Shown here: in pieces, positions 1-24,000 of the stretch | How the letters are laid out: each line of letters begins with the position of its first letter | Numbering within the stretch: the first letter of the stretch is position 1 | NCBI GenBank assembly: GCA_046350635.1 | Contig: JAXLZY010000001.1 | Coordinates: forward strand, 154,727-178,726 | DNA length: 24,000 nt | Source of the DNA: Candidatus Saccharimonadales bacterium | GTDB lineage: Bacteria; Patescibacteriota; Saccharimonadia; Saccharimonadales; CAIOMD01 | Direction of reading: 5' to 3' | The notes under the pieces: model-generated | Told to the model about the DNA's origin: nothing | The model's database searches: none | Seen by the model: the letters and a program-made list of their open reading frames with translations, nothing else | Program-made: the position numbers and the translations under genes

Positions 1-421
1 CGCTAGTAGCGTTGTTTGCCTTATCAAGAACGAAGTTCACAATAACTTGTGATAGGGCAACTATTACCAAACCGACAATAGCGTAAAGGATTGTATTCTT
101 CGCAGCCGTCACACCGCCTGAATCACCACCACTTGTGATGTACTTAAATCCACCGTAAATCAACATGATGACCGATACAGCACCAACAACCCATGAGAAA
201 ATACTTATAATCTTGCCGATGATAGTTGGGAGAGTATTTTGGTTTGCATTTGACTGACACGAAGCACTTGTTGCATTAGTTGGGTCGCCACATGCACCCG
301 CAGCGGCTGAATCGCCAGGTGATGTATAGACTGCAAGTGATACGCCCGTAACGACAACAGGCGCCACTAGCAGGCTAAAAGCGACAACTAGGGTACTGAA
401 TAGTAGTTTGAGTTTGTTCAT
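1..421 (-). CDS. VirB2/TrbC-like T4SS pilin paralog P6 (partial; C-terminal end runs off the left edge)
   Basis: Absent from the ORF track because it is truncated. The ATG is the reverse complement of 419-421, preceded by AGGA with a 5-nt spacer. Hand translation gives MNKLKLLFSTLVVAFSLLVAPVVVTGVSLA (signal peptide), a Cys pair (AAGACGDPTNATSASCQ), then IFSWVVGAVSVIMLIYGGFKYITSGGDSGGVTAAKNTILYAIVGLVIVALSQVIVNFVLDKANNATS. The frame is open to position 2 and the pattern is almost the same as ORF 501-929. Confidence 0.8.
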   Translation of the reverse strand, partial: MNKLKLLFSTLVVAFSLLVAPVVVTGVSLAVYTSPGDSAAAGACGDPTNATSASCQSNANQNTLPTIIGKIISIFSWVVGAVSVIMLIYGGFKYITSGGDSGGVTAAKNTILYAIVGLVIVALSQVIVNFVLDKANNATS

Positions 422-500
422 TTTATTCCTTTATTAATTTATTACCTGTTTTATACCACGTAATCACCCCCACTTCAAGGGGTGTGACTACTGCACATGT

Positions 501-926
501 TTATTTACATTGCGAAGACGTAGGGTTTGTGGCGCAGTTAGTCTTTTTTAGAACAAAAATTACCAGCGTCTGCGAAAGTGCAACGACCACCAAACCGATA
601 AGTGCATAGATTATCGTGTTTTTAGCTGAGGTTATCTTGCCAGCATCACCACCACTCGTGACGTATTTAAAGCCTGCAAATATAAGCATAATTACTGCTA
701 TTGCACCAACGACCCATGAAAAGATGTTTATTATCTTAGCCACTAGGTCCTCTGGCTGTGCGCTTCCGGTACTTCCATCATTACACACCCCATTAGCATA
801 TGTGCCTCCGATAGCCTGACAAGCTGCTTGTTTGGAAGCATCGCTAGCGGCAATTGCAGGAACGGTAGCAAAAAGTGCTGTAGCGCTAAGCACCAATGCA
901 GAAAATAAAGTTAATAGTATTCTCAT
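501..926 (-). CDS. VirB2/TrbC-like T4SS pilin paralog P5
   Basis: Signal peptide MRILLTLFSALVLSATALFATVPAIAA and a Cys pair (AACQAIGGTYANGVCN). Two hydrophobic helices are joined by a short basic loop (IFSWVVGAIAVIMLIFAGFKYVTSGGDAGKITSAKNTIIYALIGLVVVALSQ), and a second Cys pair sits at the C-terminus (NCATNPTSSQCK). The track start at 929 is a TTG only 1 nt after a GGAGG (reverse complement of 931-935). The ATG at 926 has usable spacing, so I prefer 926. Confidence 0.8.
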   Translation of the reverse strand: MRILLTLFSALVLSATALFATVPAIAASDASKQAACQAIGGTYANGVCNDGSTGSAQPEDLVAKIINIFSWVVGAIAVIMLIFAGFKYVTSGGDAGKITSAKNTIIYALIGLVVVALSQTLVIFVLKKTNCATNPTSSQCK

Positions 927-934
927 CAATCCTC

Positions 935-1336
935 CTATAGTTTCGAAATTACTAAACCGACAATCACTCTCGCAAGGACAATCACAATCAAACCAACGAG
1001 CGAATAGATTATTGTCTCACGTGCTTGAGTAACTTTACCAGGGTCGCCACTACTTTTTGCGAGCCTAAACCCTGCAAAAATCATCATTATGACCGCTATT
1101 GCCCCAGCAAACCATGCTATAAGATTTGCGATATTTATAATTATACCGTTACTACCTGTTATTGGATCGGTAGAGTCAGTAACACACGCCGGGTTAGCTG
1201 CGCGTTGCTCGGGGCTTAGTGATTGGCATGTTGCGTCGATAGAATCGGTAGGCGTTGCGGCCATTATTACCGAGTTTGGTTGAACCATTACGAGGAAAGA
1301 AATCAAAAAGACTGTAGTCAATAAAAGGGCTTTCAT
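935..1336 (-). CDS. VirB2/TrbC-like T4SS pilin paralog P4
   Basis: 133 aa with a signal peptide (MKALLLTTVFLISFLVMVQPNSVIMAA) and a Cys pair (ATCQSLSPEQRAANPACV). The conserved hairpin is IAWFAGAIAVIMMIFAGFRLAKSSGDPGKVTQARETIIYSLVGLIVIVLA. The ATG shares one base with the stop of the upstream paralog (TAATG at 1334-1338), and AGGA lies 8 nt upstream. Confidence 0.8.
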   Translation of the reverse strand: MKALLLTTVFLISFLVMVQPNSVIMAATPTDSIDATCQSLSPEQRAANPACVTDSTDPITGSNGIIINIANLIAWFAGAIAVIMMIFAGFRLAKSSGDPGKVTQARETIIYSLVGLIVIVLARVIVGLVISKL

Positions 1337-1641
1337 TACACTTTTCCTATAACGAACGCTACAATTGCAGTCGCACTTAATGAAATTATAAGCCCAATAA
1401 CGGCATACACAATTGTCTTTCGGGCAGAAACAATTTTTTGTGGATCACCAATTGAAATAACATACTTAAAACCTGCTATAACTATCACAAGAAAGCTTAT
1501 TGCGGCAATTAGACCAAAAACAAAATACAATATACTCTGCAACTTAGCATCAGATGTAGTGGGTGATTTTGGTATACCTAACGAGTTTGGATCTCCCAAA
1601 ACTCCCGTTGCGACATAAATTAAGTTCTTAATTGGTTCCAT
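1336..1641 (-). CDS. Short VirB2/TrbC-like pilin paralog P3 (no obvious signal peptide, no Cys)
   Basis: 101 aa. It carries the conserved two-helix hairpin (LYFVFGLIAAISFLVIVIAGFKYVISIGDPQKIVSARKTIVYAVIGLIISLSATAIVAFVIG). The N-terminus (MEPIKNLIYVATGVLGDPNSLGIPKSPTTSD) lacks the basic-hydrophobic leader seen in the other five. Confidence 0.7.
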   Translation of the reverse strand: MEPIKNLIYVATGVLGDPNSLGIPKSPTTSDAKLQSILYFVFGLIAAISFLVIVIAGFKYVISIGDPQKIVSARKTIVYAVIGLIISLSATAIVAFVIGKV

Positions 1642-1649
1642 GAATACTA

Positions 1650-2147
1650 TTATGATACCTGTTTAGATAAGAAGGATGCCACAAATCTAACAATTTGGGA
1701 TGCGAGCAGGGCAATCACCAAACCAATGATGGCATTTAGTATAGTTTTACGGGCAGAAACAATTTTGTTGGGCTCGCCCTGAGAAACAACAAAACTAAAA
1801 CCACCGTAAATTACAAACCCAACAGCCACAACAGCCGAAAGACGAATTAATATATCCGTAATCGCTAATAAAATTAAAAATATTATCTTAAGCCCATCTC
1901 CGTCAGCCGGCTTAGTCTGAATTTCACATCCGGTATCCGTTTTAACTACATCTAAATATTCATACCAGGTCGGAATGCCAAATATAGTTGTTTTTTTGCC
2001 GCAGGTTGCATCTGCAGCGGCCTGTGCCGCAGCTGTTGCAGAATCTGCCGGAGGCTGTGGGGCGGCATAGGCCGAAACAGGTACAATGACTGCGTAAAAC
2101 ATAAAGAAACCAGCTAACACAAAACTTACGGGTAAGAACCGCTTCAT
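1650..2147 (-). CDS. VirB2/TrbC-like T4SS pilin paralog P2
   Basis: The track ORF extends to 2174, but the second ATG (2145-2147) is preceded by a perfect AGGAGGTG with a 7-nt spacer. It yields a clean signal peptide (MKRFLPVSFVLAGFFMFYAVIVPVSAYAA) and forms a TAATG overlap with the stop of the upstream gene. It has a Cys pair (DATCGKK...DTGCEIQ) and the conserved hairpin VVAVGFVIYGGFSFVVSQGEPNKIVSARKTILNAIIGLVIALLASQ. Confidence 0.8.
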   Translation of the reverse strand: MKRFLPVSFVLAGFFMFYAVIVPVSAYAAPQPPADSATAAAQAAADATCGKKTTIFGIPTWYEYLDVVKTDTGCEIQTKPADGDGLKIIFLILLAITDILIRLSAVVAVGFVIYGGFSFVVSQGEPNKIVSARKTILNAIIGLVIALLASQIVRFVASFLSKQVS

Positions 2148-2737
2148 TAGAACGCACCTCCTGGTATTAACCATTGCAAGAACGCATACAAAAATATAAA
2201 TGCGGCAAGCCCTAATACGACATTTGCAATTCGTGTTTTAGCCGCCTGAACAGCTTGTGGATTATCGCGAGCAGCCGAATATTGTAACCCTCCAACAATA
2301 ATCATTAGCACTGCCCCTATACCTATAATTCCTGCAAAAATATTAATCGCCACTTTGAGCCACGTGATAATCGGGTTGTTATCCGTTGAATATTTCTCTG
2401 AGTTTGGATAAATACTACCAACGGTAACAGATTGGGCAACCGCAACTGGTTTAACAAGAACTTTTGTTTTGTCTTTGGCGCAAGCAGTATTCGTTTTACA
2501 TACTGCTGTAATGTATTTTTTATACGCGGCTTGGCCACACGCGGTATCATCAGCTGCACACTTTGCGACATCGGCAACATAGGTTGCACACTTGGCATAA
2601 TACGGCTCCTTAAGGCTTGCGCAATAATCTGTGCCATTTTCTGGAGCAGGAGCGGCCTGTGCCGTAACGCCAACCATAACGAAAAATGCAAACGTCAGCG
2701 GTGCGAGTAGGATATATTTTAATGCTTTTTTATTCAT
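2147..2737 (-). CDS. VirB2/TrbC-like T4SS pilin paralog P1 (largest, six-Cys head; first gene of the pilin operon)
   Basis: 196 aa with signal peptide MNKKALKYILLAPLTFAFFVMVGVTAQAA. Six Cys lie in an Ala/Lys-rich head (DYCASLKEPYYAKCATYVADVAKCAADDTACGQAAYKKYITAVCKTNTACAKD). The hairpin is more divergent but recognisable: IFAGIIGIGAVLMIIVGGLQYSAARDNPQAVQAAKTRIANVVLGLAAFIFLYA. Confidence 0.7.
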   Translation of the reverse strand: MNKKALKYILLAPLTFAFFVMVGVTAQAAPAPENGTDYCASLKEPYYAKCATYVADVAKCAADDTACGQAAYKKYITAVCKTNTACAKDKTKVLVKPVAVAQSVTVGSIYPNSEKYSTDNNPIITWLKVAINIFAGIIGIGAVLMIIVGGLQYSAARDNPQAVQAAKTRIANVVLGLAAFIFLYAFLQWLIPGGAF

Positions 2738-2882
2738 ATTAAGCTGTTAACGTTGCTAATATCATACAGCAATCTTGCCACGATTGCATGCCATCATTTC
2801 TGCATAGGTGTAAAACTTGTTTTAAAGTACTTGAAATAATGATACATTTATAAGAGTAAACAAACCGCTTACGTTAGTTATA
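2738..2882. promoter_or_regulatory. Divergent intergenic control region between the pilin operon (minus) and the T4SS core operon (plus)
   Basis: A 145-bp AT-rich spacer between divergent start codons. A candidate minus-strand -10 element TATGAT is the reverse complement of 2761-2766. TTGAAA (2832-2837) and TATAAG-like elements lie on the plus strand. I cannot fix exact -35/-10 pairs by eye. Confidence 0.4.
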
Positions 2883-5726
2883 ATGCTTCGCAATCTAAAA
2901 CAAATAAAATACCGTGTTGGCCTACCGATAATCGCTTTGGTCTTTTTCTTAGTAAGCGTCATTCCGGCAGTGTATACCAGTTACTACGCTTCGGCCGCAA
3001 CGGGCTCAAAAAATGATATCGACCAGCGTGTTTTTGCATTTCAAGCATATGTCACTATGTCGGATGGTAGTTGTGTTTGGGAAGATAGTGGCATATTTAC
3101 TGACGCCTCAACCTGGATGCAGACTTCTTGGAGTAGCCAGCGAAACAAAAATGTACCAGTAGGCACCGTGTTTAATCGCCAGGTTGCTAGAACCGGGGGT
3201 GAAGGCGACATTAACTGTGACAATATGAATGGCTGGGTAGATAAGGCTGTTACAGTTTGGGGGTTTGCGAGCACTAAAGAGTTCTTGGACAAGCTTGTTA
3301 CAAATGGTGGCCTCACGTTTAATAATGGTGAATATTCAAAAGTTGGCGACAAAGAAATTGAAGCCGCTATCAAAAAAACTCTACAAGCAACAACATTTTT
3401 TAGTGGCTCAGACTTAGGCGCATTATCTAAAGACGAGTTTTACTACGATGCGCTTATTAATTTTCAAGATACCTGTAGCGTCTCTTTCTCTAGCTCAGAC
3501 GCAAAGCTCAACGGAGATGATCGTGTATCAGCAAAAACGAAAAAGGTTGAGGCCGATGGCACGGTAACAGAAGGATATTGGCATTTTAGTGGAAAAGGTA
3601 CCAAGAGTGTTGGTACCGCCTTGAAACCCGGTGAGGGTACAGCAGACTGTGAAGAACTTGCATCCATGGTAAGCAGGGCAGAATATGTAGATGCATACAT
3701 AAAGTACGTGAAAGATGGTGGCACACCTCCGTCAGATGGCAGTACGGGTAGTGGCCCGGGCGCAGGAACGGCCTGCACGCAAATTATTAATCCACTTACC
3801 TGGATACTTTGCCCAATCCTTGATCTTGCAGATGGGCTGTACGGCGTGTTCACCTCATTTATTCAATCAATGCTTACTGTACAAGAATCGCTGTATGATT
3901 CAGAACAACTAAAAGCCTCTTGGGCTGCTATGCGAAATATTGCTTCATCGCTTATCGTGATTGTTGCGCTAATAATGATTGCCAGCCAAGTATTTAATTT
4001 TGATTTTCTAAGTGCCTACACAATCAAAAAGGTTTTACCGCGACTTATTATTGCAGCTATCGCTATTCAGCTATCGTGGTTTATCTTTACGACAATAATT
4101 ACGGTCATTAACGCTATAGGGCTTGGTATTTATTCGCTTATGCTGGCGCCGTTCGGGCTCAATGGTGGGGGCGGTGATATTGTTGACCTACTTGGAACAC
4201 AAAGCGAAGGCGCGAAATTATTTAGTGGCACACTAATTGCAGTTGGCGCCGGTGCGGGCTTTATTGCAGTCGGAGGCCTGGCCGGTATCGTAGCAGCTGC
4301 TATTGCTGTTGGATTTGCACTTGTAATGGCTGTGGCGACCCTAATTTTACGCAAAATGCTTATTATCGCTCTTCTCGTGCTTGCTCCACTTGCACTTGTG
4401 GCATGGATTTTGCCGGGTACACAAAAATACTGGACTACTTGGTGGAATCTATTTATACGGTTATTGTTTATGTTCCCGTTAATTATGATTCTTATCGCGA
4501 GCGGTAAGATTTTTGCAGCATTACTCGCCCAAAGTGGCGCTGGCTATGCGGTAGAGCAAGGAATAAAACCATTAATCATTATTATTGCCTACTTTATTCC
4601 ACTGTTCCTAATACCGGCGACATTTAAATTCGCTGGTGGAATATTTGCCACCGTATCAGGAAAGATGAGTAGCTTCGGCAAGCAATGGGGCAAGCAAAGT
4701 GGAGATCTTGCCAAAGGTAAAACCATTGAAAGTGTTGGCCGCTTAGCACGTAATAGGAATAATAGATTCACCAGAGGACTTAATTACGCTTCTCATGGAG
4801 CAGTCACATCCAGGCAAAGATCAAGAGCCGCAGAAACAAGTCGCGCAGCCATTCATGAACGTGAAAAAAACTTTCAGGCACTTGTTGAAGCTAGAACAGC
4901 AGGCATGGATCGTGGTCGTAAGCACGCCGAATTACTCGATATAATTAACAACGGTAGCGAAGATATGGCAGAGGGAGCAGCTAGGATTTTAGCCGCGGAG
5001 CGTGGCTGGAATCAAATGGATAATTTAAACGCTAGGGGGCTCCATAGAGTTAGGGAGATTGCTGCCAATGATCCAACAGGTTTCGGTAGCTCACTATGGT
5101 CTTCCAGAAGAGATATTGCAGATGGTCCTGCGGATAGAATAAGTACGATGAGTGCAAATGATGCTGCAGGCCAACATAGTTCATTCTTTACTGCTGGTAA
5201 CGTTAATCAGCTTGACCCAAGAACTGCGGCTGATTTAACTAGAAACCAAACTCTTATGTCAGCACTTAATGCTGACACTCAAGAGCTAATATACCAACGT
5301 GCTGGGATACCTAATCCTATAGCTGGTGGTGGGGGTAATCCTGCCAGAGGTGGAGCTCCTGCCCCTGCCGCTGGTGGTGGTGGCGCTCCTGCTGGTGGAA
5401 ACCCTGCTGCCGGTGGAGGTAATAGAGGTCAAGCTGGTGGAAACACTCCGCCACGAGTCATCAATTTAACACAGGGTACAACTGGCGCTGGGACTACCGG
5501 TGCAGCTACAATGTTACACACAGCAAGTAATGTTCAAACTCAAATTAATAATGCTGGGGGCATGAGTTCTCTTAGTTCAGAAGAGGTTATTGATATCTAT
5601 AATCATGCCGATCGAAACTGGAGAAATGATACTGAAGGTACCCAGATTGGCCTCGATGCAATTGATGAACTAAGAAATCGAGGCATCTTACCACCATCTA
5701 ATAATGGTCCGACGACAGGCCCGTAA
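2883..5726 (+). CDS. VirB6/TrbL-like polytopic membrane protein with large extracytoplasmic N-domain and long cytoplasmic tail
   Basis: 947 aa. An N-terminal anchor (LPIIALVFFLVSVIPAVY) is followed by a roughly 300-aa Cys-containing soluble domain. A block of about 7-8 hydrophobic helices spans aa ~350-590 (e.g. LIVIVALIMIASQVF, LIIAAIAIQLSWFIFTTIITVINAIGLGIY, IAVGGLAGIVAAAIAVGFALVMAVATLIL, LIIALLVLAPLALVAWIL, LIIIIAYFIPLFLIPA). This is typical of TrbL/VirB6 and the Gram-positive PrgH/TcpH class. The basic tail contains a Gly/Ala/Pro low-complexity stretch (aa 813-856). The family call rests on topology and gene context only. Confidence 0.6.
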   Translation: MLRNLKQIKYRVGLPIIALVFFLVSVIPAVYTSYYASAATGSKNDIDQRVFAFQAYVTMSDGSCVWEDSGIFTDASTWMQTSWSSQRNKNVPVGTVFNRQVARTGGEGDINCDNMNGWVDKAVTVWGFASTKEFLDKLVTNGGLTFNNGEYSKVGDKEIEAAIKKTLQATTFFSGSDLGALSKDEFYYDALINFQDTCSVSFSSSDAKLNGDDRVSAKTKKVEADGTVTEGYWHFSGKGTKSVGTALKPGEGTADCEELASMVSRAEYVDAYIKYVKDGGTPPSDGSTGSGPGAGTACTQIINPLTWILCPILDLADGLYGVFTSFIQSMLTVQESLYDSEQLKASWAAMRNIASSLIVIVALIMIASQVFNFDFLSAYTIKKVLPRLIIAAIAIQLSWFIFTTIITVINAIGLGIYSLMLAPFGLNGGGGDIVDLLGTQSEGAKLFSGTLIAVGAGAGFIAVGGLAGIVAAAIAVGFALVMAVATLILRKMLIIALLVLAPLALVAWILPGTQKYWTTWWNLFIRLLFMFPLIMILIASGKIFAALLAQSGAGYAVEQGIKPLIIIIAYFIPLFLIPATFKFAGGIFATVSGKMSSFGKQWGKQSGDLAKGKTIESVGRLARNRNNRFTRGLNYASHGAVTSRQRSRAAETSRAAIHEREKNFQALVEARTAGMDRGRKHAELLDIINNGSEDMAEGAARILAAERGWNQMDNLNARGLHRVREIAANDPTGFGSSLWSSRRDIADGPADRISTMSANDAAGQHSSFFTAGNVNQLDPRTAADLTRNQTLMSALNADTQELIYQRAGIPNPIAGGGGNPARGGAPAPAAGGGGAPAGGNPAAGGGNRGQAGGNTPPRVINLTQGTTGAGTTGAATMLHTASNVQTQINNAGGMSSLSSEEVIDIYNHADRNWRNDTEGTQIGLDAIDELRNRGILPPSNNGPTTGP

Positions 5727-5737
5727 ATGAGTAGTGT

Positions 5738-6874
5738 ATGGCTGTATATAAAGTAATACAAGATATTGAGGCAGAAGATAAACTCCTTGGGCCATTAACT
5801 CTCAAACAGTTTATCTTTGCGGTTATTTCTGCTGGTTTTGTGTTTGTAGCTTTTATTGCTGTTTCAAAACTTGGCAATATATTAGTTGCTATACCGTTTT
5901 TACCTTTTATCTTAGTATTCGGCGTACTAGCCGCACCACTTGGGCGCGATCAACCAACAGATGTGTGGTTGGCGGCTCAAATTCGTTTTTTTACCAAACC
6001 CCGCAAGCGCATTTGGGATCAGTCTGGTATTAAAAACTTAGTTACCATTACCGTCCCTAAAAAGATAGAAAAGATTTATACCGATGGCTTAAGCCAGCAA
6101 GAGGTTAAAAGCCGTTTGCAAGCGCTCGCCGAAACAATTGATAGCCGCGGCTGGGCCGTAAAAAACGTCGCCGTTAATATGTATGCTACCCCAGCCTATG
6201 CAATGGCGTCTGACCGCCTTGTCGACCCTTCAAGCTTGCCACAAGCCGTACCGACAACTGATATAACAGCAGCCGATGACATCATGGATGCAACCTACAA
6301 CCCGGTAGCACAACATTTTGATCAAATGGTACATGATGCTACTACGGCGCAAAAGAATGCTGCAATCGCACGAATGCAGCAGGCGATGGCAAGCCCTCAA
6401 GCTCCACCGCAAACAAACCAACAAGCCCCGGTTGACCCTTGGTTTATACATCAACCAGACCCGTCTGCAGTACCGCAAAATAGTGCAATGTTTAGTGCTC
6501 AAACCGTTGCTCCTGTAGCTGTAGCTACACAACAACCAGAAGATGGGTTTTTGTCTGAACACACCGAACAACCATCGTCGCCAGAAGAGGCCGAGTTACT
6601 CGAACATATAAAAGCCGAAAAACAGCAAGAGCATCAAGGTTGGGCACATCACAAGACTATTAAAACACCCGAAGAAGTCGCAGCCGAAGAAGCGGACCAA
6701 AAACAAAAAGAGCTAGAAGAAAAAGCAAAACAAGCACAAGCGGTGACACCCCCTAAAAACCCTGGTATAGTAGAACTTGCAAATACTAACGATCTTAGTG
6801 TGGCAAGCGTAGCGCAACTTGCGAAACGAAACAGCCAGAATGACGACGGAGAAGTTGTTATTAAACTGCACTAG
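5738..6874 (+). CDS. PrgI/VirB3-like small T4SS membrane protein fused to a ~230-aa disordered C-terminal tail
   Basis: The N-terminus AVYKVIQDIEAEDKLLGPLTLKQFIFAVISAGFVFVAFIAVSKLGNILVAIPFLPFILVFGVLAAPLGRDQPTDVWL matches the PrgI-family pattern as I remember it. That pattern is a conserved DIE..DK..G.LTL.Q motif followed by two TM helices. The gene sits immediately upstream of the VirB4 genes, as VirB3 analogues do. The remainder is Q/P/A/E/K-rich low complexity. Confidence 0.65.
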   Translation: MAVYKVIQDIEAEDKLLGPLTLKQFIFAVISAGFVFVAFIAVSKLGNILVAIPFLPFILVFGVLAAPLGRDQPTDVWLAAQIRFFTKPRKRIWDQSGIKNLVTITVPKKIEKIYTDGLSQQEVKSRLQALAETIDSRGWAVKNVAVNMYATPAYAMASDRLVDPSSLPQAVPTTDITAADDIMDATYNPVAQHFDQMVHDATTAQKNAAIARMQQAMASPQAPPQTNQQAPVDPWFIHQPDPSAVPQNSAMFSAQTVAPVAVATQQPEDGFLSEHTEQPSSPEEAELLEHIKAEKQQEHQGWAHHKTIKTPEEVAAEEADQKQKELEEKAKQAQAVTPPKNPGIVELANTNDLSVASVAQLAKRNSQNDDGEVVIKLH

Positions 6875-6894
6875 GGTGGGGCAACGCACAGTAT

Positions 6895-7764
6895 GTGTGC
6901 GTCGCTATGCGCGATATGAATCCAGATACACAAGGCACTATTCCTAATCAATATTCTCAGCCCGGTATACAACCGGGTGGCTATTCTCAACCGCAAAATT
7001 CGGGCGTACCGCCTCAGCAGCAAGCACCTGTAGCCCCCGTTAAATCTAACCCAAATAGTACCCAAAACACACTGCTCATTAACGAAATCCGCGATGGCGT
7101 CGTTATTATGAGTGATGGCTCGTTTAGGTCGGTTGTCATGCTTAAAAGCATTAACTTCGACCTTATGAGCCCGCAAGAGCGTGAAGCAGTAGAGTATTCA
7201 TACCAGGGTTTTTTAAACTCACTGTATTTTCCGGTTCAAATATTTGTACGTTCACAAAAAGTTGACCTTGGGCCATATCTAGATAAGCTTGTTAAAATTC
7301 GTGGCGAACACGACAATATGCTACTTGCCATGTTAATGGATGATTACATTAATTTTATGGACAATTTAGCCGCGCAAACCAATATTATGGACAAAAAATT
7401 CTATGTTGTTATTCCGTACTTTCCTAATGTCGATACCCAAAAAGCCGTGCAGGCAAGTAAAAGTTTATTCTCGGGCTTATTTGGCCAAAAAGAACAAGCA
7501 ATTACTATCAACGAAGGTGACCTAGAAGCGGCAAAAACAGAACTCCGTAATCGCGTGCAGGCAGTGCTTAACGGCCTCATGCAGTGTGGGGTACAGGGCC
7601 TACCACTCGATACCCAAGAACTTATAGAACTTTACTACGATGCCTATAACCCTGATACGGCCACACGCCAACAGTTAAAAAACTTTAGTGATTTAACAGC
7701 GCCAGTAATAACAAAGGGCGAAGGCCAAGCCTATCAGCCTAACCTTGATAGGGAGATGAACTAA
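6895..7764 (+). CDS. VirB4 N-terminal-module-like protein (separately encoded), with Q/P-rich disordered head
   Basis: The ordered part is LLINEIRDGVVIMSDGSFRSVVMLKSINFDLMSPQEREAVEYSYQGFLNSLYFPVQIFVRSQKVDLGPYLDKL...NIMDKKFYVVIPYF. It resembles the extreme N-terminal region of Firmicutes-type VirB4 proteins (Tn916 Orf16/TcpF/ConE class), from my memory of the alignments. Its stop overlaps the VirB4 ATG (TAATG at 7762-7766). The start is uncertain: 6895 is a GTG, and in-frame ATGs lie at 6907 and 6916. Confidence 0.5.
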   Translation: MCVAMRDMNPDTQGTIPNQYSQPGIQPGGYSQPQNSGVPPQQQAPVAPVKSNPNSTQNTLLINEIRDGVVIMSDGSFRSVVMLKSINFDLMSPQEREAVEYSYQGFLNSLYFPVQIFVRSQKVDLGPYLDKLVKIRGEHDNMLLAMLMDDYINFMDNLAAQTNIMDKKFYVVIPYFPNVDTQKAVQASKSLFSGLFGQKEQAITINEGDLEAAKTELRNRVQAVLNGLMQCGVQGLPLDTQELIELYYDAYNPDTATRQQLKNFSDLTAPVITKGEGQAYQPNLDREMN

Positions 7765-9668
7765 TGGCTGTCTTTGGTGGTAAACAACCCAAAATTGACC
7801 CAGTGCTAATGGCTGAACAGCAACGAGCACTCGAACAGCAAGAGGTTCAGGCGGCATTCCAAAAGGGTGTAACAGCACTCCGAGATTTTATCGCACCAAG
7901 TTCCATCGAATTCCAGAGTAACTTCTTTCAAATTGGTACCCGTTATGCCCGCACCTACTACGTCTATGGCTATCCACGCCAAATCTACACTGGCTGGTTA
8001 AGCGGTATGGTTAATATCGATGAAGTGATGGATATGTCAATCTATGTCTATCCGGTAGAGAGCCAGGTTGTACTCGAGAATTTGCGCAAAAAAGTAGGTC
8101 AGCTCGAAGCCGGTTTACAGATTGACGCCGAAAAGGGTAAGGTCCGTGACCCAGGTAAGCAAGCTGCCATTATGGATGCCGAAGAGATGCGCGATAAGCT
8201 TCAGGTGGGCGAAGAACGATTCTTTAGGTTTGGTCTGTACTTTACGATCTACGCAAGCTCAATGGATGAGCTCGAATTTGTAAGCCATAAAATTGAATCT
8301 ATGCTCGGCCAACAGCTCGTGTACTCAAAACCAGCTAGTGCCCAGCAAGAGCAGGGGCTTAACAGCGTTTTGCCCCAGTTTATGGATCAGCTTCAAATTC
8401 GCCGCAATATGAATACCGGTGCTATTAGTACTAGCTTTCCGTTCACGAGTGCCGACTTAACAGATGACCACGGCATTTTATACGGCATAAATATGCACAA
8501 TAGTGGCCTCGTTATTTTTGATAGATTCAGCCTAGAAAACGGTAATAGTGTTGTGTTCGCTAAATCCGGTGCTGGTAAAAGTTTTGCGGTTAAGTTAGAA
8601 ATTTTGCGTAGCCTCATGATGGGCACTGAGGTTTTTGTGTTAGACCCAGAAAACGAATACCAACGCATGGCCGAAGCAGTCGGTGGTGCCTATGTAAAGC
8701 TTTCGCTTGGTTCACCAACACGAATTAATCCATTTGATTTACCTCGAGTTGTAGATACCGAAGAAGCTGATAACGCCTTGCGCAGTAACCTCATTACACT
8801 CCATGGCTTATTGCGCCTCATGATGGGTGGAGCTCAGGCACAACTGCTTGGCAATGCAGGGCAAATGGCACCAGCGCTTAGCCCCGTAGAAGAAGCCGAT
8901 TTAGATGCCGCACTTATAGAAACCTATGCCAAGGCAGGCATCACTAATGACCCGCTTACGCACACAAGTGTTCCGCCGACAATCAGCGACCTGTACGATA
9001 CCTTATTACATATGGGCGGAACAGGCCCGCAACTGGCGCAACGACTCCGCAAATACACAACCGGTACCTTTGCGGGTATTTTTAGTCAGCAAAGTAATAC
9101 CGATATCAATAATCCTTTTGCGGTCTTTAACATTCGTGACTTAGAAGATGAGCTAAGGCCGGTAGCTATGTATATTGTTCTTAACTTTATATGGAACAAA
9201 ACTAAGGCAGATCAAAAGCGTCGCATTTTAGTAATAGACGAAGCCTGGCAATTTATGAAGTACGAAGATAGCGCCAGCTTTATCTTTAGCCTCGCAAAAC
9301 GTGCCCGTAAATATAACCTTGGTATCACTACTATCAGCCAAGACGTAGAAGACTTTATTGGGTCGCGCATGGGTCGCGCAATCGTTGCTAACGCTTCAAT
9401 GCAGCTACTCTTAAAACAAAGCCCAACTGCTGTCGACATGCTCGCAGACGTATTTAAGCTAACGAGCGAAGAAAAGAAACGCTTAAGCCAGTTCCCTGTC
9501 GGGCAAGGACTGTTTTTTGCGGGCCAAAGCCACGTACATATCCAAATTATGCCTAGCCCAACCGAAACAAGTCTTATCACAACCAACCCCGAGCAAGTCA
9601 AAGCTATTGAGCAACAGGGTCAGATACCGCTATCAGGTAACGCGACCGGCGAAATTAACGGATTTTAA
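7764..9668 (+). CDS. virB4: VirB4-family T4SS ATPase (TraE/PrgJ-like)
   Basis: 634 aa. Walker A is FAKSGAGKSFAVK (Lys codon 8577-8579) and Walker B is RRILVIDEAWQF (Asp-Glu 9237-9242). Downstream motifs are ARKYNLGITTISQDVEDF and ANASMQLLLKQ. The N-domain pattern is YARTYYVYGYPRQIYTGWLSGMV...DMSIYVYP. GGGAG lies 8 nt upstream of the ATG. Confidence 0.9.
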   Translation: MAVFGGKQPKIDPVLMAEQQRALEQQEVQAAFQKGVTALRDFIAPSSIEFQSNFFQIGTRYARTYYVYGYPRQIYTGWLSGMVNIDEVMDMSIYVYPVESQVVLENLRKKVGQLEAGLQIDAEKGKVRDPGKQAAIMDAEEMRDKLQVGEERFFRFGLYFTIYASSMDELEFVSHKIESMLGQQLVYSKPASAQQEQGLNSVLPQFMDQLQIRRNMNTGAISTSFPFTSADLTDDHGILYGINMHNSGLVIFDRFSLENGNSVVFAKSGAGKSFAVKLEILRSLMMGTEVFVLDPENEYQRMAEAVGGAYVKLSLGSPTRINPFDLPRVVDTEEADNALRSNLITLHGLLRLMMGGAQAQLLGNAGQMAPALSPVEEADLDAALIETYAKAGITNDPLTHTSVPPTISDLYDTLLHMGGTGPQLAQRLRKYTTGTFAGIFSQQSNTDINNPFAVFNIRDLEDELRPVAMYIVLNFIWNKTKADQKRRILVIDEAWQFMKYEDSASFIFSLAKRARKYNLGITTISQDVEDFIGSRMGRAIVANASMQLLLKQSPTAVDMLADVFKLTSEEKKRLSQFPVGQGLFFAGQSHVHIQIMPSPTETSLITTNPEQVKAIEQQGQIPLSGNATGEINGF

Positions 9669-9679
9669 ATAAAACGCTA

Positions 9680-9708
9680 TTGCTTTTTTAGCAATTTATT
9701 GCTATAAT
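9680..9708 (+). promoter_or_regulatory. Candidate sigma-70-type promoter for the distal half of the locus
   Basis: TTGCTT (9680-9685), a 17-nt spacer, then TGC-TATAAT (extended -10; TATAAT at 9703-9708). It lies just after a weak AT-rich hairpin (ATTGCT-TTTTT-AGCAAT) downstream of the virB4 stop. Confidence 0.5.
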
Positions 9709-9724
9709 ATGCATATTAATTAGG

Positions 9725-10663
9725 ATGCTTTTAATGTTTTCTTCGAAAAATTCCTACGCAGATACAAAAGCTAACAAGCGAGTGGCTGCTGGTGCGATGA
9801 TACTCGCAGGGGCACTAGCCTTAGCTGGCTGCGGAAACTCTGATAATAATGCCCCGTCATCACCAAACACACAGCCCGTTGCTACTGCGACCCCCTCAAC
9901 CCCAGAAAGTCCAACAGAGACGCCATCAGTAAGCCCAACTACTTCACCTGAAAACGTTGTGCTACAATTCGATACTGATAAATTACCCGTAACCCCCAAA
10001 AATTATTCCGAAGCTCGCGAAACATTAGAATTTCTTATCGATAAACAAGTAGACAAAAACCTTCGATCTAAATTATGGGATGCAATCGAATCAAATAACG
10101 CCGAATATTTCAATAAACTTAGTATTTCTAAAGAAGATGTTGAAGCAAATCTTCAGTATTACGAAGAATACCTAAAAACATTGGATATAATCGCAGACCA
10201 ATTCAGCGAAACTCCTGAAGCACGCATACCCATAAAATCGAATCGCCTCATGGGCGAAAGTATGGTTATTGTGTTACGAGAACTTCTGTCGAGAAACGAT
10301 ATTGTTTCTAAATTGCAAGACAAAGCATCTGATATAAATGTAACTACTTTTTCTAAAAGAACTCGGGTGGATAATTCACCTATTACATCAGTTGCATTTA
10401 CAATTGCAAAAGTTGGCAAAGATCCCGAAGCTTGGAGCGCAGGCTACCATAACGAAGACGGCTCATTAAAAGTAATAACCGACGACATGATAATCGTGCA
10501 AGAACAGTTAAAGTTCAATCCAGCATCAGATTCAATGCAGTCAGAAGTACTTTCTCGAATTGTATATACCACTGTTAACAAGCTCGGCTCACTATGTATT
10601 GCAAAGCTTAGTGGTTTCGATACACACTGTGACGCACAAGTTGCAACCCATTTTGCTGAATAG
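9725..10663 (+). CDS. Lipoprotein of unknown function (T4SS-associated by context)
   Basis: Lipobox LALAGC with the Cys codon at 9830-9832, preceded by KANKRVAAGAMILAGA. A Pro/Thr/Ser-rich linker (PSSPNTQPVATATPSTPESPTETPSVSPTTSPE) precedes a ~230-aa domain I do not recognise. An alternative ATG at 9734 has AGGA 8 nt upstream. Confidence 0.7.
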   Translation: MLLMFSSKNSYADTKANKRVAAGAMILAGALALAGCGNSDNNAPSSPNTQPVATATPSTPESPTETPSVSPTTSPENVVLQFDTDKLPVTPKNYSEARETLEFLIDKQVDKNLRSKLWDAIESNNAEYFNKLSISKEDVEANLQYYEEYLKTLDIIADQFSETPEARIPIKSNRLMGESMVIVLRELLSRNDIVSKLQDKASDINVTTFSKRTRVDNSPITSVAFTIAKVGKDPEAWSAGYHNEDGSLKVITDDMIIVQEQLKFNPASDSMQSEVLSRIVYTTVNKLGSLCIAKLSGFDTHCDAQVATHFAE

Positions 10664-10742
10664 CCTGTAGCCTCTTTCATGCCATTACCATTTTGCTCAA
10701 AAAAATGGTAAAATAAACAGTATCATTTTGTGAAAAACTAAG

Positions 10743-13700
10743 ATGCCAAATGCTGTTTATGACGATGAGAAGGAGCGCACGGCTAATCCTGATTCTAGCC
10801 TTGTTAATGATAGCAACGAAACAGCTCAAACGGCATCTGATTCATCTTCGGATACAAACTTAGCTGATAAAGAATCAGATGCCGCAAAAAACGATACGTT
10901 TGACGAACCGCCAACAGCTGAAAAAAGTTTTTATAACCCAATGGGCGATAAGCAAAATTCACTCAAGTCTTCATCGACTTCAATCGTTTCAAATATAGCA
11001 AGACGGCGCGTAATATTAGGTGCCCTAATTCCAATAGGTCTAATTCTTATTGTTCTTTTTTTGATGAGTGCCCTTAAAATTCCAAACTACGCCGCAAATA
11101 TTGCAACCTATAGATTCGCTCGCTCAGCGATGGAATATGCTAAAACATCGTCAGAGATTGATGGAGCAAAAATTGCCATAGAAACAAGCGATGATACAAA
11201 ATACGGCAAATTCAGAGAAAAGTACGCAAATCTAAGATCAGCAACGTGGGGGAAGTTTGATCAGTACCGACCAGAAAAGGTGTATCAAAACCTTAAGGCA
11301 GACGGAACGATAAAGTACGAGGTAGAAACCAAAAAATGGAAGGGAATCGAAACCCGTACAAAAATCACAGCGGTTATTATTAATAACGAACGAATTCCCG
11401 TAGAAAGCCAAACATTCAGACAACGTTTTGGGAGCCCAGTAGACTCTTACAGAGATAGGTTGAAGTATTCTAGGGCAGTTAATGCACAAATTAGTGAAGC
11501 GTTAAAGGGTTCTAGTACACTCGTAAGAAGCTCGGTGGCCAAAAAAATACGTGCAGATTTAAATATTAAGCTACGATTTTGGGAAAAGGGTGCCAAAAAC
11601 TATAGTGGCCTTAAGCCAGATGAAGCCGACCAATTGTTACTTAAAGAAAATGACGAAAGAATACGCACCAAACCAACTGGCACGGCAACAACGAGCTCAA
11701 TAAACGAAGCGACCGATAAAGTAGACAATGCTATCAAGGACTGTATTGACGATGCCGACTGTGCCAAGGAGATGGCGAGTGGTGAAAACCCAGAAAAAAT
11801 AACCACCGCATTAACAGAATCTGCCGACGAAGGCATTGTAAGAAAAGCTCTTGGTATTATTAGCCCAACATACGGGATTGTTGTGCCTGCTTGTATGATT
11901 TACGATGGCTCGATTGATCACGCATCTGATGCAATCGATGCGCAAACTGCCAGCACCATTAAAACCTACAACACATTTGCAACTCAGGCTGACCAGCAAA
12001 AAGTCGGAGACACCTCTCCAGAGGCGATAGCTGCCGTCAATAGGAAATTAGCGGCTGGTGATTCGGTTCCCGATCAATACCTAAGTGGGCGCACGGTTGA
12101 TACATCTGTAGAAAAAAGCCCGCAAGCATCGGTGCTTGGCGACTTTACAATGTTAAACGCTTTAATACCAAATCAAACCGTGGCAAATGGTTTAAATACT
12201 ATCGCAGAGCCAGTATGTAAAACCTTAACCAATGTAGGAGTTAATGCAGCTATTGCTGGAGTGAGCATTGTAATAGCTATCTTTACTGGCGGGACAAGTG
12301 GTGCCGCTGAAGGTGCCGGAAGTCAAAGTATTCGCGCCATTGTCACCGCAACCCTAGAAAAAGGCTTTCTTAAAACGATAGTTAAATCAGCAGTTGATAA
12401 GGTTGCGACAATTGAAGGCAGAAATCAACTTAAGGGTTTTAGTAAGAAATTTGCTCGAGATTTTGTGGCTATAGAAGGAGCTACCGCTCTCACAAAACTA
12501 TTAGTAATGTCACGTTCAGGGCTTATAAATAATGGCGCTACATCAAGTGGTGCTGACTATATTAATCAGGCAGATATGGGTGCGGTAAACGAAAACAACA
12601 TCTATATGCAACAAATGATGTATGGTGCACCAATGACGAATGCAAACACCGCACTTGCCGATAAAAGCGCAACAACTTTATTAGCAGAAAAAGAGTCCCA
12701 GGCTCCGGGGCTTGGCAAGTATTTTGGGATTACTTCACCCGTTTCAAAAATCAGAAACAATATGGCTATTGGCTTTGCGAGTATGAAGCAAAGGGGACTA
12801 TCATCAAGTTTGAAATATTTCAGTTTTGGCTCGGTCTTAAAGTCGATTATTCCAAATCAAAATGTGAGTGCCGCAGACACCTCAGGAGCAAACTGGGGCA
12901 TCGTTCAATGGGGTTGGACAGACGAAGAAAACGCTTTAATTGCCCGCGATTCATCGTATGGGGTAGTTGAAAATGAAGCTGCATTATCCGATCAAGTTCG
13001 TAGTGTGGTAGAGTCAGAATATGGTAAGTGTTTTTCAAGTACTATGGGCACCTTGCTTGGTTCGGGTGACATTAAAAGAAATGAGTCGGGGGATGTGGTA
13101 ACAAATGACGGTTTGTGTTCGCCAGAAAACCTCGGCCCAAAGAACCCTAAGTACGGCGATGCGGTATTTAGGTGGCGTCTTTCTAAAAAGCGCGAGATGG
13201 TATTAGATCAAAACCTTGGGCTACAAAACCCATCAAAAGATGGTAAAAGCGATAGTGGTGGAACTGTAGGTGGTGGCGGGAGTTCGGGTGGTCAAGGCAT
13301 GAGTGCCGACGAGGTTTTTGCGCAATGTAAAAACAATACCGCAACCGGCAAAGTAAAAATTGTTTGCGGGACCACCGAACTAAATGGGGTACCCTACGGA
13401 GAAAACTTCGTAAGCGCCTGGAAGGATGCTAAGCCATCTCCGTTAGGTTGTAATTCATACGCCAATATAGCAATTGCTCGTGCAACGAACGGAAAATATC
13501 GCAAAGATTATTGCTCGGGTGGATACGAAAAAGAAGGTGCGCGTGAAGGTAATTTCAAAAAAATCGCCAAAACTGCCGTTCAACCCGGAGATTTAATCAT
13601 TCACGACCGCTTGGGTGGTGCGTCATGTGGTGGCACGAGTGGAGAGGGCCACGTTGAAGTTGTTGTTTCGTACGATCCCAAAACCGACAAACTTATTACT

Positions 13701-13808
13701 ACAGGAGCCCACAGTTCAAGAACACCGTCAGGTGTCACCGATCCGGTTAACCTCAAGAATAGTGACTATTGGGATTACGGCGTTGAGTATGTCGGAGGTG
13801 GCTTGTAA
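10743..13808 (+). CDS. Large membrane-anchored protein with C-terminal CHAP/NlpC-P60-like cysteine peptidase/amidase domain (PrgK/TraG/Orf14-like cell-wall hydrolase or effector)
   Basis: 1021 aa. An acidic disordered N-terminus is followed by a TM helix (VILGALIPIGLILIVLFLMSAL) and ~740 aa that I cannot assign. A Gly-rich linker (GGTVGGGGSSGGQG) leads to the last 170 aa (nt 13296-13805). That region has a candidate catalytic Cys (PLGCNSYANIAI, codon 13449-13451), PGDLIIH, and GHVEVVVSYDPKTDKLITTGAHS. The order is the Cys...PGD...GHV...(polar) order typical of CHAP domains. Confidence 0.65.
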   Translation: MPNAVYDDEKERTANPDSSLVNDSNETAQTASDSSSDTNLADKESDAAKNDTFDEPPTAEKSFYNPMGDKQNSLKSSSTSIVSNIARRRVILGALIPIGLILIVLFLMSALKIPNYAANIATYRFARSAMEYAKTSSEIDGAKIAIETSDDTKYGKFREKYANLRSATWGKFDQYRPEKVYQNLKADGTIKYEVETKKWKGIETRTKITAVIINNERIPVESQTFRQRFGSPVDSYRDRLKYSRAVNAQISEALKGSSTLVRSSVAKKIRADLNIKLRFWEKGAKNYSGLKPDEADQLLLKENDERIRTKPTGTATTSSINEATDKVDNAIKDCIDDADCAKEMASGENPEKITTALTESADEGIVRKALGIISPTYGIVVPACMIYDGSIDHASDAIDAQTASTIKTYNTFATQADQQKVGDTSPEAIAAVNRKLAAGDSVPDQYLSGRTVDTSVEKSPQASVLGDFTMLNALIPNQTVANGLNTIAEPVCKTLTNVGVNAAIAGVSIVIAIFTGGTSGAAEGAGSQSIRAIVTATLEKGFLKTIVKSAVDKVATIEGRNQLKGFSKKFARDFVAIEGATALTKLLVMSRSGLINNGATSSGADYINQADMGAVNENNIYMQQMMYGAPMTNANTALADKSATTLLAEKESQAPGLGKYFGITSPVSKIRNNMAIGFASMKQRGLSSSLKYFSFGSVLKSIIPNQNVSAADTSGANWGIVQWGWTDEENALIARDSSYGVVENEAALSDQVRSVVESEYGKCFSSTMGTLLGSGDIKRNESGDVVTNDGLCSPENLGPKNPKYGDAVFRWRLSKKREMVLDQNLGLQNPSKDGKSDSGGTVGGGGSSGGQGMSADEVFAQCKNNTATGKVKIVCGTTELNGVPYGENFVSAWKDAKPSPLGCNSYANIAIARATNGKYRKDYCSGGYEKEGAREGNFKKIAKTAVQPGDLIIHDRLGGASCGGTSGEGHVEVVVSYDPKTDKLITTGAHSSRTPSGVTDPVNLKNSDYWDYGVEYVGGGL

Positions 13809-14368
13809 TGAATGCGTTGCAAATTCTTATTAAATATAAGGTGCTAATTATTAGTTTGTTCACCTTTATTTTAATAACATTCATTGTATTTAAATTTGCC
13901 CCAGTGACGGTTGTAAATCCTGAACCAATTAATAATATGTATATAAATAATGTTCATGCCGAGGCTTTAAAGGTAAGTACAACATCGGGGAAAAAACGAA
14001 TCGGATTTAGTAATCCCACAACTGTATATAAAGAAGAAACTGTTTTCTTATGGCCGTTCCAGACATATACTCCTAAATATTCTGGTGAAAAGCAGAATAC
14101 TGCATCTATATTAAAAGAGTCTGGATACACAGATATAGCTGAATATCCATTTATTTCAGAGAAGTATTTTTCACAAAATAGATGGTTGGTAGTCTACGAA
14201 AAGAGTAGCGGTGGCTTTGACACAACGCGGGTTGTGGGTGTATTAAAATACAGCTCAAAATCTGGATTATGGGAAGTGGTCGATCGCAGCTCAAGCCTAC
14301 ACGAGGACTGGTGGGATAGCATAATGCCAGACGAGATATTAAACTACATAGAAAACGGTGGTAGGTAG
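13808..14368 (+). CDS. Small N-terminally anchored protein of unknown function (candidate immunity or VirB8-like component)
   Basis: 186 aa with a TM anchor (VLIISLFTFILITFIVFKF) and a ~150-aa extracytoplasmic domain. There is a strong GGAGGTG 7 nt upstream, and the ATG overlaps the upstream stop (TAATG at 13806-13810). It is AT-rich: my hand counts of three 60-nt lines give about 28-37% GC. Confidence 0.6.
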   Translation: MNALQILIKYKVLIISLFTFILITFIVFKFAPVTVVNPEPINNMYINNVHAEALKVSTTSGKKRIGFSNPTTVYKEETVFLWPFQTYTPKYSGEKQNTASILKESGYTDIAEYPFISEKYFSQNRWLVVYEKSSGGFDTTRVVGVLKYSSKSGLWEVVDRSSSLHEDWWDSIMPDEILNYIENGGR

Positions 14369-14369
14369 C

Positions 14370-16985
14370 ATGGCTATCTTGGGTTTACTTGGATTTGAAG
14401 CAATAAATAGACGTCGGCTATTGCGTTCGTTTGTATTACTTTTTGTTCTATTCGGCTTTATCTTCTCAACGTTATATTCACAAATATCGTACGCACAAGG
14501 TATAACAGTGAGTGATCTTAACGCCATACTCGAAAAACATCCAAACTATGACCCTAATGCGACTGATTGCCAAAACGTAACCCCAGCACTTCAAACAGTA
14601 ACAACAAATAAATCTGTGTATGTAATTGGTGATTCTTACCTTAGGGATTCAGCCACACTACTTACAACCAGCTTAAAAGCATCTGGTTACGAGACGGTAA
14701 CAATCAATGGTCATGGTGGTCGTGGTATTAACCGACCTGCAAACGATGGTGCGCCCGCAGCTTTAACCGCCATCGAGCAAGATAAAGATAAAATTGCATC
14801 TGCAGGTACGATAATTATTATTCTAGGTACGAATCCTTCTGACGCAGCAACTCCACCAGGTCCAATTAATGCTTACGATTCTTCAATACCTGTTTTTATG
14901 AAAAAATTAACTGGCTATAATGCTCAAGCTCGTATTTTCTGGGTTAATACTGATCACCTTGATACTCAGAGAACGGTATTAATTAAACCAACAAACACAG
15001 CCATCGAAAAATACTCGAGTCAGTTTTCGTATAAAGTTGTCGATTGGTATAGCGCTTTAGAAAAAACTACTAAAAAACAGTACTTAGACCCTTCTTCAAG
15101 CTACCTACACCCAAACACGACAAAAGGGTATCCACTTTTTGTAGACACAATTAAAGCGAGTGTGGGCAGTCCTATTACCTCATACCAAGACTCCTCAAAC
15201 GCACCGTCGGTAGCTAGCAACTCAGTAAACCTTAAATTATTGACAGATGTACAGGAAAAAAATAAACCAAATGTCCCTATTATCTGGAATTGGCTCCGCG
15301 CAAAAGGATTTAGTGAGGTTCAGACTGCCGGAATTATGGGTAATATTTATCAAGAAAGTAAGTTCCAGATAGACCTTTGGGATCCACCTGCATACGGCTT
15401 AATTCAATGGCAACATGAACGCCTAGATCAATTAAAAAAGTTTGCCTCTAATCGTAATATTCCTCTTGATAATATCGATACCCAGATGCGTTTTATGATG
15501 ACCGAGTTAACGAGTAAGACTGGTCGATTTTATGAACCGGTTTATCTACCACTGAAAAAGACTACCGATTTAGCGACAGCAGTTAATTTAATGCTTGAGC
15601 ATTACGAAGAGCCAGGGGATTACGAAACCGAGCGCCCATTACGACTTAAGTGGGCAAAAGAAGTACTAGAAACTATGGGTGGAAGTGCCGTTTCAACACC
15701 CACTCCAGCACCAACTGATGGAAAAACAAATTGTGCCCCCGTGACAGGTAATTCCTGTGAGTCAATTTTGCTTCCGACAATTATCGACCCCAGTAAGTTG
15801 GGAAGTGCCATAGATAAGTATATTAGCGATGTCAGTAAATCATATAACGGCAAAAAATCACCATTTGACGGCCTTGGTTCAAAGTTTGTAGAAGGGGGTA
15901 TTAAATCGGGTATTAATCCATTTATCGCAGTGGTTCACGCACACAAAGAATCTCTTTTTGCACTGTATGATGCAAAGGGTTGGCATAACTATACGTTCGC
16001 AACTAAAGAAGCTGCTGCGGCTGGGAATACCGCTCAGCTTTCTCCTTCGTATAATGCCTATGGTCGGTCTGCGGGCGGTGATCAGCCGACTGTTTGGTAT
16101 AACGGAAGTAATGGTCCACGCCCCGTCTATAAGTGGTCTTCTTGGGAAAATAGCTTAACGGGTGATGATAGTTTCTTTGCGTATTACAAACGCAAATGGG
16201 TAGACGAAAAAAAATACACCTCTATAGACGACATCATTAAAGAATACGCGCCAGCATCCGATGGCAACAACCCCTCAGAATACGCTTCTTTTATGCATAA
16301 TAATATTTCAAAACTAATCTCACTTGCCGGCGATTCTATCGACTGTGGTAGTGGTGGAGCTGGTGCCGGTGGTTCTGGTGGCACAAAACTTGACGGTAAA
16401 GAAACTGTAAAACTTCAATATGGGTACTACGTTAAAGATGGGGGTGATCCGAAGATGATTTACTATAGCCAATACGACGCTAGATATAATGGCGCAGAAG
16501 GTAAGAAGATATACCCCAGCTATGACAGAACAGATCTAGGACCTTTTGGCCAGTGTGGATGTTTTTCAACCAGTATGGCGATGGCAATAAACACAATCGG
16601 AGCCAATAAAAACATTAATCCTCTTGATATCGGAAAAGAAGTGCTAGCGGCCGGCGTCAACGCAGGTGGTTGTGGGTACAGTGGCGAATCTGGCTTTGGT
16701 GAAAAACTTGGTCCAAAATTTAATGTTTCGATTAAGTCTACAAACTCATTCACGGTTGCAAAACAAGGTTTACGTGATGGCGGATTGGTTGTGTTAAGTG
16801 TTGGACCTTCTGAGTTTACGACGGGAAGTCACTATATAGTTTTAAGAGGTTTGACGAGTGATGGTAAATTTGCTGTTGCTAATCCAACAAACAAAGACCA
16901 GACACTAACTGGTACATACACTGAAAGCCACATAAGTAGTATCTTTAATGGTAGCGGAAAGATGTGGGTAGTAAGTGCTAAGTGA
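14370..16985 (+). CDS. Four-module secreted/anchored peptidoglycan hydrolase (SGNH esterase + phage-tail-lysozyme-like + GH73 glucosaminidase-like + C39-like cysteine peptidase)
   Basis: The track start 14358 is a GTG inside the previous gene. The ATG at 14370 follows GGTGGTAGG, so I prefer it. Residue numbers below use track numbering. N-terminal TM: FVLLFVLFGFIFSTLY. Module 1 (aa ~86-265): VYVIGDSY, NGHGGRG, ILGTNPSD, YLHPNTTKGY (SGNH blocks). Module 2 (aa ~305-437): TAGIMGNIYQESKF...YGLIQWQHERLDQLKKFA...DTQMRFMMTEL...LEHYEEP (phage tail lysozyme family pattern). Module 3 (aa ~475-655): INPFIAVVHAHKESLFA...NAYGRS...FFAYYKRKW (GH73-like). A Gly linker (GSGGAGAGGSGG) leads to module 4 (aa ~683-875): YYSQYD...GQCGCFSTSMAMAI...GSHYIVLRGLTSDGKFAVANP (Peptidase_C39-like pattern). 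Confidence 0.7.
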   Translation: MAILGLLGFEAINRRRLLRSFVLLFVLFGFIFSTLYSQISYAQGITVSDLNAILEKHPNYDPNATDCQNVTPALQTVTTNKSVYVIGDSYLRDSATLLTTSLKASGYETVTINGHGGRGINRPANDGAPAALTAIEQDKDKIASAGTIIIILGTNPSDAATPPGPINAYDSSIPVFMKKLTGYNAQARIFWVNTDHLDTQRTVLIKPTNTAIEKYSSQFSYKVVDWYSALEKTTKKQYLDPSSSYLHPNTTKGYPLFVDTIKASVGSPITSYQDSSNAPSVASNSVNLKLLTDVQEKNKPNVPIIWNWLRAKGFSEVQTAGIMGNIYQESKFQIDLWDPPAYGLIQWQHERLDQLKKFASNRNIPLDNIDTQMRFMMTELTSKTGRFYEPVYLPLKKTTDLATAVNLMLEHYEEPGDYETERPLRLKWAKEVLETMGGSAVSTPTPAPTDGKTNCAPVTGNSCESILLPTIIDPSKLGSAIDKYISDVSKSYNGKKSPFDGLGSKFVEGGIKSGINPFIAVVHAHKESLFALYDAKGWHNYTFATKEAAAAGNTAQLSPSYNAYGRSAGGDQPTVWYNGSNGPRPVYKWSSWENSLTGDDSFFAYYKRKWVDEKKYTSIDDIIKEYAPASDGNNPSEYASFMHNNISKLISLAGDSIDCGSGGAGAGGSGGTKLDGKETVKLQYGYYVKDGGDPKMIYYSQYDARYNGAEGKKIYPSYDRTDLGPFGQCGCFSTSMAMAINTIGANKNINPLDIGKEVLAAGVNAGGCGYSGESGFGEKLGPKFNVSIKSTNSFTVAKQGLRDGGLVVLSVGPSEFTTGSHYIVLRGLTSDGKFAVANPTNKDQTLTGTYTESHISSIFNGSGKMWVVSAK

Positions 16986-17502
16986 TAAACTCAAACAACT
17001 ATCGGACGAGCAAAAAAAACAACTGCTAATTATCGGTGTGGTGATTCTTGTAATACTGTTTTTTGGAGTTATCGGATTCACGAGTGGCTCTGGGAATAAT
17101 AATACAAGTGTAAAAAAAGATGCTTATGGCGATTTAATCGAAACTAAGATTTCTGGTCAACCAATAGAATCAAAAGACGACACTTTTGTTATACGATTTA
17201 ATGATTTTCTTACAAATAACGTATCACCCCTACAGCTTGATGCACTTAAAAAATCAATTAGGTTTTATATATGGGACACTATAAATAGTGATGAGACTAA
17301 GGCTGTTTTTGACGATGGTAAATTTGAATCTCAGGGTGAATCTAGTATCTATACGGTGACAGTAAGAACAAACAACAATACTACAAAATTTACAATTAGA
17401 ATGAAGATAGATAATAAACTAAATATTGTGTCTGCGACTGCGGATTACAATGGAGTATCGACAGATTTATCAGTCACTCCAAGAACGACTAACCAAGACT
17501 GA
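16975..17502 (+). CDS. Small N-terminally anchored protein of unknown function (second candidate immunity or VirB8-like component)
   Basis: 175 aa. The GTG start overlaps the upstream gene by 11 nt, and there is no in-frame ATG before the TM helix. The TM anchor is LLIIGVVILVILFFGVIGF, followed by a ~130-aa Asn/Thr/Asp-rich domain. It is AT-rich: sampled 60-nt lines give about 28-38% GC. Its 3' end overlaps the convergent recF by 14 bp. Confidence 0.55.
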   Translation: MLSDKLKQLSDEQKKQLLIIGVVILVILFFGVIGFTSGSGNNNTSVKKDAYGDLIETKISGQPIESKDDTFVIRFNDFLTNNVSPLQLDALKKSIRFYIWDTINSDETKAVFDDGKFESQGESSIYTVTVRTNNNTTKFTIRMKIDNKLNIVSATADYNGVSTDLSVTPRTTNQD

Positions 17503-18556
17503 TTAGATTGCTGGCTTGGGCGAACTCTTTCAGCACGACGTCAGCGTCGGTTGTCGTAATAATGGTTTGGTAATCACTTAAATAGCGAGTGAGGGCCTTT
17601 CGCCGGGCGCCATCGAGCTCACTGAAGACATCGTCGAGCAGTATAAGCGGCTTTTGGGCTCGAACCTGCTCGAGTATCGTAAGTTCGAGTAACTTAAGGC
17701 TTAGAACGAGCGTACGTGTCTCGCCACGCGATGCTGTAATATCGGCTGGCTGTTCTCGAATAAATACTAAAATATCTTCGCGGTGTGGCCCATATGCCGT
17801 AAAACCACGTAATAAATCTTTATCTAAATTACTTTCTAACTTCTTTAGTAGTGAAGTTTCGTAGGTTTCGAGTGGTATGTCTGATTGATACTGTAAAAAT
17901 ACATTGGTTGGCTCACCGGCAATTTCACTATAGATTGTTGCGACTTGTTTGTTTAACTCTTCTATTAATTTTGTGCGCGCCGCAACAATCTTGCCAGCAA
18001 GTTCGCTAACACGGATATTCCAAGCAAATATCTGCGAATGTACCATCCTTGAATCTTGTTTAAGTAAGCGATTGCGCTGAGCAAGTGCGCGCTTATAGTG
18101 CGATTTAATAGAACTAAAGCCTGGCTCGGTCTCGGCTAAAATATCATCAAAAAAATCACGCCGTAACTCTGGTGAACCTGTTAAAAGTCGCATGTGCTCG
18201 GGTTCAAACAATACAACAGGGACAATATCCTGAAACCCTAAGCGTTTTTTCGGCGTATCATTAAGCTCGTAAGCTCTGGTGACTGTATCTGCGGAGTGTG
18301 TTAACTTTACTACTCTCGTGCCATTTGGGGTTGTACCATCAATACGTGCCCAGTCGTACTCACGCCCAATAATGTCTGTGTATCCAGCACGGTATGACGA
18401 AACACCGCTAAGAACGAGCAGTGATTCGAGTAGGTTTGTTTTTCCGCTCGCATTTGGCCCAACCACAATATTCACCGTCGGTGATAATTCGACAGCAAAA
18501 TCAGTATACGAACGAAACTGCTGCAAGCGCAGTGACGTATAAACGGTTGGACTCAT
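17489..18556 (-). CDS. recF: DNA replication and repair protein RecF
   Basis: 355 aa, starting LRLQQFRSYTDFAVELSPTVNIVVGPNASGKTNLLESL (Walker A at nt 18437-18460). It has the signature SRGETRTLVLSLKLLE and Walker B PLILLDDVFSELD. It occupies the canonical position after dnaN. Confidence 0.93.
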   Translation of the reverse strand: MSPTVYTSLRLQQFRSYTDFAVELSPTVNIVVGPNASGKTNLLESLLVLSGVSSYRAGYTDIIGREYDWARIDGTTPNGTRVVKLTHSADTVTRAYELNDTPKKRLGFQDIVPVVLFEPEHMRLLTGSPELRRDFFDDILAETEPGFSSIKSHYKRALAQRNRLLKQDSRMVHSQIFAWNIRVSELAGKIVAARTKLIEELNKQVATIYSEIAGEPTNVFLQYQSDIPLETYETSLLKKLESNLDKDLLRGFTAYGPHREDILVFIREQPADITASRGETRTLVLSLKLLELTILEQVRAQKPLILLDDVFSELDGARRKALTRYLSDYQTIITTTDADVVLKEFAQASNLISLG

Positions 18557-18575
18557 TACGTATATTGTAACCTTG

Positions 18576-19670
18576 TTAGCTCTTTAGTGGCATAACAAGA
18601 TAGGTGTGATCGGGCGATTCTTTGCTTGTTAGTACGCACGGCTCAAGCTTGCCATTAAAACTAAAGGTAACTTCTTTTGTACCGAGCGCGTTAAGTGCAT
18701 CAAGCAAGTAGCGTGAGTTAAGTGTTACTTCGCCACTACCCGTAACGTCTGCTTGTGCACTCGAGGTGTTTTCACCAAGCTGCGAGGCTATCGAGGTAAT
18801 GCTGATTTGCTTCGTTTCTTCGTCTACCTTAATAGTGATACTACCAGCACTCTCACGAGCAAACAGGCTAGATACCTTCGTGATTGCAGTAAACTCATCA
18901 CGGCTGACGGTTGCAGTTGTACTAAATTTACTTGGTATTAACTTTCGGTAATCGGGGTAGGTTGCATCAATCTGACGGGTTACAAGTTCAATATCGCCAG
19001 CTTTAAATAGTACCTGTTGACTATCGGCGTGCACTTCTAGGGTTTCTAGGTTATCAGGCAAAATACGGAGCAGTTCCTGTAAGGCAGAAGCTGGCACAAG
19101 CAATGATATATCTTGGGCTGTTTTAATGAGTTTCTTTTCTGCTAAGCGGTAGCTGTCGGTAGCGGCTGCAAATAATGATCCATCTTGGGTTTTTAAAAGC
19201 ACACCAGTAAGTACTGGCCGGGTTTCATCGGTTGAAGCTGCAAATACAACTTGCTGTAACCCTTTTTTAGCTTCTTTGACAGGAATAGTCCAATTAACAC
19301 CGTTGGTAATTTCTGGTACGACAGGGAATTCATCTGCCACAACGCCATTAATCGTTGAACGATATTGGTCGGTGCTGATATGTAATTTATGATCATCAAG
19401 CTCTAAATCAAGCACACCGCTTGGGAGACTGGTAATATATTCTTGCATTAAACGAGCAGGGACGGTAATTGCACCTTCTGACTGAACCTTAGAACCAATC
19501 TTTTCAGTAATGGCAATTTCTAGGTTAGTTGCAGAAAGACTTAAACGGTTATCACTTGTTCGTAATAATACGTTATTTAAAATCGGTAGTGAGTTCTTAC
19601 TAGCCATAGCGACACGTGCAACATTGTTAAGTGCTTTGGCGAGATTTTCTTGGGTGACTTGCAGCTTCAT
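18576..19670 (-). CDS. dnaN: DNA polymerase III beta sliding clamp
   Basis: 364 aa, MKLQVTQENLAKALNNVARVA...LPILNNVLL...TRPVLTGVLL...TDSYRLAEKK...YPDYRKLIP...GKLEPCVL. These are classic DnaN motifs, in the position after dnaA. GGAG lies 8 nt upstream of the ATG. Confidence 0.95.
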   Translation of the reverse strand: MKLQVTQENLAKALNNVARVAMASKNSLPILNNVLLRTSDNRLSLSATNLEIAITEKIGSKVQSEGAITVPARLMQEYITSLPSGVLDLELDDHKLHISTDQYRSTINGVVADEFPVVPEITNGVNWTIPVKEAKKGLQQVVFAASTDETRPVLTGVLLKTQDGSLFAAATDSYRLAEKKLIKTAQDISLLVPASALQELLRILPDNLETLEVHADSQQVLFKAGDIELVTRQIDATYPDYRKLIPSKFSTTATVSRDEFTAITKVSSLFARESAGSITIKVDEETKQISITSIASQLGENTSSAQADVTGSGEVTLNSRYLLDALNALGTKEVTFSFNGKLEPCVLTSKESPDHTYLVMPLKS

Positions 19671-19940
19671 ATTAGTATCTCCATTACTTATTTATATAAG
19701 ATAGTTATAGTAGTAGGCCCTGTGGATTGGTGTGCATAACCACCATTAACAGATATAAATTGCAGAAATTTTGTGTGCAAAACTGTGTGCAATCTGTGTT
19801 CAAAATAGGTGTATAAAAATTCAGCTAAATTTTTTACAAACAAAGTCTGTGCATTATGTGCATAACCATAGGTGGTTGTTCGCAGGTTATTACCAGCCTT
19901 ATTCGCAGATCTTCCACAGTATAAGAAAACATTCATCAGG
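19671..19940. promoter_or_regulatory. dnaA-dnaN spacer: candidate second half of a bipartite oriC (DnaA-box-like sites plus AT-rich tract)
   Basis: TGTGCATAA occurs at 19731-19739 and 19857-19865, one mismatch from TGTGGATAA. TGTGGATTG is at 19721-19729 and TCTTCCACA at 19910-19918, each two mismatches. An AT-rich tract spans ~19811-19845 (GTATAAAAATTCAGCTAAATTTTTTACAAA). TGTGTKCAA occurs three times at 19772, 19784 and 19795. Confidence 0.5.
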
Positions 19941-21323
19941 CTATGCATAGAGGCGTTCCTTAATTTCTTTGACGTGTTCTTTTAAAAGCGTATCAAAATG
20001 GAGTTCTTTTTCTATCTTTTCAACCGAATGTATTGCAGTAGTGTGGTCTTTACGGCCAAGTTCATGAGCAATCTTAGGAAAACTAAGGTGTAGTTCACTC
20101 CGTAGTAAGTACATAGCAATCTGACGTGGTACCACAATGTCTTTATCACGCTTTGCGCTCAAAATCTCGTCGACACTAAGCTGAAAGTGCTTAGCGGTCT
20201 TTTCGACAATTTGTCGGGCATTCATATGTTTTGGTCGTGAACGGTGTGTACCAAACAAGCCGGTTGCAATGGTAAGGTCGGGTTGAAGCCCTCGCATTTC
20301 ACAAAACGCGAGTAATTGGTTTAAAGCACCCTCTAGCTCACGAATATTAGTCTGAACTTGGTTTGCGAGGTATTCGACTACCGTCTGGTCTAATACTAAC
20401 CCGTGTTGATTAGCTTTATTTTGTAAAATTGCACAGCGGGTTTCAAAATCAGGTGCACCAATATCAACAATCATTCCCCATTCAAATCTGCTACGCAGTC
20501 GTTCTTCTAGGGTAGGGATAGATTTTGGTGGTTTATCGCTACTGATAATAATCTGTTTATTGGCCTGGTGGAGTGCGTTAAAAGTATGGAAGAATTCCTC
20601 CTGAGTCTTTTCTTTACCAGCAATAAACTGCATATCATCAACAATTAATACGTCTGCATTTCGGTAATGACCAGCAAAGTCAGTAACTTTTTTGTAACGA
20701 ATCGCATCCAAGAACTCTTGCACAAACTGTTCACTCGTTGCATATACAACATGCGCATCTTTGTTGTTGGCAAGCACTGCATTACCAACTGCCTGAATAA
20801 GGTGCGTTTTACCAAGCCCTACGCCACCATATACAAAGAGTGGGTTGTATTTTGTGCCTGGGTTTTGGGCAATCGCCTGGCAGGCGGCATACGCAAGTTC
20901 GTTACCCGAACCAACAATAAACGTATCAAACGTATAGCGTTCGTTAAGGCCTTGTCTGTACGAATGTGTAACAGATGGCGCACCATTACCAATCATCGAT
21001 CGGGTTTCAGGTGCTTCAACAGGTTGCGATAGTATAACTACCTCGGTGTTATCAATGGGCTGTTTGGTAGGGGCTACACCAGAATGAATCTTAAACTCAA
21101 CATCAATTACGGTCACACCGTTCTTTTCGAGTAGCTCGGTAATAAGTGGTTTGTACTTAGACTCTAATTGTTGTTTTGCAAAGATATTTGGCACCCCAAC
21201 CACAATCAAATCTTCGTTTCGTCGTAGTACACGGGTGTTTTTAAACCATGTTATATAACTACCACGTGACACGGTAAGCTCAATCTCGCCAAGAACTGTC
21301 TGCCAGAGCGTATCGTCCCCCAT
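19941..21323 (-). CDS. dnaA: Chromosomal replication initiator protein DnaA
   Basis: Walker A is YGGVGLGKTHL, with further motifs LIVDDMQF, IISSDKPP and RSRFEWGMIVDI. The C-terminal DNA-binding signature is RQIAMYLLRSELHLSFPKIAHELGRKDHTTAIHSVEKI. The track start 21335 is a TTG abutting GGGAGG with zero spacer. The ATG at 21321-23 (MGDDTLWQTVL...) lies 12 nt after the SD and is my preferred start. Confidence 0.95.
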   Translation of the reverse strand: MGDDTLWQTVLGEIELTVSRGSYITWFKNTRVLRRNEDLIVVGVPNIFAKQQLESKYKPLITELLEKNGVTVIDVEFKIHSGVAPTKQPIDNTEVVILSQPVEAPETRSMIGNGAPSVTHSYRQGLNERYTFDTFIVGSGNELAYAACQAIAQNPGTKYNPLFVYGGVGLGKTHLIQAVGNAVLANNKDAHVVYATSEQFVQEFLDAIRYKKVTDFAGHYRNADVLIVDDMQFIAGKEKTQEEFFHTFNALHQANKQIIISSDKPPKSIPTLEERLRSRFEWGMIVDIGAPDFETRCAILQNKANQHGLVLDQTVVEYLANQVQTNIRELEGALNQLLAFCEMRGLQPDLTIATGLFGTHRSRPKHMNARQIVEKTAKHFQLSVDEILSAKRDKDIVVPRQIAMYLLRSELHLSFPKIAHELGRKDHTTAIHSVEKIEKELHFDTLLKEHVKEIKERLYA

Positions 21324-21335
21324 AAGTGTTCGCAA

Positions 21336-21600
21336 CCTCCCTTATACCTCTTTTGATGTGGATATTTCGCCAAAAGCGTTACTTAAACTATACAAGAGGT
21401 GGCATAAGTTTTCCACAGGTTTTTTGAATTTTTAGTCGTTTTGTATCAAAACATACCTAAACGGGGGTGAATTTATACACAGGCTAATTCTGTATCTGTA
21501 AAGTAGTGGATAAACTATGTCTAAGTGTGGACAAAATCGATATATTGGGCCATAAATTCAGTATTTTTTACAATCGATGATAAAACCCATAAAACGCCCA
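21336..21600. promoter_or_regulatory. dnaA-upstream DnaA-box cluster (candidate oriC / dnaA autoregulatory region)
   Basis: Five 9-mers each lie one mismatch from TTATCCACA/TGTGGATAA: TGTGGATAT 21357-21365, TTTTCCACA 21409-21417, TTATACACA 21473-21481, AGTGGATAA 21505-21513 and TGTGGACAA 21526-21534. An AT-rich stretch spans 21419-21450. Confidence 0.6.
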
Positions 21601-21603
21601 CGC

Positions 21604-21632
21604 TTGTAAGTCGCGACCTCTTATGGTAGACT
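21604..21632 (+). promoter_or_regulatory. Candidate rpmH promoter
   Basis: TTGTAA (21604-21609), a 17-nt spacer, then TAGACT (21627-21632), 14 nt upstream of the rpmH ATG. Confidence 0.4.
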
Positions 21633-21646
21633 ATTCAGCTGAAGTT

Positions 21647-21784
21647 ATGCCTAAACGAACGTATCAACCAAAGAAGCGAAGTCGCAGCCGAGAACATGGC
21701 TTTTTAAAGCGTATGTCGAGCCGTGCGGGTAAGCTTGTATTGAAGCGCCGCCGCCTAAAAGGTCGCACGCGACTTTCAGCCTAA
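21647..21784 (+). CDS. rpmH: 50S ribosomal protein L34
   Basis: Too short for the ORF track, so I translated it by hand: [45 protein letters not shown] (45 aa, stop TAA at 21782-21784). This is the classic L34 pattern (KRT[FY]QP...HGF..RM....G..VL..RR.KGR..L), in the canonical position upstream of rnpA. Confidence 0.95.
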
Positions 21785-21835
21785 GCTCTTAGTTTTCTAT
21801 TACAATAAGTAGTATCACAAACGTAAGGGTATTTT

Positions 21836-22192
21836 GTGCTATCAAAAAAACATCGATTCCATGGCCACAGTAGTCTGAACTACACCTACAGAAGGGGTGA
21901 AACAGTTCGGAGTCCTTATTGTGCCGTTCGCTACACACGTGGCAAACTCGATGAATACCGTGTCGCAGTAGTCGTTAGTAAAAAGGTTGCTAAAGCTGCA
22001 CCTAAACGCAACCGTATACGACGCCGAGTCTATGAAGTTATGCGGTTACTTGCTCCTACGTACCTAACAAACGAAGACGTTGTTATAACCATTTTTGACG
22101 ATAGATTTGTTGATTTACCATACGAAGAGCTTCACGCTTCGCTTGAACGACAATTAAGTCATATCGCCCAAGAACGAAAACAAACCGACTAA
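21836..22192 (+). CDS. rnpA: Ribonuclease P protein component
   Basis: 118 aa, basic, with a GTG start and AAGGG 6 nt upstream. It has the RNase P protein RNR-type motif (KKVAKAAPKRNRIRRRVYEVMR). Its position between rpmH and yidC is canonical. Confidence 0.9.
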   Translation: MLSKKHRFHGHSSLNYTYRRGETVRSPYCAVRYTRGKLDEYRVAVVVSKKVAKAAPKRNRIRRRVYEVMRLLAPTYLTNEDVVITIFDDRFVDLPYEELHASLERQLSHIAQERKQTD

Positions 22193-22238
22193 TCTGTTCG
22201 ACAGATTGCCCTTAACTGAGGTAAACTAGTATATAAGT

Positions 22239-23177
22239 ATGTTTCATTTTATAGGACAAGTGTTTAATGCGCTCATTGCGCGACCAATCTTTAATCTGTT
22301 AATTTTAATTATTGCGCTACTTCCAGGGCACAATCTTGGAGTTGCCATTATTATCTTTACCCTTATTGTTCGCACGGCAATGTACCCGCTGCTTAAAAAA
22401 CAGCTTCACCATGCAAGCGCAATGCGTAAGCTACAGCCAGAGCTGAAGCGCATTAAAAAAGAGGCTGCCGGTGATCGCCAAAAAGAAGCGGCTCTTATGC
22501 AAGAGCTGTATAAAGAAAAAGAAATCAACCCATTTGGTTCACTTTGGATTATCTTGGTTCAACTTCCAATTTTAATCGGTCTATATCAGGCGATTTCTAA
22601 GCTCATTAAGACACCAGACATCATCTTTACCTATTCATACTCATGGGTTCAAAACCTACCATATATGAAGTCACTGGTTGGCAACGCTCACGCCTTAAAC
22701 GAAACCCTGCTTGGGTTTGTAGATTTAACCCGTCACGCCGTTGAAAAAACCGGTATCTACTGGCCAGCCATGATATTAGTCGTAGCCAGCGTTATCGTAC
22801 AGTACTTCCAAAGTCGTCAATTATTAATGCAAGATAAAAGTTCCCGTAGTTTACGCCAAATATTTAAAGACACGGCATCTGGTAAAGAAGTCGACCAAGC
22901 TGAAGTCCAGGCGGCCACAAGCAAGTTTACACTTATCTTTATTCCATTTATGTTGTTTATCGTATCTGTCAGCCTGCCGGCCGCACTATCACTTTACTGG
23001 ATGGTTGGTGGATTAATTGCACTAGCACAGCAAACCTATATCCTTAAAAAGGATGTCGAAGAAATGGAAGCGAGCGTAGATTCGCAACCAGTCGAAGCCG
23101 AGATAATTACGAATACTCAACCAAAACCAAAAAAGAAAGCCTCTAAAAAACGTAAAAACGTTAAAAAACGGAGGTAG
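22239..23177 (+). CDS. yidC: Membrane protein insertase YidC (short, monoderm-type)
   Basis: 312 aa without a large periplasmic P1 domain. Motifs are GVAIIIFTLIVRTAMYPL, MRKLQPELKRIKKE, LYKEKEINPFGS and LPAALSLYWMVGGLIALAQQ, followed by a lysine-rich C-terminal tail. Confidence 0.92.
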   Translation: MFHFIGQVFNALIARPIFNLLILIIALLPGHNLGVAIIIFTLIVRTAMYPLLKKQLHHASAMRKLQPELKRIKKEAAGDRQKEAALMQELYKEKEINPFGSLWIILVQLPILIGLYQAISKLIKTPDIIFTYSYSWVQNLPYMKSLVGNAHALNETLLGFVDLTRHAVEKTGIYWPAMILVVASVIVQYFQSRQLLMQDKSSRSLRQIFKDTASGKEVDQAEVQAATSKFTLIFIPFMLFIVSVSLPAALSLYWMVGGLIALAQQTYILKKDVEEMEASVDSQPVEAEIITNTQPKPKKKASKKRKNVKKRR

Positions 23178-23180
23178 CAT

Positions 23181-23669
23181 ATGGACGAGCAAATGGAATC
23201 ATCAATTCAGTTTGCAAAAAAATATCTAGAGGATTTACTATCGTTTTTCGGTCTTAATACCGATGTCCACGCGACAAGCGAAGAAGATGTAATTGAACTT
23301 TCGGTACCATCAACTCACATGAACGGCTTTTTGATTGGACAGCACGGCGACACGATTCGCTCATTACAATACATGGTAAGTACAGCGCTTAAAAATAACG
23401 GCTACGAATACAGTCGCGTTAATGTAGACATTGCAGACTATAAAAAGGCTCGCCAAGATCGCCTGGCAGACCAAGTACTTGTATGGGTAGAAAAGGTAAA
23501 ATCGAGTGGTAAACCAATGCCACTTAAGCCAATGAACCCGGCAGACAGGCGAGTAGTACATAAAGTTGCGAGCGAGCACGGGCTCGGTACAGAATCAGAG
23601 GGTGTTGGCCGTGATAGGCACGTTGTCTTAACTCCATCAGAAGATACCGAACTGAGCGACGAAGAGTAG
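23181..23669 (+). CDS. khpB: Jag/KhpB-type RNA-binding protein (KH + R3H domains)
   Basis: 162 aa. The C-terminal R3H-type motif is MNPADRRVVHKVASEHGLGTESEGVGRDRHVVL. GGAGG lies 7 nt upstream of the ATG. The position after yidC is canonical. Confidence 0.88.
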   Translation: MDEQMESSIQFAKKYLEDLLSFFGLNTDVHATSEEDVIELSVPSTHMNGFLIGQHGDTIRSLQYMVSTALKNNGYEYSRVNVDIADYKKARQDRLADQVLVWVEKVKSSGKPMPLKPMNPADRRVVHKVASEHGLGTESEGVGRDRHVVLTPSEDTELSDEE

Positions 23670-23685
23670 TAACGAATACGAATAT

Positions 23686-23715
23686 AAAACACCACCTTTA
23701 CCGGTGGTGTTTTTT
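23686..23715. terminator. Bidirectional rho-independent terminator between the convergent jag gene and the right-edge gene
   Basis: A perfect 11-bp stem pairs AAAACACCACC (23686-23696) with GGTGGTGTTTT (23703-23713) around a 6-nt loop TTTACC. A T-run follows on the plus strand (to 23715), and a TTTTATATT run follows on the minus strand. The stem contains the last codons and stop of the minus-strand gene. Confidence 0.75.
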
Positions 23716-24000
23716 GTTCTTCTTTTTACCTGATTTTTTGCTTTTCTTCTTGCCAGTTGGCGATTCTTCTTTAACTTCTTTCTTGGGTTTGCTCTTGGGC
23801 TTTTCGGACTTAACTTCTTCTAGTAACGCTTCGGCTTTTTGGTTCGTCTGCTTATTTGCGCGTTTGCTAAATACATACACCAACACTAACCCGATTGCAG
23901 ATGCAAAAAAGATAACAGATAGCCATAATCGCGCGCTACTACCCGATGACGTTGTTGTACCACTATTTGCTGGTGCACCATCAACCGTTAGCTTGCCGTT
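23698..24000 (-). CDS. C-terminal part of a surface/membrane protein with C-terminal TM anchor and lysine-rich tail (5' end beyond the window)
   Basis: The track shows only 23698-23886, from a GTG. The same frame stays open to position 24000: ...NGKLTVDGAPANSGTTTSSGSSARLWLSVIFFASAIGLVLVYVFSKRANKQT...KKKSKKSGKKKNKKHHR. The true start is therefore probably upstream of the window. I see no LPXTG motif in the visible part. Confidence 0.5.
   Translation of the reverse strand, partial: NGKLTVDGAPANSGTTTSSGSSARLWLSVIFFASAIGLVLVYVFSKRANKQTNQKAEALLEEVKSEKPKSKPKKEVKEESPTGKKKSKKSGKKKNKKHHR

Follow-up and report, generated by a model that had tools for sequence, protein, structure and literature searches.

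A probable non-conjugative type IV secretion system beside the replication origin of a Saccharimonadales bacterium

The window, a 24,000-nucleotide stretch of DNA from an environmental Saccharimonadales MAG, very probably carries a chromosomal, non-conjugative, origin-proximal type IV secretion system (T4SS) of Saccharibacteria (TM7), which is orthologous to SEML1_0006-0019 and not mobile. Identity, immobility, and the mechanism proposed below together are likely the best overall explanation of the locus. It belongs to the “Patescibacteria-clade” T4SSs, which derive from monoderm (MPF_FATA) conjugation systems and are inherited vertically; relative to the MPF_FATA ancestors, DNA-processing functions have been lost and VirB2-type pilins gained. 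A preliminary description had delimited 15 genes, all of which were recovered at the same coordinates, and nearly every family assignment was upheld.

That annotation is correct, and it is not new because the same system has already been described and found essential by Tn-seq in Southlakia epibionticum. The cluster was delimited there as SEML1_0006-0019 (Wang et al. 2023 Cell, PMC10633639), and nearly all orthologous genes were essential, the six pilins and the two hydrolases among them (PMC10633639). Pilin arrays, relaxase absence, and dnaA proximity have been described phylum-wide (Quiñonero-Coronel et al. 2025 Microb Genom, PMC12102498). This T4SS is also treated in a review from 2025 (PMC12857230). 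Origin proximity, the lack of a relaxase, and the pilin arrays are covered among PMC10633639, PMC12102498, and PMC12857230. The architecture, of which the preliminary description knew no resolved account, is in these publications as well, and the three roles suggested there (host attachment or breaching, hydrolase effector delivery, and ComB-like uptake) have all been proposed in print.

Core machine and pilin array

The core is encoded on the plus strand, beginning with an extended VirB6/TrbL-like polytopic membrane protein of 947 aa (2883..5726). Its assignment stands on a precomputed match to PF19590 (TrbL_3), which our own Pfam and NCBIfam scans, giving no match for this protein, did not reproduce. 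In a Kyte-Doolittle scan, an N-terminal hydrophobic segment and a block of about six more are separated by a hydrophilic stretch of ~320 aa that is probably extracytoplasmic, and a hydrophilic tail of ~365 aa includes a Gly/Ala/Pro-rich stretch. A VirB6-like gene lies upstream of PrgI in 53 of 80 GTDB loci. The PrgI/VirB3-like protein (5738..6874, 378 aa) matches PF12666 above cutoff at residues 5-92 (2.4e-10; 41 bits vs. a cutoff of 27), as had been proposed, and carries a long C-terminal extension rich in Q, P, A, and E. The next protein (6895..7764), previously called VirB4 N-module-like, is TrsD-like, a free-standing VirB4 N-terminal module that matches the start of the VirB4 model (NF045971, positions 7-119, 4.5e-6) and TrsD itself (NF041427, 8.7e-6), both under the curated cutoffs; identity to its relatives is 62-80%. 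Its stop overlaps at 7764 the start of the gene for the VirB4 ATPase (7764..9668, 634 aa), which is without an N-domain of its own. The ATPase matches NF045971, PF19044, PF12846, and PF01935, and is confirmed as a VirB4 of the CD1110/MPF_FATA type by its NF045971 score (357.6 bits vs. the curated cutoff of 325). Both Walker motifs, A (KSGAGKS) and B (LVIDEAW), are intact, and the nearest solved structure is Thermoanaerobacter VirB4 (4AG5, 7.7e-48). The window yielded no VirB8-like component.

All six minus-strand genes proposed to encode VirB2-like pilins match PF18895 (T4SS_pilin) above the gathering score (28-54 bits vs. a cutoff of 26.6). Pilin 1, closest to VirB6 (2147..2737, 196 aa, 3e-9), has a long ectodomain rich in Cys. 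It is followed by pilin 2 (1650..2147, 165 aa, 1.8e-6), which is barely above the cutoff; by pilin 3 (1336..1641, 101 aa, 1.7e-10), of a short class, in which the hydrophobicity scan found no N-terminal hydrophobic segment; by pilin 4 (935..1336, 133 aa, 7.3e-13); and by pilin 5 (501..926, 141 aa from ATG, 1.3e-13), a gene call in contig L081 that also matches the Mbov_0395-type pilin model NF045849 (1.8e-7). Pilin 6, farthest from VirB6 (1..421, 1.4e-14), is cut by the window edge, and its full length of 150 aa was read from L081, which is 100% identical.

Six genes is also the modal array size across relatives. Position-wise orthology holds in 27/27 arrays for position 1, 27/27 for position 2, and 24/27 for position 3. 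Pilins at the same position in different genomes score 58-107 bits, vs. 43.5 bits between positions within one genome. Judged from these sequence comparisons, the six pilins are ancient, order-conserved orthologous classes, not recent duplicates, whereas the arrays were treated in PMC12102498 as variable paralogues that possibly reflect host adaptation.

Chromosomal setting and selection

On the origin side, Pfam identifies recF (17489-18556), dnaN (18576-19670), and dnaA (19941-21335), all on the minus strand. As previously claimed, the last gene of the locus overlaps the recF stop by exactly 14 bp (17489-17502, convergent), and only recF and dnaN, in that order, lie between the locus and dnaA/oriC. 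Between dnaA and rpmH, five DnaA-box-like sites with one mismatch each lie clustered (21357..21534, unstranded), and this is probably oriC. Window-wide, 11 such sites were found vs. 6.6 expected, which is not significant, and the clustering alone is suggestive.

Relatives of VirB4 occur in 511 GTDB species genomes; identity is 81-95% in the best 80 of them, which are labeled Saccharibacteria, Saccharimonadales, Patescibacteria, or unclassified MAGs. The order of pilins, VirB6-PrgI-TrsD-VirB4, a variable cassette, and recF-dnaN-dnaA is the same in every one of the 55 related Saccharibacteria loci extending to recF. Hsp20 is the left neighbor of the array in the window's own organism. Across this organism, its relatives, and S. 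epibionticum, the region beyond the pilins holds Hsp20, a ComF-type phosphoribosyltransferase (PRTase), and further housekeeping genes; in the relatives, Hsp20, the ComF-type PRTase, PGI, GroEL, and ValRS lie within 10 kb, and S. epibionticum genes 0020-0042 are housekeeping. Within the window, scans found no tRNA and no flanking direct repeats, in agreement with the preliminary description, and neither an Rfam match nor a GC shift. No coupling ATPase was found in the window or in the relatives' flanks. In S. epibionticum, the VirD4-like gene SEML1_0293 lies far from the T4SS cluster; therefore, T4CP substrate recruitment is still conceivable for the window's genome, in which a VirD4-like coupling protein may, by analogy, be encoded at a distance.

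The core genes are under strong purifying selection, with dN/dS of 0.011 for VirB4, 0.038 for TrsD, and 0.073 for PrgI; VirB4 is as constrained as dnaN (0.038). Synteny, housekeeping flanks, and the VirB4 dN/dS uphold the earlier view of a fixed chromosomal monoderm-type T4SS of an episymbiont. In three close relatives (L002, L003, and L006), PrgI-TrsD-VirB4 lies away from the origin, the pilins, and the hydrolases, and origin adjacency is thus common, not obligatory.

The cassette after VirB4

The plus-strand cassette that follows VirB4 evolves far faster than the core. Its first product is a lineage-specific lipoprotein (9725..10663) with the lipobox LALAGC, as had been claimed. It belongs to no detected family, being itself the sole match among 5.8 billion proteins, and its only counterpart among the related loci, at 30% identity, is in L001, the closest relative.

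Big1 (10743..13808, 1021 aa), an anchored hydrolase, begins with an N-terminal tail of ~90 aa, presumably on the cytoplasmic side, and a hydrophobic anchor. Next comes a conserved helical region of ~700 aa, presumably the ectodomain, and the protein ends in an NlpC/P60-type cysteine peptidase. Neither Pfam nor PDB gave a direct match for Big1, and its AF2 model has no PDB fold match. The last 177 aa were assigned to the NlpC/P60 type by transitive search, PF00877 being matched in 14 of 34 relatives; NlpC/P60 hydrolases are the best PDB matches of the C-terminal profile, and Cys and His are invariant. The scaffold is one family, whereas the last 190 aa separate into 22 clusters, among which M23, VanY, M74, SGNH, and NlpC/P60 domains were detected.

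Big2 (14358..16985, 875 aa) is also an anchored wall hydrolase and combines, in order, an SGNH esterase-like domain (PF13472, weak), Phage_lysozyme2 (PF18013, 2.6e-28), a weakly GH73-like domain (FlgJ, 1.6e-3), and a C39_2/papain-like peptidase (PF13529, 1.1e-9). Its ortholog SEML1_0006 is composed much alike, with PF18013, PF01832, and a domain of the cysteine-proteinase type. Two giant cell-wall hydrolases had been claimed, and wall-degrading domains are indeed present in Big1 (transitive) and Big2 (direct).

Each hydrolase in the window is followed, as described, by a small protein with one N-terminal hydrophobic segment in the Kyte-Doolittle scan. Sm1 (13808..14368, 186 aa) has no Pfam match and found only itself in the large protein database; local jackhmmer placed its relatives in 15 loci. 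Sm2 (16975..17502, 175 aa), for which Pfam searches detected no family, has a counterpart in L001 only. The suggested pairing of hydrolase and small partner in the manner of X-Tfe/X-Tfi is not conserved: in most relatives the two hydrolase genes have no small gene between them, and the Sm1 family co-occurs with at least three different Big1 C-terminal module types.

Related systems and proposed mechanism

The T4SS of Southlakia epibionticum ML1 (SEML1_0006-0019 plus the adjacent SEML1_0004-0005) is a near gene-for-gene match. Both loci lie between recF-dnaN-dnaA and Hsp20/ComF, with six divergent VirB2-like pilins of the same size pattern, the order VirB6-like, PrgI, TrsD-like, and VirB4, a protein of ~1000-1100 aa with a C-terminal peptidoglycan peptidase right after VirB4, then a lysozyme/GH73/cysteine-peptidase protein and small exported proteins; both clusters are devoid of relaxase and T4CP genes. 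They differ in that the window has one VirB6-like gene, whereas S. epibionticum has two and a non-essential NTF2-like gene. Only the window has the orphan lipoprotein between VirB4 and Big1, an extra SGNH-like N-terminal domain in Big2, and a small-protein gene placed between those of the hydrolases. Big1 ends in an NlpC/P60 module in the window and in a Hedgehog/DD-peptidase fold in S. epibionticum. Judging by the separate family searches, the small proteins of the window do not resemble the PEGA and prealbumin-like ones of S. epibionticum.

The systems of PMC12102498 show no essential difference from the locus: they share the MPF_FATA-related VirB4, TrsD, PrgI/VirB3, and VirB6, a VirB2 array (2-11 genes) near virB4, the lack of a relaxase, and dnaA, dnaN, rnpA, and rpmH nearby. 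With MPF_FATA conjugative T4SSs (pCF10 Prg/Pcf, pIP501 Tra, pGO1 Trs, the C. difficile CTn CD1110 type, and ICEBs1), the locus shares a CD1110-family VirB4 above the curated cutoff, PrgI, TrsD, the absence of an outer-membrane core, and membrane-anchored multi-domain wall hydrolases joining glycosidase and peptidase, as in PrgK, TraG, and CwlT. Unlike them, it has no relaxase, T4CP, oriT, or adhesin in or beside the cluster, possesses VirB2-type pilins, and is chromosomal, vertical, and essential rather than mobile.

We tentatively propose a pilus combined with a wall-breaching conduit, a mechanism that may well be wrong as stated. VirB4, as a hexamer held at the membrane by PrgI/VirB3 and the separate TrsD-type N-module, would power the extended VirB6 platform. 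The platform would pull the six different pilins out of the membrane and assemble from them a tube or pilus, probably heteromeric, that reaches the host cell. Tubular structures, maybe T4SS pili, have been reported at a patescibacterial host interface (bioRxiv 10.64898/2026.06.21.733656). Big1 and Big2 would open the epibiont's own wall and, as proposed, the host wall at the contact site, with the exchangeable C-terminal enzyme of Big1 matched to host wall chemistry; the conduit would then carry macromolecules needed for epibiotic growth. The host-wall role is inferred from domain swapping and fast evolution, and the hydrolases could, by analogy with VirB1 or PrgK, act on the epibiont's own wall only.

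A less probable alternative is that the T4SS runs inward and feeds the cell by importing nucleic acids of the host, or other polymers, which would explain essentiality in an organism unable to make nucleotides. Like Helicobacter pylori ComB, a precedent for inward transport, the cluster does without a relaxase and a coupling protein. Saccharibacteria do not synthesize nucleotides, and S. epibionticum can dispense with ComEC-dependent competence but not with its T4SS. A patescibacterium is also reported to feed on host RNA, with what may be T4SS pili at the interface (bioRxiv 10.64898/2026.06.21.733656). However, ComB (ComB7-10) is a diderm system, no monoderm T4SS of the clade is directly known to transport inward, and profile searches of the cluster found no DNA- or RNA-binding component or nuclease. 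The archaeal Ced import ATPases match VirB4 weakly (CedB, 51.7 bits; CedD, 27 bits), far below the cutoff, reflecting the shared ATPase fold.

It is improbable that Big1 and Big2 are translocated effectors of a bacteria-killing T4SS like the Xanthomonas X-T4SS, with Sm1 and Sm2 as immunity proteins. Wall-degrading domains in both hydrolases, the conserved-N/polymorphic-C layout of Big1 typical of polymorphic effectors, and the small membrane protein after each hydrolase in the window would suit such a system. Contact-dependent action on another bacterium is also plausible for both systems, and peptidoglycan hydrolases go with both. Host killing is known from some Saccharibacteria, for which the literature has speculated about delivery of effectors. 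Nevertheless, the X-T4SS is a diderm VirB1-11/VirD4 machine whose soluble effectors carry XVIPCD signals and have lipoprotein immunities, and neither this architecture nor such features were found in the locus. Big1 and Big2 have N-terminal membrane anchors, not C-terminal secretion signals, and no adjacent VirD4 to recognize them; the hydrolase-then-small-gene pattern is missing in most relatives, members of the Sm1 family are found with at least three Big1 C-terminal clusters and in some loci come after Big2 instead, both Sm2 and the lipoprotein are ORFans specific to the lineage, and anchored multi-domain hydrolases such as PrgK, TraG, and CwlT are standard monoderm T4SS parts (PMC12102498).

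An ICE, or a decaying ICE remnant beside the origin with coupling protein, relaxase, and integrase just outside the window, is rejected as extremely improbable: although VirB4, PrgI, and TrsD belong to families known from Gram-positive conjugative elements and the window ends within the pilin array with its own left flank out of view, gene order and chromosomal neighbors are identical in the 55 loci, Hsp20 and housekeeping genes flank the array, tRNA, direct repeats, and GC shift are all absent, VirB4 is highly constrained, and almost all Patescibacteria have no relaxase near virB4 (PMC12102498).

To the reading of a fixed chromosomal Saccharibacteria T4SS, the analysis adds three increments: the six pilins form an ancient, order-conserved paralogue set; Big1 is one conserved 700-aa helical scaffold bearing at least 22 interchangeable C-terminal modules; and the cassette after VirB4 changes much faster than the core.

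Identity of the locus and its core machine

The locus in the window is an ortholog of the Saccharibacterial T4SS already described between 2023 and 2025, and we consider it very probable that it is this T4SS and immobile at the same time. An apparent T4SS, closest to Gram-positive conjugative systems and with no recognisable coupling or relaxase proteins, was reported in Southlakia epibionticum ML1 (SEML1_0006-0019), where nearly all genes of the cluster, the pilins included, scored as essential (Wang et al. 2023, PMC10633639). In the supplementary tables of that study, the genes are ordered as in the window: dnaA, dnaN, and recF come first, next a pair of small exported proteins, a protein combining lysozyme, GH73, and cysteine-peptidase domains, and a 1113-aa protein ending in a DD-peptidase fold, then VirB4, TrsD-like, PrgI, and VirB6-like proteins, six pilins, Hsp20, and ComF. 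The pattern has since been found phylum-wide, with MPF_FATA ancestry, TrsD, PrgI, VirB6, arrays of 2-11 VirB2 genes, a near absence of relaxases, and a location near dnaA, dnaN, rnpA, and rpmH (Quiñonero-Coronel et al. 2025, PMC12102498). According to a 2025 review (PMC12857230), no T4SS had previously been shown to be indispensable to its own bearer's survival, and VirB2 pilins are otherwise absent from Gram-positive T4SSs.

In the window, which belongs to an environmental Saccharimonadales MAG (NCBI tags U0491_00955 to 00965 for the locus), six small genes on the minus strand (1 to 2737) diverge from nine genes on the plus strand (2883 to 17502). These are followed by minus-strand recF, dnaN, and dnaA and then by plus-strand rpmH, rnpA, yidC, and a Jag/KhpB gene. 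The GC content is 42-45%, without a compositional break. A promoter and terminator scan of the window was uninformative: 30 promoter-like sites were found, and chance alone would give 37.

VirB4 (7764-9668, 634 aa) matched NF045971 (conju_CD1110), the NCBIfam model for CD1110-type VirB4 of Gram-positive conjugative elements, at 357.6 bits (cutoff 325) over model positions 180-734, and its nearest solved structure is 4AG5, the monoderm VirB4 of Thermoanaerobacter (7.7e-48). Both this assignment and that of a PrgI/VirB3-like protein (PF12666, 41.2 bits, cutoff 27) had been made in the preliminary description and are confirmed. The PrgI tail is unusually long (~285 aa) and rich in Q, P, A, and E. 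Confirmed relatives of VirB4 occur in 511 species genomes of GTDB; the best 80 come from MAGs labelled Saccharibacteria, Saccharimonadales, Patescibacteria, or unclassified and are 81-95% identical. Directly upstream of VirB4, a 289-aa protein whose stop codon overlaps the VirB4 start matched TrsD (8.7e-6) and NF045971 positions 7-119 (4.5e-6), both under the curated cutoffs. Its gene position and conservation fit a TrsD, and its single-sequence AF2 model was unusable (pLDDT 35). Because this upstream protein matches, at sub-cutoff scores, model positions 7-119, VirB4 appears to be divided between two genes, one for the N-module and one for the ATPase, just as in the Patescibacteria T4SS (PMC12102498).

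The VirB6-like protein (2883-5726, 947 aa) carries a precomputed PF19590 (TrbL_3) match on an identical protein, whereas no match was found in our own hmmscan (Pfam, E <= 0.01) or NCBIfam scan, and its sub-segments yielded no usable match at E up to 5; the mismatch with the precomputed annotation may be a version or filter difference. By hydrophobicity it consists of a leader, a ~320-aa hydrophilic region, ~6 hydrophobic segments, and a long hydrophilic tail, a layout that suggests an "extended VirB6." A Gly/Ala/Pro-rich low-complexity coding repeat lies in this C-terminal tail (5317-5447).

The core is under strong purifying selection. When compared with L001, the closest relative, dN/dS is 0.011 for VirB4, 0.038 for TrsD, and 0.073 for PrgI, and for comparison 0.038 for dnaN and 0.056 for recF. 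This constraint lends indirect support to an essential role of the locus in epibiotic growth, which would carry over by orthology from the S. epibionticum Tn-seq.

An ordered array of pilins

All six minus-strand products matched PF18895 (T4SS_pilin) above the gathering score and share a VirB2 layout, in which a short SGGDxGK loop is flanked by two hydrophobic helices. Furthermore, they are positionally orthologous to the arrays of relatives, and their earlier reading as six VirB2-like pilins is borne out. Five of the six carry a hydrophobic leader together with an N-terminal ectodomain that varies and often contains Cys; the third pilin (101 aa) of the window lacks a leader, and the pilin in this position is always ~95-110 aa across arrays. 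The leftmost pilin is truncated by the window edge. In a 100%-identical Logan contig its full length is 150 aa, and it is followed by a convergent Hsp20 gene, represented by its 3' end.

Among relatives, six is the modal number of genes, seen in 27 of 48 arrays, and the pattern of gene sizes is conserved. In the six-gene arrays, counting from the VirB6-like gene, the pilin at the same position was the match to the window pilin in 27/27 cases at position 1, 27/27 at position 2, and 24/27 at position 3; the pilins at positions 4-6 are a trio of closer relatives. Pilins that share a position in different genomes score 58-107 bits, as against 43.5 bits for different pilins within one genome. By these comparisons the array is an ordered set of ancient paralogue classes. 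The positional orthology, together with the essentiality of all six pilins in S. epibionticum, argues for non-redundant subunit classes, as in a heteromeric filament, and argues against recent duplication for variation as the origin of the array.

A fast-evolving cassette downstream of VirB4

The genes between VirB4 and recF form a fast-evolving cassette, with swappable wall-hydrolase modules on the scaffold of the anchored hydrolase Big1 (10743-13808, plus strand, 1021 aa). Identity to L001 falls from 94% in VirB4 and 52-76% in the pilins to 68% in the second hydrolase, Big2, 56% in Big1, 46% in the small anchored protein Sm2, and 30% in both the lipoprotein and Sm1. Such a gradient would fit surface-exposed, host-facing components.

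No usable direct Pfam or NCBIfam match was obtained for Big1, sub-segments included, at E up to 5. The family has a conserved N-terminal region of ~830 aa with invariant cysteines, followed by a variable C-terminus that in relatives is Peptidase_M23, VanY, M74, or SGNH. The AlphaFold model contains a confident, almost wholly helical scaffold (residues ~110-830), which had no fold match among solved structures. Among 56 Big1 proteins (the window's and 55 homologues in the related loci L001-L080), the scaffold is essentially one family, and the last 190 residues divide into 22 clusters by sequence, among which NlpC/P60, M23, VanY, M74, and SGNH were detected. A conserved scaffold with a variable C-terminus is also the architecture of polymorphic effectors; Big1 differs from these in its membrane anchor and in the lack of a small partner that accompanies it consistently.

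Searched exhaustively with phmmer, the last 177 residues of Big1 yielded 44 relatives, and NLPC_P60 (PF00877) was matched by 14 of the 34 scanned and CHAP by 3. In the domain alignment a Cys (GCNSY) and a His (GHVEVVV) are invariant, and the top PDB matches of the profile are NlpC/P60 hydrolases (7cfl, CwlO, and Tn916-like Orf16/17). With homology to members, a catalytic Cys on the N-terminal helix, and a His on the following strand taken as the marks of the family, the C-terminus is predicted from sequence to be an NlpC/P60 (papain-like) peptidoglycan peptidase. The initial guess of a CHAP domain was thus right at the clan level. Kelch repeats, the sole matches of this C-terminus in phmmer against PDB, were dismissed as spurious. 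The same type of domain also terminates Big2-like proteins in other genomes.

Big2 (14358-16985, plus strand, 875 aa) is an anchored, four-domain wall hydrolase with Phage_lysozyme2 (2.6e-28), Peptidase_C39_2 (1.1e-9), and a weak SGNH match, and a profile built on its middle domain matches FlgJ and LytB, both GH73 glucosaminidases (~1e-3). A Gly/Ala/Pro-rich low-complexity coding repeat (16339-16379) occupies the linker before its peptidase domain. The lipoprotein (9725-10663), Sm1 (13808-14368), and Sm2 (16975-17502), all on the plus strand, each have a single N-terminal hydrophobic anchor or lipobox, and no family was detected for them in Pfam and NCBIfam scans, sub-segments included, at E up to 5. 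Searches of 5.8 billion proteins with the lipoprotein and with Sm1 recovered no homologue besides the query. The lipoprotein sits between VirB4 and Big1; it has the noted counterpart in L001, and no counterpart was detected in the stretch from VirB4 to the Big1-family gene of the remaining 53 related loci extending as far as recF.

Possible function and fixed chromosomal position

The role of this T4SS was called "completely unknown" in a 2024 perspective that raised both effector delivery and ComB-like uptake, and a 2026 preprint describes tubular structures, which may be T4SS pili, at the interface where a patescibacterium that consumes host RNA meets its host. Tentatively, we propose a conduit combined with wall breaching. 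VirB4, PrgI, TrsD, and VirB6 would form the membrane translocon and a pilin-extraction platform, the six pilins would form the tube, Big1 and Big2 would breach the peptidoglycan layer of the epibiont itself and probably also that of the host, and the conduit would carry cargo. A more doubtful extension is that a Big1 "drill" matched to the host peptidoglycan and a heteromeric pilus drawing in host macromolecules together constitute a host-range code. Here Big1, machine-anchored and polymorphic, would span the epibiont envelope with its 700-aa helical stalk, and its freely exchanged C-terminal enzyme would be fitted to the host peptidoglycan chemotype; the six pilin classes, conserved in order and each essential, would make up a heteromeric VirB2 tube for drawing host macromolecules inward. 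Inward feeding as such is a live sub-hypothesis of the conduit model, although a rather unlikely one. It is improbable that the locus is an effector and immunity system like the bacteria-killing T4SS of Xanthomonas. In that system, a VirB7/9/10 core and VirD4 go with XVIPCD effectors and the immunity proteins cognate to them, whereas neither the VirB7/9/10 core nor VirD4 was detected in family scans of the window, and the small downstream genes, once suspected of pairing with the hydrolases in the X-Tfe/X-Tfi style, are not their conserved partners.

A conjugative T4SS or ICE is effectively excluded, given that no relaxase or coupling protein (VirD4/TcpA) was found among the 20 window proteins scanned (15 of the cluster and five neighbors) or among the ORFs scanned in the 10-kb flanks of two relatives, that the window has no tRNA and no flanking att-like direct repeats, and that the locus is not patchy among relatives. 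The window also holds no Rfam element. In all 55 related loci that reach recF, recF-dnaN(-dnaA) follows VirB4 after an intervening cassette of 4.5-8.5 kb, and a VirB6-like gene and divergent pilin array lie upstream of VirB4 wherever upstream sequence is present. Beyond the pilins are Hsp20 and a ComF-type phosphoribosyltransferase and, further out, genes such as PGI, GroEL, and ValRS; the 20 genes that follow the array in S. epibionticum have housekeeping functions. The organism's own flank was read as far as Hsp20, and the farther flank from relatives and S. epibionticum. In one relative (L102:12168-12674), an isolated PD-(D/E)XK endonuclease-family gene lies ~2 kb past the pilins, after Hsp20 and ComF, with no integrase or relaxase nearby. 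These results support the view, put forward in the preliminary description, of a fixed, origin-adjacent chromosomal locus rather than an ICE.

Three close relatives (L002, L003, and L006; VirB4 87-90% identical) carry PrgI-TrsD-VirB4 only (e.g., L003:7820-11905), among Mur ligase, TsaD, ValRS, DDAH-like, PGM, and GroEL genes, and no VirB6, pilins, hydrolases, or recF were found within 10 kb. This sub-lineage thus shows that the cluster can be divided and that it need not lie next to the origin. Across the whole window, 11 DnaA-box-like sites were counted against 6.6 expected, an excess that is not significant, and their local clustering near dnaA is suggestive. Two lie in the dnaA-dnaN spacer (19671-19940) and five between dnaA and rpmH (21336-21650), suggesting a putative bipartite origin with sites on both sides of dnaA. 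An 86-aa ORF (19688-19948), which falls in the dnaA-dnaN spacer with its two DnaA-box-like sites, is unlikely to be a gene. TTG is the start codon of the longest ORF for dnaA.

The reading as a fixed, monoderm-type, non-conjugative T4SS is supported but is not new, since the literature of 2023-2025 already contains that description and all three functional ideas attached to it (attachment to or breaching of a host envelope, effector delivery, and ComB-like DNA uptake). In the literature on this T4SS, we found neither the polymorphic-module pattern of Big1 nor the positional orthology of the pilins stated. These increments, i.e., ordered pilin paralogues and a conserved Big1 scaffold with swappable modules in a fast-evolving cassette, leave the classification unchanged and offer testable handles on pilus composition and host specificity in a T4SS that is among the most intriguing open problems of Patescibacteria biology.

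Follow-up and report, generated by a model that had tools for sequence, protein, structure and literature searches.

Why should a type IV secretion system (T4SS) of a patescibacterium, where its role has been called 'completely unknown' (PMC11665869), come with six pilin genes? The question is raised by the left end of the 24,000-nucleotide stretch of DNA analysed here (the window), for which a first-pass annotation read from the letters alone had proposed six tandem pilin genes on the minus strand within positions 1-2737. Six open reading frames are indeed present at these places (Table 1). As the best explanation overall we lean, without great confidence, towards VirB2-like subunits of a Saccharimonadales T4SS that form a non-interchangeable heteromeric set.

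Table 1. Positions of the array genes, of the signals upstream of P6 and of the adjoining T4SS genes in the window.
Feature	Position	Strand	Details
P1, array position 1	2147..2737	-	196 aa; PF18895 37.2 bits
P2, array position 2	1650..2147	-	165 aa; PF18895 28.3 bits; two head Cys
P3, array position 3	1336..1641	-	101 aa; PF18895 41.3 bits
P4, array position 4	935..1336	-	133 aa; PF18895 48.8 bits; two-Cys loop head
P5, array position 5	501..926	-	141 aa; PF18895 51.2 bits; two-Cys loop head
P6, array position 6	1..421 (gene cut by window edge)	-	PF18895 54.4 bits; two-Cys loop head
Promoter-like site for P6	450..478	-	-35 TTGAAG (478-473), 17-nt spacer, extended -10 TGgTATAAA (458-450)
P6 ribosome-binding site AAGGA	431-427	-	sequence reading
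VirB6-like polytopic membrane protein	2883..5726	+	947 aa; precomputed PF19590 TrbL_3 match of the identical L081 gene
PrgI family protein, VirB3-like	5738..6874	+	Pfam PF12666 41.2 bits
TrsD-like protein	6895..7764	+	NCBIfam TrsD E = 8.7e-6; positions 7-119 of CD1110 VirB4 model
VirB4-like ATPase, monoderm (CD1110 / MPF_FATA-like)	7764..9668	+	NCBIfam NF045971 357.6 bits vs cut-off 325
Secreted cell-wall hydrolase, VirB1/PrgK-like role	14358..16985	+	875 aa; Phage_lysozyme2 99.4 bits, Peptidase_C39_2 39.5 bits

The six genes almost certainly constitute an array of T4SS_pilin (VirB2-like) genes. In a Pfam scan all of them exceeded the curated gathering cut-off of PF18895 T4SS_pilin (28.3-54.4 bits versus 26.6), a family that was also matched by 120 of 120 P5 homologues, and the sequence of P5 itself is that of P0001 (100% identity), a protein listed by NCBI as 'pilin [Candidatus Saccharimonadales bacterium]'. 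Besides these matches, the T4SS-pilin reading of the first-pass annotation is supported by a link to TrbC/VirB2 and by the operon for VirB6-like, PrgI, TrsD and VirB4 proteins that adjoins the array divergently. The TrbC/VirB2 family PF04956 was matched at E <= 1e-3 by 78 of the 120 P5 homologues (best 1.3e-8), and the six proteins remained below its gathering cut-off of 27.9 bits, with 22.6 bits for P3 (E = 1.2e-4), 19.6 bits for P5 and no match for the other four. The relation is therefore one of superfamily and not of membership. All six also match the NCBIfam model NF045849 (Mbov_0395 pilin-like) over about residues 7-79 of its 80 (E 1.8e-9 to 7e-3); at 16-37.2 bits against an equivalog cut-off of 40 bits they are related to this family, not members of it. 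Comparison with Agrobacterium VirB2 by hhalign gave no signal (probability about 1%), and a sequence profile search of the PDB found nothing. A Foldseek search of the PDB returned no significant match, the best pilus match being 8dfu at E = 1.7; a helical hairpin is too simple to discriminate. Unrelated two-TM families such as holins were considered as well, and none outscored T4SS_pilin for the six proteins.

The array belongs to a chromosomal, origin-proximal T4SS of the Gram-positive type in Candidatus Saccharimonadales bacterium (Patescibacteria/CPR), with dnaA, dnaN and recF located 15 kb from the array. The 80 closest VirB4 relatives, which are up to 95% identical, come overwhelmingly from Candidatus Saccharibacteria/Saccharimonadales MAGs, the rest being labelled Patescibacteria group or unclassified bacterium. 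The VirB4-like ATPase also matches the Pfam families TraG P-loop and AAA_10, and the TrsD-like gene in front of it, judged by its profile alignment, represents the N-terminal portion of a VirB4, separately encoded here. No match was obtained for the VirB6-like protein in the Pfam and NCBIfam scans run here, and a GDSL lipase match in the hydrolase stayed below the cut-off at 23.7 bits. Neither a coupling protein nor a relaxase was recognised in the window by Pfam and NCBIfam profile searches. The locus combines the features of patescibacterial arrays, namely tandem T4SS_pilin genes near virB4, a patescibacterium as host and a monoderm, MPF_FATA-related VirB4. Further copies, which had been considered possible beyond the left edge, are absent: on L081, a contig identical to the window that supplies the part of P6 beyond the window edge, the next gene after P6 is convergent. 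In the related locus L001 it is followed by Hsp20-like and ComF-like genes, as named from a reading of the ORF translations.

The evidence supports a common plan for the paralogs, in which a conserved two-helix membrane hairpin is combined with a variable, disulfide-paired extracytoplasmic head. The shared C-terminal module described in the first-pass annotation is real, and its consensus holds for P2-P6 but not for P1, which reads GGLQY...RDNPQAV. Only five columns are invariant in the alignment of the six, and pairwise identity averages 36% in the hairpin columns versus 21% in the N-terminal part. Over their full length the paralogs are 18-26% identical to P1; the maximum is 48% for P5 and P6, which had been taken for the most recent duplicates and are the closest pair. 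AlphaFold2 predicted two long helices joined by a four-residue loop (residues 58-90 and 95-133 in P5, 122-155 and 160-190 in P1), with a pLDDT of 84-95 in the P1 hairpin, 45-70 in the P1 head and a mean of 78.6 for P5. The loop is short and basic in the alignment, G(D/E)xxKxxxA(K/R). Models and alignment together describe small exported proteins with the two hydrophobic helices and short basic loop of TrbC/VirB2.

The cysteine counts of P1-P6 are 6, 2, 0, 2, 2 (plus 2 at the C-terminus) and 2, as annotated before, and the even number in the heads was not only borne out but generalises to 275 related pilins, in which the count ahead of the hairpin is even and non-zero in 215, odd in 27 and zero in 33 (binomial p = 1.5e-37). 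The claim that the heads differ completely went too far, since P4, P5 and P6 have a small C-x(11-16)-C loop in common and positional orthogroups keep head motifs. Relative to L001, dN is 0.04 for VirB4, 0.14-0.26 for the hairpins and 0.36-0.63 for the heads, which corresponds to a head rate of 2-3 times the hairpin rate and about ten times the VirB4 rate.

Of the individual heads that of P1 is the largest (about 97 aa), and its six cysteines are all kept in L001; the protein also ends in a distinct C-terminus, LQWLIPGGAF. Across loci the length of the position-1 proteins varies between 105 and 301 aa and their Cys number between 2 and 11, and most P1 homologues align solely to the C-terminal 40%. 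The start of P2 is the ATG at 2147, which shares 1 nt with the stop codon of P1 and gives the length also called on L081, and the extra upstream Cys of a longer ORF (174 aa) is probably not translated. Its head motif F.G.P.WY.YL...GC is conserved in the position-2 consensus. P3 has about 32 aa before helix 1, without a clear signal peptide, and the median length at position 3 is 102 aa. The ATG of P4 shares 1 nt with the stop codon of P3. P5 starts with the ATG at 926 and not with the TTG at 929, and its additional C-terminal Cys pair is not kept in L001. P6, which has a full length of 150 aa on L081, shows the strongest conservation among the six: its identity across loci (48%) exceeds that of the others, as does the conservation of its hairpin.

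The constancy of the set was examined in 80 loci from close relatives (VirB4 81-95% identical), 33 of which contain complete arrays; because these are close relatives, the conservation described is that of one clade. Exactly six genes are present in 28 of the 33 complete arrays, and a few have 5, 7, 8 or 9. In comparisons across loci the best match fell on the same position in 98% of cases for position 1 (1038/1056, a clean orthogroup), 99% for position 2 (1050/1056) and 83% for position 3 (880/1056). On a neighbour-joining tree of the hairpin sequences position 4 forms a near-pure clade (32/33), and positions 5 and 6 intermix and are not separable as orthogroups, so the six distinct roles may be five. 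The location of the array with respect to virB4 is conserved in almost all related loci that reach far enough upstream, but not in L002 and L003. Exchangeable copies with a number and identity that vary between related genomes, as in the Bartonella/Anaplasma model, were not what was found. Positions 1-4 are stable orthogroups accompanied by a related pair at 5 and 6, which looks like a fixed set and not a collection of interchangeable variants.

The junctions set the last gene apart. Median gaps are -2.5 nt at junction 1-2, -1 nt at 2-3 and -4 nt at 3-4, and the 5-6 spacer has a median of 71.5 nt versus about 0 at the other junctions. The pattern TTGNNN-N13-15-T[GA]NTATAA occurs in 26 of the 33 spacers between positions 5 and 6, at a distance of 26-37 nt from the start codon and at about 440 times the background rate of the same loci; no promoter of this pattern was recognised for P1-P5. 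The motif suggests a conserved extended -10 promoter as a candidate signal for separate transcription of the sixth gene, and a promoter of its own makes P6 the candidate major subunit.

In view of these results the three functions put forward with the first-pass annotation, a heteropolymeric filament, host-range or receptor diversification, and immune or phage evasion, can be compared. The heteropolymer fits the data best because the number of genes is fixed and orthology is positional; antigenic or host-range variation of a free-running kind is less compatible with them, despite the fast evolution of the heads. A fixed heteromeric arrangement of major and minor subunits is quite conceivable, if somewhat doubtful. 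Each pilin would be exported by Sec, P3 perhaps via YidC, and take up an N-out/C-out topology that leaves the basic loop on the cytoplasmic side and exposes the disulfide-stapled head. Extraction of subunits from the membrane by VirB4-type ATPases is established for VirB2 in Agrobacterium. Here, the split VirB4 ATPase could extract the subunits and stack them to form a tube or short conduit that traverses the thin wall in the direction of the host; the loops would line its lumen and the heads would decorate its outside. P6 would be the bulk subunit, because it is probably transcribed separately and is the most conserved and a small-headed one. P1-P5, which appear translationally coupled and of which P1 and P2 bear large fast-evolving heads, would then be present in few copies, with a role in priming, capping or adapting the filament and in contact with the surface of the host. 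Such a split would be analogous to that of type IV pili and T2SS pseudopili. The strictest version, an obligately heteromeric VirB2-type filament with position 6 (and 5 as its close relative) as the shaft and four or five fixed minor subunits whose heads would prime or cap this shaft and recognise the host, is rather unlikely; a filament of T4SS_pilin proteins has not been reported in the literature for any patescibacterium. If true, T4SSs would have their first example of a major/minor pilin architecture, and the link to mycoplasma integrative elements (ICE) would then suggest a VirB2-like subunit ancestral to part of the monoderm MPF_FATA systems and not borrowed from diderms.

The paralogs could instead be alternative versions of one pilin, with a surface that is varied for host-strain range or for escape from phages and immunity. 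Such a role has been proposed for the VirB2 paralogs of Bartonella and Anaplasma and is suggested for Patescibacteria in PMC12102498. The fast heads, the P1 homologues that match at the C-terminal end alone, the wide range of length and Cys number at position 1, the arrays with a deviating gene number and the mixing of positions 5 and 6 are all in line with it. We nevertheless consider it improbable, as the gene number is exactly six in the large majority of arrays, each of the positions 1-4 is a stable orthogroup with motifs of its own, and the genes are translationally coupled and not individually switched. Moreover, Tn-seq found the pilin genes of the Southlakia T4SS cluster to be essential (Wang et al. 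2023, PMC10633639), which is not expected of redundant variants, this essentiality being known from Southlakia only.

Another explanation with a low probability is that the proteins are components of a translocation channel spanning membrane and wall and never form an extended filament. It agrees with the monoderm type of the VirB4, with the general absence of pili from Gram-positive T4SSs (PMC10633639, PMC12102498), and with the fact that a T4SS pilus has not been observed in Patescibacteria. The match of all six to the mycoplasma ICE 'pilin-like' family points the same way, as the protein of a wall-less mycoplasma may be comparable. However, the sequences are linked to the TrbC/VirB2 pilus subunits, elaborate, fast-evolving and disulfide-stapled heads are hard to reconcile with buried components, and a polymer would agree well with a sixth subunit that has a putative promoter of its own and is presumably abundant. 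That the genes encode small two-TM proteins of an unrelated kind (holins, stress proteins or oxidase subunits, for example), lying beside a T4SS by position only, is effectively refuted. Weak sub-threshold matches to DctQ, cytochrome bd subunit II and several DUFs were found, as is expected from composition in hydrophobic proteins, but each was far below its cut-off whereas PF18895 was above it for all six, and the TrbC/VirB2 matches and the conserved position relative to virB4 also argue against it.

The proteins resemble VirB2/TrbC/TraA of diderm T4SSs (PF04956) in being small and exported, in their helices and loop, and in being encoded with VirB4. They differ from diderm VirB2 by an extra head of 30-100 aa with paired Cys between signal peptide and helix 1, by the presence of six genes instead of one and by a monoderm host. 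The mycoplasma family NF045849 has no room for such a head because its model of about 80 residues covers roughly the hairpin alone; the mycoplasma ICE VirB4 model is also matched by the ATPase of the window, at 254 bits. Type IV pili and T2SS pseudopili offer a functional analogy only, with one abundant and a few low-copy co-encoded paralogs and disulfide-stabilised variable exposed domains, but with a different fold and assembly machine and no homology. In Bartonella and Anaplasma phagocytophilum, too, several tandem VirB2 paralogs of a host-associated bacterium diverge mainly in their exposed parts, and they are regarded as alternative versions of the surface according to work cited in PMC12102498; here, in contrast, gene number and gene order are kept and each of the positions 1-4 is an orthogroup of its own.

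The arrays of other Patescibacteria are among the nearest counterparts. Quinonero-Coronel et al. 2025 (PMC12102498) describe 441 arrays, each with 2-11 pilin genes, from 383 Patescibacteria assemblies, with a paralog identity of 25% on average and 54% at most, and the present array shares with them tandem T4SS_pilin/VirB2-like genes near virB4, low paralog identity and proximity to dnaA. Candidatus Southlakia epibionticum ML1 (SEML1_0006-0019) is also a member of the Saccharibacteria with six VirB2-like pilins (FEMS review 2025, PMC12857230) and a Gram-positive-type T4SS cluster at the chromosome start, and a coupling protein or relaxase is not recognised in either. It is a different species, the present lineage being represented by free-living or environmental MAGs according to record titles, and the likeness between the two is one of gene number and setting. 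The first-pass view of the six-gene array as unusual is right for T4SSs at large and does not apply to this lineage: arrays of this kind have been published, and six pilins are the norm in Saccharibacteria (PMC10633639, PMC12857230, PMC12102498). In the passages of PMC12102498 considered here the arrays are presented as variable, with adaptation to host strains suggested, whereas the clade compared here has a fixed six with positional orthology and a candidate promoter at the last gene. To the published picture the present analysis adds these three features together with the Cys parity, the head rates and the weak match to a mycoplasma ICE family.

The first-pass annotation had read six consecutive minus-strand genes at positions 1-2737 (P1-P6, numbered by their order in the array) as T4SS pilin paralogs. 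The gene order is confirmed, and the pilin reading is supported by the Pfam model PF18895 (T4SS_pilin), for which all six proteins score above the gathering score (28-54 bits vs 26.6). Pfam matches of the pilins to DctQ, cytochrome bd subunit II and several DUFs remained far below the cut-offs of those models. An NCBI protein with the name 'pilin [Candidatus Saccharimonadales bacterium]' has the same sequence as P5 (100% identity). The pairs P1/P2 and P3/P4 overlap by one base, gaps of 8 nt separate P2 from P3 and P4 from P5, and 79 nt lie between P5 and P6. The annotation's guess that further copies lie beyond the left edge was wrong. On L081, a metagenomic contig identical to this region, the gene calls are the same and a convergent gene follows P6, and in L001, the closest genome, no pilin is encoded in the next 1.5 kb past the array, where the ORFs were interpreted as Hsp20-like and ComF-like. 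Because non-pilin genes follow P6 in both, the array is complete at six. Using the same Pfam model, Quinonero-Coronel et al. 2025 report 441 arrays, each with 2-11 pilin genes, from 383 Patescibacteria assemblies, a mean within-array identity of 25% and a T4SS close to dnaA (PMC12102498). The array described here is a correct rediscovery of this published feature and no new kind of system.

Features of the pilin array, the divergent T4SS operon and the origin region (window coordinates)
Feature	Position	Strand	Length	Remarks
P1	2147-2737	minus	196 aa	
P2	1650-2147	minus	165 aa	
P3	1336-1641	minus	101 aa	
P4	935-1336	minus	133 aa	
P5	501-926	minus	141 aa	
P6	1-421	minus	150 aa (full length, L081)	cut by window edge; L081 6758-7210
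P6 promoter (candidate), -35	478-473	minus		
P6 promoter (candidate), extended -10	458-450	minus		
P6 ribosome-binding site	431-427	minus		
Polytopic protein			947 aa	divergent operon; TrbL_3/VirB6-like match recorded for L081
PrgI/VirB3-like protein				divergent operon
TrsD-like protein	6895-7764		289 aa	N-terminal part of VirB4; CD1110 VirB4 model positions 7-119
VirB4 ATPase, CD1110 type	7764-9668		634 aa	357.6 bits vs cut-off 325; model positions 180-734
T4SS-operon protein	9725-10663	plus	312 aa	
1021-aa protein	10743-13808		1021 aa	
T4SS-operon protein	13808-14368	plus	186 aa	
Hydrolase	14358-16985		875 aa	phage-tail-lysozyme, C39-like peptidase and sub-threshold GDSL lipase/acylhydrolase domains
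recF	17489-18556	minus		
dnaN	18576-19670	minus		
ORF, no assigned function	19688-19948	minus	86 aa	
dnaA	19941-21335	minus		
rnpA, yidC, jag/KhpB	21836-23669	plus		

The mean pairwise identity among the six paralogs is 36% in the hairpin module, the C-terminal pair of membrane helices, and 21% in the N-terminal part, which holds the variable head between signal peptide and helix 1. The AlphaFold2 model of P5 (mean pLDDT 78.6) has a signal-peptide helix (residues 2-20), a head formed by a small helix and a beta-hairpin with Cys36 and Cys48, and two long helices (58-90 and 95-133) with a four-residue loop between them. The same hairpin was predicted for P1 with a pLDDT of 84-95; its six-Cys head was modelled at a pLDDT of 45-70, too low for a fold search. 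The conserved motif covers the end of helix 1, the loop and the start of helix 2. Since its Lys and Arg residues fit the cytoplasmic side, the loop would be cytoplasmic, which would place both termini outside, together with a C-terminal Cys pair of P5. The motif NATS occurs twice in P6, as PTNATSAS within the head and as ANNATSAT within the C-terminal tail, and both sites would be extracytoplasmic; they may be sequons of the glycosylation type or a product of chance.

The proteins P1 to P6 contain 6, 2, 0, 2, 2 (plus the C-terminal two) and 2 cysteines. A search of 80 related loci with an HMM built from the hairpin module gave 275 pilin ORFs, in which the number of cysteines ahead of the hairpin is even and non-zero in 215, odd in 27 and zero in 33 (binomial p = 1.5e-37), and cysteine is almost absent from the hairpin itself. 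Some of the odd counts may be due to over-long ORF calls, such as a 174-aa version of P2. The suggestion that the head cysteines are paired in disulfides is statistically well supported by this parity.

Copy number was counted in 33 related arrays bounded by non-pilin DNA. Exactly six genes are present in 28 of them, and the others have 5, 5, 7, 8 and 9. In the expanded arrays (L071, 611-4959, nine pilin genes; L049, 583-4422, eight; L042, 1369-4581, seven) the additional genes are located at the distal end, which is position 4-6-like, and the P4-P6 subfamily thus seems to be where duplication mainly takes place. In comparisons between loci the best match occupies the same position in 98% of cases for position 1, 99% for position 2 and 83% for position 3. 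Position 4 forms a near-pure clade in the hairpin tree; positions 5 and 6 are mixed with each other there, and within loci no two proteins are more alike than these (48% identity). Each position has recognizable features: a long multi-Cys head, the sequence LQWLIPGG conserved at the C-terminus and a total length of 105-301 aa at position 1, the head motif F.G.P.WY.YL...GC at position 2, a length near 100 aa, at most a few cysteines and no clear signal peptide at position 3, and a small two-Cys loop at positions 4-6. The locus is rearranged in some close relatives. In L002 and L003, of which VirB4 is 89-90% identical to that of the window, the 10 kb that precede PrgI/TrsD/VirB4 contain neither a pilin array nor a recognizable VirB6-like gene; in L002, pilin genes occur instead at the end of the contig, about 9 kb downstream of VirB4.

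The first-pass annotation had proposed a dN/dS comparison of heads and hairpins. Against L001, the one genome used, dN is 0.36-0.63 in the heads and 0.14-0.26 in the hairpins, compared to 0.04 for VirB4 (95% identical). With pS at 0.6-0.96 the synonymous sites are saturated, which restricts the comparison to dN; dN/dS is uninterpretable and no positive selection is claimed.

Before the sixth gene lies a spacer with a median length of 71.5 nt, against about 0 nt at the other junctions. In 26 of 33 loci this spacer contains TTGNNN-N13-15-T[GA]NTATAA, the distance of which to the start codon is constant, a frequency about 440 times the background in the same loci, and the motif is followed by the ribosome-binding site AAGAAAGG. 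We consider it a candidate private promoter of the sixth gene. A standard promoter scan missed it in the window, as that scan requires T at the last -10 position. The same promoter type was found upstream of P1 in only 1 of 34 loci. Directly after the P5 stop codon the minus strand can form a strong hairpin (460-491; GTAGTCACACCCC-TTGAAGT-GGGGGTGATTAC; MFE of the segment -23.9 kcal/mol, z = -5.5), the loop of which contains the -35 hexamer of the candidate promoter. We considered whether genes 5 and 6 are generally separated by a conserved terminator or hairpin and dropped the idea, as the mean z in the other loci is -0.3; the hairpin therefore seems to be particular to this genome. Scanning the whole window for Rfam families and for tRNAs gave no hits.

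The array diverges from a T4SS operon that encodes VirB6-like, PrgI, TrsD-like and VirB4 proteins, a hydrolase and several proteins without assigned function. VirB4 is split across two abutting genes with overlapping stop and start codons. The hydrolase is an unusually elaborate wall hydrolase of the VirB1/PrgK type, for which the host's envelope could equally be a target. The 312-aa and 186-aa proteins are only about 30% identical to their L001 counterparts and the 1021-aa protein 56%, at 95% identity for VirB4 and 92% for DnaN in the same comparison; they have either diverged extremely fast or been replaced, and may be surface proteins or effectors. The 80 best genomic VirB4 matches, 81-95% identical, are all MAGs, titled Candidatus Saccharibacteria/Saccharimonadales, Patescibacteria group or unclassified bacterium. 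Since recF, dnaN, dnaA, rnpA, yidC and jag adjoin (17489-23669), the T4SS sits at the chromosomal origin, and oriC is likely located in the 500-nt gap between dnaA and rnpA (21336-21835).

Saccharibacteria need the T4SS for their epibiotic life, its pilin genes being reported as essential in Southlakia (PMC10633639), and Gram-positive T4SSs are generally without a pilus (Wang et al. 2023, PMC10633639). For a monoderm the pilin array is the most unusual part of the saccharibacterial system. PMC12102498 suggests that such arrays provide adaptation to different host strains. Four features fit a pool of interchangeable variants less well: the gene number is fixed, the orthogroups are stable, P1-P5 are translationally coupled, and the subunit with the highest conservation has a private promoter. 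The idea is still partly tenable for the heads and positions 5 and 6. In view of these four features, we favour a heteromeric assembly with P6 as bulk subunit and specialised low-copy subunits with fast-evolving exposed heads. For all steps after membrane insertion we draw on what is established for VirB2-type pilins: VirB4 would extract the subunits from the membrane, the subunits would then polymerise, and the heads would face outward and contact the host. It is also possible that P1-P6 are parts of a channel and never form an extended filament. This would agree with the fact that a T4SS pilus has so far been unseen in these organisms, and with the nearest named relative outside the phylum being a protein of wall-less mycoplasmas. 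With a fixed six in positional orthology, fast-evolving disulfide-paired heads, a promoter for the sixth gene and the link to mycoplasma ICEs, the question shifts from why there are so many variants to the role of each of five or six distinct subunits. Two things are added to the published picture: evidence for a major/minor architecture, from positional orthology and from the promoter, and the mycoplasma ICE link.

P3 and P5 match the TrbC/VirB2 model below its cut-off, and the model is matched at E <= 1e-3 by 78 of 120 database homologues of P5 (best 1.3e-8). Alignment by hhalign of the P5 family and the six paralogs with Agrobacterium VirB2, a query verified against annotated pTi virB2, gave no signal (probability about 1%), and no pilin was retrieved when the P5 family profile was run against the sequences of the PDB. 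Foldseek comparison of the P5 model with the PDB returned only non-significant helical-hairpin matches (best E = 0.66, a metal sensor), with an archaeal conjugation pilus at rank 10 (E = 1.7); a two-helix hairpin is too simple to discriminate. What can be defended from these profile matches is that P1-P6 are members of T4SS_pilin and that this family is a distant relative of TrbC/VirB2 at the family level. A further match is NCBIfam NF045849, the 'Mbov_0395 family pilin-like conjugal transfer protein' of mycoplasma ICEs, which aligns with P1-P6 almost end to end (E-values 1.8e-9 to 7e-3, all below the equivalog cut-off); the VirB4 of the window scores 254 bits against the mycoplasma ICE VirB4 model. 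Monoderm MPF_FATA classes are said in PMC12102498 to be without virB2 homologues. Contrary to that statement, the two mycoplasma matches suggest that part of the monoderm MPF_FATA lineage does have a VirB2-like subunit, and the link thus bears on whether these systems truly lack such subunits.

Follow-up and report, generated by a model that had tools for sequence, protein, structure and literature searches.

A small anchored protein as putative dedicated partner of an NlpC/P60-type peptidase module in a Saccharimonadales T4SS operon

Two large hydrolases, H1021 and H871, are each encoded directly upstream of a small anchored protein in the window, by which we mean the whole 24,000-nucleotide stretch of DNA analysed. 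Comparison of gene order and sequence divergence with related loci gives good support to the view that the first small protein, S186, is a dedicated partner of CT1, the C-terminal peptidase module of H1021. The second, S175, appears to fill a generic slot at the end of the operon. The two small proteins share no similarity with each other; they are unrelated and behave differently. To the whole explanation, in which S186 exerts an immunity-like inhibition on CT1 and S175 is a generic accessory of the last slot, we assign a probability of about 0.45. An earlier interpretation of both pairs as effector–immunity modules is half supported.

Operon setting and the two hydrolase genes

The stretch represents the T4SS operon that a Saccharimonadales MAG carries on its chromosome close to dnaA; it is identified by VirB4, TrsD, PrgI and pilins (Pfam/NCBIfam) and by synteny with 80 Saccharibacteria loci ending in recF-dnaN-dnaA. 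The region 10743-17502 is the distal half of this operon, which is of a type typical of Saccharibacteria. It contains four ORFs of 1021, 186, 871/875 and 175 aa, all on the plus strand (Table 1), and the NCBI gene calls give the same lengths for the two small proteins.

Table 1. Features of the T4SS operon and its surroundings in the window.
Feature	Position	Strand	Description	Basis
T4SS_pilin genes	501-2737	-	Five VirB2-like genes, divergent array	Pfam PF18895, 1e-13 to 2e-6 in 5/5
VirB6-like protein	2883-5726	+	Polytopic; upstream operon part	Pfam/NCBIfam, hydropathy, synteny
PrgI/VirB3	5738-6874	+	Upstream operon part	Pfam/NCBIfam, hydropathy, synteny
TrsD-like protein	6895-7764	+	VirB4 N-terminal protein	Pfam/NCBIfam, hydropathy, synteny
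VirB4	7764-9668	+	ATPase	Pfam/NCBIfam, hydropathy, synteny
Lipoprotein	9725-10663	+	Lineage-specific	Pfam/NCBIfam, hydropathy, synteny
H1021	10743-13808	+	1021-aa T4SS-operon membrane protein; TM about 90-108, hydrophobic patch about 498-520	ORF, hydropathy
CT1	13299-13805	+	NlpC/P60-type cysteine peptidase domain, H1021 residues 853-1021	Profile matches, invariant Cys/His
GGAGGTG	13794-13800	+	Shine-Dalgarno-like, 7 nt before S186 ATG	Direct reading
S186	13808-14368	+	186 aa; beta-sandwich about 34-81, C-terminal alpha2-beta4-alpha2 core	AF2, Foldseek, remote homologs
S186 family core	14075-14365	+	Residues about 90-186	HMM coordinates of short members, adjacency, co-evolution
H871	14370-16985	+	Signal-anchored multi-module peptidoglycan hydrolase; 871 aa from ATG, 875 aa from GTG at 14358	
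SGNH/GDSL-like module	14646-15119	+	Esterase (weak)	Lipase_GDSL_2 7.8e-5, below gathering score; SGNH 0.012
Phage_lysozyme2 module	15279-15677	+	phi29 gp13-like muramidase	Pfam 2.6e-28; PDB 3csr 5e-4
CT4	16461-16886	+	Peptidase_C39_2-like papain-fold C-terminal module	Pfam 1.1e-9 and 4e-10
S175	16975-17502	+	175 aa (GTG); terminal operon slot	
recF, dnaN, small ORF, dnaA	17489-21335	-	Replication-origin neighbourhood bounding operon	Synteny, L001 Pfam families, BLAST mapping

A large TM protein directly follows VirB4 in nearly all related loci, and the ortholog of H1021 in locus L001 is 56% identical. The H1021 sequence alone gave no match to Pfam. A 13-member profile of CT1 matched NlpC/P60 structures, namely 6b8c (8e-6), CwlO, Spr/MepS and Tn916-like hydrolases, and its invariant Cys903 and His970 are the catalytic candidates. 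H1021 had been described as CHAP-like; of the 13 profile members, Pfam assigns NLPC_P60 to nine and CHAP to four. In H871, which had been taken for a four-module enzyme, three modules are recognizable by sequence (SGNH/GDSL, Phage_lysozyme2 and Peptidase_C39_2), while residues about 461-677 gave no domain match.

At the first junction, the TAA of H1021 (13806-13808) overlaps the ATG of S186 (13808-13810) as TAATG (13806-13810); this overlap and the GGAGGTG upstream of it, both noted before, were read directly. In homologous hydrolase/S186-family pairs the commonest spacing is again a stop/start overlap, of 1 or 4 nt. At the second junction, the GTG of S175 at 16975 overlaps the TGA of H871 (16983-16985) by 11 nt, as previously indicated, and the overlap is identical in L001, the ortholog locus. 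At its 3′ end, S175 in turn shares 14 nt with the convergent recF. Both small proteins indeed carry one N-terminal TM anchor (Kyte-Doolittle segments 12-30 in S186 and 17-35 in S175), and the lysines before the helix suggest an N-in/C-out topology.

Within one genome pair, identity falls from VirB4 (95%) over H871 (68%), H1021 (56%) and S175 (46%) to S186 (31%). Gene-level GC is 0.358 for S186 and 0.339 for S175; the hydrolase genes stand at 0.436 and 0.414 and the stretch as a whole at 0.427. The AT-richness of the small genes was thus correctly described in its direction (about 34–36% versus 41–44%) but not in its size (28–38% versus 58%), the 58% being the value of one local line and not gene-wide. 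As small-gene GC is below hydrolase-gene GC in 37 of 39 related loci (0.429 versus 0.484, Wilcoxon p=5e-11), low GC belongs to fast-evolving genes throughout the lineage and does not point to a foreign origin here.

Linkage of S186 to the NlpC/P60-type domain

The S186 family was found in Saccharibacteria only, and for 38 of its 45 distinct members the gene immediately upstream ends in a CT1-type domain (34 counted, with L088 and L090 as well as L092 and L110 added). CT1-type genes are followed by an S186-family gene in 27 of 31 cases in metagenome loci with T4SS context and in 8 of 11 cases in genome loci. This holds for both carriers of the domain: the S186 gene lies downstream where the domain is part of the large protein (the window, L001, L062, L085, L088 and L089) and also where it is part of the second hydrolase (e.g. 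L010, L031, L035, L048 and L059). Most loci lacking a CT1-type domain also lack the S186 family. The co-occurrence table of domain and S186 is 9/2/4/41 (Fisher p=4e-6), and in a mirror-tree comparison of 22 loci the domain and S186 correlated with r=0.615, versus 0.26–0.27 with recF (partial r=0.585, Mantel p=5e-4); the loci in these linkage statistics are not phylogenetically independent. The specificity is not absolute, as family members are likewise encoded behind M23-type ends (L006, L086) and behind an F1 gene (L034, L039, L057), and in L040 the order is reversed, with the S186-family gene ahead of the domain gene. In addition, four to five genes with an NlpC/P60 end have next to them not S186 but, downstream, a protein of about 470 aa from the unrelated family F7.

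Linkage and co-evolution of this kind are what one would expect of a gene for a cognate immunity protein or inhibitor, with binding and inhibition being putative. They would fit an activator, a foldase or a docking subunit just as well. In such a case S186 would be a positive partner of the NlpC/P60 domain, i.e. a tethered steric chaperone or foldase (cf. Lif for lipases), an activator or a T4SS-docking adaptor, which we consider doubtful. The linkage, coupling and co-evolution data are identical for this possibility, as they indicate a partnership without its sign, but NlpC/P60 domains normally fold and act without a partner. The equivalent small genes of Southlakia epibionticum are essential, as for a required assembly factor, yet the same phenotype is expected for an antitoxin-like inhibitor. 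The inhibitor reading itself is weakened by the M23, VanY and CHAP domains at these loci, most of which have no extra small partner.

The AF2 model of S186 (pLDDT 83.4, pTM 0.71) combines a prealbumin-like beta-sandwich with a small alpha2-beta4 domain, and Foldseek gave partial matches to carboxypeptidase regulatory-like domains. Against PDB and BFVD there was no match below E 0.02 and no NTF2 or VirB8 among the matches listed. Short family members (127–155 aa) keep the core only, and it is the core and not the beta-sandwich that tracks the NlpC/P60 domain. This bears on the view that both small proteins are fast-evolving host-contact or host-range surface proteins, S186 hitch-hiking with NlpC/P60 because it and that domain are adapted to one host wall type. 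Such a role would agree with the Ig/prealbumin-like beta-sandwich domains, the very fast divergence, the low GC typical of weakly constrained genes and the exchange of the terminal protein for unrelated families. It is most unlikely, given that an alpha/beta core tracks the enzyme and that direct adjacency, start/stop overlap and S186 distances correlating much more closely with those of the domain than with those of recF indicate a direct partnership between the molecules.

On pCF10 and pIP501, small N-anchored VirB8-like proteins are encoded beside a VirB1-like hydrolase. S186 and S175 resemble PrgL, TraM, TraH and TcpC in being small, N-anchored, extracytoplasmic and encoded beside such a hydrolase, and the preliminary description named as its alternative that they are the ‘missing’ VirB8-like NTF2-fold subunits (PrgL/TraM/TcpC class) of a Gram-positive-type T4SS. 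For S186 this alternative was not borne out. The structure prediction and Foldseek search yielded a confident model (pLDDT 83) with no NTF2/VirB8 hit among the matches listed, the Pfam models VirB8, TpcC and PrgL matched none of 10 family members, and the family is not universal in the lineage: it occurs in 13 of 57 loci and goes with a single enzyme domain.

S175 and the terminal operon slot

Among 5.8 billion proteins S175 has one homolog only (46% identity, L001). The last operon slot holds a non-hydrolase anchored protein in 56 of 57 loci, and these proteins fall into at least 10 sequence families that are unrelated to one another. The AF2 model of S175 is poor (pLDDT 55), and its partial NTF2-like matches, to CTDH and to 8vfq, which we take to be an NTF2-like design (prob 0.8–0.98, E 0.3–1, about 60 residues), are not significant. 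Nevertheless, these matches, the universal slot and the fact that Saccharimonadia have yielded no VirB8 (PMC12102498) are what a VirB8-like role of S175 would have in its favour. Against it stands a survey of the S. epibionticum proteome by structure, which gave no VirB8 homolog (PMC12102498), and overall we regard VirB8-like subunits as very unlikely for the two small proteins together. Judged from slot and sequence, S175 appears to be the form taken in this lineage by the fast-evolving anchored protein that almost every Saccharibacterium encodes in last position, and it probably serves the secretion machine as an extracellular accessory. Mainly its position and negative results argue that it is not the cognate immunity protein of the C39-like module, as CT4-type ends are followed by F5, F9, F12 or F1 across loci.

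The preliminary description had proposed that both pairs may be effector–immunity modules, organised like those of T6SS, T7SS and the Xanthomonas T4SS. In that reading, the hydrolases would be toxins delivered to other cells, and the small proteins would be their cognate immunity proteins. Several features agree with this: the downstream genes are co-oriented and overlapping, the small proteins are anchored extracytoplasmically and evolve fast, the enzyme C-termini are polymorphic (35 clusters including M23, VanY, CHAP, NlpC/P60 and Amidase_5), S186 co-varies with its domain, and the terminal family is tied somewhat more to the adjacent hydrolase end (AMI 0.29) than to the large-protein end (0.06). 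However, S175 lacks a domain-specific linkage, the C39-like end preceding four unrelated families across loci; most large proteins have no small gene downstream, no orphan immunity arrays were present in 94 related loci tabulated, and anchored hydrolases in a VirB1-like position of a growth-essential machine fit components rather than translocated toxins. For both pairs together this proposal is quite unlikely. The arrangement of a hydrolase and a cognate small partner thus holds for S186, which follows NlpC/P60 across loci and carriers, but not for S175 in its universal slot, and it fails as a general rule, with most related loci lacking a small gene after the large protein and C39-like ends preceding the unrelated F1, F9 and F12.

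Related systems and a putative role of S186

The SEML1_0004-0019 T4SS of S. epibionticum (Wang et al., 2023, PMC10633639; Quinonero-Coronel et al., 2025, PMC12102498) has the same order beside recF-dnaN-dnaA: pilin array, VirB6-like protein, PrgI, TrsD-like protein, VirB4, then a large membrane protein ending in a wall peptidase, a multi-domain protein with lysozyme and cysteine-peptidase parts, and small exported proteins. SEML1_0007 and SEML1_0006 are the positional equivalents of H1021 and H871. In contrast to SEML1, where the large protein ends in a DD-peptidase fold, it ends here in NlpC/P60, and a small gene between the two hydrolases and an extra lipoprotein after VirB4 are present. SEML1_0004 and SEML1_0005, annotated as Prealbumin-like+BT0923-like and Ig-like+OmpATb-N-like, were scored essential for epibiotic growth (PMC10633639, Tables S1 and S2), and the small proteins of this T4SS have no assigned function (PMC10633639, PMC12102498). 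Position and domain types suggest orthology of S186/S175 to SEML1_0004/SEML1_0005.

T6SS Tae-Tai pairs (e.g. Tse1-Tsi1) and Xanthomonas X-Tfe/X-Tfi pairs (PMC10933484) likewise consist of a papain-fold or NlpC/P60-like wall hydrolase and a small co-oriented gene whose extracytoplasmic protein co-varies with the enzyme domain, and X-Tfi protection against cis-intoxication is documented (PMC10933484). In contrast to these pairs, the enzyme here is an anchored part of a Gram-positive-type T4SS rather than an effector that is soluble and translocated. S186 resembles no known immunity family in sequence or in detectable fold, and neutralization is putative. The two hydrolases are membrane-anchored machine components comparable to VirB1 rather than demonstrably translocated effectors, so that ‘effector–immunity’ would at best mean ‘cis self-protection’. 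To our knowledge, no immunity protein has been described for the Gram-positive T4SS hydrolases PrgK, TraG and CwlT, which speaks against an inhibitor role of S186. Dedicated protein partners that control wall hydrolases occur in Bacillus: the N-anchored YpeB, encoded directly downstream of sleB, is built of small alpha-beta(4) PepSY domains, and IseA (YoeB) is a roughly 180-aa inhibitor of the NlpC/P60 endopeptidases LytE/LytF/CwlO.

We therefore favour, with the probability given above, a model that starts from two large anchored peptidoglycan hydrolases, analogues of VirB1, each with a small N-anchored exoprotein encoded behind it in translational coupling. S186 would be made from the H1021 mRNA via the TAATG overlap and inserted into the same membrane, and its core of roughly 95 residues (alpha2-beta4) may bind the CT1 module outside the cell. 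Most likely it would keep CT1 inactive or confined until the machine engages the host wall, sparing the cell's own wall and those of sister cells meanwhile, and would thus act as a cis-acting immunity-like inhibitor. If this is true, S186 would be the safety catch of a wall-cutting module in an essential secretion operon of a tiny parasitic bacterium.

Organization of the T4SS operon and its small genes

Open reading frames, profile matches and hydropathy place the T4SS genes of the forward strand in one operon, whose nine genes are listed in the table. With VirB4, a TrsD-like protein, PrgI/VirB3, a VirB6-like protein, a pilin array and a dnaA-proximal site, it encodes a patescibacterial MPF-FATA-like T4SS. 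The first, polytopic protein was named VirB6-like by inference from its TM segments and gene position only; neither Pfam VirB6 nor any other profile matched it despite at least eight such segments. The VirB2-like pilin array, of the kind reported for Saccharibacteria, lies upstream and is oriented divergently from the operon. Among 57 related loci, the gene of the predicted lipoprotein was found only in the window and its sister genome (L001/L003), and its product matched nothing meaningful in Pfam, NCBIfam or PADLOC. At the distal end the last gene overlaps recF, so that the operon abuts the recF-dnaN-dnaA origin region without intergenic terminator space.

Features of the T4SS region, with positions in the window
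Feature	Position	Strand	Length	Remarks
Pilin array	501-2737	-		five small paralogs, all T4SS_pilin PF18895 (1e-13 to 2e-6, Pfam)
Short low-GC gene	1336-1641	-		GC 0.356
T4SS operon	2883-17502	+		
Gene 1, VirB6-like		+	947 aa	polytopic
Low-complexity tract of gene 1	5300-5726			long, Gly/Ala/Pro/Asn-rich, near C-terminus: AGGGGNPARGGAPAPAAGGGGAPAGGNPAAGGGNRGQAGGN
Gene 2, PrgI/VirB3		+		
VirB4 in two genes	6895-9668	+		
Gene 3, TrsD-like		+	289 aa	resembles VirB4 N-terminal region (NCBIfam conju_CD1110 positions 7-119); stop overlaps start of gene 4 at 7764
Gene 4, VirB4 ATPase		+	634 aa	
Gene 5, lipoprotein	9725-10663	+	312 aa	predicted; LAGC lipobox, Pro/Ser/Thr-rich linker
Gene 6, H1021	10743-13808	+	1021 aa	large membrane protein
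GGAGGTG	13794-13800			upstream of S186
TAATG	13806-13810			shared by TAA of H1021 and ATG of S186
Gene 7, S186	13808-14368	+	186 aa	identical to U0491_00965 (NCBI)
Gene 8, H871	14358 or 14370-16985	+	875 or 871 aa	GTG 14358, or ATG 14370 one base past the S186 stop
Gene 9, S175	16975-17502	+	175 aa	GTG start, 11-nt overlap with H871 stop; identical to U0491_00975 (NCBI)
S175/recF overlap	17489-17502			14 nt, convergent 3' ends
recF, dnaN, dnaA				downstream of operon, convergent; recF on - strand
Short low-GC gene	19688-19948	-		GC 0.345

A dnaA-proximal T4SS has been described for Patescibacteria (PMC12102498). In Southlakia epibionticum this T4SS is essential for epibiotic growth (PMC10633639), and the Saccharibacterial system is the first T4SS with proven essentiality for its owner's own growth (PMC10633639, PMC12857230). 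Both the operon and the finding that its distal genes are essential have already been published; these distal genes carry a "hypothetical" annotation only.

The preliminary description had proposed that H1021 and H871, the two hydrolases, each form an effector-immunity pair with the small anchored protein encoded behind it, or else that the small proteins are VirB8-like subunits with an NTF2 fold. Direct reading confirmed its coordinates and both gene junctions; each small gene is co-oriented with, and lies immediately downstream of, a hydrolase gene. A single N-terminal hydrophobic helix was likewise recovered by hydropathy (TM 12-30 in S186, 17-35 in S175), and AF2 models place the anchor at residues 3-30 of S186 (segments 3-9 and 11-30) and 11-31 of S175. 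Both proteins therefore have the single anchor and extracytoplasmic domain of the VirB8-like class. On comparison, S186 and S175 showed no similarity to each other.

The reported AT-richness of the small genes held at the level of whole genes (GC 0.358 for S186 and 0.339 for S175; hydrolase genes 0.436 and 0.414), whereas the 58% quoted for a hydrolase gene is not a gene-level value. As small genes have the lower GC in 37 of 39 related loci, the offset is a trait of this class of fast-evolving genes. In S186 the first two codon positions account for most of it; in S175 third-position GC is low too. This codon pattern and the equal offset elsewhere dismiss low GC as a mark of horizontally acquired cassettes. 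Two other short genes of the window are similarly low in GC (see table), so the composition of S186 and S175 is not unique within it.

Polymorphic C-terminal modules of the hydrolases

This VirB4 is found in roughly 500 genomes. A VirB4 scan yielded 80 Saccharibacteria loci, and the 57 non-redundant ones that span VirB4 to recF were compared. Their order is constant: a large membrane protein (800-1300 aa), a second anchored hydrolase (380-1040 aa), one or two anchored non-hydrolase proteins and recF. Two loci with VirB4 among the closest (89-90% identity; L004, L005) have no recognisable hydrolase/small-gene block after VirB4, which hints that these MAGs are rearranged or poorly assembled there.

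Clustering of the last 200 residues of both hydrolases from the 57 loci gave 35 sequence clusters, including M23, VanY, CHAP, Amidase_5/NlpC-like, NlpC/P60 (here CT1) and C39_2-like (CT4) ends. The N-terminal parts are conserved and the C-terminal enzymatic domains highly polymorphic. The number of clusters indicates that enzymatic ends are swapped between lineages, and in architecture these proteins resemble polymorphic toxins, with a conserved N-terminus and a variable C-terminal enzyme. Both hydrolases of the window are membrane-anchored, arguing for machine-bound enzymes over export to a target cell.

As a lone query, H1021 gave no match, the window sequence alone staying below threshold. 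We therefore used a 13-member profile, in which its last 169 residues (CT1, 853-1021) were aligned with 12 relatives from other loci. Against the PDB, this profile (A3) matched 6b8c (8e-6) and 7cfl (6e-5), next CwlO, Spr and Tn916-like hydrolases. Nine of the 13 members matched Pfam NLPC_P60, CHAP was also matched, and Cys903 and His970, a candidate catalytic pair, are invariant in the alignment. "CHAP-like", the earlier label for H1021, was thus approximately right, and NlpC/P60-type is the better one: its C-terminus is predicted to be a peptidoglycan peptidase of the NlpC/P60 (papain-like) type. H871 had been read as a four-module hydrolase. Three modules were found: SGNH/GDSL (weak match), Phage_lysozyme2 (strong match, similar to phi29 gp13) and the Peptidase_C39_2-like C-terminus; the fourth stretch (approximately residues 461-677) matched no module in profile searches.

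The S186 family and its linkage to the NlpC/P60 module

In one pair of genomes VirB4 is 95% identical, and S186 has dropped to 31%. A word-indexed homolog search with S186 returned only itself; an exhaustive HMMER search found nine remote relatives. Neither S186 nor S175 had a meaningful match in Pfam, NCBIfam or PADLOC, nor did their profiles match PDB sequences. With the anchor trimmed off, an iterative HMM gave the S186 family a sharp boundary (14 matches at ≤1e-25, the next at 0.004). A superfamily joining it with F1, another family of small anchored proteins, was rejected at the sequence level: F1 matches needed the TM helix in the HMM and vanished after trimming and in profile-profile comparison, leaving the N-terminal beta-sandwiches weakly similar (E 0.004). 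Short members of the S186 family (127-155 aa) consist of the anchor and the C-terminal core only.

The family occurs in 13 of the 57 loci, and it co-occurs with CT1 (table 9/2/4/41, Fisher p 4e-6). Its gene directly follows the CT1-ending gene, with CT1 on either the large protein or the second hydrolase. Remote homologs added seven contigs: six proteins lie behind a CT1 end ("...GGGL"), the two genes overlapping by 1 or 4 nt, and the seventh lies behind an M23-like end; overlaps of these lengths were the commonest spacing among 34 homologous pairs of the CT1/S186 type. In a metagenome scan from the CT1 side, with a five-member CT1 sub-alignment as query (37 loci), S186 came after 27 of 31 CT1 genes in T4SS context and an F7 protein after the other four. 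Taken together, 38 of the 45 distinct S186 proteins are encoded directly behind CT1. Over 22 loci, CT1 and the S186 core correlate in their pairwise distances (r=0.615; partial r 0.585, Mantel p 5e-4), compared with 0.26-0.27 against recF. The CT1-side loci have another anchored gene between S186 and recF, F1-like where classifiable, which marks S186 as an extra gene added with CT1 and not as the universal terminal gene.

The anchored F7 family (~470 aa) was seen in the terminal slot of six loci (L030, L072, L106, L107, L113 and L123) and has weak fn3/CarboxypepD_reg and Kelch matches. Five of these loci have an NlpC/P60-ending gene and no S186-family gene.

That S186 is a dedicated partner of the NlpC/P60 module is well supported by gene order and co-evolution. 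The linkage is the comparative-genomic signature of a putative cognate immunity or inhibitor gene, and most likely S186 would act as a membrane-tethered, co-translated inhibitor guarding the producer's own wall. A foldase, activator or docking protein would account for the same linkage and co-evolution data, and S186 may have such a role. Some S186 members follow M23 ends or F1, CT1 can be followed by F7, and other hydrolase domains have no partners; this cautions against a simple picture of one enzyme and one inhibitor.

In the AF2 model of S186, built from ten sequences (pLDDT 83.4, pTM 0.71), the anchor helix is followed by a beta domain of six strands (~34-81); after a pair of short helices come four strands (115-161), and two helices end the chain. 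In Foldseek comparisons with PDB and BFVD no overall match was significant; the beta domain alone had local, confident matches to carboxypeptidase-regulatory/prealbumin-like domains. Helices 98-105 and 107-110 followed by four strands fit the alpha(2)-beta(4) order expected of PepSY/BLIP-like protein inhibitors of enzymes, whose two-layer fold resembles PepSY, BLIP or BT0923; no such structure was among the Foldseek matches listed, and Pfam PepSY matched no S186 member. The two-domain pattern agrees with the structure-based annotation of S. epibionticum SEML1_0004 as Prealbumin-like plus BT0923-like (PMC10633639), a counterpart by position, not by sequence comparison.

S186 as the missing VirB8 equivalent is not supported. 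Although it shares the anchored layout of that class, its listed Foldseek matches include no VirB8 or NTF2 structure. Profiles of VirB8, TpcC and PrgL matched neither S186, nine of its family homologs nor S175 in Pfam/NCBIfam at E up to 10. Families present in 13 (S186) and two (S175) of the 57 loci are not distributed like a core component.

S175, the terminal slot and implications

S175 had one homolog, even with a profile query, in the sister genome (46% identity). It occupies the last slot. In 56 of the 57 loci this slot holds an anchored protein, and the families concerned are unrelated in sequence (F1 in 29, F2 in 13, then F6, F7, F5 and others). The position is universal, and no single family is. 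Profile-profile comparison of S175 with all other terminal families found similarity at the level of the anchor only. The terminal family is modestly associated with the adjacent hydrolase end (AMI 0.29, vs 0.06 for the distal end).

Co-variation with the enzyme domain separates the two proposed effector-immunity pairs: it is seen for S186 and NlpC/P60, on two carriers, and fails for S175 and C39_2, as a CT4 end is followed by F5, F9, F12 or F1, depending on the locus. No S175-specific tie to H871 was found in the locus comparison, and there is no support for S175 as an immunity protein. By default, we regard it as a putative structural or accessory component on the extracellular side of the machine. 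A VirB8-like fold of S175 is possible: Foldseek of its model gave partial, non-significant matches to NTF2-like proteins (E 0.3-1), one of them a designed protein. These were not counted because the model, from a two-sequence alignment, is too poor (pLDDT 55.3).

In the searchable literature we found no description of the S186 family, of its cassette-like linkage and co-evolution with the NlpC/P60 end, or of the polymorphism of T4SS hydrolase ends. That a hydrolase can have a cognate partner is a known concept; what is new is this family and its occurrence in a T4SS of Gram-positive type that is essential for growth. Tentatively, with a probability of roughly 0.3, the S186 family may be a new Saccharibacteria-specific class of membrane-tethered, immunity-like inhibitors of an NlpC/P60 wall peptidase of the essential T4SS. 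Its two hydrolases would then behave like polymorphic toxins, with C-terminal modules swapped between lineages, here along with the cognate protector. If so, the T4SS of this epibiont would bear weapons that attack the host wall and need self-guarding. The comparison shows the hydrolase ends to be modular and traded between lineages, and turns the search for a "missing" equivalent of VirB8 away from S186, leaving the terminal-slot proteins as candidates. A dedicated, co-evolving partner of a wall-peptidase module would offer a testable handle on how an epibiont cuts the wall of its host and spares its own.

Follow-up and report, generated by a model that had tools for sequence, protein, structure and literature searches.

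The T4SS locus and its genes

The window analyzed here, a stretch of 24,000 nucleotides from a Candidatus Saccharimonadales genome, holds a chromosomal T4SS locus made up of a pilin array, PrgI, VirB4, a large protein of 1021 aa, the hydrolase that is the subject of this report, and recF-dnaN-dnaA (Table 1). That the hydrolase gene is part of a T4SS locus had been predicted, and it is borne out by the five pilin genes, PrgI, and VirB4 upstream of it and by gene junctions that overlap. In this location in a T4SS cluster the hydrolase agrees with the VirB1-type class. The start of the gene for the 186-aa protein overlaps the stop codon of the 1021-aa gene, which suggests that the two are translationally coupled, and between the 175-aa gene and the 3' end of the hydrolase gene there is likewise an overlap. 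The 186-aa protein has a positional equivalent in locus L007 that gives a weak PEGA match.

Table 1. Features of the T4SS locus and of the hydrolase, with positions in the window
Feature	Position	Strand	Remarks
VirB2-like T4SS pilin array, five genes	501..2737	-	T4SS_pilin E 1e-13 to 2e-6, all five ORFs
PrgI/VirB3-like T4SS protein	5738..6874	+	PrgI, E 2.4e-10
VirB4-type T4SS ATPase	7764..9668	+	P-loop_TraG, E 9e-28
1021-aa membrane/exported protein	10743..13808	+	upstream of the hydrolase; positional orthologue of SEML1_0007
NlpC/P60-like Cys/His domain (putative), C-terminal ~170 aa of 1021-aa protein	13290-13805	+	Cys903, His970
186-aa protein	13808..14368	+	between the two hydrolase genes; no family found
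Four-module hydrolase gene	14370..16985	+	871 aa from ATG 14370, stop codon included
N-terminal export signal (predicted)	14370..14495	+	basic RRR, 17-aa hydrophobic run, SYA/QG; read from sequence
Module 1, SGNH-fold esterase/acyltransferase domain (predicted)	14598..15185	+	aa 81-276
Module 2, Phage_lysozyme2 domain	15255..15692	+	aa 300-445; GLIQW motif present
Module 3, divergent GH73-like (glucosaminidase-type) domain (predicted)	15765..16337	+	aa 470-660
Module 4, Peptidase_C39_2 papain-like cysteine peptidase	16449..16982	+	aa 698-875
175-aa protein	16975..17502	+	N-terminal hydrophobic segment; last operon gene before recF
recF, dnaN, dnaA	17489..21335	-	housekeeping; conserved T4SS locus boundary

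The longest ORF at the hydrolase locus runs from GTG 14358 to 16985 (875 aa), and residues are numbered here from this start. The start chosen in public gene calls is ATG 14370, which is preceded by the SD-like sequence GGTAGGTAG and is separated by 1 nt from the stop of the preceding gene. A public protein, P0001, is 100% identical to the hydrolase and is named by NCBI 'MAG: phage tail tip lysozyme [Candidatus Saccharimonadales bacterium]'.

The original prediction counted a fifth wall-cutting chemistry at the locus, from a CHAP-like domain in the upstream protein. A cysteine-peptidase module does lie there, but a direct CHAP assignment had to be rejected, the only link that emerged being a transitive one to NlpC/P60. 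The C-terminus of the 1021-aa protein gave no direct CHAP or NlpC/P60 match in Pfam, PDB profile, PHROGs, or precomputed Pfam searches. An HMM of this domain matched aa 524-693 of L022 (E 7e-15), L064 (E 1.5e-16), and L063 (E 1.8e-14), and the L022 region is itself matched by Pfam NLPC_P60 (27.0 bits; cut-off 23). Cys903 and His970 are kept in all five sequences aligned. The C-terminus is thus classed, via intermediate sequences alone, as a putative NlpC/P60-like domain of the CHAP clan.

Four wall-directed modules on one polypeptide

Four different wall-directed modules had been predicted on a single polypeptide, and domains with candidate catalytic residues were found for each of them, in the order SGNH-Lyz2-GH73-C39 from N to C. 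Each module retains its predicted catalytic residues and, judged from the sequence, all four appear to be active; the residues are also conserved among relatives, as detailed for each module below. The domain models named in that prediction fared unevenly: Phage_lysozyme2 and Peptidase_C39_2 scored above their Pfam cut-offs, whereas Lipase_GDSL_2 stayed below its cut-off and Glucosaminidase gave no direct match. No SLT domain was found in the hydrolase with Pfam and no cell-wall-binding domain was recognised in it. With the whole hydrolase as a single query against the PDB, phi29 gp13 was the sole match, and a word-indexed homologue search with it gave only 8 matches. The N-terminal hydrophobic segment that had been taken for a TM anchor is present, but it resembles a Sec signal peptide at least equally well, ending in SYA/QG where P0002, P0003, and P0004 have AYA/A, AHA/L, and SLA/V at the same site. 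The N-terminus is thus probably a Sec signal peptide that is cleaved off, or else a signal anchor.

Module 1 has its key residues at Ser93 (GDS), Arg122 (GGRG), Asn159 (GTN), and His251 (LHP). All four SGNH blocks that had been looked for (Ser in GDS, Gly, Asn in GxN, and His) are present and align with OatA-C; S93, N159, and H251 are all kept in 17/17 relatives, G157 is invariant, and R122 is found in 16/17. The module scored 23.7 bits with Lipase_GDSL_2, and 26.6 bits when isolated, which is below the Pfam cut-off of 32.9 that the homologues P0004, P0059, and P0114 pass. A single-sequence search of the PDB with module 1 alone gave nothing relevant; an 18-sequence family profile reached the SGNH domain of S. 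aureus OatA (6wn9) with an E of 9e-15 and all four blocks aligned. The AF2 model of the module (pLDDT 88.0) had 98 Foldseek matches in the PDB at E<=1e-3, and the 50 of these that were listed are SGNH/GDSL hydrolases or scaffolds derived from them. Module 1 is thus predicted to adopt the SGNH (flavodoxin-like alpha/beta/alpha) fold. The triad Asp of DxxH is absent from it: the motif reads SYLH, and GWLH, GGLH, and RGLH in P0002, P0003, and P0004, while most other relatives retain DxxH.

Since OatA is the closest solved relative and acts on peptidoglycan O-acetyl groups, it is reasonable to tie module 1, by its sequence, to O-acetylated peptidoglycan. The direction of the reaction is a separate matter. 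Instead of being a peptidoglycan de-O-acetylase, module 1 might transfer O-acetyl groups as OatA-C/PatB-type enzymes do, or act as an esterase on some other acylated envelope polymer or lipid. Its best solved relatives are indeed transferase domains, namely, S. aureus OatA (E 9e-15) followed by S. pneumoniae OatA and, more weakly, PatB; the Pfam model of SGNH fused to AT3 is a weak second match; there is a marginal PHROG match to 'O-antigen acetylase'; and a possible donor exists in S. epibionticum, a stand-alone AT3/OpgC protein. However, no AT3 or MBOAT partner is fused to the hydrolase gene or lies beside it, many esterases score equally in the fold search, and module 1 is fused to lytic domains in every case, which fits a role in aiding lysis. 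We therefore regard this alternative as rather unlikely. In its transferase version, module 1 could, for example, keep the lysozyme modules from damaging the wall of the cell that makes them.

Module 2 matches Phage_lysozyme2 (PF18013) at aa 308-440 with an E of 2.6e-28 and 99.4 bits against a cut-off of 28.2. Its Glu333 aligns with Glu45 of phi29 gp13 and is kept in 19/19 sequences. This module matches tail lysins and tape-measure proteins from phages of Gram-positive bacteria, and phage matches to the hydrolase are confined to it, that is, to 16-21% of the protein. A prophage tail lysin remnant, as the NCBI name and these matches would suggest, was thus rejected as the origin of the hydrolase and is very improbable, module 2 being the sole phage match and the gene having no phage genes nearby and lying in a conserved chromosomal T4SS beside dnaA/dnaN/recF.

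Module 3 has Glu531 in KES, the motif N566-x-Y-G-R, and Tyr630 in YAPASDGN, and it carries a lineage-specific insertion of ~22 aa after the catalytic helix, at about 15975-16040. Pfam Glucosaminidase (PF01832) did not match it even at E<=10 and an NCBIfam search was likewise empty. Its closest relative, P0009, scored 26.8 bits with PF01832 against a cut-off of 30.2, and 20/27 of its relatives match this family. A profile of 27 sequences searched against the PDB found LytB (E 1.3e-6) and then Atl, Auto, and FlgJ. The model of the module (pLDDT 88.9) gave weak Foldseek matches (E 0.04, TM about 0.5), of which the top 12 are all GH73. On this profile match (E 1e-6) and weak similarity of the predicted fold, module 3 is assigned as GH73-like. 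E531, N566, and Y630 are kept in 151/151 sequences, and the 406 clusters to which an exhaustive profile search extended this family seem to form a subfamily of their own.

Module 4 matches Peptidase_C39_2 (PF13529) at aa 702-843 (E 1e-9; 39.5 bits, cut-off 24), and its candidate catalytic residues are Gln705, Cys735, His825, and Asn842, the first three of which are kept in 22/22 sequences. The catalytic Cys had been placed in the motif QCGC; it is in this motif, and it is the second Cys, Cys735, that is concerned. The closest solved relative found with the module 4 profile is the pseudomurein endoisopeptidase PeiR (8z4h; E 6.5e-5). Peptidase_C39_2 has been reported in lysins only from phages of Gram-positive bacteria (PMC8223927).

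A conserved position with variable content

The order VirB4, large protein, hydrolase, small protein, and recF/dnaN/dnaA is found also in L001 and L006-L009. A scan of genome contigs gave a single related locus and for this reason a metagenome scan with VirB4 was used, which is the source of an unbiased survey of loci. In 44/44 loci with a complete VirB4-to-recF interval the order is VirB4, large protein, hydrolase, third protein, and recF. SEML1_0006 of Southlakia epibionticum is the positional orthologue of the hydrolase, and earlier work had already noted with it the conserved, variable slot of which the present architecture is one state.

At least ten hydrolase families occupy this slot across 37 proteins and are swapped freely, mostly with one to three modules to a protein. 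Architecture counts made with local HMMs are lower bounds, since those for Lyz2 and SGNH are less sensitive than Pfam and failed to pick up Lyz2 in L001 and L006, or SGNH in L007. Proteins with four modules are rare, further examples being P0002, P0059, and P0169. The idea that four modules are unique to the hydrolase was rejected: P0059 has the same four in another order (SGNH-GH73-Lyz2-C39) and P0169 has GH73-like, SGNH, Lyz2, and M23 modules. P0146 is probably a further four-module case. The original prediction had read an esterase placed ahead of glycosidases as a sign of ordered attack on the wall. This does not hold because the order varies among relatives, with SGNH second in P0004 (Lyz2-SGNH-C39) and in P0169 (GH73-SGNH-Lyz2-M23), and 'esterase first' thus carries no mechanistic weight. 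These comparisons show that the slot is present in all loci examined, that its modules are exchanged as in phage lysins, and that some lineages add an OatA-related SGNH module. We found no published SGNH-containing T4SS hydrolase characterised in Patescibacteria.

The slot also diverges fast. VirB4, DnaA, and DnaN are 92-95% identical to those of the closest genome, L002 (VirB4 95%), whereas the hydrolase is 68% and the large 1021-aa protein 56% identical to their L002 counterparts, and the small exported proteins are at 30-46% (31% for the 186-aa and 46% for the 175-aa protein).

Proposed function of the hydrolase

Fast divergence and module shuffling favour the host wall as the target only indirectly. 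The affinity of modules 2 and 4 to lysins from phages of Gram-positive bacteria belongs to the same signature of a host interface. We propose that the hydrolase is probably a variable wall-cutter of the T4SS that is exported and opens a thick wall, most likely that of a Gram-positive host and possibly also the cell's own. The protein would be exported through its N-terminal Sec signal, and its four modules would be delivered to peptidoglycan at the point in the envelope that the T4SS and its pilus pass through. There the OatA-related SGNH module would most likely remove 6-O-acetyl groups from MurNAc, the phi29-gp13-type lysozyme-like module would cut the glycan strand, the GH73-like module the other glycosidic bond, and the C39-like cysteine peptidase stem peptides or cross-links. 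The hydrolase and the NlpC/P60-like tip of the 1021-aa protein would jointly make a hole in a thick wall, which at the attachment site is most likely that of a Gram-positive host, though the epibiont's own may be involved too. Against the host wall stands the local action of characterised Gram-positive VirB1-type hydrolases on the donor's own wall, and essentiality in Tn-seq fits either wall as the target.

The alternative that survives best is that the hydrolase is a classical VirB1-type helper that remodels only the cell's own peptidoglycan for assembly of the T4SS channel and pilus. The gene does sit in a T4SS operon downstream of VirB4, it has been suggested that SEML1_0006 and SEML1_0007 take the part of VirB1 (PMC12102498), and Gram-positive VirB1 proteins are likewise multi-domain, with SLT and CHAP (PMC12102498). 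On the other hand, a cell's own wall changes slowly, which leaves the swap among at least ten hydrolase families unexplained, and the hydrolase diverges far faster than VirB4 or the housekeeping genes. In addition, two successive multi-hydrolase proteins seem excessive for the thin wall of an ultrasmall cell. A helper of this kind is therefore possible but doubtful.

It is improbable that the hydrolase is a general autolysin, or an exoenzyme for lysis or scavenging, that works independently of the T4SS and is only linked to it genetically. All four modules are generic wall hydrolases, export is apparently Sec-dependent rather than T4SS-dependent, and Saccharibacteria rely on hosts for building blocks (PMC10633639). 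However, every complete interval surveyed has the hydrolase between VirB4 and recF, without exception, and the gene junctions overlap those of operon neighbours. The roles conceivable for such an enzyme are daughter-cell separation and the lysis of hosts or bystanders for wall sugars and amino acids.

Returning to a T4SS wall-cutter aimed mainly at the host, a more specific version can be offered tentatively. The two genes after VirB4 may form a cassette that acts as a 'host-wall key', in which SGNH, GH73, Lyz2, C39, M23, CHAP, NlpC/P60, amidases, and VanY are swapped to suit the host wall; here the OatA-derived SGNH module would de-O-acetylate a lysozyme-resistant host wall and the fused glycosidases would open a port for the T4SS. 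If this is true, then the host range of an uncultured epibiont could be predicted from its module content.

No T4SS before that of Saccharibacteria had been shown to be essential for the growth of its bearer (PMC10633639; PMC12857230). The hydrolases after VirB4 are its most tractable parts, being soluble enzymes with predictable active sites, and the variable slot with its added SGNH module gives a testable handle on whether the host wall is breached and on the basis of host specificity. The slot hydrolases are, in addition, lysin candidates for use on Gram-positive bacteria whose walls are O-acetylated.

Comparison with known systems

The best solved sequence relatives of module 1 are the SGNH domains of OatA from S. 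aureus (6wn9/6vjp) and S. pneumoniae (5ug1/5ufy), with which its GDS, GR, GTN, and H blocks align and to which its model has a target TM-score of 0.77. Unlike OatA, module 1 has no AT3 membrane domain and is fused to lytic domains, and it has SYLH where OatA has DGIH, the triad Asp being missing from its clade. The OatA domain is a transferase, whereas module 1 is expected to be an esterase. Module 3 resembles, in profile and weakly in predicted fold, the GH73 N-acetylglucosaminidases LytB, AtlE, Auto, and FlgJ. Its Glu531 falls on the residue of LytB that is changed to Gln in 7pj4 (title: E585Q mutant), and the Tyr-containing C-terminal motif is kept. It differs in that this motif is YAPASDGN instead of the YATD of GH73, in its insertion, and in having no direct Pfam Glucosaminidase match.

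The N-terminal lysozyme-like domain of the phi29 gp13 tail lysin is homologous to module 2, with the catalytic Glu aligned, and, as in gp13 and modular lysins generally, glycosidase and peptidase are fused and modules are shuffled between relatives. Phage lysins serve to breach the wall from outside and the hydrolase would follow the same principle. In contrast to gp13, it is not phage-borne, has four modules instead of two, and has no M23 in this copy, although its relatives do.

The T4SS-encoded hydrolases PrgK (pCF10), TraG (pIP501), and CwlT (ICEBs1) are likewise multi-domain proteins that cut both glycan and peptide (PMC12102498). They combine SLT or lysozyme with CHAP or NlpC/P60 domains and none has SGNH, GH73, or C39_2. 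PrgK also carries LytM. These proteins serve conjugation machines, and the wall that they and other Gram-positive VirB1-type hydrolases degrade is the donor's own. In the Saccharibacterial T4SS, which epibiotic growth on the host requires, no relaxase or coupling protein can be recognised. Gram-positive VirB1-type hydrolases degrade peptidoglycan locally and so aid assembly of the T4SS channel (PMC12102498), and in most Patescibacteria classes the linkage of the canonical VirB1 profiles to VirB4 is poor (PMC12102498). The prediction that the hydrolase exceeds VirB1 helpers in its number of modules agrees with four as against the two-domain SLT+CHAP of monoderm T4SSs (PMC12102498).

The nearest counterpart is SEML1_0006 (643 aa) of Candidatus Southlakia epibionticum ML1, which consists of Glucosaminidase, Phage tail lysozyme, and cysteine proteinase (PMC10633639 Tables S1/S2). 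It adjoins VirB4 and recF together with SEML1_0007, both genes were scored essential in Tn-seq, and SEML1_0006 is by this measure essential for epibiotic growth (PMC10633639). It shares with the hydrolase its position, after VirB4 and a hydrolase-tipped protein of ~1000 aa and before recF/dnaN/dnaA, and the GH73-like, Phage_lysozyme2, and cysteine-protease modules. The two differ in that SEML1_0006 lacks SGNH and carries three modules, arranged as GH73-Lyz2-Cys protease, whereas the hydrolase has four, and in the tip of the upstream partner, which is a C-terminal DD-peptidase in SEML1_0007 (PMC10633639) and is predicted to be NlpC/P60-like in the 1021-aa protein.

The hydrolase and its N-terminus

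The ORF of the hydrolase ends at 16985 and codes for 875 aa from a GTG at 14358 or 871 aa from an ATG at 14370. The public gene calls start at the ATG. The SD-like GGTAGGTAG precedes this codon, and a single base separates it from the stop of the gene before it; on these grounds the span 14370-16985 in the original prediction is correct. Residue numbers given here are in the 875-aa frame and are lower by 4 if the ATG is used. The protein is 100% identical to the homologue P0001, named by NCBI 'MAG: phage tail tip lysozyme [Candidatus Saccharimonadales bacterium]'. Its N-terminus has RRR, a 17-aa hydrophobic stretch and then SYA/QG, and homologues have AYA/A, AHA/L or SLA/V at the same place; we read this as a probable Sec signal peptide or signal anchor.

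Coordinates of the features discussed, in the window unless another compared locus is named
Feature	Locus	Position (nt)	Remark
Five tandem VirB2-like pilin genes	window	501-2737 (-)	
947-aa protein	window	2883-5726	after pilin array, before PrgI/VirB3
312-aa protein	window	9725-10663	no family assigned
C-terminal Cys/His domain	window	13290-13805	ends 1021-aa protein
186-aa protein	window	13808-14368	no family assigned
Hydrolase	window	14370-16985 (+)	four modules
SGNH block V	window	15096-15110	aa 247-251 (SSYLH)
Ala-rich insertion	window	about 15975-16040	aa ~540-561
175-aa protein	window	16975-17502	no family assigned
C-terminal Cys/His domain	L022	8004-10112	aa 524-693, slot hydrolase
C-terminal Cys/His domain	L064	9040-10545	aa 312-494, slot hydrolase
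C-terminal Cys/His domain	L063	1761-4832	aa 855-1018, large protein
Third gene before recF	L016	17027-18418	
Third gene before recF	L025	16384-17982	

Four modules in one polypeptide

Two modules were recognized by Pfam above the cut-off. Phage_lysozyme2 covers aa 308-440 (E 2.6e-28), and among solved structures the whole hydrolase has a single sequence relative, phi29 gp13, whose Glu45, the catalytic residue in the structural work on gp13, aligns with Glu333 of the QES motif. None of 19 relatives differs at Glu333, Ser334, Gln350, or Trp351. Peptidase_C39_2 covers aa 702-843 (E 1.1e-9), and all of 22 relatives keep Gln705, Cys735, and His825, this Cys being the second one of QCGC. Among solved structures the profile of this family best matches PeiR, a pseudomurein endoisopeptidase (E 6.5e-5), and C39 peptidases come next with marginal scores. 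Peptidase_C39_2 is among the catalytic domains of lysins from phages that infect Gram-positive bacteria (PMC8223927).

The N-terminal SGNH module matched Lipase_GDSL_2 at aa 97-254 with E 7.8e-5 and 23.7 bits, below the cut-off of 32.9. GDS, GTN, and the His are invariant in an alignment of 18 relatives, and the profile of these relatives found, far ahead of every other SGNH structure, the C-terminal SGNH domain of OatA (E 9e-15), the peptidoglycan O-acetyltransferase of S. aureus (6wn9/6vjp), with the blocks GDS, GR, LGTN, and H all in register. At E<=1e-3 the AF2 model of the module (pLDDT 88.0) matched 98 PDB entries, of which the 50 listed are SGNH/GDSL proteins or scaffolds derived from them; among these 50 the OatA domain is top in identity (20%) and in target TM-score (0.77). 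In block V the Asp of DxxH is replaced, giving SYLH in the window, and the nearest relatives also lack this Asp whereas most other members of the SGNH family retain it. The triad Asp is thus absent in the clade formed by the window protein, P0002, P0003, and P0004, and the homologue P0123 carries ExxH. It may be that the module works with a Ser-His dyad or that its activity is altered.

The third module gave no Glucosaminidase match in the Pfam scan of the whole hydrolase, and searched alone against Pfam it matched nothing even at E<=10. Leaving the orthologues aside, its closest relative is P0009, which shares 38% identity across 97% of the module and combines SLT with a sub-threshold Glucosaminidase match (26.8 bits). 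Pfam Glucosaminidase was matched by 20 of 27 relatives at E<=0.01, and the profile made from the 27 matched solved GH73 enzymes, LytB first (E 1.3e-6) and then Atl glucosaminidase, Auto, and FlgJ. Glu531 of KES, invariant in the family, aligns with a LytB residue that is Gln in 7pj4, an entry entitled as the LytB E585Q mutant. The top 12 PDB matches of the AF2 model (pLDDT 88.9) are all GH73 but weak (E 0.04-0.6, TM about 0.5). An exhaustive profile search gave 406 representative clusters, and in an alignment of 151 members every sequence has Glu531, Asn566, and Tyr630, and Tyr642 is almost invariant. We file this module as a divergent GH73-like subfamily and not as a verified member of GH73. 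Between its catalytic KES helix and NAYGRS there is an Ala-rich insertion of ~22 aa (..WHNYTFATKEAAAAGNTAQLSP..) that is found only in the proteins of the window and of L002, the closest genome, and at which the model confidence falls to a pLDDT of about 57.

The claim that four modules reside in one polypeptide is thus borne out, and the domain calls were good. The protein bears a probable Sec signal and four predicted catalytic modules directed at the wall, and their active-site residues are conserved. We infer that the two glycosidase modules cut two different glycosidic bonds and that the target of the C39-like module is the peptide stem or bridge. The SGNH module would remove O-acetyl groups from MurNAc; the solved protein closest to it works at this very position, though as a transferase.

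The T4SS locus and the upstream protein

The pilin ORFs code for 142, 133, 101, 174, and 196 aa, and each of the five matches Pfam T4SS_pilin (E 1e-13 to 2e-6); such a VirB2-like array is of the kind reported to be essential in Southlakia epibionticum. The 947-aa protein gave no Pfam match and is probably a divergent extended VirB6 because it is at the position of a 992-aa TrbL_3 (VirB6-like) protein in locus L009. After it the order is PrgI/VirB3, 289-aa protein, VirB4, 312-aa protein, 1021-aa protein, 186-aa protein, hydrolase, and 175-aa protein, with overlapping gene junctions around the hydrolase; recF, dnaN, and dnaA, and then rnpA, yidC, and jag, follow on the other strand. The chromosomal T4SS of S. 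epibionticum (SEML1_0006-0019) adjoins recF; epibiotic growth depends on it, and no relaxase or coupling protein is recognizable in it (PMC10633639, PMC12857230). The window locus is this chromosomal Saccharibacterial T4SS. SEML1_0006 (643 aa; Glucosaminidase, Phage tail lysozyme, and 'Cysteine proteinases') and SEML1_0007 (1113 aa; DD-peptidase domain at its end) were both scored essential (PMC10633639 tables). From the T4SS synteny and the domains and position of SEML1_0006, the hydrolase gene is its positional orthologue.

The upstream 1021-aa protein, the counterpart of SEML1_0007, had been said to carry a CHAP-like domain. Its last ~170 aa gave no match in Pfam, a PDB profile search, PHROGs, or precomputed Pfam data. 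An HMM of this domain matched the C-termini of the slot hydrolases of L022 (E 7e-15) and L064 (E 1.5e-16) and of the L063 large protein (E 1.8e-14), and Pfam assigns the L022 region to NLPC_P60 (27.0 bits; cut-off 23). NlpC/P60 and CHAP belong to the same Pfam clan. Since L022 has this match and all five sequences share the candidate residues Cys903 and His970, the domain is predicted, by transitivity only, to be an NlpC/P60-like papain-fold peptidase. It may be a divergent subfamily because the window copy escapes Pfam, PDB, and PHROGs and its relatives are only marginally NlpC/P60. The domain is mobile, ending the large protein in the window and the slot hydrolase in some other genomes.

A fixed slot with exchanged modules

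Five loci reached through protein homologues have the same synteny and differing module sets, namely, SGNH + GH73-like + Lyz2 (Phage_lysozyme2) + C39, SGNH + Lyz2 + C39, Lyz2 + SGNH + C39, SGNH + Lyz2 + M23, and GH73-like + SLT, and the domain recognized at the end of their large upstream protein, where there is one, is VanY or M23. For an unbiased sample, 80 metagenome loci were retrieved with a VirB4 alignment. Together with the earlier loci, 44 held the whole VirB4-to-recF interval, and all 44 have one layout: VirB4, a large protein (768-1286 aa), the slot protein (279-879 aa), a third protein, and recF. Within the Saccharibacterial T4SS operon the hydrolase gene therefore occupies a slot that is conserved. 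The third protein is very variable in size, from about 150 to 530 aa, with 175 aa for that of the window, and gave no Pfam match in the examples with precomputed Pfam data. L086 yielded no slot protein that reached 250 aa. L067 and L068, both selected through VirB4, were left out of the 44 because their VirB4-to-recF interval is <3 kb; an ORF matching a RecF HMM begins <=4 nt from the VirB4 end, and either the hydrolase genes are absent here, the locus is arranged otherwise, or the call is spurious.

Among 37 slot proteins (36 VirB4-derived and that of the window), Pfam found Phage_lysozyme2 in 23, Peptidase_M23, Peptidase_C39_2, and Lipase_GDSL_2 in 6 each, CHAP in 5, Amidase_3 and NLPC_P60 in 3 each, Glucosaminidase in 2, and Amidase_2 and SLT_2 in 1 each. 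The largest VirB4-derived slot proteins have at most three recognized modules. Four-module proteins are rare: that of the window, P0002 (68% identical), P0059 with the same four modules arranged SGNH-GH73-Lyz2-C39, P0169 with GH73-like, SGNH, Lyz2, and M23, and probably P0146. Module content in the slot has been exchanged between lineages, and no order is conserved among relatives. The argument in the original prediction that an esterase placed ahead of the glycosidases suggests ordered attack on a foreign wall thus fails against this comparison.

Identities between the window and L002 fall into two groups: VirB4 95%, DnaA 93%, DnaN 92%, RecF 83%, hydrolase 68%, 1021-aa protein 56%, 175-aa protein 46%, 186-aa protein 31%, and 312-aa protein 30%. 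The last three, which are T4SS accessory proteins, evolve extremely fast compared with the 92-95% of VirB4, DnaA, and DnaN.

Which wall is cut

Quinonero-Coronel et al. suggested that 'peptidase and lysozyme homologues immediately downstream of virB4' probably stand in for VirB1 (PMC12102498), and the orthologue SEML1_0006 is needed for growth on the host (PMC10633639). A purely self-directed VirB1 role for the hydrolase, in which it would cut only the wall of its own cell, is less likely but plausible. The wall that would more probably be cut, in our view, is that of the host where the two cells touch, because of the rapid divergence and lysin-like module shuffling and because the domain families are characteristic of the tail lysins of phages and of lysins from phages with Gram-positive hosts.

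The result for the locus, a fixed slot with interchangeable lytic modules, is more interesting than the hydrolase alone, and therefore whether the essential T4SS breaches the host wall and whether this breach sets the host range are now directly testable. T4SS-linked multi-domain peptidoglycan hydrolases of Saccharibacteria were already known; what is new here is the set of four modules including an OatA-related SGNH domain.
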